Of a stretch of DNA of 32,000 nucleotides, positions 1-32,000 are shown one piece after another. The DNA lies in assembly GCA_963750295.1 (NCBI GenBank), contig CAVVPY010000001.1, positions 1,542,782 through 1,574,781 of the forward strand. Reading direction: 5' to 3'. The stretch is from an uncultured Actinomycetota bacterium. Its GTDB lineage: Bacteria > Actinomycetota > Actinomycetes > Mycobacteriales > Jatrophihabitantaceae. The notes under the pieces were generated by a model that saw only the letters and a list, made by a program, of their open reading frames with translations, was not told where the DNA came from and did not search any database. The position numbers were made by a program, and so were the translations under genes. Each line of letters starts with the position of its first letter. The first letter of the stretch is position 1.

Positions 1-630
1 GACGGAGTTTTCAGCACCTACCGCACCGACAGCGACGTCAGCAGGCTCGGTCGCGGCGAAGGATCACTCGCCGATCTTGACCCTGACATCGCGGTGGTGC
101 TCGAACTCTGCGCCGAAGTGCAGGCTGAGACCGCCGGCTGCTTCAGTGCCACCGCTGGCGGCGTCTTCGATCCCACTGGGCTGGTCAAGGGATGGGCCAT
201 CGAGCGTGCCAGCGCGTTGCTGCGCGACCGCGGCGCGCTGAACCATGCCGTGAACGGTGGCGGTGATGCCCAGCTCGCCGGATCGGCCGGCCCCGGGCGG
301 CCGTGGACCGTCGGCGTCGTCGACCCGTGCGACGGTTCGCGAGTCCTGACCACGCTGGCCGGCGTCGACTTCGCGATCGCAACGTCCGGGACGGCCGAGC
401 GCGGCGTCCACATCATCGACCCGCACACGGCGCTACCGGCGACCGCACTGGCGAGCGCAACCGTCGTCGGACCCTCGCTCACCTACGCCGACGCGTACGC
501 GACCGCCGCATTCGTCATGGGCACGGGCGCGTCACGCTGGATGGACGGCATCGATCACTACGCCGTGCTGCTCATCGATCCGGCCGGCCACTCGTCGGCC
601 AGCACCGCCTGGCCGGGTGCTCGGCAATGA
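1..630 (+). CDS. apbE: FAD:protein FMN transferase (ApbE family), 5'-partial (runs off window start)
   Basis: Frame 1 is open from base 1 (DGVFSTYRTDSDVSRLGRGE...) and continues into ORF 94..630. It carries ApbE-like segments (FSTYRxDSxxSRL, GLVKGWAIERA, ATSGTAERGVHIIDP, YADAYATAAFVMG). The stop TGA 628-630 overlaps the next gene's ATG (ATGA). Confidence 0.8.
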   Translation, partial: DGVFSTYRTDSDVSRLGRGEGSLADLDPDIAVVLELCAEVQAETAGCFSATAGGVFDPTGLVKGWAIERASALLRDRGALNHAVNGGGDAQLAGSAGPGRPWTVGVVDPCDGSRVLTTLAGVDFAIATSGTAERGVHIIDPHTALPATALASATVVGPSLTYADAYATAAFVMGTGASRWMDGIDHYAVLLIDPAGHSSASTAWPGARQ

Positions 631-1664
631 CGCTGGTGAAGGCAACGACGGGGTCGCGACCACAGCTCGCCGTGCTGGCCGTCCTTGTGGCCGCCGCCGC
701 CGCGATCGTGCCCACGTGGGCGACCACCGACCTGCCGGCGGACACAGCGTCAGCGTTGGCCGGACTCTGGGTGCGGATGGCTGCCCTGACGTGGCTGACG
801 GTGGCATGCCTCGTCGCCACCGCGGTACTGCACTGTGCGGCCGCCGCAACCGCCACCCGCTTGGCCGCCGGGGTGCGGCTGCCGTTCGGGGAAATGGTCG
901 CCGTCCAACTCGCAGCGTCGACCGCGAACCGCCTGACCCCCGCCGGCCTCGGCGGGGCCATCGTCACCGGCCGATACTTCAGCCGACGCGGACGACTGCA
1001 GGTAGTGCAGGCCGTCGCCGCAGTGTCGACGCTGACATTGCTCGGCAGCGTCGCAGACGTGCTCGCGTTCGCCGGCATCATTGGGCTAGGCACGCTTGCC
1101 GGACTGGCCGGCGCCAGCGGTGAGCTACCGCTGCTGGCCAGCAAGCTCGGCGGCGTCCTACCGGTCCCCGCCGGCTGGTGGCTGTGGGGCGCGGCCGGGG
1201 CGGGTGCCCTGGTCGTCGCCGCGGCGGCCACGCCCCGTTGCCGCAACAGCGAGCGGGTGGGTCGCATCGCCGGCGCGATGCGCACCTATCGCACCAGCGT
1301 CGGAGCGCTGGCGCGTCGGCCGCGCCGGCTCCTGGCGCTGTTGGGAGCCTCGGCCGCGACCACGCTGTCGCTGGCCGCCGGCTTCGCTGCGGTGGCCACG
1401 CTCGGTGCCGCCGGGTTGCCGGCGCGAGGCTTCTGCGCCCTGATGATCGGCTACATGATCGCGGCGGCGGCGGGGAACGCACTGCCCACCCCGGGTGGCA
1501 TCGGCACGACCGACGCGGCCCTGGTAGGAGTCCTTGTCGCGGCTCGAATGCCCGCAACGAACGCGATCGCCGTCGTCATCTCGTTCCGGCTGATCACCTT
1601 CTGGGCTCCCGCAGTGATCGGCCTGGGCGCAGCCCGGACGCTCCGGCGACGCGGCGCACTGTGA
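627..1664 (+). CDS. Integral membrane protein, UPF0104 / lysylphosphatidylglycerol-synthase-TM (flippase-like) family
   Basis: ATG at 627 (MTLVKATTGSRPQLAVLAVLVAAAAA...) overlaps the apbE stop. The protein is polytopic and hydrophobic, with a C-terminal NALPTPGGIGTTDAALVGVL segment resembling the PGG.G motif of UPF0104 proteins. The Arg-rich 5' extension to 303 was rejected. Confidence 0.6.
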   Translation: MTLVKATTGSRPQLAVLAVLVAAAAAIVPTWATTDLPADTASALAGLWVRMAALTWLTVACLVATAVLHCAAAATATRLAAGVRLPFGEMVAVQLAASTANRLTPAGLGGAIVTGRYFSRRGRLQVVQAVAAVSTLTLLGSVADVLAFAGIIGLGTLAGLAGASGELPLLASKLGGVLPVPAGWWLWGAAGAGALVVAAAATPRCRNSERVGRIAGAMRTYRTSVGALARRPRRLLALLGASAATTLSLAAGFAAVATLGAAGLPARGFCALMIGYMIAAAAGNALPTPGGIGTTDAALVGVLVAARMPATNAIAVVISFRLITFWAPAVIGLGAARTLRRRGAL

Positions 1665-1749
1665 GCGATCGCCGCCCGCATACCGTTCAACCTCACGACA
1701 GGACCACCCGGTATTCGCGCGGGACGCGACCTATTGCCACGCCCAGCGC

Positions 1750-1784
1750 GGGCCGTCCTTCTCGGCGCAGTTCCGAGACGGCCC
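1750..1784 (+). terminator. Candidate stem-loop downstream of the UPF0104 gene
   Basis: GGGCCGTC(cttc)TCGG-cgcagtt-CCGA GACGGCCC forms an 8+4 bp interrupted stem ~86 nt after the stop at 1664. It lies in a convergent intergenic region and has no clear U-tract. Confidence 0.25.
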
Positions 1785-2090
1785 CTTCGCGCCCGTGGCC
1801 CACGCAGCTCCCGGGAAGACCAACCGCACGAGGAGCGTTTCGCCTTCCGACCGAAAGGACACGCTGATGTCTCGCTCCCGTCTCCGCTTTCCGAGTACCG
1901 GTTCGGCCCTGATGTTGCTGAGCACCGCCCGCTCGGCCGTGGAACCCGCTGACCAACGGACGCCGGCCGCCCCCGCGACGACCACCGCCGTCTGCCGGTC
2001 GGGACGGTCGTCACCCGCGTCAGGGTCGTGACCACGCCGGCGGCGACCACGAGCGATCCGTTCTCACGAAGCCGAACTGCACCGAGCGCC

Positions 2091-4553
2091 TTACCGCGTG
2101 CCGTGCACGCGGACCTCCCAGACGCCGCGACCGTAGGTGCCGGCGCGGACAAGACTTCCGTCCGGTGCGACGTACAGGTCCGACACGTACGCGTGGGGCA
2201 GGCCTGCGCCGAAGGGCTGCCAGCTCGCCCCACCGTCGGTGGTGCGGAAGACGCCGATCCACGTGCCCGCGTAGACGGTGAGACCGGACGGATCGCTGAG
2301 ATCAGGAGTGAGCTTCACGACGGGCAAGTCAGGCAGCCCGGCTCCGGCCGGATTCCAGGTCAGGCCGCCGTCTGACGAGCGCACCACCCGGACCGCTCCC
2401 TCAGCCTGGTTCTCGGAACCGACGTAGATCACCGAGTCGTGTGCCCAGGCGAGCGTGTAGTTGAAGCCGCCGTAGCCGGGCACGTCGAGCAGGTGCGAGG
2501 TCGACCACGAGGCACCGCCGTCGTGCGTGATGTGGACCAGGCCGCCGTAGTCGCCGACGGCCACACCGTCGATGCTCCGCGGGTCGACCGCGAGATTCAT
2601 CGGCGAGGATCTGGTCACCGGCGGCCCTGATGGGTCAGCGCTGAGGATCGGTGTCCAGGTGATCCCAGCGTCGGTCGTCCGCAGCACCTCGTGCTGGGTG
2701 TAGGTGTAGAACACGCGGCTGTGCGGATCTGCCGCAGCGCTGGCCGCGACGAGCGGCGTGTAGAACCAGGCGTCGTCGTCAAAGTCGCGGGTGAGGTCCC
2801 ATCTGCTCAGCTGGTTCGGGTTCGCGTACGTCGAGCGGAAGATGCCGCCGTCCTCGAACGTGCCCAGGTTGGTGTGGGCGTTCGCCTGCCCGATGGCCGG
2901 CACCATGCCGTCCCCGCCGAGAAGCTCGTTGAACGCGGTGCTGTTTCCCTTGCGCAGCAGCGTGCCGGTGTCCTGAGTGCCGACAAGGATCTTCTGCGGA
3001 TCCGCTGGGCTCGACGCGAGACCGTAGATCGCCGCAGTGGTGATCCCGTCATTGCGATCGAAGTTCCAGCTCGCGCCTCCGTCGGTCGACGTGGCGAGCC
3101 CGCCGTCGTTGCCGACCACGAGCATCGGCTTCGTCCCGGGAACGTAGGTCGCCGTGTGCTCGTCCGCGTGCAGGTACGGCAAGCCGTAGGCAGCGAGCCA
3201 CTGGGTCATCAACCGCCAGCTCGACCCGCCGTCGGTCGTCTTCGCGGTGTAGAGGTCACCACCGATGAACACGGTGTTGCGCGTCGGATCGGTGGGATCG
3301 ACCCAGATCAGCTGGTCGTACCAGGCTTGATAGCTGGCGACCACGACCGTCGGCTCCTCGGGCGTCGGATTCAGCGGAGCAGTGCTCGTCGTGTTCAGCG
3401 CGGTCCAGGTCCACCCGCCGTCGGTGGAGCGGAACACGTCACGCTGGTAGAACTCGTCGGGGTACGCCCAGCCCTGGAAGGCGTAGACGACGCTGTCGCC
3501 CGGCACACCGACCGCGAGCGTTGCCCGTCCGCCGGCCGAGAATCCGACGCCGTCGTGGTCGTCGACAGCCCAGGTGGCACCGTGATCACTCGAGAGGGCA
3601 ACGAACCCGTTGCCGGAGTCGAGCACACCGCCGGTCCCGGCGGAGACAACCCAGCCGGCGCTGGTCCGCGCGATGCTCCACACCGTCGTGCCGAAGAAGA
3701 TCCGGTCGTCGACGGCCGTGGAACCGCCGCCGGTCGACCCGCGTTGGATCGCCCAATACGTCCTTCCGCCATCGGTGGAGCGGAAGAGCCCGTTGTCCGT
3801 CGCGATCATGACGATGTCCTTGCGGGCGGTGGTGTCGACGGCGATGTCGGTGACCATCGTTGCGGCGGGCAACGGGATCGGTCTCGACCAGGTGGCACCG
3901 CCGTCGGTCGACTTGACCATCAACCCGCCCAGCGACGGCCGGTTGTCGAACGGGTCACCGAGACCGAGATAGAGCGTGTCGGGCGACGAGCCGAACGCGA
4001 TCGAGCCCGACGAGACACTGATGAGCCGGTCGGTCAGCGGCGACCAGGACGGATGCGTGGCGTGGAAGTTCGTCGACTTCCACAGCCCACCCGCGCCGTA
4101 CAACACGTACACGACGTTCGAGTCGCGCGGATCGACCAGAATCTTGCGGACGCGACCGTTCTCGTCCGCGTTGAGCTGGATCGGCCCGTCGTAGCCGTCG
4201 ACCCGCTCGTGCAGGACGGTGGTCGGACCGAGCTGTTGCCAGACCGGCGTGCCGACGCGCGGCGTGCCACCCGGAGCCTGGGCGGGGTATCGCGCATCCA
4301 GCCGAGCCGCCTGCGCGGCGACGCGCGCCGTGAGATCGGGTGGCGAGGGGACCTCCTGTGCGGCGCGTGCGGCCCTCAGCCGCGCGAGGGGTCTCGGGCC
4401 GGTTGCACGCGAAGCGGTCCTCGACGGCATGTGCGGCCGCGAGCCCGCGGCCGGGGCCGTCGCGCGAGCGGTCCCACCCGCATATCCAGCCAGAACAGCC
4501 AACAGCGACGCGGCGACGGACCAGCGTCCTGCGCGCCAGGTAGATGTGGCCAT
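2091..4553 (-). CDS. Secreted BNR/Asp-box repeat protein (sialidase / GH74 / sortilin-VPS10-like beta-propeller architecture)
   Basis: 820-aa ORF with an ATG start at 4553 and an N-terminal signal-like segment (MATSTWRAGRWSVAASLLAVLAGYAGG). About 10 Asp-box motifs S/T-x-D-x-G-x-T/S-W/Y are present (STDGGATW, STDGGRTY, SSDHGATW, STDGGWTW, TTDGGSSW, STDGGASW, TTDAGITW, THDGGASW, SSDGGLTW, TTDGGASW). Confidence 0.8.
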   Translation of the reverse strand: MATSTWRAGRWSVAASLLAVLAGYAGGTARATAPAAGSRPHMPSRTASRATGPRPLARLRAARAAQEVPSPPDLTARVAAQAARLDARYPAQAPGGTPRVGTPVWQQLGPTTVLHERVDGYDGPIQLNADENGRVRKILVDPRDSNVVYVLYGAGGLWKSTNFHATHPSWSPLTDRLISVSSGSIAFGSSPDTLYLGLGDPFDNRPSLGGLMVKSTDGGATWSRPIPLPAATMVTDIAVDTTARKDIVMIATDNGLFRSTDGGRTYWAIQRGSTGGGSTAVDDRIFFGTTVWSIARTSAGWVVSAGTGGVLDSGNGFVALSSDHGATWAVDDHDGVGFSAGGRATLAVGVPGDSVVYAFQGWAYPDEFYQRDVFRSTDGGWTWTALNTTSTAPLNPTPEEPTVVVASYQAWYDQLIWVDPTDPTRNTVFIGGDLYTAKTTDGGSSWRLMTQWLAAYGLPYLHADEHTATYVPGTKPMLVVGNDGGLATSTDGGASWNFDRNDGITTAAIYGLASSPADPQKILVGTQDTGTLLRKGNSTAFNELLGGDGMVPAIGQANAHTNLGTFEDGGIFRSTYANPNQLSRWDLTRDFDDDAWFYTPLVAASAAADPHSRVFYTYTQHEVLRTTDAGITWTPILSADPSGPPVTRSSPMNLAVDPRSIDGVAVGDYGGLVHITHDGGASWSTSHLLDVPGYGGFNYTLAWAHDSVIYVGSENQAEGAVRVVRSSDGGLTWNPAGAGLPDLPVVKLTPDLSDPSGLTVYAGTWIGVFRTTDGGASWQPFGAGLPHAYVSDLYVAPDGSLVRAGTYGRGVWEVRVHGTR

Positions 4554-4636
4554 GGTGGCGAGTTATAGGGCATAACCCGTCGCGCCGCATCAGGCAAAGT
4601 AGACGAACTTTCGGCCTAAACCATCGACTCGTCCGG

Positions 4637-5261
4637 TCAGGTGTGCGATCGCAGCGCGTCCGCGAGCGCGTCGACGGCGGCGGCCGTCAGCCGCTCCAGT
4701 TCAAGACGGAGCGGCGTGGGCCAGGTGGAGTCGCAATACCTACCAGGCGCACCCCGCGGCTGCCTCATTGGTTTCTCCCGGACGACGCGTGGGCCCGCGG
4801 AGATGCACGCCGTGGATGTGATCATCGGTTGCCGTACTCAAAGCCGGCTTTCGCGGTGCGGGGGCCGCCGTCGTCTATCGCGCCTTCGGTGACCTCTGCC
4901 TGGCCTTCGCCGGCACCGAGGCGACCTTCCTGTCGATGGACCCGGAGATACAGAATGCCGACCGGGAGGCCCGGACCGGGGCGTACCTCATGGCCTCACG
5001 CGCCGAGCACCCGAACATCTGGAAGCTGCGCTCGGCATTGCCGAAGGTCCAAGACGACGAGATCTTCGACGCCATGCTTGCCCCCGGTGATGGACGGACT
5101 GATGCTGCGCACGCCCAAGCCATGCGAGTGCGCGAAGCACCGGTGGCGGTGAACCCGCGGACACTGCCGTCGGCTTCGACGAGTTCGAACCGGCCGATGT
5201 GCTCGACGAGCCATAGACGCGCTGACGCCACGAGCTTGTGCACGATGTTGCCGAAGATCAA
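4637..5261 (-). pseudogene. Region of ambiguous coding potential; probable decayed gene remnant(s)
   Basis: No single convincing ORF. Protein-like stretches switch frame and strand. Minus strand: MIFGNIVHKLVASARLWLVEHIGRFELVEADGSVRGF, then CFAHSHGLGVRSISPSITGGKHGVEDLVVLDL in another frame, and a separate tail ...LELERLTAAAVDALADALRSHT* at 4637. Plus strand: DLCLAFAGTEATFLSMDPEIQNADRE. The periodic high GC falls at positions divisible by 3. Confidence 0.25.
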
Positions 5262-5296
5262 GGATGTTCAGCGCGAACACCATCTCGGAGGTCCCT

Positions 5297-5860
5297 GTGC
5301 GCAAGGTTGTTCTGTACACGCTGATGTCGCTCGACGGGGCCGTTGAGGAACCCGACCAGTACTTCATGCAGAGTCACGCCGTGGGTCAGCCGCCCGTATT
5401 CGACGCGGTCATGGATGACAACGAACTGCACATCATCTCGGCGCAAGATGCAGTGATTCTCGGCCGCAACATGTACGAGGAATGGTCGCGGTTCTGGCCC
5501 ACCGTCGATGACCAGCCGTTCGCTGATTTCATCAACCGGGTGAAGAAGTACGTCATCACCTCCAGGCCATTGTCGAACGAGTGGCACAACAGCGAGGCGG
5601 TCGTCCGGCCGGTGGCAGAACTGCTTGGCGACCTCAAGGCCCAACCGGGCGGCGACATCGGCATTCACGGCAGCATTGAGTTGGCACAGTCGCTGTTGGC
5701 GGCTGGACTGGTCGACGAGTTGCAACTGGTCGTGGGTCCGGCCTTTGGACTCCCCGGCCGTCGACTGTTCGCGACATTCGACGCTGTCCATCGCCTCGAA
5801 CTGGTGAGCGCCCGACCGACCCCCAGCGGGAGCGTGCTGCTCGCCTACCGAACTGGCTGA
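5297..5860 (+). CDS. Dihydrofolate reductase family protein (RibD C-terminal domain type)
   Basis: VRKVVLYTLMSLDGAVEEPDQYF...ILGRNMYEEWSRFWP...KYVITSRPL...GGDIGIHGSIELAQSLLAAGLVDELQLVVGP is the typical RibD_C/YwjB pattern. GTG at 5297 is preceded by GGAG (5287-5290); ATG at 5264 is the alternative start. Confidence 0.8.
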   Translation: MRKVVLYTLMSLDGAVEEPDQYFMQSHAVGQPPVFDAVMDDNELHIISAQDAVILGRNMYEEWSRFWPTVDDQPFADFINRVKKYVITSRPLSNEWHNSEAVVRPVAELLGDLKAQPGGDIGIHGSIELAQSLLAAGLVDELQLVVGPAFGLPGRRLFATFDAVHRLELVSARPTPSGSVLLAYRTG

Positions 5861-6103
5861 GGCGCCGCATCGAGCGGCCCGGATCTGACAGCACCCGTGG
5901 CCGCCGAGACGCAGGCGCCGAGCCGGCCGGCCGGTCTGCCCTACAGGTTGAGCGAGCCAGCGACCAGATCGCTGGATATGTTGACCAACAACACGTTGTG
6001 GCCGAACGCTCGTGCCGGCCATGCGTCCACCCGTCCGCACGTACGACCACCACGGACGCGGCCCGAGCAGTGCTCGGCAGTGCGTCGCAGAAGGGCAGAA
6101 TTG

Positions 6104-7684
6104 ATGGCAAGCACGATCCGGCCGCGTCGTATTTCCCGAGCCGCGACAACCTTGGCCGTCCTGATCCTGCTGCCCGGGCTGCTGGCCACCGGCCCGTCCC
6201 CGGCCGCCGCGGTAACGGCGATCCCGGCGATACCGATCCCCAGCAGCCCCGGTGACTTCTTGCTCAAGCCGTTCACCGGTCATCCGGCGACCGCACACCC
6301 GCTGCCCGCGCAGCCCATTCCGCGCGCGCCGTTCATGGCGCGCAACCAGAACAGCAGCATCCACAACGACGCTTACCAGAGCGACGTCTACGCGCGCTCC
6401 GGTCCGCTCGGCAACCGGCTCACGGTCACCAGCACGCTCTACGCGGCCGAGTGCGCCTCGGTCACCTTCGACACCCAGGGCCGCATCGTCACCGTCTGCC
6501 CGTCGGTGCTGGGCGCGACGCTGCGACTGCTGGACCCCACCACGCTGGCCCAGCTCGCGTCCTACCGGCTGCCGCCGCGCAAGCCGGGCACGTTCAGCTT
6601 CACCAACTTCTCCGGCGGCGGATACTTCTACCTCGACAACGCCGACCGCGCCGTGGTCTCCACGTTCACCGGCCACCTACTGGTGATCGCGGTCGGCGCA
6701 GCGTCCTTCACCCTGGTGCACGACTACGACGTCAGTGCCGCCACCGGCGGGTCGGGCATCGTGTCGGCGCTGCCGGACTGGTCGGGCCGCATCTGGTTCG
6801 TGACCACCTCAGGGGTGGTCGGCTTCGTCGACCCGCACACCGGGGCGGTGCGCAGCCGGCACCTGCCCGCCGGGGAACAGATCGCCAACAGCTTCGCCGT
6901 CGACGAGTCCGGCGGTGTCTTCGTCGTCTCGACCGCGGCGCTCTACCGGTTCGACACCCACGGTGGGCGGGCCGTTGTGACGTGGCGCCAGACCTACAAC
7001 CGCGGTACCCGGGTGAAGCCGGGGCAGGTCAGCCAGGGCAGCGGCACCACACCAACACTGATCGGCTCCGCGTCGGCCCCCGGCGGCGGGTCGATCGCGA
7101 TCACCGACAACGCCGACCCGCGGATGCATGTGCTCGTCTTCCGCCGCGGCAAGGCGGGGCCGGGACGTGCACTGTGCAACCAGCCGGTGTTCCCCGCCGG
7201 TCAGGGCGACGACGAGAACAGTCTCATCGCCGTGCCGGGCGGGCTGATCGCCGAGAACAACTACGGCTACACCGGGCCCATCCAGTTGAAAAGCACGCGC
7301 GGCCCGGACACGGTGCCCGGCGTGGTGAAGGTCGCTGTCGACTACGTCCATGGCGGCTGCCACATCGCCTGGTCGAACACGACCGCGCGGCTCTCCACGG
7401 TGGTCAGCAAGGTCAGCCTCGCCAACGGCCTGCTCTACGGCTACACCCACCCGGCTGCGGACGAACTGCCCTACGCCACCGCCCTACACCCGCCGGCAGC
7501 GCTGGCCCTGGACGCGTGGTTCCTCACTGCGTTCGACGAGCGCACCGGACGCCAGGTCTGGTCAAAGCTAGCCGGCAGCGGGCTGGGCTACAACAACAAC
7601 TACGCACCGGTGAGCATCGGACCGGACGGCACTGCCTACATCGGCACGCTGGGCGGCCTCGTCCGGATTGCCGACAGCACCTGA
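6104..7684 (+). CDS. Secreted protein of unknown function, probable beta-propeller (PQQ-like repeat at the C-terminus)
   Basis: ATG at 6104 gives MASTIRPRRISRAATTLAVLILLPGLLATGPSPAAA, a twin-Arg-containing signal-like N-terminus. GC3 is high throughout, and the C-terminal GRQVWSKLAGSG...GPDGTAYIGTLGGLVRI is propeller-blade-like. The 5' extension to 5897 was rejected as Arg/Pro-rich. Confidence 0.75.
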   Translation: MASTIRPRRISRAATTLAVLILLPGLLATGPSPAAAVTAIPAIPIPSSPGDFLLKPFTGHPATAHPLPAQPIPRAPFMARNQNSSIHNDAYQSDVYARSGPLGNRLTVTSTLYAAECASVTFDTQGRIVTVCPSVLGATLRLLDPTTLAQLASYRLPPRKPGTFSFTNFSGGGYFYLDNADRAVVSTFTGHLLVIAVGAASFTLVHDYDVSAATGGSGIVSALPDWSGRIWFVTTSGVVGFVDPHTGAVRSRHLPAGEQIANSFAVDESGGVFVVSTAALYRFDTHGGRAVVTWRQTYNRGTRVKPGQVSQGSGTTPTLIGSASAPGGGSIAITDNADPRMHVLVFRRGKAGPGRALCNQPVFPAGQGDDENSLIAVPGGLIAENNYGYTGPIQLKSTRGPDTVPGVVKVAVDYVHGGCHIAWSNTTARLSTVVSKVSLANGLLYGYTHPAADELPYATALHPPAALALDAWFLTAFDERTGRQVWSKLAGSGLGYNNNYAPVSIGPDGTAYIGTLGGLVRIADST

Positions 7685-8370
7685 CCGTGCTGCGTCACGC
7701 GTGCGAGGAGTTGCGCGGTGTCGGCTACGAGGTGACGGAGCGGTCGTTCGGGCGGTTTACGCGCAGCGTGGCTCATGCCGATGACGATGCGCGTTCCTGT
7801 GCACTGCGCAACGCCGCTCTGAGCCCGTCCAACCGAGAGCCGCCCGCCGTTTCGTCCAGCACGGCGCGTCTTGCCCAAGCCTCCCGCGCCGATCAGGTTG
7901 ACCAGTCGATGCGCGCACAGCAGGCGTGACACCTTGTCGAGGTCATTCGCGCGGCCGACCAGTGTTGTGTGGGCGGGCTGCACGTTCGTGCGCCGCACCG
8001 GGCTGGCACGCGGTGCCTCACGCGGTCCGGCCACGCGCCAGAGCCGGACCGGTTCCAGGACGTCGCGCAACTCGTACAGTCCGAAGTCCTCGGCGTGACC
8101 CGGCGATCCGACAGCGGCCAACGTGTCGCCGCTGACGAACACCTGACCCGCACCGGCCGCCGACGCCACCCGCGCCGCGATGTGCACCGGAACGGCCAGA
8201 TAGTCCCCTTGCAGCGGGCGAGCCGGCCCGGTGTGCAGACCCGCGCGGATGGTGATTGGAGGCGCGCCGTCGATCGTCTGCACCCCGCACTGTGCCTGCA
8301 CCGCTGCTCGAACAGCCGAAGCCGCAGTTCCGAATGCGGCGAACGTGCTGTCCCCCTCGGTGTCGACCAC
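7636..8370 (-). pseudogene. Remnant of a class III adenylate/guanylate cyclase - P-loop NTPase (large LuxR/AfsR-type regulator N-terminus), 5'- and 3'-truncated
   Basis: (GGF)VVDTEGDSTFAAF...IRAGLHTGPA...VPVHIAARVASAAGAGQVFVS...LYELRDVLEPVRLWRV matches the C-terminal two-thirds of a cyclase homology domain. It is followed by LVGRANDLDKVSRLL...LIGAGGLGKTR (Walker A). The first ~45 aa, including the FTDIxGS metal-binding Asp, are missing, with an in-frame TGA ~30 nt upstream. The sequence after the P-loop is not NTPase-like, and the tail overlaps the 3' end of the 6104..7684 gene. Confidence 0.45.
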
Positions 8371-8474
8371 GAACCCGCCTGCGTCTTGCCGCCGTCACCG
8401 AGCCATTCTCTCGGAGTCCGAGCGAACCGGCCTTTCCGTCCCCGGAGCTCTGTAAGCACAGCACCGTCGGGCGA

Positions 8475-8945
8475 TCAGCCGACTTCGGCGAGTCGCTGTC
8501 GGTTGGTCGCGCGGCGGACGGCGCCGGCTGGTCGGCGGGTACCTGGTTTGTAGACCGAGAGGACCACGGACAGCAGTGCCTTCGCGAGCGCGGTCGTGGC
8601 GATCAGACCGACCGTCCACACCTGCACGGTGCCGAGGATCCGGCAGGCCAGATAGAGCCCGACGACGCTCGCCGTCGTCAGCAGGTTCAGCGCGAACTTC
8701 TTGACCACCCAGCCCGTTCTGAGCAGCTGCCACGGTGAGGCAAGCGCGCACAGGACGCCCGCCACGAACGCCGCGCACACGGCGACCGCCAGCACGCCGA
8801 GCAACCGAACGACCATGGGCGCTTGGTCCACCGGAATCGTCAGGCCGGCGGACGTGATCACTGCGAGCAACGCGACCTCGAGCCCGATGCCGGCGGTCGA
8901 GGTGGCCACATGCACGGCGAGCAGGGCGCGGCGCAGGCCGGTCAC
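8475..8945 (-). CDS. Hypothetical integral membrane protein (about 4 TM helices), last gene of the PKS operon
   Basis: 156-aa ORF with a GTG start at 8945, 4 nt after the upstream stop. It has four long hydrophobic segments (ALLAVHVATSTAGIGLEVALLAVI, VVRLLGVLAVAVCAAFVAGVLCALA, FALNLLTTASVVGLYLACRIL, VWTVGLIATTALAKALLSVVLSV). Confidence 0.6.
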   Translation of the reverse strand: MTGLRRALLAVHVATSTAGIGLEVALLAVITSAGLTIPVDQAPMVVRLLGVLAVAVCAAFVAGVLCALASPWQLLRTGWVVKKFALNLLTTASVVGLYLACRILGTVQVWTVGLIATTALAKALLSVVLSVYKPGTRRPAGAVRRATNRQRLAEVG

Positions 8946-8949
8946 GACG

Positions 8950-9576
8950 TCACGATGCGCCGGCCAGGGTGACCGCCGACCGCGTCAGCTGCGGCGTCAC
9001 CGCGTCGTCGAGTACGAACCGGGCGACGTCGTCGACGCAGACCGCGGCATGGTTGACCTCACATCCCGCCTTCGAGATCGCGACCCCACGAACACCGCCG
9101 TCGCGCACGTTGGTGCACCGCACGAGCGTCCAGTCGTCACCGCGCCCGGTGAGCTCGTCCTCCATCCGCTCCATGTCGTTGAGAATGTTGCGCAGCCGCT
9201 TCTGGACTAGGAAGCGGAGCGCGAGCCGGCGCACGATCGAGATGTTGCGACTGATCTCCACCCCGGCGCTGGACAGCGCGACGATGCGAACCCCTGGAGG
9301 GACGGCATCGAGCAGGTTGGCCATGCCGTCGGACCGGACCACGGTGGAACCCGTCCCCCGCGATCCCACCGCGAACACCACGGCGTTCACATCCGCGGGG
9401 ATCTTCCAGGTGCGCTTCTCGTCGAGGACGTCGCCGACGACGACCTGCAAGCCGGGCGCCGCGGCCAGTCGGTGCGGGTCGCGAACGATTGCGGTCACCC
9501 GGTCACCGCGCCGGAGCGCGAGATCCAACACACGACGGCCGATGCGACCGGTCGCTCCCACTATGACGATGTGCAT
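8950..9576 (-). CDS. NAD(P)H-binding protein (atypical SDR / NmrA- or BVR-B-like reductase)
   Basis: MHIVIVGATGRIGRRVLDLALRRGDRVTAIVRDP contains the Rossmann GxxGxxG motif. It is 208 aa, and a GGAGGAG RBS precedes the ATG at 9576. Confidence 0.75.
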   Translation of the reverse strand: MHIVIVGATGRIGRRVLDLALRRGDRVTAIVRDPHRLAAAPGLQVVVGDVLDEKRTWKIPADVNAVVFAVGSRGTGSTVVRSDGMANLLDAVPPGVRIVALSSAGVEISRNISIVRRLALRFLVQKRLRNILNDMERMEDELTGRGDDWTLVRCTNVRDGGVRGVAISKAGCEVNHAAVCVDDVARFVLDDAVTPQLTRSAVTLAGAS

Positions 9577-9607
9577 GACTGCTCCTCCAGGTTCGGTTCG
9601 AGATCGG

Positions 9608-10078
9608 TCAGAGAGCCGGAGTCAGCGTGGCTGCGATCACCGCGCCGACCGCTGCGATTGCAGCCCATGTACGGACCTCATGGGCAACGTGCCAGTGCAC
9701 CCGCTTGCGGTCCCACCCCTCGGCGGTGCGCCGCGGGCTCCAGCGCTCGATCTGTCGCCAGATGGGCCGGTTGAAGCCTTCGGAGGTGATGCCGACGACC
9801 ACCATGCTCACCGAGGCGAGCACGAACAACACCGTCGCGAGCGGCGTCGAAGCGATCGCTGCGGCCCAGAGGCCGACCCCCGCCGCGATGACGCCGTTCC
9901 ACACCGCGATGGGGTGGAACATGTGCATGTCGATCAATTGGCACGTCGTGACGTAGCGGTTGTAGGGCAGCGAGTCGAGCATCGGGATGATTGACGTCTT
10001 CATGATCCACAGCGTCCCGAGCTGCACGCCGGCAGCGGCGAGCAGGTAGACGGCGAGCACGGTCTGGGCGGTATTCAT
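9608..10078 (-). CDS. DUF1772 (anthrone-oxygenase-like) integral membrane protein
   Basis: 156-aa protein with ~4 TM helices. Its layout (N-terminal TM, PMLDSLPYNRY loop, HPIAVWNGVIAAGVGLWAA, C-terminal RKRVHWHVAHEVRTWAAIAAVGAVIA) is typical of DUF1772. A GGAGG RBS precedes the ATG at 10078. The family assignment is by pattern recognition only. Confidence 0.55.
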   Translation of the reverse strand: MNTAQTVLAVYLLAAAGVQLGTLWIMKTSIIPMLDSLPYNRYVTTCQLIDMHMFHPIAVWNGVIAAGVGLWAAAIASTPLATVLFVLASVSMVVVGITSEGFNRPIWRQIERWSPRRTAEGWDRKRVHWHVAHEVRTWAAIAAVGAVIAATLTPAL

Positions 10079-10109
10079 GGTGTCCTCCGGAAGCGGATGG
10101 TTTCGGTGG

Positions 10110-10448
10110 TCAGGCGGGCGTCAGCGCGACGTCGCCGCCGCGCGTCTCGGCGTGCACCTCGAAGCGCATGGACGTGGCCTCGGCCATGCACTCGCGCATC
10201 GGGCGCACAAGGGTGCGGTGCGACGGGTCGCTCTCCCACGCCTCGAAGTGGGCGAGCGAGGTCCACTCGCTGGTGATGAGCCACTGCTCCGGGTCCTGCG
10301 CCGACCGACAGACCTGATCGACCACATGCCCGTCGACGCCGTTGGCGACGACGTAGCGGATCTGCTGGTAGGCAGCCAGGAACTCGTCAGTACGTGCTGC
10401 CGGGACACGGATCAGGAAGACGATGCGGGCGCTCGCACGGTCGTTCAT
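10110..10448 (-). CDS. Antibiotic biosynthesis monooxygenase (ABM; TcmH/ActVA-Orf6-like anthrone/quinone-forming oxygenase)
   Basis: 112-aa protein (RIVFLIRVPAARTDEFLAAYQQI...WLITSEWTSLAHFEAWESDPSHR), the ABM ferredoxin-fold pattern. Its ATG at 10448 overlaps the CLF stop (ATGA). The 303-aa extension to 11021 was rejected. Confidence 0.8.
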   Translation of the reverse strand: MNDRASARIVFLIRVPAARTDEFLAAYQQIRYVVANGVDGHVVDQVCRSAQDPEQWLITSEWTSLAHFEAWESDPSHRTLVRPMRECMAEATSMRFEVHAETRGGDVALTPA

Positions 10449-11695
10449 CGGTGGGCTCCTGCCGGGTCGGCTTCGCGCGGGGCGGTCAGCACGAGCGCGG
10501 AGTTGAACCCGTCGAACCCGCGGGCCCCGACCAGTGCGGTCGTGACGGGCGCGTCGACGGTGGCCGGGACGAAGGCGAGATCGCAATCCGGCGCCGGGTC
10601 GGCCGGGACGTAGGACCCGAGCATCGCGCCGCGATCGATGCTGAGCACGGCCTCCGCGGCGTCCAGCGCGCTGCCGCCCTGGTACAGCCTGCCGATCAGC
10701 GGCTTGTGCGTGCTCACGGGCACGTCGCGTCCTCTGAAGACCGAGTGCAGCGCAGCGGCCTCTGCCTGGTCGGCGTCGGGGACTCCGGCCGCATCGGGCA
10801 CCACGACGTCGACGTCGTCGGGGGTGACGCCGGCACGTTCGAGCGCCTGCTCCATGGCGCGGGCATAGTGGTTCGGCCAGGGGGCGCCTCGGGTGCCGGT
10901 GTGCGTCCCGTCGTGGGTCGCCGCGGCGCCCGCGAGCTCGGCGTAGATGTGCGCGCCGCGCGCGATCGCGTGGTCGCGGTCCTCGACCACGAAGACCGCG
11001 CCCCCCTCGCCCGGCACCCACCCGGTGGCGTTGCGATCGAAGGGCCGGTAGACGTCGGTGGCGCCGCGACTCGTCGCCAGCCGGCCGTGCGCGAGCTGGC
11101 AGGTCAGGGCGTAGGGCGACAGCGGGGCCTCGACGGCGCCCGCAAGCACGATCGGCGTTCCCCGGCGGACCGTCCGGGCGGCATGGGCCAGGCTGTCGAG
11201 CCCGCCGGCCGCCTCGGACACCACGACGGAACTCGGCCCCTTGGCCTGGTATGCGATCGAGACCTGCCCGACCGTGGCCGCGTAGAACCAGGCGATCGAT
11301 TGGTAGGCGCCGACGGTGCGTGCCGGGTCGGCCCAGAGTCGTTGCAGTTCGACCTGACCGAACTCGTTGCCTGCACTGGAGCTGGCCATGACGACGGCAA
11401 CGTCCGTCGGCGGGTGCTCGGACAGGTCCAGTTCGGCGTCACGCAGCGCCTGCCCGGTTGCCGACAGCCCGAGCCACGTCCAGCGGTCGGTCTGCACCGC
11501 GATCCGGCTTTCCACGTGCGACCGGACGTCCTCGCGGACTTCGCCGGCGACCTGGAGCGGATACTGGTCGGCGTCGAACCGGGTGATCCGGTCGATGCAG
11601 GATCGGCCCGCGGACACGGTGTCCCAGTGCTCGGCCGCGCCCGCACCGCTCGGGGCCAGGATCCCCACGCCGGTGATGACGGCTCCGGCGCTCAT
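10445..11695 (-). CDS. Type II PKS chain-length factor (KS-beta/CLF), with Ala at the conserved Gln position
   Basis: [24 protein letters not shown]...[40 protein letters not shown]...[15 protein letters not shown]...[11 protein letters not shown]. It has no active-site Cys, and its ATG at 11695 overlaps the KS-alpha stop (ATGA). Confidence 0.9.
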
Positions 11696-12966
11696 CGCGA
11701 GCCTCCCAGCGCGGTGAAGATCATCGCGGACTGGAAGCCACCGAAGCCGCTGCCGACGGACAGCGCTGCCCGTACCGACCACTCGCGTGCAGTGACCGGG
11801 ACGTAGTCGAGGTCGCACTCGGGATCGGCCACGGCGAGATTCGCCGTGGGCGGCACCACGCCGTACTCGACGGCGAGAGCGCAGGCGGCCATCTCGATGG
11901 AGCCGATCGCGCCCAGCGAGTGCCCGATCATCGACTTGATCGAACTCATCGGCGTCCGGTAGGCGTGTTCGCCCAGCGAGCGCTTGACCGCCGCCGTCTC
12001 GTGCCGATCGTTCTGCTTGGTTCCTGATCCGTGCGCGCTGATGTAGGAGATCTCGTCGGGATTGAGCCGCGCCTGGTGCAGCGCCTCGTCGATCGCCAGC
12101 GACATCTCCACGCCATCCGGACGAAGCCCCGTCATGTGGTAGGCGTTGCCACGACCGGCGTAACCGGCCACCTCGCAGTAGATGTGCGCGCCGCGTGCCC
12201 TCGCGTGCTCGTACTCCTCGAGAACCAGGACGGCGGCCCCCTCGCCCATCACGAAGCCGGACCGCCTCCGGTCGAACGGCTTCGAGGCGTGCTCGGGGTC
12301 GTCGTTGTCGGGCGTGGTCGCCCGGATCGCGTCGAACGAGGCGGCCGAGATCGGCGAGATCGGCGAATCGGACGCGCCGGCGATCACCACGTCCGCCTCA
12401 CCGTCCTGCACGAGGTGATGGGCGTAGCCGATCGCGTCGATGCCAGACGTGCATCCGTTCGAGACGACCTGAACCGGGCCGTGGGCGCCGAACCTGACCG
12501 CGACGTCGGCGGCCAGACTCGACGGCACGAGCGCCTGGTACAGGAAGCGCCCGGCGTAGTCGGCGTCCACCAGCCAGTCCCGGCCGCGGTCGCTGACGAC
12601 GACGAACTCGTCCTCGAGGCGCGTGGTGCCGCCGACGGCCGTGCCCAGGACGACCCCGGTGGACAGCGCGGTCGCCCCGTCGAACTCGAGCCCACTGTCC
12701 TCGACCGCTTCGAGCGCACCGGCCAGCGCGAACTGGATGTAGCGGTCCGAGCGGGCGACCTCGCGCGGTGACAAGCCGGCCTCGGCCGGGTCGAAGTCGC
12801 ACTCGGCACCGACCTGCGAGCGGAACGGCGCCGGGTCGAACAGCGAGATCCGCCTGGTTGCGGTACGTCCCTCGGTGATCGTCGACCAGAAGGCCTTGCG
12901 ATTCACCCCGCCCGGCGCGACGACGCCGACGCCGGTGACGACCGTGCGCCGGTTGTCGACCGTCAC
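11692..12966 (-). CDS. Type II PKS ketosynthase alpha (KS-alpha)
   Basis: [14 protein letters not shown]. The active site is [15 protein letters not shown], and the catalytic His motifs are [16 protein letters not shown] and [14 protein letters not shown]. The GTG start at 12966 overlaps the cupin stop (GTGA). Confidence 0.95.
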
Positions 12967-13385
12967 GGCGTCACCGCCTGGGCCATGAGCGCCGCGGCCT
13001 CCTCCTTGGTCTCGGTGTCGACGTGACCCAGGTCGGGGCGGGGTGCGAGCGGGCCGCAGTGGAACACGGCGCGCGCAGTCGTTGCGTGCGGGTTGCGCAG
13101 CCGGTGCCGGACGAATTTCGGCACCATCACGGCCTCGTCGACCTCGAGTCGGCGCGACTCGCCGTCGAGGTCGATATCGAGGGTGCCCTCGATGACGCAG
13201 AGGAACTCCTCCGAGTACGGGTGGTAGTGCTCGGCCACCGCCTCGCCGGGCTCGACGATGACGATGCCCATGAACCCGGACGTGCTGGCGACAGTTGCCG
13301 GGCCGAGCAGGACGCGGACGTCTCCGCCGCGGCGCGTGTTGTGCGGCGCGGACGAGAGCCCGACGGTCGGGACGGTGGTCGACAT
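12963..13385 (-). CDS. Cupin-fold polyketide accessory protein (TcmJ / WhiE-ORFII-like)
   Basis: 140-aa protein with a cupin core ([40 protein letters not shown]...[13 protein letters not shown]). It lies immediately 5' of KS-alpha, as in the tcm and whiE clusters. A GAGAGG RBS precedes the start. Confidence 0.8.
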
Positions 13386-13400
13386 GATGGTGTGCCTCTC

Positions 13401-14118
<718 letters not shown>

Positions 14119-14122
<4 letters not shown>

Positions 14123-15483
14123 GCTGCTTCCTCCTTTGGGTTGCACATCCGGTCGACGAGACCGGTGCTGTGGGTTGCCGTGCTGAACTGTGGATGCGCG
14201 AGAACGTCACGCAGGAACGGGATCGTGGTGCGGACGCCCGGACCGTCGACGGCGAACTCGGCCAGCGCGCGGTCCATCCGGTCGATGGCCTGGACCCGGT
14301 CCGGGGCCCAGGTCACCACCTTCGCGATGAGCGAGTCGTAATGGGGACCGAGGACGTAGCCGGGGTAGGCATGCGTGTCCACGCGGATGAAGGGACCGCC
14401 CGGTACGTCGAAGCGCTCGAGCCGGCCGGGCGTGGGCAGGAAACCGCGCGCGGGATCCTCGCCGTTGACGCGGCATTCGACGGCGTGCCCGGCGAAGGTG
14501 ACATCGGCCTGGCGGTAGGGCAACGGCCGTCCGGCAGCGGCGAGGATCTGCTCCCGGACGAGGTCGAAGCCGGTGATCATCTCGGTGACCGTGTGCTCGA
14601 CCTGGATGCGGGTGTTGATCTCCATGAAGTAGTAGCGGCCCTGGCCGTCGAGCAGGAACTCGAACGTCCCGACGCCGGTGTAACCGACGGCGAGGGCCGC
14701 CCGCAGCGCAGCCTCGTTGATTTCGCGCGAGGTCTCGGGCGACAGGTCCGGAGCGGGCGCCTCCTCGACGAGCTTCTGGTGGCGTCGCTGGACCGAGCAG
14801 TCGCGCGTACCCAGCCAGACGCCGTTCCCGTGCTCGTCGCACAGAACCTGCACCTCGATGTGCCGCGCGTCGGCCAGGTAGCGCTCGGCGTACACGCGCT
14901 CGTCGCCGAACACCGAGGCCGCCGTACTGCGGGCCCGAGTGAATGCCTCGGTCAGGTTCTCGCGACGCTCGACGACCGCCATCCCCTTGCCGCCGCCGCC
15001 GGCCACCGCCTTGATGATGACGGGGAACCCGATCTCGTCGACGACCTCGTGCAATTGCGCCGCACCGGTCAGCGGCTCGACCACGCCGGGCAGAAGGGGA
15101 AGCCCCTCGGCCGACATGATCTGCCGCGCGGCGGACTTGTCGCCGAGGCGTCCGATCAGGCCAGGCTCGGGGCCGATGAACGTCAGCCCGTACTCGGCGC
15201 ACATCTCAGCGAAGTCAGGATCCTCGGAGAGGAACCCATAGCCCGGATGGACGCCGTCTGCGCCGGTCTGCAACGCGGCCTCGACGACCGCGGCGTGATT
15301 CTGGTAGCTGCGACGGCTGGGGGCCGGCCCGATGTGCACGACGTGGTCGAAGTGCCGCGCCTGCCTCGGGTCGAGGTCGGGCGTGGACGCGACCCCGACG
15401 GTCTCGATGCCCATCTCGGCGCACGTCCGGGCCACCCGCAGCGCGATCTCGCCGCGGTTGGCGATGAGGATCCGCTCGAACAC
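14119..15483 (-). CDS. accC: Biotin carboxylase subunit of acetyl-CoA carboxylase (stand-alone AccC type)
   Basis: (M)FERILIANRGEIALRVARTC...GYGFLSE...PVIIKAVAGGGGKGMAVV...YFMEINTRIQVEHTVTE. It is 454 aa with no fused BCCP. The GTG start lies 3 nt after the BCCP stop. Confidence 0.9.
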
Positions 15484-15486
15484 GGC

Positions 15487-16056
15487 TCAGCCCTCCTCGA
15501 CCGAATCGGGACGGATGCGCACCAGCGGCTGGTCGAACTCGACCGGGGCACCATCGCCGACGAGGACGTCGAGGACCTCACCGGAGATCTCGGCCTCGAT
15601 GTTGTTCAGCAGTTTCATCGCCTCGACGATCCCGATGGTCTGGCCGGCCGCGACGCACTGGCCGACCTCGACGAACGGCGGCTCACCGGGGCTCGGGGCG
15701 CGGTAGAACGTCCCGACCATCGGGGACCTGACGGCGACACCATCGACCGACACGTCCTCGGGGACGACCGTCGGCTGAGCAGCGACAACGTGCGGGGACA
15801 CGGCTTCCACCGGGACCGCGGGCGCCACCGATGGGACCGGCACGGCGACAGCCGCCGTGGTGCCGAAACCGCCGACGGGAGCAGGCGCAGGATGTTCCCA
15901 CTCGACCTCGACGACGACGTCGCCCGACGACAGCCGCACACGACGCAGCGGTCCGTCCACGTCCTGGGCGAGAGCACGCAACTCCTCGCCCAGGCGCAGC
16001 AGCGCGTCCTGCTCGCCGGCGTTGCTCGCTCGGTTCTCCGCCGTCGCGGTCATCAC
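15487..16056 (-). CDS. accB: Biotin carboxyl carrier protein (AccB type)
   Basis: The C-terminal biotinyl domain is [51 protein letters not shown] (biotin-Lys in EAMKL). An Ala/Pro/Val-rich linker precedes it. The start is GTG 16056 (GTGA overlap) or ATG 16053. Confidence 0.9.
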
Positions 16057-17795
16057 GCCACCGCTTCCTCGGGATCGGTCGAGAGTGCAGCCGCGCCGTC
16101 GTGGACCACGGTCACGGCGATGTCACCGGTATCCCGGAACCGGGCGCGGCGCACGCGCACCAGCGTGGCGCTGTCCTGCGCGCACAGGACGTCGATGGCT
16201 CGCGACACCGCGGCGTGCAGACTCGACACCATCGCAGTCGGATCGAGCGCGCTCCCCCGACCGTCGACGTCCGGCTCGGGCAGCACCCCGTCGATGACGC
16301 CCAGCTCGAGCAGTTCGCGGGCGCTGATGTGCAACGCCCGAGCGGCCTCCGGCGCCTTCGCCGCGTCGGACCACAGGATGGCCGAACAACCCTCCGGACT
16401 GATCACCGAGTAGACGGAGTGCTCGAACATGAACACGCGGTCGGCGACAGCGAGCGCCAGCGCACCACCGCTCCCGCCCTCGCCGGTCACGACGGTGACA
16501 ACCGGAACCCGCAGCTCGAACATCGCGGCGATGCTGTCGGCGATGGCGAAGGACTGTCCGCGTTCCTCGGCGACCCGCCCGGGGTACGCGCCCGGGGTGT
16601 CGACCAGGGTGACGATCGGCAGGCCCAACTGGTCGGCCAGGCGCATCAGCCGCAGCGCCTTGCGGTACCCGTCGGCGTCGGGCATCCCGAACTGGCGCGC
16701 GACGAGCTCGCGCGTCGAATGACCCTTCTGATGGCCGATGACCATGACCGCGCGGCCGTCCAGTTGGGCAAAGCCGCCGACAATGGCGGGGCAGTCGGAG
16801 TTGCTGCGGTCACCATGGAGTTCGACGAAGCCGGTGAAGACGTGCGAGAGGTAGTCCAGAGTGGTCGGCCGGTCGGTGTTTCTCGCCTGGGCGACTACGG
16901 CCCACGGGTCGACGACGCGGACGTGCTCAGGGGCGGTGATCACACCGTCGCCCGTGTCGACACGTCTCGGACCGCGAGCCGGGCGCGCGGTCACCGTCTG
17001 CAGCAGCCGGGCGAGCCACGGGCGCAGTTCGTGCCGGTGCACAACCTGATCGACGTGGCCGTGCTCGAGCAGGAACGGGGCGGTCTGGAAGTCCTCGGGC
17101 AGGTGCTCGCGGATCGTCTGGGCAATCACGCGACGCCCCGCGAAGCCCATCCGTGCGTCCTTCTCGGCGACGACGACGTCGCAACTGGTGGCGAAGGATG
17201 CAGCGACCCCGCCGAAGGTCGGATCGGCGACCACGCTGACGGTGAGCAGCCCGGCCTCGCGCAGCGCGACGAGCGCTTGGCTGACCTTCGCCATCTGCAG
17301 CAGCGCAATCGTGCCCTCCTGCATGCGCGCCCCGCCTGACGACGTGACCAGCACCAGTTGGCGATGCTCGTCGACGCACAACTCGGCGACCCGGGTGATC
17401 GCCTCGCCGACGGCCGCGCCGAGACTGCCGCCCATGAAGTCGAACTCCATCACCGCGATGCCGATCGCCACGCCCCCGAGGTCGGCGCGGCCGGCCAGCA
17501 CCGCGTCGTCGAGGCCGGTGCTGCGACGCGCGGATTCGAGCCGGTCCCGGTACGGCTTCGAATCGACGAAGCCCAGCACGTCGGTGGCGCGCACTCGCTC
17601 GGCCAGGGGTTCGAAAGTCCCGGAGTCAACCAGCGTCTCGACGCGGCGCGCCGCGCTGAGGCGGCAGTGCCGGTCGCACTCGGGGCAGACCGCGAGGTTG
17701 CGGCGCCACCGCTTGCCGTAGTGCAGCGCGCCGCAGCCAGCGCAGCGGATCCACGCCTCGGTCGAGGATTCGGGTCGAGCTTGCAGCGCGGTCAT
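16053..17795 (-). CDS. Acetyl-CoA carboxylase carboxyltransferase, fused beta-alpha (AccD-AccA) polypeptide
   Basis: The N-terminal AccD half has a Zn ribbon ([27 protein letters not shown]) and [11 protein letters not shown]. The C-terminal AccA half has [27 protein letters not shown] and [13 protein letters not shown]. It is 580 aa from the ATG at 17795, which overlaps the TcmI-like stop (ATGA). The 733-aa extension to 18254 was rejected. Confidence 0.9.
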
Positions 17796-18124
17796 ACCAG
17801 CTGCCCTCCGGGGGTCCAGTCGTAGAAGCAGCGAGCCTGGGCGTCCGCCGGGGACTGCCAGTTCTCCAGGTAGGGGCTGATGTGCGGGCGCAGCGCCTCG
17901 CTCACCCGTGCGAACTCGGCGTGGGTGCGGACGGACTCGACGGCCTGGGCGCCGGGACGTTCGGTCTCGAGCAGGTGCACGTACAGGTCGGACAGGCGGT
18001 AGAGCGAGCGACGTCGCACCCCGGCGATGTTTGGCAGTTCGGTCGAGTCGGAATCGCCGAAGATGCGGGCGACCTCGGCCTCCGAGTCCGGCTTGATGCG
18101 GGCGATGATCAGCGATCGGTTCAT
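17792..18124 (-). CDS. TcmI-family polyketide cyclase (WhiE-ORFVII-like), first gene of the PKS operon
   Basis: MNRSLIIARIKPDSEAEVARIFGDSDSTELPNIAGVRRRSLYRLSDLYVHLLE...CFYDWTP is collinear with TcmI (recalled: ...AEHDTTELPLEIGVRRRVLFRFHDLYMHLIE...VFYSWT). ATG at 18124. Confidence 0.9.
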   Translation of the reverse strand: MNRSLIIARIKPDSEAEVARIFGDSDSTELPNIAGVRRRSLYRLSDLYVHLLETERPGAQAVESVRTHAEFARVSEALRPHISPYLENWQSPADAQARCFYDWTPGGQLV

Positions 18125-18248
18125 CTGGGCCTCTCGTGACTCTGCGGTGGCGCCGGGGGCGGCTGCGCTCCGAATCGGGTGCTGAACCAATCTGCGAGGG
18201 GAGGTGTCCCGACGTCGTGATGTACCGATCACCGCAGCGCTGGGAAGT

Positions 18249-18274
18249 GGTCACGTGCCCTGGTCAGGTCACGT
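18249..18274 (-). promoter_or_regulatory. Candidate operator: three GGTCA half-sites / duplicated GGTCACGT upstream of the PKS operon
   Basis: The plus strand reads GGTCACGTgccctGGTCAGGTCACGT (18249-18274), 125-150 nt upstream of the TcmI-like start codon. It also contains the CACGTG palindrome at 18252-18257. Confidence 0.3.
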
Positions 18275-18370
18275 CCCGGCCGATGGCATCGCTTCGGGGG
18301 TTAGGCGGGGACGCGATCCAGGACGTGGCACCGGAAACCACGGAGAACCCCGCACGGACGGCAGGGAACA

Positions 18371-18390
18371 TCACCGCGCGTCGGCGGTGA
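18371..18390 (-). terminator. Candidate stem-loop just downstream of the response-regulator stop
   Basis: TCACCGC-gcgtcg-GCGGTGA is a perfect 7-bp stem, 16-35 nt after the TAG at 18406-18408. Only a weak T-run follows on the minus strand (TGTTCC). Confidence 0.3.
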
Positions 18391-18405
18391 GCAGGTCAGG
18401 CGCTA

Positions 18406-19077
18406 CTAGCTGCCGAGGCCCTGACGGCGGGCCAGGACCGCGGCCTCGGTGCGGTCGACCAGTTGCAGCTTGGTGAAGATGCGCGAGAGGTAGTTGCGTA
18501 CCGTCTTGATGGAGAGTCCGAGCTCCTTGGCGATCGCCGCATTGCCGCGACCGTCGGCCACAAGTTCGAGCACCGCCCGCTCGCGCTCGGTGAGTTCGGG
18601 GAACGGCTTGGCCGTGTTCGGTGGGGCGACCAGGTGTTCGATGACCCAGTTCCCAGCCTGCGAGTCGAACTGCAGCCCGCCGTACTGGACGGTCTCGATC
18701 GCTCGGCAGATGTCCTCGATCGAGGAGCCCTTGAGCAGGTATCCCCTGGCACCAGCGCGCACCGCAGACATGAATACGTCGCGATCGTCGCTCATGGTCA
18801 CGACGATCACCGAAATCGACGGGAAGCGGGAATGGATGATCCGCGTGGCCTCGATGCCGGTCATGTCGGGCAGGTGAACGTCCATGAGCACGAGGTCCGG
18901 ACGGGTACGGTCGCACTCCCGAACCGCCTCGGCGCCGGACCCGGCTTCGGCGACGACGCGCAACTGCGCCTGGGCATCGAGCAGCGACCGCAGTCCTGAC
19001 CGGAAGACGGGGTGGTCGTCGGCGACAAGGATCTCGATCACCTCGGAGTCCCGCTCGGCTCCTACCGTTCTGGTCAT
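18406..19077 (-). CDS. Two-component response regulator, NarL/LuxR family
   Basis: The receiver domain is ILVADDHPVFRSGLRSLL...DLVLMDVHLPDMTGIEA...VIVVTMSDD. The C-terminal LuxR HTH is LTERERAVLELVADGRGNAAIAKELGLSIKTVRNYLSRIFTKLQL. The ATG at 19077 overlaps the kinase stop (ATGA). Confidence 0.9.
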   Translation of the reverse strand: MTRTVGAERDSEVIEILVADDHPVFRSGLRSLLDAQAQLRVVAEAGSGAEAVRECDRTRPDLVLMDVHLPDMTGIEATRIIHSRFPSISVIVVTMSDDRDVFMSAVRAGARGYLLKGSSIEDICRAIETVQYGGLQFDSQAGNWVIEHLVAPPNTAKPFPELTERERAVLELVADGRGNAAIAKELGLSIKTVRNYLSRIFTKLQLVDRTEAAVLARRQGLGS

Positions 19078-19799
19078 CGCTGATCCACCGAGTCCGGTCT
19101 GAGCGGAAGCCTTGCTGCGACGCGGAACCCGCCGCCCGCCACGGGAAGTGCGGTGCAGGTGCCGCCGAGTTCACGCGCCCGGCCGAACATGTTCTCGAGC
19201 CCTTGCCCCGTCGCCGGGACCGTCGCGGGAGTGGGTGCATCGTCGACGACGCTCAGTTGGATCGAGGTGTCATCGACGAGACACGCTACCCACGCGCGGT
19301 GGGCGTCGGCGTGCCGGAACACATTGGTCAACGCCTCACGGATGATCCAGAATGACGCGGCGGCAACGCGGGATGGCAGGCGCTCCAAGTCTCCGCGAAC
19401 GCGCAGCGCGATCAGGGGTGATCCGCCGAGCGCACGGTTCATCCGCTCGATCATCTCGGTGAGCACCGTACGAAGCGGAAGGTGGCCGGCGTCTGCGCGC
19501 GGACGTGTCTGCGGGCTCGTCGAGGACAGCTCGCGAGCGCGCCCGACGATCGCCTGGGCCTCGTGCACGGCTAGCTCGACATGGTCGCGCGCACGGACCG
19601 AATCGCGGTCGAGGACGCTGAGTGCAGCTTGCAACTGGGTGAGAACGGCGGCCGCACAAGACCCGATCTGATCGTGGACGTCGCGGCGCAGGGTGCGCAG
19701 TTCGTCGTCGTGGCTGCAGCCGCTGCCATCGGTCCAGGACGAGACCGCCTGGACGGACGTCGCAGCGTCAGGTCGTGATCCCGCCGACCGAGCGGTCAT
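19074..19799 (-). CDS. Histidine kinase, HisKA_3 + HATPase_c only (no TM or sensor domain evident)
   Basis: The H-box is LRRDVHDQIGSCAAAVLTQL. The ATPase part is SFWIIREALTNVFRHADA...GQGLENMFGRARELGGTCT. The start is set at ATG 19799 because codons between 19800 and 20012 have visibly poor GC3 (CTT, CCA, CGA, GGA, TTA, AGT, GAA...). The longest ORF reaches GTG 20012. Confidence 0.75.
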   Translation of the reverse strand: MTARSAGSRPDAATSVQAVSSWTDGSGCSHDDELRTLRRDVHDQIGSCAAAVLTQLQAALSVLDRDSVRARDHVELAVHEAQAIVGRARELSSTSPQTRPRADAGHLPLRTVLTEMIERMNRALGGSPLIALRVRGDLERLPSRVAAASFWIIREALTNVFRHADAHRAWVACLVDDTSIQLSVVDDAPTPATVPATGQGLENMFGRARELGGTCTALPVAGGGFRVAARLPLRPDSVDQR

Positions 19800-20298
19800 G
19801 GGCACGGCGTGGCTCCCACTGGCATTCGGTGACTGCACGTGTGCTTCTCCTCGACGACTGTGGTCGCGGCGGCCGGGTGGCCTGAGACTCAGACCCGCGA
19901 TCGCGGCGTTTCGTAACGGCAGCACCACCCATCCGATCGAGCGGGCCACATCCAACGGTCCTCGATGCGAGACCTCCGGCTCGCACATCAGCCTCGATGG
20001 GGCAAGCGGCACTTTATACCGTTTCGCCCGTTTAGAGGGTAGATATGTTTTCGCGCTCCGACAACCCCACTCAGCTCAGTGCAAGGTGACGGCCGCGAGC
20101 GCGAGGTGTGCGAGCGGTCGGTGCACACGCGTGGACCCGCCGGCGGGCGTCCCACGTCGCCGGCCCACGACCGGGCATCGGCCCGGGACGGCTGACGAAC
20201 GAACCCGTGCGGGTGGGAAGCCGTCCCGATCCGCCCGCTTCGGTCACCGGCCCCATCCGCCCATCGAGCCTCGATCCCCCTTCTGGGACACGCGTCCG

Positions 20299-20339
20299 CG
20301 CGTTCGTCCCGGCCCGCTAGGACAGCCGGGACGAACGCG
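20299..20339. promoter_or_regulatory. Perfect 15-bp inverted repeat (hairpin or palindromic operator) in the divergent intergenic region
   Basis: CGCGTTCGTCCCGGC (20299-20313), an 11-nt spacer ccgctaggaca, then GCCGGGACGAACGCG (20325-20339). It ends 100 nt upstream of the E1-alpha start at 20439. Confidence 0.5.
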
Positions 20340-20438
20340 TCACCGGGCTTGTCGCCGCCGAAAACCCGTCGTTAAGTTCCCAACGACAACAGCACAAACC
20401 GGATGAATCGGCCCGAATGGGCCGGACGGAGGACGGCG

Positions 20439-21440
20439 ATGACCCAGACTGCGACCATCCCGGCGCCCGCGGATGACTGCTCGGCAGCCGACTACTCGCG
20501 CTGTTACGCGGTCATGACGACCATCCGCGCCTTCGAGAACGCGGTGCACGAGGCGTTCGCGACTGGCAGCGTCCCCGGTGCGGTTCATCTGTACGCGGGC
20601 CAGGAGGCTGTCGCGGCGGGCGTCTGCGACGCGCTGTCACCGGCTGACTACGTGTCCAGCACGCACCGCGGCCACGGGCACGCGATCGCCAAAGGCTGCG
20701 ACCTCGACGCGATGATGGCCGAGATCTTCGGGCGCGATGCCGGCCTGTGCCGCGGCAAGGGCGGTTCGATGCACATCGCGGACATGAGCAAGGGCATGCT
20801 CGGCGCCAACGGCGTGGCAGCCGCCGGAGCCCCGATCGCCTGCGGCGGCGCGCTGTCGGCCAAGCAGCGCGGAAGCGGCCAGGTCGCGGTCACCTTCGTC
20901 GGCGACGGCGGGGTCAACCAGGGCGCCTTCGCGGAGAGTCTCGTGCTCGCCGGCCTCTGGCAGCTCCCCGTCGTGTTCGTCGTCGAGGACAACGGCTACG
21001 CGCAGTCGACGGCGTCGGCCCACCACCTCGCGGGACGTGGCGTGTGCGCCCGAGCCGAGGCCCTCGGCATACCGGCCGAGGTCGTCGACGGCTACGACGT
21101 CGTCGCGGTCCGGGACGCTGCCGGGCGCGCGGTCGCACGTGCTCGGTCCGGCGGCGGGCCCACGCTGCTGGAATGCCGCGCCTTCCGCTTCTTCGGACAC
21201 ATGGAGGGCTGGGACGGCCAGGAGTACCGCGGCGACGGCGAGGTCGATCGGCTGCGCAACGAGCACGATCCACTACAGCTGTTCCGCGCGCGTGCCGAAC
21301 GGGAGGGCCTCGCGGACCACGGCGAACTGGATCGCGCCGACCGTCGCGCGGCCGCCGCGGTCGCGGCCGCGGTGCAGTTCGCCCGCACCGCGCCCGATCC
21401 AGACCCGTCCGAACTCGTCACCGGCGTCTACGCCGACTGA
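20439..21440 (+). CDS. TPP-dependent 2-oxoacid/acetoin dehydrogenase E1 component, alpha subunit
   Basis: FENAVHEAF..G.VPGAVHLYAGQEAVAAGV...STHRGHGHAIAKG...GKGGSMHI, with the TPP motif GDGGVNQGAFAESLVLAGLWQLPVVFVVEDNGYA. The ATG at 20439 is preceded by GGAGGA (20428-20433); ATG 20403 is the alternative. Confidence 0.85.
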   Translation: MTQTATIPAPADDCSAADYSRCYAVMTTIRAFENAVHEAFATGSVPGAVHLYAGQEAVAAGVCDALSPADYVSSTHRGHGHAIAKGCDLDAMMAEIFGRDAGLCRGKGGSMHIADMSKGMLGANGVAAAGAPIACGGALSAKQRGSGQVAVTFVGDGGVNQGAFAESLVLAGLWQLPVVFVVEDNGYAQSTASAHHLAGRGVCARAEALGIPAEVVDGYDVVAVRDAAGRAVARARSGGGPTLLECRAFRFFGHMEGWDGQEYRGDGEVDRLRNEHDPLQLFRARAEREGLADHGELDRADRRAAAAVAAAVQFARTAPDPDPSELVTGVYAD

Positions 21441-21451
21441 TCCGCGCGAGC

Positions 21452-21481
21452 CCCCACCCCACCCCATCCGATCCGATCCGA
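21452..21481. repeat. Back-to-back pentanucleotide microrepeats (CCCCA)x3 (TCCGA)x3 in the E1-alpha/E1-beta spacer
   Basis: ccccaccccaccccatccgatccgatccga, read directly at 21452-21481 and ending 8 nt before the E1-beta GTG at 21489. Confidence 0.9.
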
Positions 21482-21488
21482 AGGTTAG

Positions 21489-22571
21489 GTGACCGACGTG
21501 GCCGACTTGACTCCGGCAACCGAGCCGCTCGCGGCAGCCGCGGTGCCCACCGCACGCGAGGCACCACGGCTGATCAGTTATCTCGATGCCATCACCGAGG
21601 CGATGGCCGGCGAACTGGCCCGCGATCCGTCGGTCGTCCTGCTCGGCGAGGACAGCATCGGCGGGACCGGCTGCGACGGCCGGCTCGGCAATGCATGGGG
21701 TCCGACGAAAGGGCTTTTCGAGCAGTTTCCCGGCCGGGTGCTGGACACGCCCATCACCGAGTCCGCATTCCTGGGCGCGGCGGTCGGCGCGGCGGCGACG
21801 GGCCTTCGCCCTGTCGTCGACCTGCTGTTCGTCGACTTCGTCGGCGTCTGTTTCGACCAGCTGCTCAATCAGGCGTCGAAGTTCCGGTACATGAGCGGTG
21901 GCGTCGCGCAGGTCCCGCTCGTGGTCCGAGCGATGTGGGGCGCCGGCATGCGCCGCGGCGCGCAGCACGCCCAGGCCCTGTACCCGCTCTTCGCGCAGAT
22001 CCCTGGCCTGAAGGTGGCCGTGCCCTCGACCGCCGCGGATGCCAAGGGCCTCATGGCCACGGCGATCCGCGACGACGACCCGGTCGTGTTCCTCGAGCAC
22101 AAGATGCTCTATTTCGTCCCGGGGCCGGTCCCGGCCGGCGAGCACCTCGTCCCGTTCGGACGCGCCGACGTCAAGCGCACCGGCCGTGACTGCACGGTCG
22201 TCGCACTCGGCAAGTCCGTCCATGACGCTCTGGCCGCAGCCGAGCCGCTCGCCGCCGAGGGCATCGAGATCGAGGTCGTCGACCCGCGCACCGTCGTCCC
22301 GCTCGACACCGACGCGATCCGCACCAGCGTCGAGCGCACCGGTCGGCTCGTGGTGGTCGACGAGTCTTACCGGCGTTGCGGATTCGGGGCCGACGTCGCC
22401 GCAGTCGCCGCCGAGGAAGCCTTCCACGCGCTGACCGCGCCGGTGCGCCTCGTGACGCCGCCGCACACGCCGACCCCGTTCAGCCCGATTCTCGAGGACG
22501 CGTTCCTGCCGTCTGCAGCGGACATCGCCGCAGCAGTGCGCACGACGGTCGGCGCCGGCGTCGCGGCCTGA
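21489..22571 (+). CDS. TPP-dependent 2-oxoacid/acetoin dehydrogenase E1 component, beta subunit
   Basis: ISYLDAITEAMAGELARDPSVVLLGED...RVLDTPITESAFLGAAVGAAATGLRPVV...AQHAQALYPLFAQIPGLKVAVPSTAADAKGLM...VEIEVVDPRTVVPLD. GTG start at 21489. Confidence 0.85.
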   Translation: MTDVADLTPATEPLAAAAVPTAREAPRLISYLDAITEAMAGELARDPSVVLLGEDSIGGTGCDGRLGNAWGPTKGLFEQFPGRVLDTPITESAFLGAAVGAAATGLRPVVDLLFVDFVGVCFDQLLNQASKFRYMSGGVAQVPLVVRAMWGAGMRRGAQHAQALYPLFAQIPGLKVAVPSTAADAKGLMATAIRDDDPVVFLEHKMLYFVPGPVPAGEHLVPFGRADVKRTGRDCTVVALGKSVHDALAAAEPLAAEGIEIEVVDPRTVVPLDTDAIRTSVERTGRLVVVDESYRRCGFGADVAAVAAEEAFHALTAPVRLVTPPHTPTPFSPILEDAFLPSAADIAAAVRTTVGAGVAA

Positions 22572-22658
22572 CCCGTCGCGCCGACCGCGTGAACTCGGAA
22601 AAGCCCTCGGCCGCACCCGACAACATCCGCACCGTCCACCCGGAGAGGAAAACGCATC

Positions 22659-23054
22659 ATGATCGACCACCCGCACGTGCAGTTGATGGAGAAGGTGTAC
22701 GCAGCCTTCGGAAGCGGCGACGTCGCGACCGCCGGCAGCTACTGGACCGAGGACGCCGTCCACCACTATCCGGGACGCAACCCGTTGTCCGGAGACCACA
22801 AGGGCCTGGACGAGTCGATCGCATTCGCCAACAAGATCTTCGAACTCACCGAGGGCAAGTTGCGCATGCAGACCCTCGAGATCGGCGCGAGCGACACCCA
22901 TGCCTTCGCCATCCTCGACACGCACTACGAGCGCAAGGGACGCGTGCTCGACATGCCGTTCATCAACGTCGCCCGTATCGAGGACGGCAAGATCGCCGAG
23001 TTCTGGACCTATCCCGAGGACGTCTACGCCACCGATGAGTTCTGGAACGCCTGA
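22659..23054 (+). CDS. NTF2-like / SnoaL-like (ketosteroid-isomerase fold) protein
   Basis: 131-aa protein (LMEKVYAAFGSGDVATAGSYWTEDAVHHYPGRNPLSGDHKG...VARIEDGKIAEFWTYPED), the typical SnoaL_2/NTF2 pattern. A GGAGAGGA RBS lies upstream of the ATG. Confidence 0.7.
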   Translation: MIDHPHVQLMEKVYAAFGSGDVATAGSYWTEDAVHHYPGRNPLSGDHKGLDESIAFANKIFELTEGKLRMQTLEIGASDTHAFAILDTHYERKGRVLDMPFINVARIEDGKIAEFWTYPEDVYATDEFWNA

Positions 23055-23084
23055 GCGTTCCGGACACCGAGAGGATCCGAGATC

Positions 23085-24524
23085 ATGAGCCACATCATCG
23101 TAGTCGGCGGAAGCGTCGCCGGGCTCTCCGCGGCGGCCATGCTGGCCGACCAGGGTCACCGCGTCACGGTCCTGGAACGCGCGGCCGACCCGGGGGCGCA
23201 ATCACTCGCCGACGCGGCCGCCCGGCATCGCCCGACCGCGCCGCAGTACTCGCACTCGCACGCTTTCGCGTCGCTGTCCGGTAAGGAACTGCGCAACCGC
23301 TTGCCGGACGTCGCGCACACCCTGGCCGCGGTCGGGTGCGGTGAGGTCTTCCTCGCTGACTACCTGCCGCCGACGCTCGAGGCCTACGAGCCGCAGCCGG
23401 CCGACCGTGAGCTGCGCATGACACTGGCCCGCCGCTCGACCTTCGAACTGGTGCTCCGCGAACGCGCACTGGCGCGTTCCGGCGTCGAACATGTCAGCAA
23501 CGTGCGCGTCGTCTCGCTGCTCACCGACGCCGAGCATCCGGTGCGGGTCGTCGGCGTGACCGCCGCCGACGGCCGGAGTTGGTCGGGCGACCTGGTCGTG
23601 GACGCGACCGGCCGCCGGACCAACGGAGCCGACTGGCTGGCCCGGGCCGGCCTGCCGGCGCCGCAGACCGAGTCGAGCAGTAGCCGGATCGTCTACTACA
23701 CGCGCCACTACCAGCAGCTCAGCCCGCGTCCCGGTGGCCCGCTCAACCGCGGCTTCGGTGCCGGCGGCCTGTGGAACCACTACACCGCCGTGTTGTTCCG
23801 CGGTGACAACGGGAGCTTCTCGATCAGCATCGGTGTGCTGCCCACCGACGAGGCGATGCGAGCGCTCCGGGATCCCAAGGCGTTCACCGCCGCCGTCACC
23901 GCCACCCCCCTGCTCGCCGGCTGGCTCGACCCAGAGGTCTCCGCACCTACCTCGGACGTCGAGGTGATGGGCGGGCTCGACAACGCGATCATGCTTCCGC
24001 CCTCCGAGGCTCCGGTCGGCTTCCTCGCTGTCGGTGACTCCGTGTGCACGACCAACCCCGCTTACGGCCGCGGCGTCTCCCTCGCGTTGTCCGAGGCCGG
24101 TCTGCTCGCCGACGTGCTCGAAGAGTTCGGCGCCATCGATGGATTGTCGACCGCCGCCTACTGGCAGCGGGTCGAGCAACTGGTTCGACCGTGGTACGCC
24201 GAGGCCGTCACCAACGACCTGGGTCGCGCCATGCTGTGGGAAGCCACGCTGGCCGGCCGGCCCCTTGGCCGTCCGCCGCAGGGTGTGATCACCTTCGGCG
24301 CCGCGGTTGCCGCGTCCACCCGCGACCCCGAGATCTGGCGTCGCGTTGCCCGCACCATGATGATGCTCGCGCCGCCGTCCACGCTCTATGCGGACCCGGA
24401 GATCGCGGCGCGGATCGGCCGCGCCCTGGCCGGCGGACCGCCGCCGGAGCTTCCGGGCGCCACGCGCGACGAGCTGCTCGCCGCGATCGGAGACGACACC
24501 GTTCGGCTGGCCAGGTCGGCCTGA
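23085..24524 (+). CDS. FAD-dependent oxidoreductase / monooxygenase-like protein
   Basis: The N-terminal dinucleotide-binding motif is IIVVGGSVAGLSAAAMLADQGHRVTVLER. Later motifs are VVDATGRR and AVGDSVCTTNPAYGRGVS (GD motif). It is 479 aa, with a GAGAGGA RBS. Confidence 0.75.
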   Translation: MSHIIVVGGSVAGLSAAAMLADQGHRVTVLERAADPGAQSLADAAARHRPTAPQYSHSHAFASLSGKELRNRLPDVAHTLAAVGCGEVFLADYLPPTLEAYEPQPADRELRMTLARRSTFELVLRERALARSGVEHVSNVRVVSLLTDAEHPVRVVGVTAADGRSWSGDLVVDATGRRTNGADWLARAGLPAPQTESSSSRIVYYTRHYQQLSPRPGGPLNRGFGAGGLWNHYTAVLFRGDNGSFSISIGVLPTDEAMRALRDPKAFTAAVTATPLLAGWLDPEVSAPTSDVEVMGGLDNAIMLPPSEAPVGFLAVGDSVCTTNPAYGRGVSLALSEAGLLADVLEEFGAIDGLSTAAYWQRVEQLVRPWYAEAVTNDLGRAMLWEATLAGRPLGRPPQGVITFGAAVAASTRDPEIWRRVARTMMMLAPPSTLYADPEIAARIGRALAGGPPPELPGATRDELLAAIGDDTVRLARSA

Positions 24525-24526
24525 CC

Positions 24527-25225
24527 ATGACGACGCAGCCCGCTCGCGGCGCTCGGACCGCGTTCGCCGTCCCGGCGAGCACGATCGCGGCGGGCCGCGT
24601 CGCCGTACTCGGATCGACCGGAGGGACCGGCCGCGCCGTGATCGACGCGGCGCTGCGCGGCGGTCATCATGTCTCAGCCGCCGCGCGCCGTCCCGAGGAT
24701 CTCGCCGCCCGCTCCCGCCTGCGAACAGTGCGCGCGGACGTCGTCGACGGCAGCGGCGTCGACGAGGTGATCGCCGGTGCCGACGTGGTTGTCTCCGCGC
24801 TCGGGATCGGCATGCGCCGGCACGCGACCGAGGTCTACTCGCAAGGGGCGCGACACACCATCGACGCGATGCTCCGGCACAACGTCAGCCGGCTGGTGGT
24901 CATCTCGACCTCGTCGCTCGGCCCCCCGCCGCGGCGGCTGACCCTCGCTTGGTGGGTCGACCGTGGCCTGCTGCAACCACTCCTGCGCAAGCCCTACCAG
25001 GACATGCGGGCAATGGAGTCCCTGGTTCGCGAGTCCGGGCTGGCGTGGACGCTGCTCCGCGCCGCCCGGCTGACCGACGGACCGGCCGTCGGTCGCTACC
25101 GGTTGAGCGCGTCCGGACGCCTGGCCGGCGCATGGTCGATCTCGCGCGCCGACCTGGCCCACGCCGCCCTCGACCTTGCCTCCAGGGACGATGCGGCAGG
25201 TCGGACCTACGACATCGCCTACTGA
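24527..25225 (+). CDS. NAD(P)H-binding protein (atypical SDR / NmrA-like)
   Basis: The ATG at 24527 lies 2 nt after the upstream stop. RVAVLGSTGGTGRAVIDAALRGGHHVSAAARRP is a Rossmann motif. It is 232 aa. The 393-aa extension to 24044 was rejected. Confidence 0.75.
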   Translation: MTTQPARGARTAFAVPASTIAAGRVAVLGSTGGTGRAVIDAALRGGHHVSAAARRPEDLAARSRLRTVRADVVDGSGVDEVIAGADVVVSALGIGMRRHATEVYSQGARHTIDAMLRHNVSRLVVISTSSLGPPPRRLTLAWWVDRGLLQPLLRKPYQDMRAMESLVRESGLAWTLLRAARLTDGPAVGRYRLSASGRLAGAWSISRADLAHAALDLASRDDAAGRTYDIAY

Positions 25226-25262
25226 TGTCGCTCGGCAGTCCCCCACTGTGAAAGGACCCGGC

Positions 25263-25499
25263 ATGACCACACACCTCAACGGCTCCGCCATCGGGTCGAC
25301 ACTGTCCTCGTACGCGGCGCGGCTCGCGTTGTTCGTCATCGACAGCTTGGCCTACTGCGGCTTCGCGATGACAGGACTGCCCCCGGGGCAACTCGAGGGC
25401 TACCTGCCGCGATGGCGCGCGCGGGCGCACGGCCCGACGCTCACCCGGGAGATCGAGGAGTACGTGCGCGATGCGCCGGTCGGACACAGGTCCGACTAG
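25263..25499 (+). CDS. Small hypothetical protein (78 aa, one hydrophobic segment)
   Basis: The ATG at 25263 is preceded by AAAGGA. GC3 is consistently high across the ORF. The sequence is MTTHLNGSAIGSTLSSYAARLALFVIDSLAYCGFAMTG..., with no recognisable family. Confidence 0.5.
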   Translation: MTTHLNGSAIGSTLSSYAARLALFVIDSLAYCGFAMTGLPPGQLEGYLPRWRARAHGPTLTREIEEYVRDAPVGHRSD

Positions 25500-25500
25500 G

Positions 25501-26238
25501 TCAGCGCACGTGCCGAACGTCGCCGGCGCTGACCTCGCGGGGGCCGTCCCCGGTCTCGATCACCAACATCCCGGATCCAGAAATCGCCGACGCCTTCCCG
25601 TGCAACTCACCGTCGGCCGACTCGACGACAATCACGCGGCCGATCGTGGCGCACCGTGACCGGTAGGTCTCGAGCAACCCCGAACCTGCGGCGTCCCCGC
25701 CGGCATCGATCAGGGCGTCGTACTGGCGTGCCAGCGCCGCCAGCACATCGGAAAGTAACCCGTCGGCATCCGTATCGCCGGCTCCGGCGATTGCCAGCGA
25801 TGTCGAATCGCGCACCGGCAGTTGCTGCGCCGTCTGGGTGACGTTGACGCCGACGCCGACGACCACCGCGTCGCCGCGCGCCTCGGTAAGGACGCCCGCG
25901 ATCTTGGCGTCGCCGACGAGCACGTCGTTGGGCCATTTCACGGCGACCATTGCCACGCGCGCGTCGAGCGCCTCGGTCACGGCCAGGCCCGCCAGCGGCG
26001 TGAGCCAGGCCCACGCCGAGGTGGGAAGCGGCGGCCGCAACCGGATGGAGAACAGCAGCGACGAACGGGCGGGAGCCTCCCAGCTGCGGTCGAAGCGTCC
26101 GCGCCCGGCCGTCTGGTGAGCGGCGACGAGGACCTCGCCGGCAGAGCCGCCGACGTCGGCGAGCAGATCGGAGTTGGTCGAGGCGGTCTCGTCGACCCGC
26201 CGCAGCGGGCCGAGGCTGGGTGGCAGGACCACGGTCAT
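25501..26238 (-). CDS. birA: Biotin--[acetyl-CoA-carboxylase] ligase (group I BirA, no N-terminal HTH)
   Basis: DETASTNSDLL...VLVAAHQTAGRGRFDRSWEAP (GRGRxxRxW)...AVKWPNDVLVGDAKIAGVLTE (KWPND)...VVGVGVNV. 245 aa. Confidence 0.85.
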   Translation of the reverse strand: MTVVLPPSLGPLRRVDETASTNSDLLADVGGSAGEVLVAAHQTAGRGRFDRSWEAPARSSLLFSIRLRPPLPTSAWAWLTPLAGLAVTEALDARVAMVAVKWPNDVLVGDAKIAGVLTEARGDAVVVGVGVNVTQTAQQLPVRDSTSLAIAGAGDTDADGLLSDVLAALARQYDALIDAGGDAAGSGLLETYRSRCATIGRVIVVESADGELHGKASAISGSGMLVIETGDGPREVSAGDVRHVR

Positions 26239-26248
26239 GGTTCTCAGG

Positions 26249-26929
26249 CTAACGAGCGCGGACGCGTGGCGGCACCCATCGGGCGGCGTGGGCGACGGAC
26301 AGGACGAGCCCGTCGCAGACCTGCCAGCGGCCCGGGACGCCGTCGCGTAGCCGTCGCGGCGGCGTCGTGCCGGCGGCGAAGTCGACGAGGAACGTCTCGC
26401 CAGGGCCGAGGTCCACTCGCATGTCGGCGATCCCCAGCACCCGGCCGGTCACCGGATGCCACACCTTGAACGCTGCTTCGCGACAGCCCCACAACACGGT
26501 CGCTGCCAGGCCCGGGTCGACGCCCCCACGGACGAGGGCCGCTCGAGCGTTCCCGCGCTCGTCGGCGTCCAGGCGCGCGTCGACCGCCGCGGGCAAGGCG
26601 ATCGCCGGCGTCGCGTCAATCCCGATCGTGCCGACCTCCGCGCGCCGGCCGACAGCTGCGGCCACGAACCCCTCGCAGTGGGTGATGCTGCCCGTCGTGC
26701 CTGGCGGCCACTGCGGGCTGCGGTCTGCGGCGCGGCCGACCGTCCGCTGCGCGACACCGAGCCGTGCGAGGGCCTGCGCGGCGCACGCACGTCCTGCCTC
26801 GAACTCTGCGCGGCGCTTCGACGTCGCCCGCTCCAGTCCGTTCGGACCAGCGTCGGCGACCGGGAGGTCGAGGTGGGCGCGACGCTCGACGGCGACCACA
26901 CCGGGTGGCAACAGGCCGTCGAGCAGCAC
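26249..26929 (-). CDS. 4'-phosphopantetheinyl transferase (Sfp/EntD type)
   Basis: KRRAEFEAGRACAAQALARLG, PQWPPGTTGSITHCEGFVAAAV, IGIDATP and VLWGCREAAFKV correspond to the EntD/Sfp-type motifs. The GTG start at 26929 is uncertain. Confidence 0.8.
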   Translation of the reverse strand: MLLDGLLPPGVVAVERRAHLDLPVADAGPNGLERATSKRRAEFEAGRACAAQALARLGVAQRTVGRAADRSPQWPPGTTGSITHCEGFVAAAVGRRAEVGTIGIDATPAIALPAAVDARLDADERGNARAALVRGGVDPGLAATVLWGCREAAFKVWHPVTGRVLGIADMRVDLGPGETFLVDFAAGTTPPRRLRDGVPGRWQVCDGLVLSVAHAARWVPPRVRAR

Positions 26930-26994
26930 GTGGACGCTCCCCGTCTCGAGCCGGGCCGCGGCGCTTCGGTGTCCGCGACCGCACGGTCATCCGG

Positions 26995-27864
26995 TCAATG
27001 GCGTCCGGCCAGCCAGTGGCCGAGCTGCATCACCTGCGAGACGTCGGAGGAGCACGGGGTGAGCACCAGCTCGTCGCAGCCGGCGGTCTCGAACTCGTCG
27101 GCGACGCGCGACAGGCCGTCCTGGCCGATGGCGGCGTTGGCGAGGACCGCCTGCGCGTACGGCGGCGCGAAGCCGTAATAGTCGCGCAGATACGCGCCGG
27201 CCGTCTCCGCCGCAGCGTCCCCGAGCGCGAAGTAGGCCAGGGCGATCAGGCGCGGCCGGTCGGTGCGACCGGCCGCCTGCCAGGCCTCCCGAACGGCGAC
27301 CGCGCCACCGCGAAACATGCCGGGCCCGCCGCTTCCGGAGATCCAGCCGTCACCGAACCTGGCGGCACGGGCGATCGCCCGCGCAGCCTGGCCGCCGACG
27401 ACGAGCTGCGGCCCGCCCGCACGCCCCGGCTCAGGGCCGACACCGCCGGCGAAGCCGCGACGCTCACCGCCCCAGAGGCGGGGCAGCTCCTCGAGCTGCG
27501 CGTCGAGCAGGTCACCCCGGCGCGCGTGGGGCACGCCGCTTGCCCGGAAGTCGTCCGGTCGCGCACCGGCCGCGACGCCGAGCGTCAGCCTGCCACCGCA
27601 CAGCCGGTCGACGGTGGCAGCCTGCTTGGCGAGCAGCGCGGTGTTCGAGCGCAGCGGCGCGATCATCACCGACGTCATCAGTGGCTTGTCCGACACCGCG
27701 GCCGCGGCCGCGAGCGTCGTCAGGCAGTCGTAATTCTCGTAGACCAGGCGGTCGGTCGTCGCGAGGCACGAGAAGTCGGCTTGCGAGCCGATGACCGCCC
27801 ATCGCACCAGGTCGGCGGCCTCGGTCTTCGGTACTGCGTTGGGCAGTCCCAGTCCGATCTTCAT
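26995..27864 (-). CDS. Luciferase-like monooxygenase (LLM) class flavin/F420-dependent oxidoreductase
   Basis: MKIGLGLPN...ATTDRLVYENYDCLTTLAAAAAVSDKPLMTSVMIAPLRSNTALLAKQAATVDRLCGGRLTLGVAAGARPDDF is the typical LLM TIM-barrel pattern. 289 aa. Confidence 0.7.
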   Translation of the reverse strand: MKIGLGLPNAVPKTEAADLVRWAVIGSQADFSCLATTDRLVYENYDCLTTLAAAAAVSDKPLMTSVMIAPLRSNTALLAKQAATVDRLCGGRLTLGVAAGARPDDFRASGVPHARRGDLLDAQLEELPRLWGGERRGFAGGVGPEPGRAGGPQLVVGGQAARAIARAARFGDGWISGSGGPGMFRGGAVAVREAWQAAGRTDRPRLIALAYFALGDAAAETAGAYLRDYYGFAPPYAQAVLANAAIGQDGLSRVADEFETAGCDELVLTPCSSDVSQVMQLGHWLAGRH

Positions 27865-27906
27865 GAGGGCTCCTCGGGTCGGTCGGGCGGCGGCGTGGCA
27901 GGGCGT

Positions 27907-28293
27907 TCAGCCGCCGACCGGCTCCAACGGCGCGTCGTGCCGGCGTGACAGCACGCACTCGAGCGCGGCATCGCGGAAGAACGCGCGGGCGCCTTCGGGG
28001 CTGCGCATGTCCCGCGGCTGCGACAGGTGCTCCTCGAGCTCGTCCTCGAAGGCGCGCACCTCGGCCTGGCGGCCCATGTGCGACGCGACGAGCGGGAGCG
28101 GCCCGTCGACCTCGATGACCCGAACCGCCATCTGCTTGCCGACGAAGGCCATCGTGCCGAGCAGCCTGCCGACGACGTTGCCGTCGGCATCCGCGACATC
28201 GAACGACGGACGGCCGCTACGCCGGAAGAGGTCCTTGACGGCCTCCTCGCTACCGGGCTTGAGCGGGTAGAAAAGTGCGTGCCACGTGGACAT
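27907..28293 (-). CDS. Small SchA/CurD-like domain protein (spore-pigment-cluster-associated family); assignment tentative
   Basis: The ATG at 28293 has a GGAGG RBS. The 128-aa sequence is MSTWHALFYPLKPGSEEAVKDLF...AVRVIEVDGPLPLVASHMGRQAEVRAFEDELEEHLSQPRDMRSPEGARAFFRDAAL. This matches my recollection of the SchA/CurD (PF04486) pattern. The extension to 28713 was rejected. Confidence 0.5.
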   Translation of the reverse strand: MSTWHALFYPLKPGSEEAVKDLFRRSGRPSFDVADADGNVVGRLLGTMAFVGKQMAVRVIEVDGPLPLVASHMGRQAEVRAFEDELEEHLSQPRDMRSPEGARAFFRDAALECVLSRRHDAPLEPVGG

Positions 28294-28334
28294 CGTTAAA
28301 CCTCCGTTGTCGGGACTGACGCCGTGTTCAGACG

Positions 28335-29138
28335 TCATTGACTGGCGGTGACCCCGCCGTCGATGTAGACGATCTGGCCGTTGACGAACGCGCCTGCGGG
28401 CGAAAGCAGGTAGCGCACGGCGCCGGCGATGTCGTCGGGTTCGGCGAAGCGGCGCAGCGGGATGCGCTGCTTCATCCGCGCGACGAGAGTCTCGTCGGCG
28501 TTCGCGCCGGGCACGAATCCGGTGGGGACGAAGCCCGGCGCGACGGCGTTGACCGTGATGCCGTACGGACCCCACTCGGTCGCGAGCTGGCGCACGAGCA
28601 GGTCGAGGCCGGCCTTGGCCGCGCCGTAGGCACTGAACCCGCCGGGTGCGCCGACCGAGCCGCGCACGGACGACAGATGCACGATGCGGCCGGTTGTGCC
28701 GGCGTCGATCCACCGGCGCGCGACGGCCTGCGAGAGGAGGAACGGGCCGACGAGATTGGCCTCGACGACGTCGCGGAACGCCTCCTCGGGGAATTGCTCG
28801 GCCGGGTGGATCCGCAGCGTGCTAGCGCAGTTGACGACGAGATCTACCGGCCCCAGCGCGCTCTCGACGGCCTCCAGGGACGTCTCGACGCTGACGCGAT
28901 CGCACACGTCCTGCCCGACACCGACGGCCCGCGCGCCGCCGCCGGCATTCTCGAGTTCGGCGGCCAGGGCGCGAGCCCGGTCGCCGTCCCGCCCGGCCAC
29001 GGCGACAGCGGCACCGTGCGCGGCGAGGTCTGCGCTGACGGCGGACCCGATGCCGCCGTAGCCGCCGACGACCAGCGCGACCGCGTCGCGTAGCAGGGCG
29101 GGGTCCGCCGCTACCGCGCGCTCCGTGCTCGCGGTCAC
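28335..29138 (-). CDS. Short-chain dehydrogenase/reductase (SDR; candidate polyketide ketoreductase)
   Basis: The cofactor motif is ALVVGGYGGIGSAV, the catalytic motif is SAYGAAKAGL (YxxxK), and the C-terminus is NGQIVYIDGG. The GTG start at 29138 overlaps the amidohydrolase stop (GTGA). The extension to 29615 was rejected. Confidence 0.8.
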   Translation of the reverse strand: MTASTERAVAADPALLRDAVALVVGGYGGIGSAVSADLAAHGAAVAVAGRDGDRARALAAELENAGGGARAVGVGQDVCDRVSVETSLEAVESALGPVDLVVNCASTLRIHPAEQFPEEAFRDVVEANLVGPFLLSQAVARRWIDAGTTGRIVHLSSVRGSVGAPGGFSAYGAAKAGLDLLVRQLATEWGPYGITVNAVAPGFVPTGFVPGANADETLVARMKQRIPLRRFAEPDDIAGAVRYLLSPAGAFVNGQIVYIDGGVTASQ

Positions 29139-30136
29139 CGGGCCACCGCGGGCTCGAGCGCGAACAGGCGCGCGGCGTTCGCGCCCATGATCGCCGTGCG
29201 GTCGTCGCCGTCGAGGTCGAGGGCGTCGATCATGCCGATCGCGTCGGCCAGGTCCGTGGCCAGCGGTGGACTGTCGGTGCCGAAGAGGACGTGCTCGGCG
29301 CCGAACAGCCGCACCGCTGCCGCGAGCGCGATCGCGCTCGGGGTCGCCGTGTCGACGTGGATCCTTCGGACCGTCTCGGCCATCGGGGACCGGTGCGCGC
29401 CGACCGGCTTCGCGCCCGGAGGTCCACCCGTGCCGGGCGGCGGTCCACCTGCCCCCGGAGGCGGTCCGCCGGCGGAGCGGCGATCGGCGAGTGCCAGCTT
29501 CTCCGCCAGCAGCGGCAGGGCCCCGCCGACGTTCGGCGCGATGAGGGTGAGCTCCGGGAACCGATCGAACCAGCCGCCGGCCAGCACCGCGGCGACACCG
29601 GCGGTGGTGTCGCACGGCCGGAGCACGTGCTCCACGAGGCCGGCCTCACCGGCCAGCGCGGACGCGCCGACCGGTTCGGCGGGCGGGTGCAGCAGGACGG
29701 GCACCCGCCGCTCGGCCGCGAGCGCGAAGAACGATTCCGCGGCTGGATCGTTCAGGTAGCGCCCGCGGACGCTGGTGTTCGCGATCAGCCCGACGAACTC
29801 GGGCTCGTCCAGCCACCCCGCGGCGAGGTCGAGGGTTGTGTCGGTCGCGAACGGGTTTACGTAGACGTAGGCGCGCAGGTGCGCCGGGCGCATTCGCACC
29901 TGGTCGGCCACCCAGGAGTGGAAGCGTTGCAACCCGTCGACCGGCTGGTCGTAGTTGTCGAGACCGGGGACGGGAACCATCGTCCCGGCGCCGACCGGGC
30001 TGCCGACGACGGTGAGATCGATGCCGTGCGCGAGCTTGGCCTCGATCATGCCGTCGATGTCGGCGAGGCTGCGCGGCATCGGGAACCGATCGAAGAGTTC
30101 CGGTGAGGTGATATGGCCGTGGACGTCGACGTTCAT
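29135..30136 (-). CDS. Amidohydrolase-2 family protein (ACMSD/decarboxylase-like TIM barrel) with an internal Gly/Pro repeat insert
   Basis: MNVDVHGHI (HxH metal site)...PVLLHPP...LFGTDSPPL (conserved C-terminal Asp). 333 aa. Confidence 0.75.
   Translation of the reverse strand: MNVDVHGHITSPELFDRFPMPRSLADIDGMIEAKLAHGIDLTVVGSPVGAGTMVPVPGLDNYDQPVDGLQRFHSWVADQVRMRPAHLRAYVYVNPFATDTTLDLAAGWLDEPEFVGLIANTSVRGRYLNDPAAESFFALAAERRVPVLLHPPAEPVGASALAGEAGLVEHVLRPCDTTAGVAAVLAGGWFDRFPELTLIAPNVGGALPLLAEKLALADRRSAGGPPPGAGGPPPGTGGPPGAKPVGAHRSPMAETVRRIHVDTATPSAIALAAAVRLFGAEHVLFGTDSPPLATDLADAIGMIDALDLDGDDRTAIMGANAARLFALEPAVAR
29411..29470 (-). repeat. In-frame tandem repeat encoding GGPPPGA-GGPPPGT-GGPPGA inside the amidohydrolase gene
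   Basis: The minus strand reads GGC GGA CCG CCT CCG GGG GCA / GGT GGA CCG CCG CCC GGC ACG / GGT GGA CCT CCG GGC GCG. These are three imperfect 18-21-nt units. Confidence 0.85.
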
Positions 30137-30190
30137 GGACGGGATCCCTCGGGTCGGGGCTAACGGGACGGTGACAACGCGGCGCGCGGG

Positions 30191-30679
30191 TCAGGCGCGC
30201 GGTGGGCCCAGTACTTGGCCGCCGTAGCGGGCGACGGCGGCGATGACCTCGCCGAAGTCGGGGAACCGCGAGACGTCGAAGGTGGGCACCTCGAGGCTCG
30301 TGGCGGGCTCGCCCGTCTCGAAGAACCATCCGTCGAATCCGCCAGGAGTGCCGAGCACCAGCCAGCGCGCCTGCTCGGACTCGACCTTGTACGAGTGCGG
30401 AACGTCGCGTGGCGCGAACACCGTCTGCCCCGGCTCGGGATCGTAGGTCCGATCGCCGATCTCGAGACTGAGACGCCCCTCGAGGACGTGGAAGGTCTCG
30501 TCCTCGCGGGAGTGCACGTGGACGGGCGAGGCGTAGTTCGAGCGCGAGGTCTGCTCGGCCAGCCAGAATGCGTTGCCCGACTGCTCGCTCGTCACGTGGA
30601 ACACCATCAGTGCACCCATGTGCCAGATGGCCTTGCCGGTGGTCGGGCTGGTCAGAAGCGGTGCGGCGACGCTGGTCAT
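30191..30679 (-). CDS. Cupin domain protein
   Basis: 162-aa protein with a cupin core (SPVHVHSREDETFHVLEGRLSLEIGDRTYDPEPGQTVFAPRDVPHSY). Confidence 0.7.
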   Translation of the reverse strand: MTSVAAPLLTSPTTGKAIWHMGALMVFHVTSEQSGNAFWLAEQTSRSNYASPVHVHSREDETFHVLEGRLSLEIGDRTYDPEPGQTVFAPRDVPHSYKVESEQARWLVLGTPGGFDGWFFETGEPATSLEVPTFDVSRFPDFGEVIAAVARYGGQVLGPPRA

Positions 30680-30734
30680 GTGGGCTCCTCAGGGCCGACG
30701 GGCGGATGTTGGCGGGACGGGGATCGGGTGGGCC

Positions 30735-31763
30735 TCACGCGGACGGGACGAGCACGAGCTTCCCGGTGACGTGCTGGTGTTCCAGTCGCTGCTGCGCCTC
30801 TGCGGCTCCGGCCAGCGGGACGGTGCCCGCGAGCACCGGTTCGATGGCCCCCCGCGACAGCAGGTCGAATACCGTGCCGAGATCTTCGCGGTACGCCGTG
30901 GGCTGCTTCTTCTCGAGCGCCCACGCGTTGTAGAAGGTCGTCCGCTTGCCGTCCGGGATCAGCTTCGGGGCCGCGATGCCGAGCAGGAATCCCTTCGCAC
31001 CCACCGAGCGGAGCACCTGCCCGTCCACGACGGCGGCGCTCTGGCCGTAGGCGACCATGATCCCTCCGCGTTCGAGCGCGGCGTAGGAACGGCGGAAGTG
31101 CGCGCCGCCGATCGGGTCGAACACGGCGTCGACCTGCCCATCGACGCTGCGGACGACCTCGACGGCGTCCTGCGTGTGGTAGTCGATCGGGTGCACACCA
31201 AGATCGGTGAGCAGGCCGAACTTGCCCGGCGACGCGGATCCCCAAACCTCGACTCCAGCCCGGCGCGCGAGCTGGCAGAAGGCCAGCCCGACACCGCCGG
31301 ACGCGCCGTGGACGAGGATGCGCGAGCCGGGGCCGACCTGCGCGACCCGGAAGAGCATCTGCTGGGCGATGTAGTAGTTCAGCGCCACCGCACTGGCTGC
31401 CACGGGCTCGACGCCGGCCGGCAGCGGGACCAGGCGGTCGGCGGCGACGAGCGCGTACGAGGCGTAGCCGCCCTGCCTGACGAGCGCTGCGACCGCGGTC
31501 CCCGGCTCGAGGCCGGTCACCCCTTGGCCGACGGCGACGACGGTGCCTGCGACATCGAAGCCCGGGGTGAACGGCGGTTTGGGTGCGCCCGGAATCACTC
31601 CGCGCGCCAGCAGGATGTCGCCGAAGGAGACTCCGGCGGCCTGGACCCGGACGAGGGCCTGCCCCGGACCGGGCGTAGGAGCCGCTTCACGCACGACCGT
31701 GAGGGTCTCCGGGCCGCCGCGTCGGGTTGAGACAACGGCTTCGAGCGTCGTGGTCTGGGTCAT
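30735..31763 (-). CDS. Medium-chain dehydrogenase/reductase (quinone oxidoreductase / zeta-crystallin-like, NADPH-dependent)
   Basis: The ATG at 31763 has a GAGGA RBS. The sequence includes LEAVVSTRRGGPETLTVVREAAPTPGPGQALVRVQAAGVSFGD..., the cofactor motif ILVHGASGGVGLAFCQLA, and a C-terminal ...HVTGKLVLV. The extension to 31952 was rejected. Confidence 0.8.
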   Translation of the reverse strand: MTQTTTLEAVVSTRRGGPETLTVVREAAPTPGPGQALVRVQAAGVSFGDILLARGVIPGAPKPPFTPGFDVAGTVVAVGQGVTGLEPGTAVAALVRQGGYASYALVAADRLVPLPAGVEPVAASAVALNYYIAQQMLFRVAQVGPGSRILVHGASGGVGLAFCQLARRAGVEVWGSASPGKFGLLTDLGVHPIDYHTQDAVEVVRSVDGQVDAVFDPIGGAHFRRSYAALERGGIMVAYGQSAAVVDGQVLRSVGAKGFLLGIAAPKLIPDGKRTTFYNAWALEKKQPTAYREDLGTVFDLLSRGAIEPVLAGTVPLAGAAEAQQRLEHQHVTGKLVLVPSA

Positions 31764-32000
31764 CGCAGTGGTCCTCACCTGTTCTGTGCGGGATGCGCTT
31801 CGTCGGCTGTTCGACATCACCCAGTCCAGCACGGACAGCGCCCGTTTCGACCCTTTCGTCGCCAAATTCCCGGCCGTCCGGGAAAGGCTCTTGATCCGGC
31901 CACGAGCGGTTCCCGGCCGGACAGGACACCCGCCCCACGACGCCGGGATCACCCGCGTCCCACGCTCGACAAGACCGAAGCGATGACCCGCGAAATTGGA

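Follow-up and report, generated by a model that had tools for sequence, protein, structure and literature searches.

The region from 8475 to about 31950 of the window, the 32,000-nucleotide stretch of DNA analysed here, was best explained as an intact orphan type II aromatic polyketide gene cluster, a reading that its sequence makes highly likely. A pigment-like polyphenol with some 24 carbons is the probable product. The cluster belongs to the clade formed by the frankiamicin (fkm) clusters of Frankia together with "whiE-like" clusters of Micromonospora and Pseudonocardiaceae. In the literature searched, no characterised product was found for this family beyond frankiamicin A, the one characterised compound of the clade, and the cluster is an orphan member of an already known kind. 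The core consisted of 13 co-directional genes on the minus strand, running from 18124 to 8475 with overlaps at 8 of the 12 junctions, in the order TcmI, AccDA, AccB, AccC, ACP, ARO/CYC, cupin, KSα, CLF, ABM, DUF1772-like protein, NmrA and membrane protein. It was adjoined by a NarL-type two-component system and followed by a divergent operon (E1α, E1β, SnoaL, MonCI-like flavoenzyme, NmrA) and a redox/decarboxylase module (LLM, SchA, SDR, Amidohydro_2, cupin, QOR), with a BirA and an Sfp-type phosphopantetheinyl transferase (PPTase) between these two. Every component named in the first-pass annotation was recovered at or inside 8475-31763 by Pfam or PDB comparison, including the cluster's own acetyl-CoA carboxylase (ACC), BirA, PPTase, E1αβ pair and two-component system, and it had rightly placed ACP and ARO/CYC upstream of cupin-KS-CLF, with three carboxylase genes separating TcmI from them. 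Beyond that list, a second cupin, the Amidohydro_2 protein, LLM, QOR, two NmrA-like reductases, a SnoaL-like protein, the MonCI-like flavoenzyme and two small membrane proteins were also present. The right border lay outside the window as had been proposed, as QOR stops some 50-240 bp short of the window end and relatives have more genes past QOR. In the raw ORF list, the TcmI and ABM genes were concealed within longer spurious ORFs.

The minimal PKS was of aromatic type. KSα (11692..12966, minus strand; PF00109/PF02801) matched act KSα (PDB 1TQY_A) at 4e-165, versus about 1e-95 for FabF, and its previously annotated CTSG active site was confirmed as Cys172 with His312 and His349. The CLF (KSβ; 10445..11695, minus), assessed by alignment with PDB 1TQY_B (5e-91) and residue tables, contained no active-site Cys and was closest to act CLF. 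The ACP (13862..14122, minus; PF00550, 1e-9) carried the sequence LGLDSL, and its start was chosen from 86-aa orthologues and an ATGA overlap with the biotin carboxylase gene. The catalytic motifs of KSα (C172/H312/H349), ACP (DSL) and the biotin carrier protein (EAMKL) were all intact. At the act positions 109/112/116/133/139/140/194/195, the CLF contained N, G, L, I, A, T, Y and A, which matched Frankia and Micromonospora CLFs (S or T at 140). These gate residues fitted the I/V-A-S/T rule stated for KSβ subunits making chains of C24 or longer (PMC4383371). Since they are those of Frankia and Micromonospora, they predict a chain of about C24 that is unreduced and primed by acetate. The position of act Gln161 was occupied by Ala in the window CLF and by A, S, T or G across the clade, while, among the loci examined, CLFs of Streptomyces whiE type had Glu there, not Gln. 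whiE still yields C24 chains. We infer chain length and ring pattern from these residue signatures and from one characterised relative. The tailoring SDR oxidoreductase (28335..29093, minus; PF13561, 3e-55) had gluconate 5-dehydrogenase/FabG enzymes as its best PDB matches; as it is of this generic kind and ActKR was not among its 60 best PDB matches, an unreduced chain, in the sense of no C-9 ketoreduction, stays the likely reading.

The gene order was unlike that of Streptomyces tcm and whiE, as the first-pass annotation had noted, 13 Streptomyces whiE-type loci being arranged as SchA-cupin-KSα-CLF-(ACP)-ARO-TcmI. The architecture was not non-canonical in a novel sense, however, since its core order is the TcmI-ACP-ARO/CYC-cupin-KSα-KSβ of the frankiamicin cluster, fkmC3-fkmC-fkmC1-fkmC2-fkmA-fkmB (PMC4383371). 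This core was found, whole or partial, in 16 fetched loci from Micromonospora, Frankia, Geodermatophilus, Trujillonella, Lentzea, Kibdelosporangium and several MAGs, and 11 of them also had three ACC genes between TcmI and ACP/ARO. The arrangement TcmI-ACC-(ACP)-ARO-cupin-KSα-CLF was seen in Micromonospora, Frankia, Geodermatophilus and Trujillonella, and a relative with 86% KSα identity (L001) had the same gene order as the window. In a simple neighbour-joining tree that had no bootstrap values and no MIBiG references, the window KSα and CLF fell inside the fkm/Micromonospora clade, apart from Streptomyces whiE. Judged from these loci, the gene order is normal for its clade, a widespread non-Streptomyces actinomycete group, and not an anomaly.

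Among characterised systems, fkm of Frankia sp. EAN1pec (Ogasawara et al. 2015, PMC4383371) shared the identical order of six core genes, the KSα/β clade, a LuxR-type regulator upstream and the lack of KSIII or adenylation starter machinery. The Frankia loci examined, which did not include EAN1pec fkm itself, had the same CLF gate residues, including N109, a residue listed as unique to Frankia KSβ (PMC4383371), and R118 of the window CLF was common to one of three of them; identity was 75% for KSα and 56-58% for CLF. Synteny with a characterised cluster extended only in part: the six-gene core was syntenic with the fkm-type Frankia loci at 43-75% protein identity, but about 20 other genes had no fkm counterpart. 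Unlike fkm, the window had three ACC genes between TcmI and ACP and one ABM after CLF in place of a KR and two-ABM trio, and it contained no Roadblock/DUF742/GTPase regulators. It added to the fkm set the DUF1772-like protein, NmrA, E1αβ, SnoaL, MonCI-like flavoenzyme, LLM, SchA, SDR, decarboxylase-like protein, cupin, QOR, BirA and PPTase. Frankiamicin A itself is pentangular, a C24 polyketide assembled from 12 intact acetate units (PMC4383371). Two markers of pentangular pathways, a C-6 ketoreductase of fkm type and a pair of PdmH/PdmI-like ABMs, were not evident in the window, its SDR being only 33% identical to the Frankia KR (locus L006). With these markers missing and a single ABM, the predicted product may not be pentangular.

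The closest gene-for-gene relatives were the "whiE-like" type II PKS loci of Lentzea nigeriaca and Kibdelosporangium phytohabitans, which kept all three modules; most proteins were 57-80% identical between the window and these two or a JGI contig that carries every accessory module. In Lentzea and Kibdelosporangium, the LLM-QOR module came after the operon's last gene, separated from it by a BBE oxidase gene, and TcmI was preceded by a gene for an F420H2 quinone reductase, whereas the window had neither gene and its LLM-QOR module was relocated beside BirA and PPTase, a pair absent from this locus in the relatives. Kutzneria albida kal21, described as whiE-like (PMC4210621), is probably in the same uncharacterised Pseudonocardiaceae family. 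Streptomyces whiE/sch/cur clusters shared the unreduced long-chain set of SchA/CurD, cupin, KSα, CLF, ACP, monodomain ARO/CYC and TcmI-like cyclase, but they differed in gene order (SchA-cupin-KSα-CLF-ACP-ARO-TcmI), in KSα/CLF clade and in having Glu and not Ala at CLF position 161, and the loci examined had no ACC, E1, BirA or PPTase. Each of the two families was widely conserved within its own lineages. The tcm cluster shared TcmI, TcmJ, cyclases of the TcmN N-terminal type, a TcmH-like ABM oxygenase and an unreduced chain, but it makes a C20 decaketide where the window gate residues fit C24 or longer, its gene order is different, and its ARO/CYC is fused to an O-methyltransferase that the window protein lacks. 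As described in its paper (PMC7296137), the persiamycin (per) cluster of Streptomonospora sp. PA3 resembles the window in combining TcmI/J/N-type cyclases with an in-cluster three-part ACC (perHIJ) and a 151-aa DUF1772 protein beside the KS genes; its glycosylation genes and SARP/MarR regulators had no equivalent in the window.

The cyclases of the operon pointed to the same unreduced aromatic chemistry. The monodomain ARO/CYC (13401..13862, minus; PF03364/PF10604) was of WhiE-VI/TcmN type. Its top three PDB chains, 3TL1/3TVR/2KF2 ("polyketide cyclase"), which we take to be WhiE ARO/CYC, matched at about 4e-56 and TcmN (2RER) at about 5e-44 to 7e-44, far better than ZhuI (8e-10) or BexL. The TcmI-type cyclase (17792..18124, minus; PF04673, 1e-38; PDB 1TUW TcmI, 3e-21) was the first gene of the operon, and its stop overlapped the start of the carboxyltransferase gene as ATGA. 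The TcmJ/WhiE-II-type cupin (12963..13385, minus; PF07883, 2e-16) had the same position as fkmC2. Downstream of CLF were an ABM-family monooxygenase of quinone-forming type (10110..10448, minus; PF03992, 3e-13), the integral membrane protein memA (9608..10078, minus), the first NmrA-like NAD(P)H-binding reductase (8950..9576, minus; PF13460, 7e-29) and the last gene, the integral membrane protein memB (8475..8945, minus). Neither membrane protein had a Pfam match. By hhalign, memA matched a protein of locus L053 (97% probability, E=4e-11) that itself matches PF08592 at 1e-10, which placed it in a divergent DUF1772/anthrone-oxygenase family; its orthologues had 81% mean column identity. The position of memB was kept in L001 and L082-L084 at 36-57% identity.

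Precursor supply and regulation were represented by genes within and beside the operon, all on the minus strand. The ACC comprised a fused β-α (AccD-AccA) carboxyltransferase with a Zn ribbon (16053..17795; PF03255 1e-104, PF01039 6e-38, PF17848 2e-7), a biotin carboxyl carrier protein (15487..16056; PF00364, 9e-19) with the biotinylation motif noted above, and an AccC-type biotin carboxylase (14119..15483; PF02786 2e-69, PF00289, PF02785). BirA (25501..26238; PF03099, PF02237), a biotin protein ligase without an HTH domain, and the Sfp-type 4'-phosphopantetheinyl transferase (26249..26929; PF17837, 2e-22) had no counterpart in the relative loci examined. The NarL/LuxR-type response regulator (18406..19077; PF00072 2e-28, PF00196 1e-17) was preceded by a HisKA_3-type histidine kinase (19074..~19800) with marginal PF07730/PF13581 matches and an uncertain start (ORF to 20012), whose orthologues carry HisKA_3 and HATPase_c.

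The divergent operon lay on the plus strand and contained a PDH/acetoin-dehydrogenase-like, TPP-dependent E1α (20439..21440; PF00676, 2e-76; PDB PDH E1α, 3e-57), with its start taken from the L085 gene call, E1β (21498..22571; PF02779, PF02780), a SnoaL_2/NTF2-like protein (22659..23054; PF12680, 5e-16), an FAD-dependent MonCI/Lsd18 (epoxidase)-like monooxygenase (23085..24524; PDB MonCI 3e-18, Lsd18/LasC 4e-17) and the second NmrA-like NAD(P)H-binding reductase (24527..25225; PF13460, 6e-38; L085 gene call). The flavoenzyme gene was paired with the SnoaL-like gene. E1α and KSα orthologues occurred on the same contigs in at least 6 genera, and no E2 or E3 for this conserved pair was present in the window. 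In addition to the SDR, the minus-strand LLM-QOR module contained a luciferase-like monooxygenase (26995..27864; PF00296, 6e-25), a SchA/CurD (WhiE-ORFI-like) protein (27907..28293; PF04486, 9e-31; a 128-aa gene call in L085), an Amidohydro_2 protein resembling aromatic-acid decarboxylases (29135..30136; PF04909 1e-19; PDB IDCase 2e-11, LigW 2e-7, ACMSD), the second cupin (30191..30679; PF07883, 3e-14) and a Zn-ADH/quinone oxidoreductase (30735..31763; PF13602, PF08240, PF00107; ORF to 31952).

From these assignments, the cluster's own E. coli-type ACC, with its biotin attached by BirA, would supply malonyl-CoA, and the PPTase would convert ACP to its holo form. Malonyl transfer would be borrowed from fatty-acid synthesis because no MCAT gene was present among the ORFs scanned. 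KSα/CLF would then assemble about 24 carbons into an unreduced poly-β-ketone primed by acetate, whose first rings would be closed and aromatised by the WhiE/TcmN-type ARO/CYC (C9-C14 logic) and whose later rings would be closed by the TcmJ cupin and TcmI cyclase, giving a polyphenol of tetracenomycin/pentangular type. The ABM and DUF1772-like oxygenase could form the quinone, and the product would be tailored by the conserved reductases, the flavin mono-oxygenase with its SnoaL partner and the LigW/IDCase-like decarboxylase. The pigment-like polyphenol is probably made under the control of the adjacent two-component system.

The reading of the KS/CLF pair as a fatty-acid or polyene-type type II system was refuted and has practically no probability: although NCBIfam yielded only sub-threshold FabF-family matches, KSα was far closer to act KSα than to FabF, its partner was a Cys-less CLF nearest act CLF, the pair was embedded among TcmI, TcmJ and WhiE/TcmN-type cyclases, and the operon contained no KR/DH/ER set. 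These matches and the cyclase context bore out the earlier assignment to a Tcm/WhiE-type aromatic type II PKS with an unreduced chain. A different question, compatible with the aromatic cluster as described, is biological role. That the cluster fills the same role as whiE in Streptomyces, making a cell-associated spore, hyphal or sporangium pigment for UV or oxidative protection and not a diffusible antibiotic, has a little less than an even chance. It is consistent with conservation of the family over many genera with high synteny, as for whiE in Streptomyces, with the SchA/CurD gene, the ARO/CYC matches ahead of TcmN and the whiE-like description of kal21 (PMC4210621), and domain scans found no transporter, resistance, glycosyltransferase or methyltransferase genes in the window. 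However, fkm, the sole characterised clade member, yields a soluble pentangular compound from culture supernatant (PMC4383371), the KSα/CLF pair is phylogenetically apart from Streptomyces whiE, and a two-component system is found instead of a developmental (whi-type) regulator.

Gln161 of CLF is usually credited with decarboxylative priming, and its replacement by Ala raises the idea that E1αβ passes an acyl-TPP unit from a 2-oxo acid to ACP or KS, compensating for the Gln-less CLF without malonyl decarboxylation. The pair is kept beside the PKS in the window, L001 and L082-L084 and shares contigs with it in several more genera, it lacks E2 and E3 in the window, and neither a KSIII nor an adenylating enzyme nor any other known machinery for starter units was found. 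We nevertheless consider such priming very unlikely, given Gln-less CLFs (A/S/G) in Frankia, Micromonospora and Geodermatophilaceae loci with no E1 within 10 kb, the 12 intact acetate units of frankiamicin (PMC4383371) and the Glu of whiE-type CLFs in the loci examined; moreover, E1αβ shares its operon with genes of tailoring type and not with those of the minimal PKS, and the literature searched gave no precedent. It is also unlikely that two or more independent loci lie side by side, with the biosynthetic cluster confined to the 13-gene operon and E1αβ, BirA, PPTase and LLM-QOR serving primary or unrelated metabolism. The relatives' lack of BirA and PPTase, the different placement of LLM-QOR in Lentzea, Kibdelosporangium and the JGI contig, and the function of fkm clusters without any of these genes (PMC4383371) would suit that arrangement. 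A single cluster is favoured by the E1αβ-SnoaL-flavoenzyme-NmrA and LLM-SchA-SDR-Amido-cupin-QOR modules, which remain together with the PKS operon in different genera even though they have been rearranged, a signature of functional linkage. Genes of the SchA/CurD, SnoaL, cupin and ABM types belong to families typical of aromatic-polyketide tailoring, and in locus L007 a flavoenzyme-SnoaL pair lies immediately past the ABM.

The cluster in the window was found to be an orphan of a known kind, and the order of its genes is not novel. Because the G+C content of the window is about 70%, the raw ORF lists were full of spurious frames. The gene map was based on GC3 frame analysis, on comparisons with Pfam, NCBIfam and the PDB, and on the gene calls of an identical public contig, an 8-kb Logan contig from ERR11523665. 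All of the components named in the first-pass annotation (KSα, CLF, ACP, ARO/CYC, TcmI-type cyclase, TcmJ-type cupin, ABM and SchA/CurD-like protein) were found in the window by Pfam and PDB comparison. The mapped genes also bore out that the cluster holds its own ACC, BirA, PPTase, E1α/β pair and two-component system, and its right border lies outside the window, as had been said. The TcmI-type cyclase (17792-18124) and the ABM (10110-10448) were buried in longer spurious ORFs; the correct starts revealed both, with Pfam matches to PF04673 (1e-38) and PF03992 (3e-13), respectively.

The PKS operon consisted of 13 co-directional genes from 18124 down to 8475, which encoded the TcmI-type cyclase, a fused AccD-AccA carboxyltransferase, BCCP, biotin carboxylase, ACP, ARO/CYC, cupin, KSα, CLF, ABM, the membrane protein memA, an NmrA-like reductase and the membrane protein memB. 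Eight of the 12 junctions overlapped (seven as ATGA or GTGA and one as TGATG) and the largest gap was 31 bp, so the 13 genes form one translationally coupled operon. A NarL-type response regulator and a histidine kinase were located upstream of this operon on the same strand. The histidine kinase (19074-20012, minus strand), the start codon of which is uncertain, matched HisKA_3 and HATPase only marginally; it shared 34-37% identity with its Lentzea and Kibdelosporangium orthologues, while the partner response regulator shared 63-64%. A divergent operon encoded E1α and E1β (20439-22571, plus strand), a SnoaL_2 protein, a flavoenzyme of 479 aa and a second NmrA-like reductase. It was followed on the minus strand by BirA, an Sfp-type PPTase, a luciferase-like monooxygenase (LLM), SchA/CurD, an SDR, an Amidohydro_2 protein, a second cupin and a protein of the Zn-ADH/quinone-oxidoreductase (QOR) family.

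The left border of the cluster is memB (8475). An ORF with flat GC3 at 7636-8370 on the minus strand, which matched Guanylate_cyc and AAA_16 only marginally, may be what is left of a large regulator gene that has decayed at the cluster's left edge. The left flank (1-7684) is unrelated to the cluster and contained an ApbE fragment, an LPG_synthase_TM membrane protein, a BNR/Asp-box repeat protein of 820 aa (2091-4553, minus strand) and a 595-aa protein (5897-7684, plus strand) with a marginal PQQ_2 β-propeller match only. The G+C content was lower (about 0.665) at 4544-5860, and the ORFs of that segment were without family match.

The KSα contained the triad of Cys172 (in CTSG), His312 and His349. 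In the PDB comparison it matched the act KSα (1TQY_A) at 4e-165 and FabF enzymes at about 1e-95. The CLF, translationally coupled to KSα via an ATGA overlap, lacked the active-site Cys, had Ala at the Cys/Gln position and was nearest to the act CLF (1TQY_B, 5e-91). A fatty-acid (FAS) reading of the KS/CLF pair was ruled out by the far stronger match to act KSα than to FabF and by the Cys-less, act-like CLF. The earlier assignment of the cluster to the aromatic PKSs of Tcm/WhiE type was thus correct, and the system can be described as an unreduced aromatic PKS of the Tcm/WhiE/fkm type, fkm being the frankiamicin A cluster of Frankia sp. EAN1pec. The NCBIfam comparison gave only sub-threshold FabF-type matches and no match for the cyclases. 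The ACP was discrete (PF00550) with an LGLDSL phosphopantetheine site, and the BCCP carried EAMKL.

The ARO/CYC was a monodomain protein of 153 aa. Its PDB matches were 3TL1, 3TVR and 2KF2 (about 4e-56), which we take to be the WhiE ARO/CYC, followed by TcmN (5e-44), ZhuI (8e-10) and BexL (2e-6). The TcmI-type ferredoxin-fold cyclase matched 1TUW at 3e-21, and the TcmJ-type Cupin_2 gene was located directly upstream of KSα. The only SDR in the window was encoded outside the PKS operon. It was nearest to gluconate 5-DH/FabG in the PDB, and ActKR was absent from its best 60 PDB matches; an ActKR-type reading was rejected. These comparisons suggest, indirectly, that the window contains no ActKR-type C-9 ketoreductase.

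The residues of the CLF gate were numbered against act KSβ (chain index minus 8 giving the act number, verified on F109, T112, F116, Q161, W194 and G195). The window CLF had N109, G112, L116, I133, A139, T140, Y194 and A195, the same residues as in the Frankia and Micromonospora CLFs, where position 140 is S or T. The pattern I/V-A-S/T at KSβ positions 133/139/140 has been reported for every system that makes chains of 24 carbons or more (PMC4383371), and the window CLF satisfied it. N109 and R118, which were listed as unique to Frankia KSβ (PMC4383371), were both present in the residue table of the window CLF. Frankiamicin A is a C24 pentangular polyketide made from 12 intact acetate units (PMC4383371). 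On the basis of the CLF gate residues, the ARO/CYC matches, the non-ActKR nature of the SDR and the all-acetate C24 chain of frankiamicin, the polyketide chain is predicted to be acetate-primed, unreduced at C-9 and about C24 in length, and the WhiE/TcmN-type ARO/CYC would fold it together with the TcmJ cupin and the TcmI cyclase.

The order of the genes had been considered unusual. This was true in comparison with the Streptomyces whiE-type loci, 13 of which, among 80 loci fetched, had the order SchA-cupin-KSα-CLF-(ACP)-ARO-TcmI, but not as a novelty, since the order is normal in other lineages. On the contig with the closest KSα relative (86%), locus L001, the window order was exact from SnoaL-E1β-E1α through the HK-RR pair and TcmI to memB. 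Lentzea nigeriaca, Kibdelosporangium phytohabitans and a JGI metagenome contig, whose KSα proteins were 78-80% identical to that of the window, shared the PKS operon, the divergent E1 operon and the module LLM-SchA-SDR-Amidohydro_2-cupin-QOR (LLM-QOR module), with identities mostly of 57-80%. The order TcmI-CT-BCCP-BC-(ACP)-ARO-cupin-KSα-CLF was found in Micromonospora (four loci), Frankia sp. Cas4, Geodermatophilus and Trujillonella, and the same core order without the ACC genes was found in other Frankia loci and one MAG. The fkm cluster itself is ordered fkmC3 (TcmI), fkmC (ACP), fkmC1 (TcmN), fkmC2 (TcmJ), fkmA and fkmB (PMC4383371), which is the window core order of TcmI-ACP-ARO/CYC-cupin-KSα-KSβ; the ACC genes of the window are inserted after TcmI. 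In a simple neighbour-joining tree of concatenated KSα and CLF, built with no bootstrap and no MIBiG reference sequences, the window and L001 stood beside the Pseudonocardiaceae loci. The Frankia and Micromonospora loci formed the sister of this group, and Streptomyces whiE and the remaining aromatic PKS groups were placed well away from it. Because the order recurs in the relatives and matches fkm, and because the tree places the window in that clade, the arrangement is the norm of the lineage. The claim of a non-canonical architecture therefore failed as a claim of novelty, the order having been published for frankiamicin in 2015 (PMC4383371).

Judged by phylogeny, gate residues and core synteny, the window can be placed in the clade that contains fkm. 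The pentangular hallmarks of fkm are a BenL/PdmG-type KR and two adjacent PdmH/PdmI-like ABMs after KSβ (PMC4383371). In contrast, the window had one ABM after the CLF instead of a pair, and its SDR, which was 33% identical to the KR of a Frankia locus (L006), was sited elsewhere. Since the BenL/PdmG-type KR and the ABM pair were not evident, the window is a relative of fkm and not a frankiamicin cluster. The whiE-type clusters differ from the window in gene order, in the KSα/CLF clade and in having Glu161 where the window has Ala. The cluster is thus not whiE-type by order or clade and not frankiamicin-type by its tailoring set, and its nearest relatives are uncharacterised Pseudonocardiaceae clusters, for which no product was found in the literature searched. 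The Micromonospora version carries the antiSMASH label "frankiamicin-like", and the type II PKS cluster kal21 was termed "whiE-like" in the Kutzneria genome paper (PMC4210621).

The ACC was of the multi-subunit E. coli type, and its fused β-α carboxyltransferase contained the AccD zinc ribbon. Together with BirA and the Sfp-type PPTase, it would provide the cluster with malonyl-CoA and holo-protein activation of its own. The two membrane proteins at the end of the operon, memA (9608-10078, minus strand) and memB (8475-8945, minus strand), were both 156 aa long, and neither they nor eight orthologues had a meaningful Pfam match at E values up to 5. memA has four TM segments and a mean column identity of 81% among its orthologues. 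Its profile matched a protein of a Streptomyces type II PKS locus (L053) in hhalign with 97% probability (E=4e-11), and this protein matched PF08592 (anthrone oxygenase/DUF1772) at 1e-10, a transitive link. The profile search found at least 227 homologues, of which the named ones came from genomes that also have a KSα orthologue, with contigs that match in length. Two UniRef names refer to DUF1772. memA is thus a putative divergent DUF1772/anthrone-oxygenase homologue, detectable only through the bridging Streptomyces homologue. A DUF1772 protein adjoins the KS genes in the persiamycin cluster, which also has an ACC (PMC7296137). memB, which closes the operon, kept its position in the relatives with an identity of only 36-57%; it was without family match and had no detectable paralogy to memA.

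The Amidohydro_2 protein (29135-30136, minus strand) was closest in the PDB to the non-oxidative aromatic-acid decarboxylases IDCase, LigW and ACMSD, and may take off the carboxylate at the end of the polyketide. Among the frankiamicins, decarboxylated congeners (G-2N) have been described from Frankia (PMC4383371). The flavoenzyme had its best PDB matches in the polyether epoxidases MonCI and Lsd18 (about 1e-18), and its gene follows that of the SnoaL/NTF2-like protein (the two genes together 22659-24524, plus strand). The epoxide-opening partners of MonCI/Lsd18-type epoxidases have the SnoaL/NTF2-like fold, and the two window proteins look like an epoxidase with its epoxide-opening partner within a cluster for an aromatic polyketide. 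The SnoaL-flavoenzyme pair was found directly after the ABM in a Mycobacteriales MAG (L007).

Residue 162 of the window CLF (10445-11695) was Ala at the "decarboxylative priming" position of act Gln161. This position was A, S, T or G across the fkm/Micromonospora/Pseudonocardiaceae/Geodermatophilaceae clade (loci L001-L016, L060 and L082-L084), Glu in the Streptomyces whiE-type CLFs and Gln in 28 of the remaining CLFs compared. The missing Gln does not exclude the aromatic PKS class, because it is a clade trait common to the Frankia fkm-type loci examined. Frankiamicin is assembled from intact acetates, 12 in number, although position 161 in the CLFs of its clade is A/S/T/G. The E1α was PDH-E1α-like (3e-57, PDB), and the scan of the window ORFs found no E2 or E3 domain, nor did the relatives' loci contain a gene for either. 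E1α and KSα orthologues share contigs in Actinokineospora, Lentzea, Plantactinospora, Actinosynnema, Amycolatopsis and Actinoplanes, so with at least six genera the E1αβ pair is a stable member of the cluster family. The literature searched held nothing specific on E1/acetoin dehydrogenase in type II PKS clusters, on Gln-less CLFs in spore-pigment systems or on a characterised Pseudonocardiaceae member.

It is unlikely that the E2-less E1α/β is a dedicated part of the polyketide assembly, acting in starter delivery or in TPP-dependent C-C chemistry. In the first case E1αβ would take an acyl (acetyl) starter from a 2-oxo acid and hand it to the ACP or KS, in a PKS whose CLF has no Gln for priming; in the second it would act on the aromatic scaffold together with the adjacent SnoaL-like and MonCI-like (epoxidase-type) enzymes. 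That E1αβ and the Gln-less CLF constitute a new priming route seems very improbable, for the Gln-less loci of Frankia, Micromonospora and Geodermatophilaceae had no E1 within 10 kb, and frankiamicin is all-acetate (PMC4383371). An extra supply of acetyl-CoA via the host E2/E3, or TPP-dependent tailoring, is a more likely putative role of E1αβ than priming. If E1αβ did act in assembly, the tailoring or priming logic would be one undescribed for type II PKSs, and a new scaffold could be expected from this cluster family, which occurs in many rare actinomycete genera.

As an architectural curiosity the cluster carries little weight, because its order is the lineage norm already published for frankiamicin in 2015. 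It is of value as a genome-mining target, being an orphan BGC that is complete and self-sufficient and includes its own ACC, BirA and PPTase. The cluster family is conserved in Pseudonocardiaceae, some Micromonosporaceae and related MAG lineages, and the product of one member would cover dozens of clusters. Such a product would bear on priming without the CLF Gln, on the role of the E2-less E1αβ and on membrane DUF1772 proteins as bacterial anthrone oxygenases.

The window is rearranged relative to Lentzea, Kibdelosporangium and the JGI contig (loci compared: L082, L083, L084 and L086). In the window, the LLM-QOR module (26995-31950, minus strand) was located beyond the E1 operon, next to BirA-PPTase (25501-26929, minus strand). 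In Lentzea, Kibdelosporangium and the JGI contig, the module was located after memB and a BBE oxidase, and an F420H2 quinone reductase gene preceded TcmI. The BBE oxidase and the F420H2 quinone reductase were absent from the window, and a search to the left of memB found no remnant. BirA and PPTase had no counterpart in any relative locus examined, and they occupied the very site to which the LLM-QOR module has moved in the window, as compared with Lentzea, Kibdelosporangium and the JGI contig.

Follow-up and report, generated by a model that had tools for sequence, protein, structure and literature searches.

The 32-kb window, by which we mean the whole stretch of DNA that was analyzed, carries a polyketide synthase (PKS) operon on its minus strand (Table 1). 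[quoted passage not shown] The same gene order is found around the CLF homologue that is 72% identical. The ACP, whose gene is preceded by the ribosome-binding site AAAGGAGG, is the only one in the 32 kb; a further candidate at 10121-10408, after the CLF, was rejected, as this region encodes the ABM monooxygenase in another frame and the ACP gene lies upstream of the CLF. The two conserved 156-aa proteins gave no match in Pfam, NCBIfam or PDB. To the right of the operon, genes for a LuxR-type response regulator and a histidine kinase precede those for the pyruvate-dehydrogenase (PDH)-like E1 alpha and beta. The best NCBIfam matches of the latter two are PDH E1 at scores below the curated cut-offs, and no E2 gene was found near them. 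They are followed by genes for a SnoaL-like protein, an FAD enzyme, a biotin protein ligase (BirA), an Sfp-type PPTase and an F420/LLM oxidoreductase, and further on by a SchA/CurD-domain protein, an SDR ketoreductase, an amidohydrolase, a cupin and a quinone-oxidoreductase-like dehydrogenase. The left border of the cluster falls inside the window and is marked by the onset of unrelated BNR, PQQ-like and LPG-synthase genes; the right border lies beyond the window. FabH-like (KSIII), FabD-like (AT) and AMP-binding genes were all absent from the 32 kb, the FabH and FabD searches being tblastn runs with E. coli queries, that for FabH without a positive control. Judged by its gene content, the cluster brings its own supply of acetyl-CoA, malonyl-CoA, biotinylation and phosphopantetheinylation, with no recognizable starter-unit cassette within the window. 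Its ACC, two-component and FAD-enzyme genes might suggest a fasamycin/formicamycin-like cluster, but the literature search yielded nothing of use on this point.

Table 1. Features of the window discussed in the text (positions count from the first letter of the window).
Feature	Position	Strand	Remarks
156-aa protein	8475-8945	-	in the minus-strand operon
156-aa protein	9608-10078	-	in the minus-strand operon
ABM-family monooxygenase	10110-10448	-	directly after CLF; not an ACP
Chain-length factor (KSβ), 416 aa	10445-11695	-	D301, K331, R336 where KS has His, Lys, His
Codon GCG, Ala162 of CLF	11210-11212	-	column of act CLF Gln161 and of the KS active-site Cys
KSα, 424 aa	11692-12966	-	C172, H312, K344, H349 intact; stop codon overlaps CLF start (ATGA)
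TcmJ-type cupin cyclase	12963-13385	-	51% identical to FkmC2 region
TcmN-type aromatase/cyclase	13401-13862	-	57% identical to FkmC1 region
Acyl carrier protein, 86 aa	13862-14122	-	LGLDSL motif; ATG overlaps biotin carboxylase stop codon
Acetyl-CoA carboxylase set	14119-18254	-	
Biotin carboxylase	14119-15483	-	
BCCP	15487-16056	-	
Fused AccD-AccA carboxyltransferase	16053-18254	-	
PDH-like E1 alpha and beta pair	20403-22571	+	
PDH-like E1 alpha	20403-21440	+	
PDH-like E1 beta	21489-22571	+	
Biotin protein ligase (BirA)	25501-26238	-	
Sfp-type PPTase	26249-26929	-	
SDR ketoreductase	28335-29135	-	start codon not fixed

Both ketosynthase domains were detected in the CLF (PF00109 at 7e-32 and PF02801 at 5e-21; Pfam) and likewise in the upstream KSα. 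The latter aligns without gaps to the actinorhodin (act) KS (E 4e-165), its Cys172, His312, Lys344 and His349 corresponding to act C169, H309, K341 and H346. In the CLF, the active-site Cys is absent and the His pair of KS enzymes is replaced, with D301 and R336 aligning to the two FabF His residues and K331 being retained; the same arrangement is seen in the act CLF. Its gene sits directly downstream of the intact KSα with an ATGA overlap at 11692-11695, and ACP and cyclase genes are adjacent, as is characteristic of a KSβ. The textbook description of a KSβ and the Gln-dependent definition of a decarboxylating 'chain initiation factor' (model of Bisang et al., 1999) both place Gln at the Cys position, where the window CLF has Ala162. 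Compared to the act CLF (ActI-ORF2, 1TQY chain B), which has the same fold and length, the window protein thus carries Ala instead of Gln161, and the bulky act gate residues F109, T112 and F116 are replaced by N110, G113 and L117.

The identity of residue 162 follows directly from the reading frame. The plus-strand letters at 11210-11212 are cgc, so that the minus-strand codon is GCG (Ala); GAG (Glu) stands before it and GCC GGC GGG (Ala-Gly-Gly) after it. The CLF starts with the ATG at 11695-11693, within the ATGA that also contains the KSα stop codon, which makes this Ala residue 162 of 416. A phmmer search against all PDB sequences returned 1TQY_B, the act CLF, as best match (E 4.8e-91); CLF residues 107-209 align to it without a gap, pairing SEAAGG with AEQAGG, and the act-side stretch around Ala162 is RGPSSALVAEQAGGLDALGHA. 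In alignments with four FabF structures, the Ala162 column is that of the active-site Cys. The gapless region and the FabF alignments together rule out a misalignment, and no other CLF residue could supply the Gln, since the nearest candidates (Q144, Q150 and Q200) sit in gapless, conserved context. The original prediction of an Ala at this site therefore holds. The CLF motif occurs exactly as it had been written, the E-x-AGGLD context is kept, the act motif given there, with Gln161 at the position of the KS Cys, agrees with 1TQY_B and FabF, and the proposed alignment with a characterized CLF leaves Ala162 in the catalytic column, which no Gln of this protein can occupy.

That Ala162 is an assembly error, or marks a CLF in decay, is scarcely credible. 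The open reading frame is intact, with a high GC3 of 0.87, and translationally coupled to KSα, all other invariant CLF residues are retained, and an independent Logan assembly of run ERR11523665 encodes the identical protein. Because this second assembly agrees and SEAAGG is also present in the two nearest CLF homologues (72% and 66% identity), a sequencing error at codon 162 is unlikely; together with the intact frame and the syntenic operon of the homologues, these observations led us to reject both a sequencing error and a pseudogene.

The missing Gln is not peculiar to the window. It is absent from the closest 120 proteins listed out of 5.8 billion searched (S87, A25, G5, T3), and 120 further homologues, obtained with a Frankia CLF as query, read G73, A39, S4, T3 and D1. 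Aligned together, these 240 near homologues have S91, G78, A64, T6 and D1 in the column, with Gln in 0 of 240. A scan of one genome per species yielded 80 related loci, spanning Micromonospora, Salinispora, Plantactinospora, Kitasatospora, Streptomyces and Saccharomonospora as well as Nocardia, Frankia, Trebonia, Solirubrobacterales and Thermoleophilaceae. Here, 79 loci carry S, A, G or T, and the lone Gln belongs to one Acidimicrobiaceae genome; the closest match to the window CLF in this species-representative set is at most 63% identical. To speak of a natural Q-to-A substitution in one protein, as the original prediction did, is thus misleading, as the whole clade is devoid of the Gln.

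Viewed across representatives at 50% identity, the column varies further, being Gln in the actinorhodin-like group and Glu, Arg, Thr, Ala, Ser or Gly in other groups. In a neighbour-joining distance tree, constructed without bootstrap support, the small-residue CLFs form one coherent clade that lies apart from the Gln group and is sister to a Glu-type pair. Within this clade, the window CLF and its 72% homologue constitute a branch of their own, and the window CLF groups with Frankia KSβ and not with the act, tcm or spore-pigment types. Gln in place of Cys has been called a 'highly conserved' CLF feature (PMC10054333). Since it is absent from the whole clade and from many other CLF lineages, it is not a valid defining feature of CLFs. 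In the open-access literature searched, whose coverage is incomplete, we found no statement of the clade-wide absence; on non-Gln CLFs, it offered only a remark on the Asp of AntE and general statements of Gln conservation.

The codons found at this column in the 80 loci are AGC (13), TCG (13), GCG (12), GGC (11), TCC (9), ACC (6) and others, and Ala, Ser, Gly and Thr swap among close relatives. As both AGC and TCN codons are used for Ser, the column would have undergone a long drift through Thr, Ala and Gly. The window's GCG is one step away from the clade's TCG, ACG and GGG, and this single-step relation to the other states likewise points to long drift among small residues. The earlier remark that GCG is two substitutions away from CAG is correct as arithmetic, but CAG is the wrong codon to compare, because the relatives use TCG, AGC, TCC, ACC, ACG, GGC, GGG and GCG. 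Most likely, the constraint acting on position 162 concerns the size of the side chain and not a catalytic group.

Comparing alignment columns between 11 Gln-type representatives and 67 small-type sequences revealed three positions that split the two types completely: position 162 itself (Gln vs a small residue), position 199 (Ala/Ser/Ile vs Cys) and position 261 (Phe vs His). The act CLF, for instance, has Ser198 and Phe261 where the clade of the window CLF has Cys and His. Of the 240 near homologues, 237 share C199 and 236 share H261, and W72 and E189 are found in all 240. His261 is restricted to the core clade. Arg-type and Glu-type CLFs, too, have Cys at 199, which is thus probably ancestral and not an innovation. 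Taken together, the pattern at residues 162, 199 and 261 looks like a repacked pseudo-active site.

The same pattern could be taken as the trace of a dedicated primer that replaces a lost CLF decarboxylase, either by delivery of an acetyl or other 2-oxoacid-derived acyl unit through the E1 alpha/beta proteins or at a new Cys199/His261 site in the CLF itself. The perfect co-variation of C199 and H261 with the absence of Gln would fit such a site, and the E1 genes do adjoin the PKS in window-like loci (E1 alpha in 6/80 loci, E1 beta in 5/80). Still, we regard a dedicated primer as very unlikely. The CLF is devoid of the two active-site His residues of a KS, and the probable ancestry of Cys199 speaks against a newly built center. 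The E1 proteins, for their part, score as ordinary PDH E1, have no E2 or acyltransferase partner encoded, are absent from most of the clade, fkm included, and, in the company of acetyl-CoA carboxylase (ACC), BirA and PPTase, read as precursor supply.

A characterized relative of the window CLF is found in the frankiamicin (fkm) cluster, to which the Frankia members of the 'large diverged clade' of KSα/β belong (Ogasawara et al., 2015; PMC4383371). We identified the homologue ABW11826.1 (P0421 in our set; FranEAN1_2394 of Frankia sp. EAN1pec) as FkmB because its locus in CP000820 matches Table 2 of that paper gene for gene, running from histidine kinase, Roadblock, DUF742, GTPase, a 332-aa gene and TcmI-type cyclase to ACP, AroCyc, cupin, KSα, KSβ, KR and two ABM genes. 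The 332-aa gene, which occupies the position of the LuxR regulator fkmR5, has no Pfam match. FkmB reads SDGAGG, with Gly at the act-161 position. Its orthologues have G in F. alni ACN14a and F. casuarinae and T in EUN1f, and the CLF of Frankia sp. Cas4 (L070), whose locus has the published fkm synteny, reads SDAAGG. FkmB and the window CLF belong to the same deep clade and share the absence of Gln at this site as well as W72, N act-109, R act-118, A act-195, C199 and H261; the clade signature residues W72, N110, R119, C199 and H261 are all present in the window protein. KSβ signature residues have been given in act numbering as N109, D110, R118, V129, T192 and A195 (Ogasawara et al., 2015; PMC4383371), and at five of these positions the window CLF has N act-109, E act-110 (a conservative change), R act-118, S act-192 and A act-195, act-192 being S or T within the clade.

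In both clusters, moreover, the core genes run ACP-AroCyc-cupin-KSα-KSβ with an ABM gene behind them, and KSIII and adenylation genes are absent, on the window side within the 32 kb. They differ at the site itself, which is Gly in FkmB and Ala in the window CLF, preceded by SD- and SE-, respectively. The window KSα is 69% identical to FkmA. The CLF shares only ~46-50% identity with FkmB, which places it in a sister sublineage. The fkm side additionally has the TcmI-type cyclase, an adjacent KR, a second ABM gene and the Roadblock/DUF742/GTPase regulatory set, whereas the window side has the ACC, BirA, PPTase, PDH-like E1, SnoaL, FAD, LLM and SchA/CurD genes and the two 156-aa proteins. Only ACP, AroCyc, cupin, KSα, KSβ and one ABM gene of the 14-gene fkm set are common to both. 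Judged by gene content and identity, the window cluster is a sister type to fkm and not an fkm orthologue. For fkm, a C24 chain assembled by FkmABC out of 12 malonyl-CoA has been proposed (PMC4383371). Acetate priming was deduced in that work from the structure and from the gene content, as the cluster has no KSIII or adenylation gene; the text makes no mention of labelling, and the words Gln and glutamine are absent from it.

A different reason for the missing Gln would be a non-acetate starter, delivered by an enzyme that lies outside the window or goes unrecognized inside it, such that neither decarboxylative priming nor the Gln is needed. The 80 related loci lend this some substance. An AMP-binding enzyme is encoded within ~10 kb of the CLF in 37 of them, mostly zero to two genes downstream, and a stand-alone gene of this type has been described as a hallmark of non-acetate priming (PMC4383371), so that such priming may be common, even ancestral, in the clade. 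In Micromonospora and Salinispora, the CLF is followed by ABM, AMP-binding and PPTase genes, in this order, and another AMP-binding gene lies ~4 kb on; in the Thermoleophilia/Solirubrobacterales loci the AMP-binding gene is immediately 3' of the CLF, accompanied in most cases by a FabD-like gene. Moreover, the right edge of the window cluster lies outside the analyzed stretch, and its two 156-aa operon proteins are conserved and of no recognizable family.

Nonetheless, a non-acetate starter appears unlikely for the window system. AMP-binding, FabH-like and FabD-like genes are all absent from the 32 kb, as is a second ACP, and in the window-like loci (L001-L004, L007, L013, L020, L022) none was found up to 10 kb away from the CLF. 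The Frankia fkm loci have no AMP-binding gene near the CLF either, fkm combines a missing Gln with a missing starter cassette, and characterized non-acetate systems still prime with acetate by default (PMC340942). None of the 80 loci showed a FabH-like gene up to 10 kb away from the CLF (tblastn with E. coli FabH, without positive control), and FabD-like genes are confined to nine deep-branching ones (tblastn with E. coli FabD). Genes of the ACC are more widespread, with a biotin carboxylase near the CLF in 46/80 loci and a carboxyltransferase in 40/80, and are absent in fkm. The survey of non-Gln CLFs against starter cassettes that had been suggested thus gave a divided answer, with an AMP-binding gene in somewhat less than half of the loci, but a FabH-like gene in none and no cassette at all in the window-like and fkm loci. 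Candidate starter enzymes are thus present in some Gln-free sublineages and absent from others, and the starter cannot be predicted from the missing Gln alone.

This agrees with what is known of Gln-bearing systems. The minimal PKSs of doxorubicin and oxytetracycline, when expressed alone, give acetate-primed products, Gln-bearing but non-acetate-primed PKSs default to acetate priming, and decarboxylative priming was described as a property of "the KS-CLF" (PMC340942). Since non-acetate systems fall back on decarboxylative priming, the choice of starter does not predict loss of the Gln. Whether this Gln acts as a 'chain initiation' catalyst or is a bystander has been disputed since 1999-2000. 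Bisang and colleagues reportedly found in 1999 that decarboxylase activity is lost in the act Q161A mutant and that the Gln is essential for decarboxylation, whereas Dreier and Khosla, in Biochemistry in 2000, are said to have found the act CLF Gln not to be required for PKS activity and to have assigned decarboxylative priming to the KS; both studies are among the references of PMC340942. Two other groups of proteins are instructive here. The KSQ loading domains of modular PKSs resemble the window CLF in having a KS fold with the active-site Cys replaced and in being linked to chain initiation, but they also retain the KS His pair; the window CLF has neither this pair nor their Gln. KSQ domains, with Gln at the site, are demonstrated malonyl-ACP decarboxylases (PMC11350588). 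AntE, the CLF of the Photorhabdus anthraquinone PKS (PDB 6SMO/6SMP), which we compared by description, is like the window CLF a natural CLF without the Gln, having Asp at this position in a malonyl-only system (PMC6638757, S2 Fig legend). It differs in belonging to a distant non-actinomycete lineage, in being part of an octaketide system and in having a residue that is acidic, not small and neutral. Non-Gln CLFs and the clade itself are thus already known, and the window CLF adds a member.

On these grounds, we consider it likely that the window CLF is a normal representative of the frankiamicin-type lineage, where any small residue would suffice at this position and priming would occur by malonyl-ACP decarboxylation at the intact KSα. 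Ala162 argues that the Gln is dispensable, because a residue of this kind is the normal state of a large and old family that includes the maker of frankiamicin, which is proposed to be acetate-primed. The original prediction had offered two explanations; a Gln that is dispensable in this lineage is favored by the Gln-free clade and by the Gly of FkmB, whereas the non-acetate starter finds no support within the window. For the window system, we infer a heterodimer, priming by KSα, an acetate starter and a long chain. KSα and CLF would form the usual heterodimer, and the ACP would be activated by the cluster's own PPTase. Malonyl-CoA would be provided by the cluster's acetyl-CoA carboxylase, biotinylated by its BirA and possibly fed by the PDH-like E1, and the starter would derive from malonyl-ACP decarboxylated at KSα. 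The CLF, with its small or altered gate residues N110, G113 and L117, would set a long chain length.

A more far-reaching view turns the history around, making the Gln a derived speciality of the classical Streptomyces CLFs. The frankiamicin/Micromonospora/window lineage would never have relied on it and would have fixed the small-162/Cys199/His261 combination together with its own starter or precursor modules. In Micromonospora, Salinispora and Thermoleophilia, these would be the AMP-binding enzymes, and in the window type the PDH-like E1 and the ACC. We hold this to be distinctly unlikely. If true, the priming chemistry of the lineage would be distinct from the act paradigm and, in the strongest form, window-type clusters would be primed via the E1 system or the CLF Cys199/His261 site.

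The large natural clade with only Ser, Gly, Ala or Thr at the site, whose fkm product is proposed to be acetate-primed, represents a ready-made natural test set for the dispute over the Gln. If such KSα/CLF pairs decarboxylate malonyl-ACP normally, priming would belong to KSα, the Gln would be a lineage marker and the annotation rules built on it should be relaxed. The window CLF itself appears normal for its family, and its Ala162 should not be taken as a sign of an exotic starter unit.

The frankiamicin-type chain-length factors (CLFs), a Gln-less clade with Ser, Gly, Ala or Thr at position 162, share further marker residues. Trp72 and Glu189 occur in all 240 aligned members, and Cys199 (237 of 240) and His261 (236 of 240) are nearly invariant, with positions 199 and 261 separating the clade fully from Gln-type CLFs, which have Ala, Ser or Ile at the former and Phe at the latter.

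Features of the window cluster and of two related loci (L059, L074)
Feature	Sequence	Position	Strand
Second 156-aa protein, PKS operon	window	8475-8945	-
First 156-aa protein, PKS operon	window	9608-10078	-
CLF residue 261	window	~10913-10915	
CLF residue 199	window	~11099-11101	
CLF residue 189	window	~11129-11131	
CLF residue 72	window	~11480-11482	
ATGA overlap, KSα/CLF	window	11692-11695	
ATGA overlap, biotin carboxylase/ACP	window	14119-14122	
Acetyl-CoA carboxylase (ACC), E. coli-type: fused AccD-AccA carboxyltransferase (733 aa), biotin carboxyl carrier, biotin carboxylase	window	14119-18254	
Pyruvate-dehydrogenase-like E1 alpha/beta	window	20403-22571	
FAD-dependent enzyme	window	23085-24524	+
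Biotin protein ligase and Sfp-type PPTase	window	25501-26929	
SchA/CurD-domain gene, longest ORF	window	27907-28713	-
SDR ketoreductase gene, longest ORF	window	28335-29615	-
AMP-binding enzymes	L059	11955-13361; 16044-17705	
AMP-binding enzyme	L074	11225-12736	

A full set of genes for precursor and cofactor supply is present in the window cluster, in which the E1 alpha/beta pair has no E2 partner. Of the related loci, about half likewise carry ACC genes together with a CLF of this clade. Stop and start codons overlap as ATGA at both the biotin carboxylase/ACP and the KSα/CLF junctions, which points to coupled translation of the precursor-supply and minimal PKS genes as one unit.

By gene order, the locus closest to the window is L003 (CAWFTJ010000008.1, an 860-kb contig). 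The two have in common the ACC genes, a kinase and response regulator, the E1 alpha/beta pair, a SnoaL gene and the core PKS genes, and the CLF of L003, like that of the window, has Ala at position 162. The L003 source is a MAG labelled 'Candidatus Melainabacteria'; for a high-GC cluster of actinomycete type this label looks out of place, so the contig may have been misbinned or the MAG misnamed.

Both 156-aa proteins are conserved in position around the closest CLF homologue (72% identity; 156 and 161 aa there), and the first also occurs in 15 related loci at ~60% identity. Neither has sequence matches in Pfam, NCBIfam or the PDB. Given that no TcmI-type cyclase is detectable within the window, one of the two may be a divergent cyclase. 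The FAD-dependent enzyme has only a weak tryptophan-halogenase-like stretch and may act either as a halogenase or as a hydroxylase; window-like loci conserve its gene along with a SnoaL-like one. To the right of the PKS core, the longest ORFs of the SchA/CurD-domain and SDR ketoreductase genes overlap by ~380 bases; domain matches are confined to the C-terminal part of each, placing the true starts well within the listed ORFs.

Stand-alone AMP-binding enzymes are encoded in 37 of the 80 related loci; neither the window nor fkm, the frankiamicin cluster of Frankia, has one. In the Micromonospora/Salinispora and the Thermoleophilia/Solirubrobacterales clusters, their genes lie 0-2 genes downstream of the CLF, and in these sublineages they may be a sign of non-acetate starters.

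Follow-up and report, generated by a model that had tools for sequence, protein, structure and literature searches.

A conserved gene trio for an E. coli-type heteromeric acetyl-CoA carboxylase, a probable dedicated malonyl-CoA supply, in an actinomycete type II polyketide synthase operon

The same three carboxylase genes have been described in the type II polyketide synthase (PKS) clusters for xantholipin (XanB1-3), lanthomicin (LtmH1-3) and persiamycin (PerHIJ). Lanthomicins are pentangular polyphenols. The genes from ltmF1 to ltmH3 are apparently cotranscribed, and the carboxylase enzymes were proposed to make malonyl-CoA; malonyl-CoA formation is also the role assigned to PerHIJ. In the formicamycin cluster, it has been proposed that ForH/ForI are activated by the adjacent two-component system, ForGF. 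In the chrexanthomycin cluster the titre went up, not down, when the carboxylase gene chrK was deleted, so a cluster carboxylase need not limit the yield. JadJ is another cluster-situated carboxylase. The JadJ/JadN and AccA2/PccB types consist of an alpha subunit, in which biotin carboxylase (BC) and biotin carboxyl carrier protein (BCCP) are fused, and a 12S-type beta subunit, and actinomycetes are known to depend on carboxylases of this alpha/beta type.

We analysed a stretch of 32,000 nucleotides (the window) in which positions 17795..14119 of the minus strand encode an AccD-AccA fusion, a stand-alone BCCP and a stand-alone BC, flanked by the genes for a TcmI-like cyclase and an acyl carrier protein (ACP). 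The features of the cluster are as follows.

10110..10448, minus strand: ABM-type monooxygenase-like gene, 112 aa, translationally coupled to the chain-length factor (junction; PF03992 of orthologues)
10445..11695, minus strand: chain-length factor (CLF, KS-beta) (Pfam; KS-alpha/CLF alignment)
11692..12966, minus strand: KS-alpha, active-site Cys in NGCTSG (Pfam; motif)
12963..13385, minus strand: cupin (TcmJ/WhiE-II type), cyclase-associated protein (Pfam Cupin_2)
13401..13862, minus strand: SRPBCC aromatase/cyclase (TcmN/WhiE-VI type) (Pfam Polyketide_cyc, Polyketide_cyc2)
13862..14122, minus strand: ACP, 86 aa (Pfam PP-binding, 1.4e-09)
14119..15483, minus strand: stand-alone BC, AccC type, 454 aa (Pfam; PDB matches; motifs)
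15487..16056, minus strand: stand-alone BCCP, 189 aa (Pfam Biotin_lipoyl, 8.9e-19)
16053..17795, minus strand: fused AccD-AccA carboxyltransferase (CT), 580 aa (Pfam; NCBIfam; PDB matches; alignment)
17792..18127, minus strand: TcmI-like polyketide cyclase, first gene of the operon (Pfam Cyclase_polyket, 2e-38, in ORF 18232..17792)
18406..20012, minus strand: histidine kinase (20012..19074) and LuxR-type response regulator (19077..18406) (Pfam Response_reg, GerE)
25501..26238, minus strand: biotin protein ligase, 245 aa, GRGR motif (Pfam BPL_LplA_LipB, BPL_C)
26249..26929, minus strand: Sfp/PptT-type phosphopantetheinyl transferase (PPTase) (Pfam 4PPT_N)

The AccD and AccA domains of the CT lie within one uninterrupted ORF (Pfam Zn_ribbon_ACC at residues 15-40, 2.1e-07; Carboxyl_trans, 5.5e-38; ACCA at residues 294-557, 1.1e-104). 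The AccD-like half spans approximately residues 10-271 (16983-17768) and includes a zinc ribbon formed by C18, C21, C37 and C40 (17676-17753). It is followed by a variable linker at approximately residues 272-293 and by an AccA-like half at residues 294-559 (16119-16916), which lacks an N-terminal stretch of ~50 residues that AccA has as a separate protein. Both halves passed the curated NCBIfam cut-offs, with scores of 322.6 against 317.45 for accD (TIGR00515) and 327.2 against 319.3 for accA (TIGR00513), and the four zinc-ribbon cysteines and the GEGGSGGAL motif were invariant in an alignment of 18 sequences. The BCCP likewise passed its curated cut-off (TIGR00531; 135.5 against 115.2). Its biotinyl-lysine, Lys148, lies in EAMKL (codon 15613-15615), and VEAMKL aligns with VEAMKM of E. 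coli BCCP in a PDB match of ~90 bits. The BC has the Biotin_carb_N, CPSase_L_D2 and Biotin_carb_C domains (1e-35 to 1e-69), matches E. coli BC 1bnc with 445 bits and the best BC in the PDB with 493 bits, and conserves the GGGGKGM, QKLVEEAP, RIQVEH and ECRVN motifs. Judging from these matches its product is beyond doubt a biotin carboxylase, of a kind that does not reach accC equivalog status, as its NCBIfam scores of 581.7 and 589.6 are slightly under the curated cut-offs of 626.5 and 597.

All four catalytic modules of E. coli AccA/AccD/AccB/AccC are thus present with their motifs; unlike in E. coli, AccD and AccA form one polypeptide, D then A, and the genes lie in a secondary-metabolite operon. 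The CT scored 225-267 bits against AccA and AccD of E. coli and S. aureus in the PDB (264.6 bits for E. coli AccA), but only 60-96 bits against 12S-type transferases (PccB/AccD5/AccD6 type). BC and BCCP are separate ORFs, so the locus departs from the AccA2/PccB-type architecture of a fused BC-BCCP plus a 12S beta subunit, and it shares with that type and with JadJ/JadN biotin-dependent acyl-CoA carboxylation. By its sequence, the enzyme is an E. coli-type heteromeric carboxylase without the alpha/beta actinobacterial layout. The preliminary description had recognized the zinc-ribbon-bearing fusion with its separate BCCP and BC at these positions and had set the enzyme apart from the actinobacterial alpha/beta type, and Pfam, NCBIfam and the PDB matches bear it out on both counts.

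That description had also placed the carboxylase genes inside the PKS operon, joined to both neighbours by stop-start overlaps, and the junctions agree and couple the trio translationally to the operon. Both outer junctions of the trio are ATGA overlaps: GGT-ATGA-CC between the TcmI-like cyclase and CT, and GC-ATGA-GC between BC and ACP, the latter preceded by AAAGGAGGA, where a ribosome-binding site was read. Within the trio, CT and BCCP meet at GCGTGATGA, which can be read as a GTGA overlap or as a 1-nt TGATG overlap, and BCCP and BC are separated by TGA, 3 nt and then GTG. Downstream, ACP and the aromatase/cyclase meet at TGATG, the cupin and KS-alpha genes share a GTGA overlap, and the CLF gene has ATGA overlaps at both ends. 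From the TcmI-like gene through the ABM gene, stop and start codons are thus linked by overlaps of 4 bases or 1 base or by a 3-nt spacer, and the sole larger gap, of 17 nt, precedes the cupin gene. These overlapping or near-abutting codons imply that the genes would form one operon. A promoter and terminator scan was uninformative in such GC-rich DNA. The TcmI-like gene probably starts at ATG 18127 (111 aa), since its relatives are 110 aa long; these 110-aa orthologues hold the same position in the relatives' loci. The ACP, with its phosphopantetheine site DSL at residues 44-46, probably starts at ATG 14122 (86 aa), rather than at 14146. The ABM domain (PF03992) was found on orthologues of the last gene and on an identical protein from a Logan contig.

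In gene content, the locus resembles the lanthomicin and xantholipin clusters, in which LtmH1-H3/XanB1-B3 (CT ~571 aa, BCCP ~174 aa, BC ~469 aa) lie beside KS-alpha, CLF, ACP and cyclases. Unlike in the window, the ltm trio follows PKS, cyclase and monooxygenase genes and is not sandwiched between TcmI and ACP genes. The persiamycin cluster of Streptomonospora sp. PA3 similarly has PerHIJ (CT 507 aa, BC 465 aa, BCCP 164 aa) among TcmI-, TcmN- and TcmJ-like cyclases, an ACP and a WhiE-like KS/CLF; there, the subunit order differs, CT is listed apart from BC and BCCP in the published table, and the cluster is a glycosylated one. As in the formicamycin cluster with its ForGF, a histidine kinase-response regulator pair is present, here directly upstream of the operon. 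ForH/ForI differ in being two named genes, not three, on a separate transcript that is divergent from the regulator genes and outside the minimal-PKS operon. A further close match is the CT of Streptomyces sp. R1128 (Q9F6D6), which aligns with 96% of the window CT at 57% identity and has the same fusion, including the zinc ribbon; we take it to belong to the zhu type II PKS cluster of strain R1128, which was published in 2000.

The gene order TcmI, CT, BCCP, BC, ACP, aromatase/cyclase, cupin, KS-alpha, CLF is common to six independent loci (L001, L006, L081-83, L084, L085 and L086), with the overlaps kept in the called genes. Their hosts are two Micromonospora species, Amycolatopsis, Actinokineospora and Trujillonella, together representing three known families (Micromonosporaceae, Pseudonocardiaceae and Geodermatophilaceae), in addition to metagenome contigs. 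In other loci the CT-BCCP-BC trio adjoins KS/CLF genes in different orders (L002, L003, L004 and L007), and in Embleya it adjoins a type III PKS. A KS-alpha/CLF pair occurs within 10 kb of the trio in 10 of the 14 actinomycete loci examined and a type III PKS in one, in a phylogenetically scattered sample whose arrangement frequencies are illustrative and are not census values. These neighbours in varied orders fit a portable malonyl-CoA supply cassette. All 120 homologues among the matches listed are fused CTs (518-641 aa), only a few strains of Streptomyces being among those matches. The window CT itself is absent from them, and the window CLF was matched at 100% identity (P0121). In many Clostridia, Coriobacteriia and others, the fab operons hold a fused accDA together with accB and accC as the housekeeping enzyme.

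The preliminary description had regarded both the interleaving with PKS genes and the single-polypeptide AccD-AccA as less usual, and neither view survives the comparison: the identical order recurs across the families and contigs above, and LtmH1 and PerH add to the uniformly fused homologues and the clostridial and coriobacterial housekeeping enzymes. The description had allowed that the same interleaved arrangement might be standard in well-studied clusters. This is largely the case, as the persiamycin and lanthomicin reports list carboxylase genes among minimal PKS and cyclase genes; their exact gene orders are their own. The layout is ordinary, in that many actinomycete genomes share it and similar ones are in the literature. 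We read it as a long-standing, conserved arrangement that characterizes one widespread actinomycete type II PKS cluster family, and not as a recent splice. Acquisition from outside the Actinobacteria had been raised as something a phylogeny of the CT fusion might reveal, and no recent import is seen. The trio has a GC content of 0.69-0.71 and a GC3 of 0.81-0.89, both matching the flanking genes, and the actinomycete fused transferases group together in a rough neighbour-joining tree with a bootstrap of 67/100, the tree being too weak to settle their deep origin. The nearest outgroups in the tree are Chloroflexota and Gaiellaceae.

The remaining cluster genes include candidates for activating the carrier proteins. 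The biotin ligase clearly exceeds its cut-off (TIGR00121; 154.8 against 83.1), no DNA-binding domain was found in it by Pfam, and it is a candidate activator of the cluster BCCP. The PPTase, whose NCBIfam PptT and Npt matches fall below the cut-offs, is a candidate activator of the ACP. L081, the closest relative, conserves both genes. The NCBIfam matches of the histidine kinase are weak; the kinase-regulator pair is conserved upstream of the operon in L081, L084 and L086. The cluster also contains a PDH-like E1 alpha/beta pair, for which no E2 was found. In the KS-alpha/CLF alignment, the CLF carries an Ala (SEAAGG) at the position of the canonical active-site Gln, which is also absent from all motif-matched close relatives of the CLF.

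We consider it very probable that the trio is a cluster-dedicated heteromeric acetyl-CoA carboxylase that provides the type II PKS with malonyl-CoA, outside primary metabolism. A dedicated malonyl-CoA supply had been suggested at the outset, and it is the natural reading given the embedding of the genes in the operon and their coupling; the same proposal has been made for the published clusters. Following the chemistry of the family, BC would carboxylate biotin on Lys148 of BCCP using ATP and bicarbonate, and the fused AccD-AccA would hand the carboxyl group to acetyl-CoA to give malonyl-CoA. Host FabD probably loads malonyl-CoA onto the adjacent ACP, because neither an acyltransferase nor a malonyl-CoA:ACP transacylase was seen among the ORFs scanned, and the malonyl units would then be condensed by KS-alpha/CLF. 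The cluster biotin ligase and PPTase probably convert BCCP and ACP into their holo forms. The carboxylase genes would be transcribed and translated with the cyclases, ACP and ketosynthases as one coupled operon, and the extender supply would therefore rise only when the PKS is made. The sequence establishes gene identity, motifs, junctions and conserved synteny; from these we infer the substrate, the role in flux and the co-regulation. Stoichiometric co-production through translational coupling is plausible.

It might be argued that the trio serves the host's fatty-acid synthesis as its housekeeping acetyl-CoA carboxylase and only happens to adjoin the PKS cluster, given that the same fused form serves this purpose in the fab operons of Clostridia and Coriobacteriia and that the Chloroflexota and Gaiellaceae of the tree may use their fused CT likewise. 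This is extremely unlikely, as the trio lies inside an operon, its codons overlapping those of a polyketide cyclase and a PKS ACP, no fab genes were found near it among the ORFs scanned by Pfam, most of the 14 loci have a PKS at hand, the alpha/beta type is the one on which actinomycetes are known to depend, and the occurrence of the trio in few Streptomyces strains among the matches listed looks accessory. A carboxylase for another acyl-CoA, such as propionyl- or butyryl-CoA, giving a substituted extender or starter, would be compatible with a BC under the accC equivalog cut-off and with the unusual initiation that a CLF without the priming Gln suggests. We regard it as very improbable; the CT clears the equivalog cut-offs for accA and accD with both of its halves, homologous trios in characterized clusters have been annotated and interpreted as acetyl-CoA carboxylases, and malonyl is, to our knowledge, the only extender unit that type II PKSs use.

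It is no more probable that carboxylase and PKS form a physical complex from which malonyl units are channelled or directly transferred to ACP, which would explain the adjacency of BC and ACP. Across families the ACP gene does follow the BC gene, the two overlapping by 4 nt or 1 nt or standing 1 nt apart, and the scanned ORFs offer no transacylase. However, no carboxylase subunit is fused to ACP, the Micromonospora ACP being fused to the aromatase/cyclase instead, and the position of the trio relative to ACP varies in other clusters, so that adjacency to ACP is not required; translational coupling accounts for co-production without protein contact. The 522-aa BC of Micromonospora auratinigra was considered as a BC-ACP fusion, which would have favoured channelling, and rejected, its extension being an Ala/Pro-rich tail and ACP being fused to the aromatase/cyclase. 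A broader proposal is very unlikely as well: that the carboxylase-ACP coupling, the Gln-less CLF and the lack of an acyltransferase among the scanned ORFs, found together in this cluster family, would mark a PKS dependent on a physically associated carboxylase for extender delivery as well as for an unconventional initiation, with its own biotin ligase needed as the host ligase would fail on a foreign-type BCCP.

The dedicated acetyl-CoA carboxylase that we favour overturns no expectation. The side observations are possibly more interesting than the carboxylase itself, and the clade of Gln-less CLFs, the cluster's own biotin ligase and the E1 pair without E2 could tell more about how the chain is started and fed. 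Compact CT-BCCP-BC cassettes of this kind are of use where polyketide titres are to be raised in heterologous hosts, and the practical value of this locus is modest. It is another uncharacterised member of a widespread family of type II PKS clusters that bring their own probable malonyl-CoA supply.

Very probably, and as the best-supported explanation, the window encodes an acetyl-CoA carboxylase dedicated to a type II PKS cluster and co-expressed with the PKS through one translationally coupled operon. Genes were identified in the window (~70% G+C) from an ORF listing and third-position GC, and the principal features are as follows.

26249-26929, minus: Sfp/PptT-type phosphopantetheinyl transferase (PPTase)
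25501-26238, minus: biotin protein ligase adjoining the PPTase, without a Pfam match to a DNA-binding domain
20403-22571, plus: PDH-like E1 alpha/beta pair; a SnoaL-like protein and an FAD oxidoreductase come next, up to 24524
18406-20012, minus: histidine kinase and LuxR-type response regulator (the latter 19077..18406, Pfam), directly upstream of the operon
18232..17792, minus: TcmI-family polyketide cyclase (Pfam), probable start 18127
17795..16053, minus: carboxyltransferase (CT), 580 aa (Pfam Zn_ribbon_ACC, Carboxyl_trans and ACCA)
16056..15487, minus: Biotin_lipoyl protein (BCCP), 189 aa (Pfam)
15483..14119, minus: biotin carboxylase (BC), 454 aa (Pfam)
10445-11695, minus: chain-length factor (CLF)
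9608-10078 and 8475-8945, minus: two 156-aa proteins with hydrophobic N-termini, after the ABM gene

After BC, the same minus-strand run continues with ACP, SRPBCC aromatase/cyclase, cupin, KS-alpha and CLF genes (Pfam). As read from the sequence, TcmI and CT overlap by ATGA, CT and BCCP by GTGA (or TGATG, with a 1-nt overlap), and BCCP is separated from BC by a 3-nt spacer. BC and ACP overlap by ATGA, preceded by the ribosome-binding site AAAGGAGGA, and overlaps also occur at ACP/cyclase, cupin/KS-alpha, KS-alpha/CLF and CLF/ABM. Among the window proteins, the NCBIfam curated cut-offs were exceeded for accD, accA and BCCP and narrowly missed for accC. In the solved-structure search, the two CT halves reached 225-267 bits with AccA and AccD but just 60-96 with PccB/AccD5/AccD6-type transferases, and BC matched E. 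coli BC at 445 bits with its motifs kept; these matches group the carboxylase components with the E. coli-type enzyme. The window and E. coli BCCPs align across a shared VEAMK(M/L) biotinylation site, and the four zinc-ribbon cysteines are invariant across 18 aligned fused CT homologues. The preliminary description of an E. coli-type carboxylase within a PKS operon thus holds in all details; the sole adjustments concern TcmI and ACP, whose genes are proposed to begin further downstream.

A type II PKS cluster makes up the remainder of the window and further includes a luciferase-like monooxygenase, a SchA/CurD-domain protein, an amidohydrolase, a second cupin and a zinc alcohol dehydrogenase. 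The ligase and PPTase are both kept in the closest relative, metagenome contig L081 (1724-2461 and 982-1713), and activation of the E. coli-type BCCP and of the ACP may depend on them. Among the ORFs scanned in the window, neither an E2 or E3 partner for the E1 pair nor a FabD-like acyltransferase domain was found. The block from the E1 pair to the FAD oxidoreductase is kept in L081, Amycolatopsis nigrescens and Actinokineospora enzanensis, divergent from the regulator-operon side. The 156-aa proteins lack a Pfam match at E<=0.001; both have counterparts at matching positions in L081, and one (orf156) also in A. nigrescens and A. enzanensis. A DUF1772 protein of similar size is listed beside the KS genes in the persiamycin table (PMC7296137).

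Canonical CLFs carry, opposite the KS-alpha active-site cysteine, a glutamine that decarboxylates malonyl-ACP for chain initiation. The window CLF has alanine there (SEAAGG), and the glutamine is absent in all relatives with an interleaved carboxylase. It is lacking in L081, A. nigrescens, Micromonospora auratinigra, A. enzanensis, two further loci with the window gene order (L001 and L006) and L003, and is kept at three loci with the carboxylase genes placed elsewhere (L002, L004 and L007). Of the 120 closest CLF homologues, 108 could be matched by motif, and each of these has Ser, Ala, Gly or Thr at the position instead. The glutamine-less CLFs probably reflect shared ancestry of one large clade.

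The preliminary interpretation stands only in part, since neither interleaving with the minimal PKS nor the AccD-AccA fusion proved unusual. Homologues of the fused CT number in the thousands, and the best 120 are all fused (518-641 aa, 55-75% identity), from dozens of Micromonospora species, Amycolatopsis, Actinokineospora, Kibdelosporangium, Lentzea, Actinoplanes, Plantactinospora and Streptomyces sp. R1128. This search returned no 100% self-match (best 75%), whereas the CLF search did recover the window's own protein, on a 2.9-Mb contig; the collection searched may lack the CT gene or hold it under a different gene call. The order TcmI, CT, BCCP, BC, ACP, ARO/CYC, cupin, KS-alpha and CLF, in most cases with ABM next, is also present in A. 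nigrescens, M. auratinigra, A. enzanensis, Micromonospora craterilacus, Trujillonella endophytica and metagenome contigs L081-L083. In these contigs synteny extends over the entire cluster, with the ligase, PPTase and E1 pair. The TcmI gene was not called in A. nigrescens, where tblastn places a TcmI-like stretch just upstream of CT. At L002, L003, L004 and L007 the three carboxylase genes lie beside KS/CLF in other orders. In M. auratinigra (L085 13809-14519, 236 aa) and Micromonospora locus L001 (about 12670-13330), the ACP forms the N-terminal part of a fusion with the SRPBCC aromatase/cyclase, and the M. auratinigra BC is extended by a tail of roughly 70 residues rich in Ala and Pro.

Published carboxylase-bearing clusters, together with these genome loci, make the arrangement largely standard. 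Persiamycin perHIJ, described as forming malonyl-CoA, is listed among TcmI/TcmN/TcmJ-like cyclases, ACP and WhiE-like KS/CLF (PMC7296137). In the lanthomicin cluster, LtmH1 (carboxyl transferase, 571 aa), LtmH2 (BCCP) and LtmH3 (BC) are homologous to xantholipin XanB3, XanB2 and XanB1, respectively, and cotranscription appeared to extend from ltmF1 to ltmH3 (PMC9127795). The formicamycin carboxylase subunits forHI are described as indispensable for initiation, with activation by the two-component system ForGF proposed (PMC8062789), and inactivation of the carboxylase gene chrK raised chrexanthomycin yield (PMC13227249). The exact window order is documented here in genomes, not in a characterised cluster.

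Gene identities, motifs, coupling and synteny are direct observations; for substrate, flux role and regulation, we infer that BC would carboxylate biotinyl-BCCP and the fused CT would make malonyl-CoA, with the ACP fed by a host transacylase or by self-loading. Holo-BCCP and holo-ACP would plausibly be made by the cluster ligase and PPTase, and the operon may, by analogy with ForGF, be controlled by the upstream regulatory pair, which is kept in relatives and parallels that of the formicamycin cluster. Other explanations are weaker. Many Clostridia and Coriobacteriia have fabF-accB-accC-accDA operons with fused accDA, so that housekeeping carboxylases commonly have a single-polypeptide transferase; a housekeeping role is nevertheless the weaker reading for genes whose coupling and synteny tie them to a PKS operon. 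Action on another acyl-CoA is also less well supported. Physical channelling to the ACP might have drawn support from a candidate BC-ACP fusion in Micromonospora, but this was rejected, the actual fusion being ACP-aromatase/cyclase.

As to transfer from outside the Actinobacteria, the carboxylase genes equal their neighbours in GC and GC3. In a rough neighbour-joining tree of 46 transferases, all 16 actinomycete sequences, including those without a nearby PKS, group together (bootstrap 67/100), the window falls with Amycolatopsis, Actinokineospora and Micromonospora (74/100), and the nearest outgroups are Chloroflexota and deep Actinobacteriota (Gaiellaceae). Composition and this rough tree argue against recent import and for an old CT lineage travelling with biosynthetic clusters. 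In Embleya sp. AB8 (L010 8573-13548) the three genes come after a chalcone-synthase-like type III PKS, and in Actinokineospora iranica (L013 8273-13582) after AfsA-like and HAD genes; they thus appear to form a mobile malonyl-CoA supply cassette serving several cluster types.

What the first reader, a model, noticed from the sequence alone, without database searches (positions are those of the whole stretch)
25501..26929. Adjacent cluster-linked biotin ligase (BirA) and Sfp-type PPTase: a cofactor-installation pair
A group I biotin protein ligase (GRGRxxRxW, KWPND, no HTH) and an EntD/Sfp-type phosphopantetheinyl transferase are consecutive, 10 nt apart. They form the end of the long minus-strand gene string of the cluster.

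They match the two carrier domains encoded in the PKS operon: the BCCP (EAMKL) and the ACP (LGLDSL). Cluster-situated PPTases are known. A dedicated biotin ligase next to one, serving a cluster-encoded BCCP, would make the cluster self-sufficient for activating both swinging-arm carriers. I am not aware of this pairing being described.
Basis: partly seen in the sequence, partly recalled or inferred. Interest (0 to 1): 0.6.

Follow-up and report, generated by a model that had tools for sequence, protein, structure and literature searches.

The report
Polyketide cluster with its own biotin ligase
An aromatic-polyketide gene cluster in a high-GC actinobacterium carries, side by side, its own carrier-protein activating enzyme and a rare second copy of the biotin-attaching enzyme, most likely to switch on the cluster's own carboxylase and synthase; it is a tidy but modest extension of known cluster self-sufficiency.

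Summary
A group I biotin protein ligase (25501-26238, minus) and a PptT/EntD-type PPTase (26249-26929, minus) lie 10 nt apart. They end an eight-gene tailoring string inside a type II PKS cluster that encodes its own AccD-AccA fusion, BCCP, biotin carboxylase and ACP.

The cluster birA is a true second copy. The housekeeping copy (50% identical) is on contig 8, in the bPH-birA/pccB synteny shared by relatives. In about 770 other actinomycete genomes sampled, no other extra birA outside that synteny was found. Orthologous PKS clusters in relatives, some with ACC genes, lack both genes.

The pair is not a one-off.

The PPTase is the genome's only Sfp-type enzyme. It and its one close relative replace a near-invariant Mg-ligand Glu with Thr.

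Most likely the pair is a dedicated cofactor-installation module, with the ligase adding capacity rather than new specificity. In-cluster PPTases and ACC genes are known; I found no paper describing an in-cluster BirA. This scan earlier noted BirA+ACC+megasynthase clusters in Asgard archaea. Function is inferred only.

The parts
25501..26238 (-). Second, cluster-situated group I biotin protein ligase (BirA2), 245 aa
   Evidence: PF03099+PF02237. TIGR00121 154.8 bits, cut-off 83.1. GRGRFDRSW and KWPNDV present, best PDB match Mtb BPL. 48 of 54 columns that are >=95% conserved are kept. Nearest relatives P0364/P0365 are also 245 aa with the same start.
26239..26248 (-). 10-nt spacer between the PPTase stop (TAG) and the birA start (ATG)
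   Evidence: Read directly from the sequence.
26249..26929 (-). PptT/EntD-type (Sfp-type) PPTase, 226 aa, with an active-site variant (GIDATP, CREA)
   Evidence: PF17837 79.7 bits, PF01648 only 16.8 bits. PptT/EntD structures are the best PDB matches. It is the only Sfp-type PPTase in the genome. E107T and K150R occur in 2 of 120 homologues. No start codon lies in the 19 in-frame codons upstream of the GTG.
26995..27864 (-). Luciferase-like monooxygenase directly upstream of the pair, co-linked with it in a second lineage
   Evidence: PF00296.
15487..16056 (-). Cluster BCCP (AccB-type), the presumed substrate of the ligase
   Evidence: PF00364. TIGR00531 135.5 bits, cut-off 115.2. VEAMKLLN motif.
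13862..14122 (-). PKS acyl carrier protein, the presumed substrate of the PPTase
   Evidence: PF00550 hit at G000:C1:1556676-1556861, which is window 13895-14080. LGLDSL motif.
14119..15483 (-). Cluster biotin carboxylase (AccC-type)
   Evidence: PF00289, PF02786 and PF02785.
16053..18254 (-). Cluster carboxyltransferase, an AccD-AccA fusion
   Evidence: PF17848, PF01039 and PF03255.

Best explanation
The two genes form a cluster-dedicated cofactor-installation module, co-transcribed with the tailoring string. The PPTase converts the PKS apo-ACP (Ser of LGLDSL) to holo-ACP. It is the only Sfp-type PPTase in a genome whose only detected non-FAS carrier protein is that ACP. The ligase is a catalytically intact, repressor-less group I BPL. 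It arrived or persisted as an old paralogue, not as a recent copy of the housekeeping birA. It biotinylates the Lys of EAMKL on the cluster's stand-alone BCCP, so the cluster's E. coli-type ACC becomes active when the cluster is expressed. Its role is extra biotinylation capacity timed with the cluster, not a specificity the housekeeping ligase lacks. Shown here: gene identity, intact motifs, second-copy status, rarity, position inside the cluster, and linkage in a second lineage. Inferred: co-transcription, the substrate pairing, and the capacity rationale.
For: Identity and intact motifs. Second copy with the housekeeping copy in conserved synteny. In the tree the housekeeping copy nests with same-family relatives (SH-aLRT 98), while the cluster copy forms a separate clade with P0002 (99) and P0004/P0007 (98). 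Rarity: birA is single-copy in the order sample (401 genomes) and the class sample (401 genomes), and every other apparent two-copy genome is a duplicated or split housekeeping locus. Linkage in a second lineage, where BirA, PPTase and LLM relatives share contigs of 30,852, 15,239 and 27,995 bp. Both genes keep full-length ORFs and catalytic motifs at 59% and 54% identity, which argues for purifying selection. The only Sfp-type PPTase and the only non-FAS ACP. Short co-directional gaps of 65 and 10 nt. Precedent for capacity limitation: co-expressing a biotin ligase with ACC raised pinocembrin from 196 to 367 mg/L in E. coli (PMC2981745). [quoted passage not shown]
Against: There are no expression or biochemical data. 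Relatives with ACC-bearing PKS clusters and the same EAMKL BCCP motif manage with one housekeeping birA, so the second ligase is dispensable in principle. The PPTase lacks one of three canonical Mg ligands (Glu to Thr) and falls below the Pfam ACPS cut-off, so its activity is not assured. No promoter or terminator consensus was found either way.
Confidence: 0.6

Rival explanations
1. Redundant passenger. BirA2 is an active ligase that came in with horizontally acquired DNA and is simply redundant with the housekeeping enzyme. It gives no benefit specific to the cluster, and its place beside the PPTase is historical accident.
For: Orthologous clusters in G029, G040, G037 and G026 work without it. 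The BCCP motif is ordinary. BPLs are generally promiscuous across species (established knowledge).
Against: Linkage with the PPTase and LLM persists in a second lineage at 54-79% identity, with intact ORFs and motifs. birA duplicates are otherwise essentially unseen in about 770 genomes, so redundant copies are evidently not tolerated for long.
Confidence: 0.17
2. Specificity-driven necessity. The housekeeping ligase, adapted to the BCCP domains fused to actinobacterial AccA-type subunits, cannot modify the stand-alone E. coli-type BCCP, so the cluster needs its own ligase.
For: BirA2 and P0002 share deviations at four otherwise near-invariant positions (80, 158, 176, 220). The cluster ACC is of a different architecture from the host's.
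Against: G037, G026 and G029 carry the same type of stand-alone BCCP with the same EAMKL motif and have only the housekeeping birA.
Confidence: 0.1
3. Self-resistance copy. The polyketide, or an intermediate, inhibits biotin protein ligase or biotin metabolism, and BirA2 is an insensitive target duplicate, as with other duplicated housekeeping genes in biosynthetic clusters.
For: It is a diverged second copy of an essential enzyme inside a biosynthetic cluster, with changes at conserved positions. This fits the general pattern exploited in resistance-guided genome mining (established knowledge).
Against: A complete ACC with a BCCP substrate in the same cluster gives a simpler reason. No aromatic polyketide BPL inhibitor turned up in the searches. 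Related clusters lack the gene.
Confidence: 0.05
4. The PPTase is a degenerate or repurposed enzyme. With Glu to Thr at a Mg-ligand position and Lys to Arg next to the catalytic Glu, it no longer transfers phosphopantetheine efficiently, and the PKS ACP is served by AcpS.
For: E107T and K150R occur in only 2 of 120 homologues, and the protein scores below the Pfam ACPS cut-off. FAS AcpS enzymes can activate type II PKS ACPs (PMC9813960).
Against: D105, E151, K155 and the WPxGxxGSITHC motif are kept, and the variant is conserved in the 54%-identical relative. The genome's own AcpS has Val two residues after the catalytic Asp, so an acidic residue there is not needed across the superfamily.
Confidence: 0.1

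Closest known systems
In-cluster Sfp-type PPTases of type II PKS clusters (JadM of jadomycin, Gra-ORF32 of granaticin, GrhF, Med-ORF24; PMC9813960, PMC9769936)
   Same: A PPTase gene sits inside an aromatic-polyketide cluster and is presumed to activate the cluster ACP. Deleting jadM or gra-orf32 strongly lowers production.
   Different: This enzyme belongs to the PptT/EntD branch. It has no Arg/Pro-rich N-terminal extension, which that paper reports for all characterised cluster-situated PPTases of type II PKSs. It carries a Glu to Thr change at a Mg-ligand position, and it is paired with a biotin ligase.
ACC genes embedded in type II PKS clusters (XanB1-B3 of xantholipin, LtmH1-H3 of lanthomicin; PMC9127795)
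   Same: Carboxyltransferase, BCCP and biotin carboxylase genes lie inside the cluster for malonyl-CoA supply.
   Different: The published gene table for lanthomicin, as far as the passages I read show, lists no biotin ligase or PPTase. Here the enzyme that makes the BCCP functional is also encoded in the cluster.
Housekeeping group I BPL of actinobacteria (M. tuberculosis BirA, PDB 3RUX and others; Streptomyces Bpl in the pccB locus, PMC2886142)
   Same: Same two-domain architecture without an HTH, same GRGRxxRxW and KWPND motifs, and the best structural match.
   Different: It is not in the pccB synteny. It is about 20 residues shorter at the N-terminus, forms a separate small clade, and deviates at six columns that are >=95% conserved.
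Engineered co-expression of biotin ligase with ACC to raise malonyl-CoA (Leonard et al. 2007, as reviewed in PMC2981745)
   Same: The logic is the same: an over-produced ACC needs more ligase, and adding BPL nearly doubled flavanone titre.
   Different: That is a laboratory design in E. coli. Here the arrangement is natural and conserved in at least two lineages.
BirA+ACC+megasynthase clusters noted earlier by this scan in Asgard archaea (e1-5445100, e1-547192 and related notes)
   Same: A biotin ligase is clustered with a carboxylase and an ACP-dependent synthase.
   Different: Those are archaeal type I megasynthase loci. I did not check whether the ligase there is a second copy, and no PPTase partner was mentioned.

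Membership tests
Group I biotin protein ligase (TIGR00121 birA_ligase) | BPL_LplA_LipB catalytic domain followed by the BPL_C domain | tested here: met
   PF03099 58.3 bits and PF02237 34.4 bits. TIGR00121 154.8 bits, cut-off 83.1.
Group I biotin protein ligase (TIGR00121 birA_ligase) | GRGRxxRxW biotin/ATP loop and the KWPND lysine motif | tested here: met
   GRGRFDRSW and KWPNDV align to the same motifs in Mtb BPL and lie in conserved columns.
Group I biotin protein ligase (TIGR00121 birA_ligase) | No N-terminal DNA-binding HTH domain (group I, not group II) | tested here: met
   The protein is 245 aa. The match to E. coli BirA starts at its residue 88, after the HTH. No HTH family was found.
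Group I biotin protein ligase (TIGR00121 birA_ligase) | Biotinylates a BCCP lysine in vitro or in vivo | not testable with these tools
   Needs an enzyme assay or mass spectrometry.
Sfp-type (PptT/EntD) phosphopantetheinyl transferase | Two-lobed protein of about 230 aa with a 4PPT_N domain plus an ACPS domain | tested here: inconclusive
   PF17837 79.7 bits passes. PF01648 at 16.8 bits is below the 25-bit cut-off. The alignment to PptT structures covers residues 32-211.
Sfp-type (PptT/EntD) phosphopantetheinyl transferase | Three acidic Mg2+ ligands (Sfp D107, E109, E151; assignment from established knowledge) | tested here: not met
   D105 and E151 are present. The middle ligand is Thr107, whereas 118 of 120 homologues have Glu.
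Sfp-type (PptT/EntD) phosphopantetheinyl transferase | Catalytic Lys of the KExxxK motif and the WPxGxxGS(I/L)(S/T)H motif | tested here: met
   K155 is invariant and QWPPGTTGSITHC is present.
Dedicated in-cluster PPTase of type II PKS (Gra-ORF32/JadM kind) | Encoded within a type II PKS cluster | tested here: met
   The gene is flanked on both sides by PKS-associated genes.
Dedicated in-cluster PPTase of type II PKS (Gra-ORF32/JadM kind) | Arg/Pro-rich N-terminal extension reported as common to characterised members (PMC9813960) | tested here: not met
   Only 19 in-frame codons lie between the upstream stop and the GTG start, and none is a start codon. The N-terminus aligns with the family's start.

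The most novel reading that the evidence does not exclude
BirA2 and the Thr-variant PPTase are a co-inherited, co-evolving 'holo-enzyme switch'. A cluster-controlled pair of post-translational activators gates both malonyl-CoA supply (through BCCP) and chain assembly (through ACP). The ligase has surface changes and the PPTase a remodelled metal site, each tuned to its cluster carrier and insulated from primary metabolism.
Probability: 0.15. Interest if true: 0.6.

Novelty: new variant of a known kind. Interest (0 to 1): 0.42.

Why it matters
Biosynthetic clusters are known to carry their own PPTase and their own ACC. A cluster that also carries the ligase needed to make that ACC functional completes the picture of self-sufficiency. 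It also suggests that biotinylation capacity can limit secondary metabolism in nature, as it does in engineered hosts.

Practically, anyone refactoring ACC-bearing type II PKS clusters for heterologous expression should consider co-expressing a biotin ligase. Because birA is almost always single-copy in actinomycetes, an extra copy may be a useful flag for clusters that have their own carboxylase.

The PPTase variant with only two acidic metal ligands is a small enzymological curiosity that can be tested with one assay.

Tried and rejected

- The one metagenome scan, with P0002 as query, returned only hits at 31-51% identity, none of them P0002's own contig.
- The one genome-contig scan, with the AccD-AccA fusion as query, returned only unfused AccD genes of non-actinobacteria.
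- Consensus promoter and terminator scans found nothing.

**Literature**
- Searches for an in-cluster BirA found nothing relevant.
- The frankiamicin paper has no mention of biotin, carboxylase or PPTase.
- The biotin-antibiotic megacluster preprint uses BirA only as an assay reagent.
- A search for Sfp Mg-ligand mutants failed.

**Readings considered and rejected**
- birA2 as the sole or housekeeping copy.
- birA2 as a recent in-genome duplicate.
- A lipoate ligase reading, prompted by the nearby orphan E1 pair. It is rejected because of the TIGR00121 score and the GRGR motif, and because the cluster has no lipoyl domain.
- An unusual BCCP motif as the reason for a dedicated ligase.
- Other two-copy genomes as parallel cases: all are duplicated or split housekeeping loci.

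Full report
**What is there.** The window is 70% GC and lies at G000:C1:1542782-1574781 of a 3.97-Mb, 94%-complete assembly. Third-position GC and Pfam scans define a type II PKS cluster. It has three parts:

- A minus-strand core operon:

| Gene | Coordinates |
|---|---|
| AccD-AccA fusion | 16053-18254 |
| BCCP | 15487-16056 |
| Biotin carboxylase | 14119-15483 |
| ACP | 13862-14122 |
| Cyclase | 13401-13862 |
| Cupin | 12963-13385 |
| KS-alpha | 11692-12966 |
| CLF | 10445-11818 |
| ABM monooxygenase | about 10110-10400 |

- A plus-strand operon: E1 alpha, E1 beta, SnoaL, FAD oxidoreductase and an NAD-binding protein (20403-25225).
- A minus-strand string: MDR reductase, cupin, amidohydrolase, SDR, SchA/CurD, LLM (26995-27864), PPTase (26249-26929) and BirA (25501-26238).

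The gaps are 65 nt between LLM and PPTase and 10 nt between PPTase and birA. The pair is convergent with the plus-strand operon, so it is inside the cluster, not at its edge.

**The ligase.** The 245-aa product has PF03099 and PF02237. It scores 154.8 bits on TIGR00121 (cut-off 83.1), more than the genome's other birA at 126.1 bits. GRGRFDRSW and KWPNDV are intact, there is no HTH, and the best solved relative is M. tuberculosis BPL. Of 54 alignment columns that are at least 95% conserved in 119 homologues, it keeps 48. Four of the six deviations (positions 80, 158, 176, 220) also deviate in its nearest relative P0002.

**It is a second copy.** The genome holds exactly two birA genes. The other, at G000:C8:167606-168439(-), is 50% identical. 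It lies between a bPH_2 gene and a divergently transcribed AccD5/PccB-type carboxyltransferase. The same synteny surrounds the single birA in 10 of 11 relatives examined, with PccB 75-91% identical and bPH present in 9. It matches the bpl-pccB linkage described for Streptomyces (PMC2886142). In a maximum-likelihood tree the contig 8 copy nests with same-family relatives (SH-aLRT 98). The cluster copy forms a separate clade with P0002 (99) and P0004/P0007 (98). So it is not a recent duplicate of the resident gene.

**Rarity.** No relative among 40 had an orthologue of the cluster copy; all matches were 41-52% identical. In 401 genomes of the order (at least 90% complete) and 401 of the class (at least 95% complete), only G074, G290 and G767 showed two matches; G024 did so in the relatives set. 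Inspection showed that G024 and G767 have two copies of the same PccB-birA-bPH locus. In G290 one copy lies beside PccB and the other beside bPH, each in part of that same context (contamination 4-6% in these three). G074 has one gene split across two contig ends. So no other non-syntenic extra birA was found in about 770 genomes. Among 5.8 billion proteins the nearest is P0002 at 59%, and all others are at or below 54%.

**The PPTase.** PF17837 scores 79.7 bits, but PF01648 only 16.8 bits, below its cut-off. The best structures are mycobacterial PptT-type enzymes and EntD. Family searches find only this gene and one AcpS (C1:2773535-2773825) in the genome. The only carrier proteins over the PF00550 cut-off are a probable FAS AcpP, the PKS ACP and one borderline hit. 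The sole Sfp-type PPTase therefore sits in the sole cluster that needs one.

Its nearest relative is P0122 (54%); the rest are at or below 49%. These two alone among 120 homologues have Thr in place of the Glu of GxDAE, and Arg in place of the Lys of KE. From established knowledge, that Glu corresponds to Sfp E109 and PptT E116, a Mg2+ ligand. D105, E151 and K155 are invariant. The genome's AcpS reads GIDVVP, so an acidic residue at that position is not universal in the superfamily. No N-terminal extension is possible, because the 19 in-frame upstream codons contain no start. This differs from the Arg/Pro-rich extension reported for characterised in-cluster PPTases (PMC9813960).

**Does the pair travel with the cluster?** Among sampled genomes, no. 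KS-alpha orthologues at 60-74% occur in G040, G029, G014, G037, G026 and G038. G037, G026 and G029 also have AccD-AccA, BCCP and BC next to or near the KS genes. G029 shares the E1 pair (about 70%), SnoaL and the FAD oxidoreductase. Yet each has one birA. Where examined (G029), that copy is in the housekeeping synteny, and the PPTase hits in G029 and G040 lie away from cluster genes. Their BCCPs carry the same EAMKL(L/M)N motif. This argues against a ligase required for specificity.

**A second lineage has the linkage.** Member lists of the 90%-identity protein clusters show the following:

| Contig length | Proteins on it |
|---|---|
| 30,852 bp | BirA P0364, PPTase P0366, LLM P0244 (79% to the window's LLM) |
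| 15,239 bp | BirA P0365, PPTase P0122 |
| 27,995 bp | BirA P0002, LLM P0367 |

I therefore infer that BirA, PPTase and LLM are co-located in an uncultured lineage. P0364 and P0365 are 245 aa with the same start as the window gene. Intact ORFs and motifs at 54-59% identity argue for selection on function.

**Mechanism.** The most likely reading (0.6) is that the PPTase makes holo-ACP and BirA2 makes holo-BCCP for the cluster ACC. Both would be expressed with the tailoring string, with BirA2 adding capacity when the ACC is induced. A laboratory precedent exists: adding a biotin ligase to over-expressed ACC raised pinocembrin from 196 to 367 mg/L (PMC2981745). The rivals are a redundant passenger (0.17), a specificity requirement (0.10), a self-resistance copy (0.05), and, not exclusive of these, an impaired PPTase (0.10).

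**Comparison and novelty.** In-cluster Sfp-type PPTases and in-cluster ACC genes are established. I found no paper describing an in-cluster biotin ligase in a type II PKS cluster. That search covers open-access text only. Earlier notes of this scan record BirA+ACC+megasynthase clusters in Asgard archaea, and I did not check those. I class this as a new variant of a known kind, of moderate interest.

**Unpublished genomes.** G004, G006, G015, G030, G200, G213, G302, G425, G434 and G602 are unpublished. They contribute only to the single-copy tallies. G030 also contributes one of the 11 loci in the tree and the synteny check (L021). No conclusion depends on them.

Noticed in passing
window 26249-26929 (-), residues 103-108 and 149-155: The PPTase reads GIDATP and CREAAFK where 118 of 120 homologues have GxDAE and KE. 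The same two changes occur together in its only close relative, P0122. This is a possible two-acidic-ligand metal site in an Sfp-type PPTase.
   Followed up: partly
window 25263-25499 (+): A 78-codon ORF with no Pfam or NCBIfam match ends one base before the birA stop, convergent with it. A perfect 7-bp hairpin (GTCGGAC ctgt GTCCGAC, 25479-25496) lies just past the birA stop. I did not establish whether the ORF is a real gene.
   Followed up: partly
window 20403-22571 (+); L126:1873-3794; L132:4511-6417: The orphan E1 alpha/beta pair recurs beside orthologous PKS genes in G029 (about 70% identity) and G040 (about 46%). It therefore looks like a conserved part of this cluster family rather than a neighbour by chance.
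   Followed up: partly
L116-L123 (G024, G767, G290, G074): Apparent two-copy birA genomes are artefacts. G024 and G767 carry the PccB-birA-bPH locus on two contigs. In G290 one copy lies beside PccB and the other beside bPH (4-6% contamination in these three). In G074 one gene is split across contig ends.
   Followed up: yes
whole genome G000: The genome appears to have no NRPS or type I PKS carrier domains. PP-binding hits over cut-off are limited to a probable FAS AcpP, the PKS ACP and one borderline hit.
   Followed up: partly
window 16053-18254 (-): The AccD-AccA fusion has about 165 residues ahead of the AccD zinc ribbon (residues 168-193). Relatives' orthologues align from residues 40-160 onwards, so the N-terminal extension or the start site is variable.
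   Followed up: no
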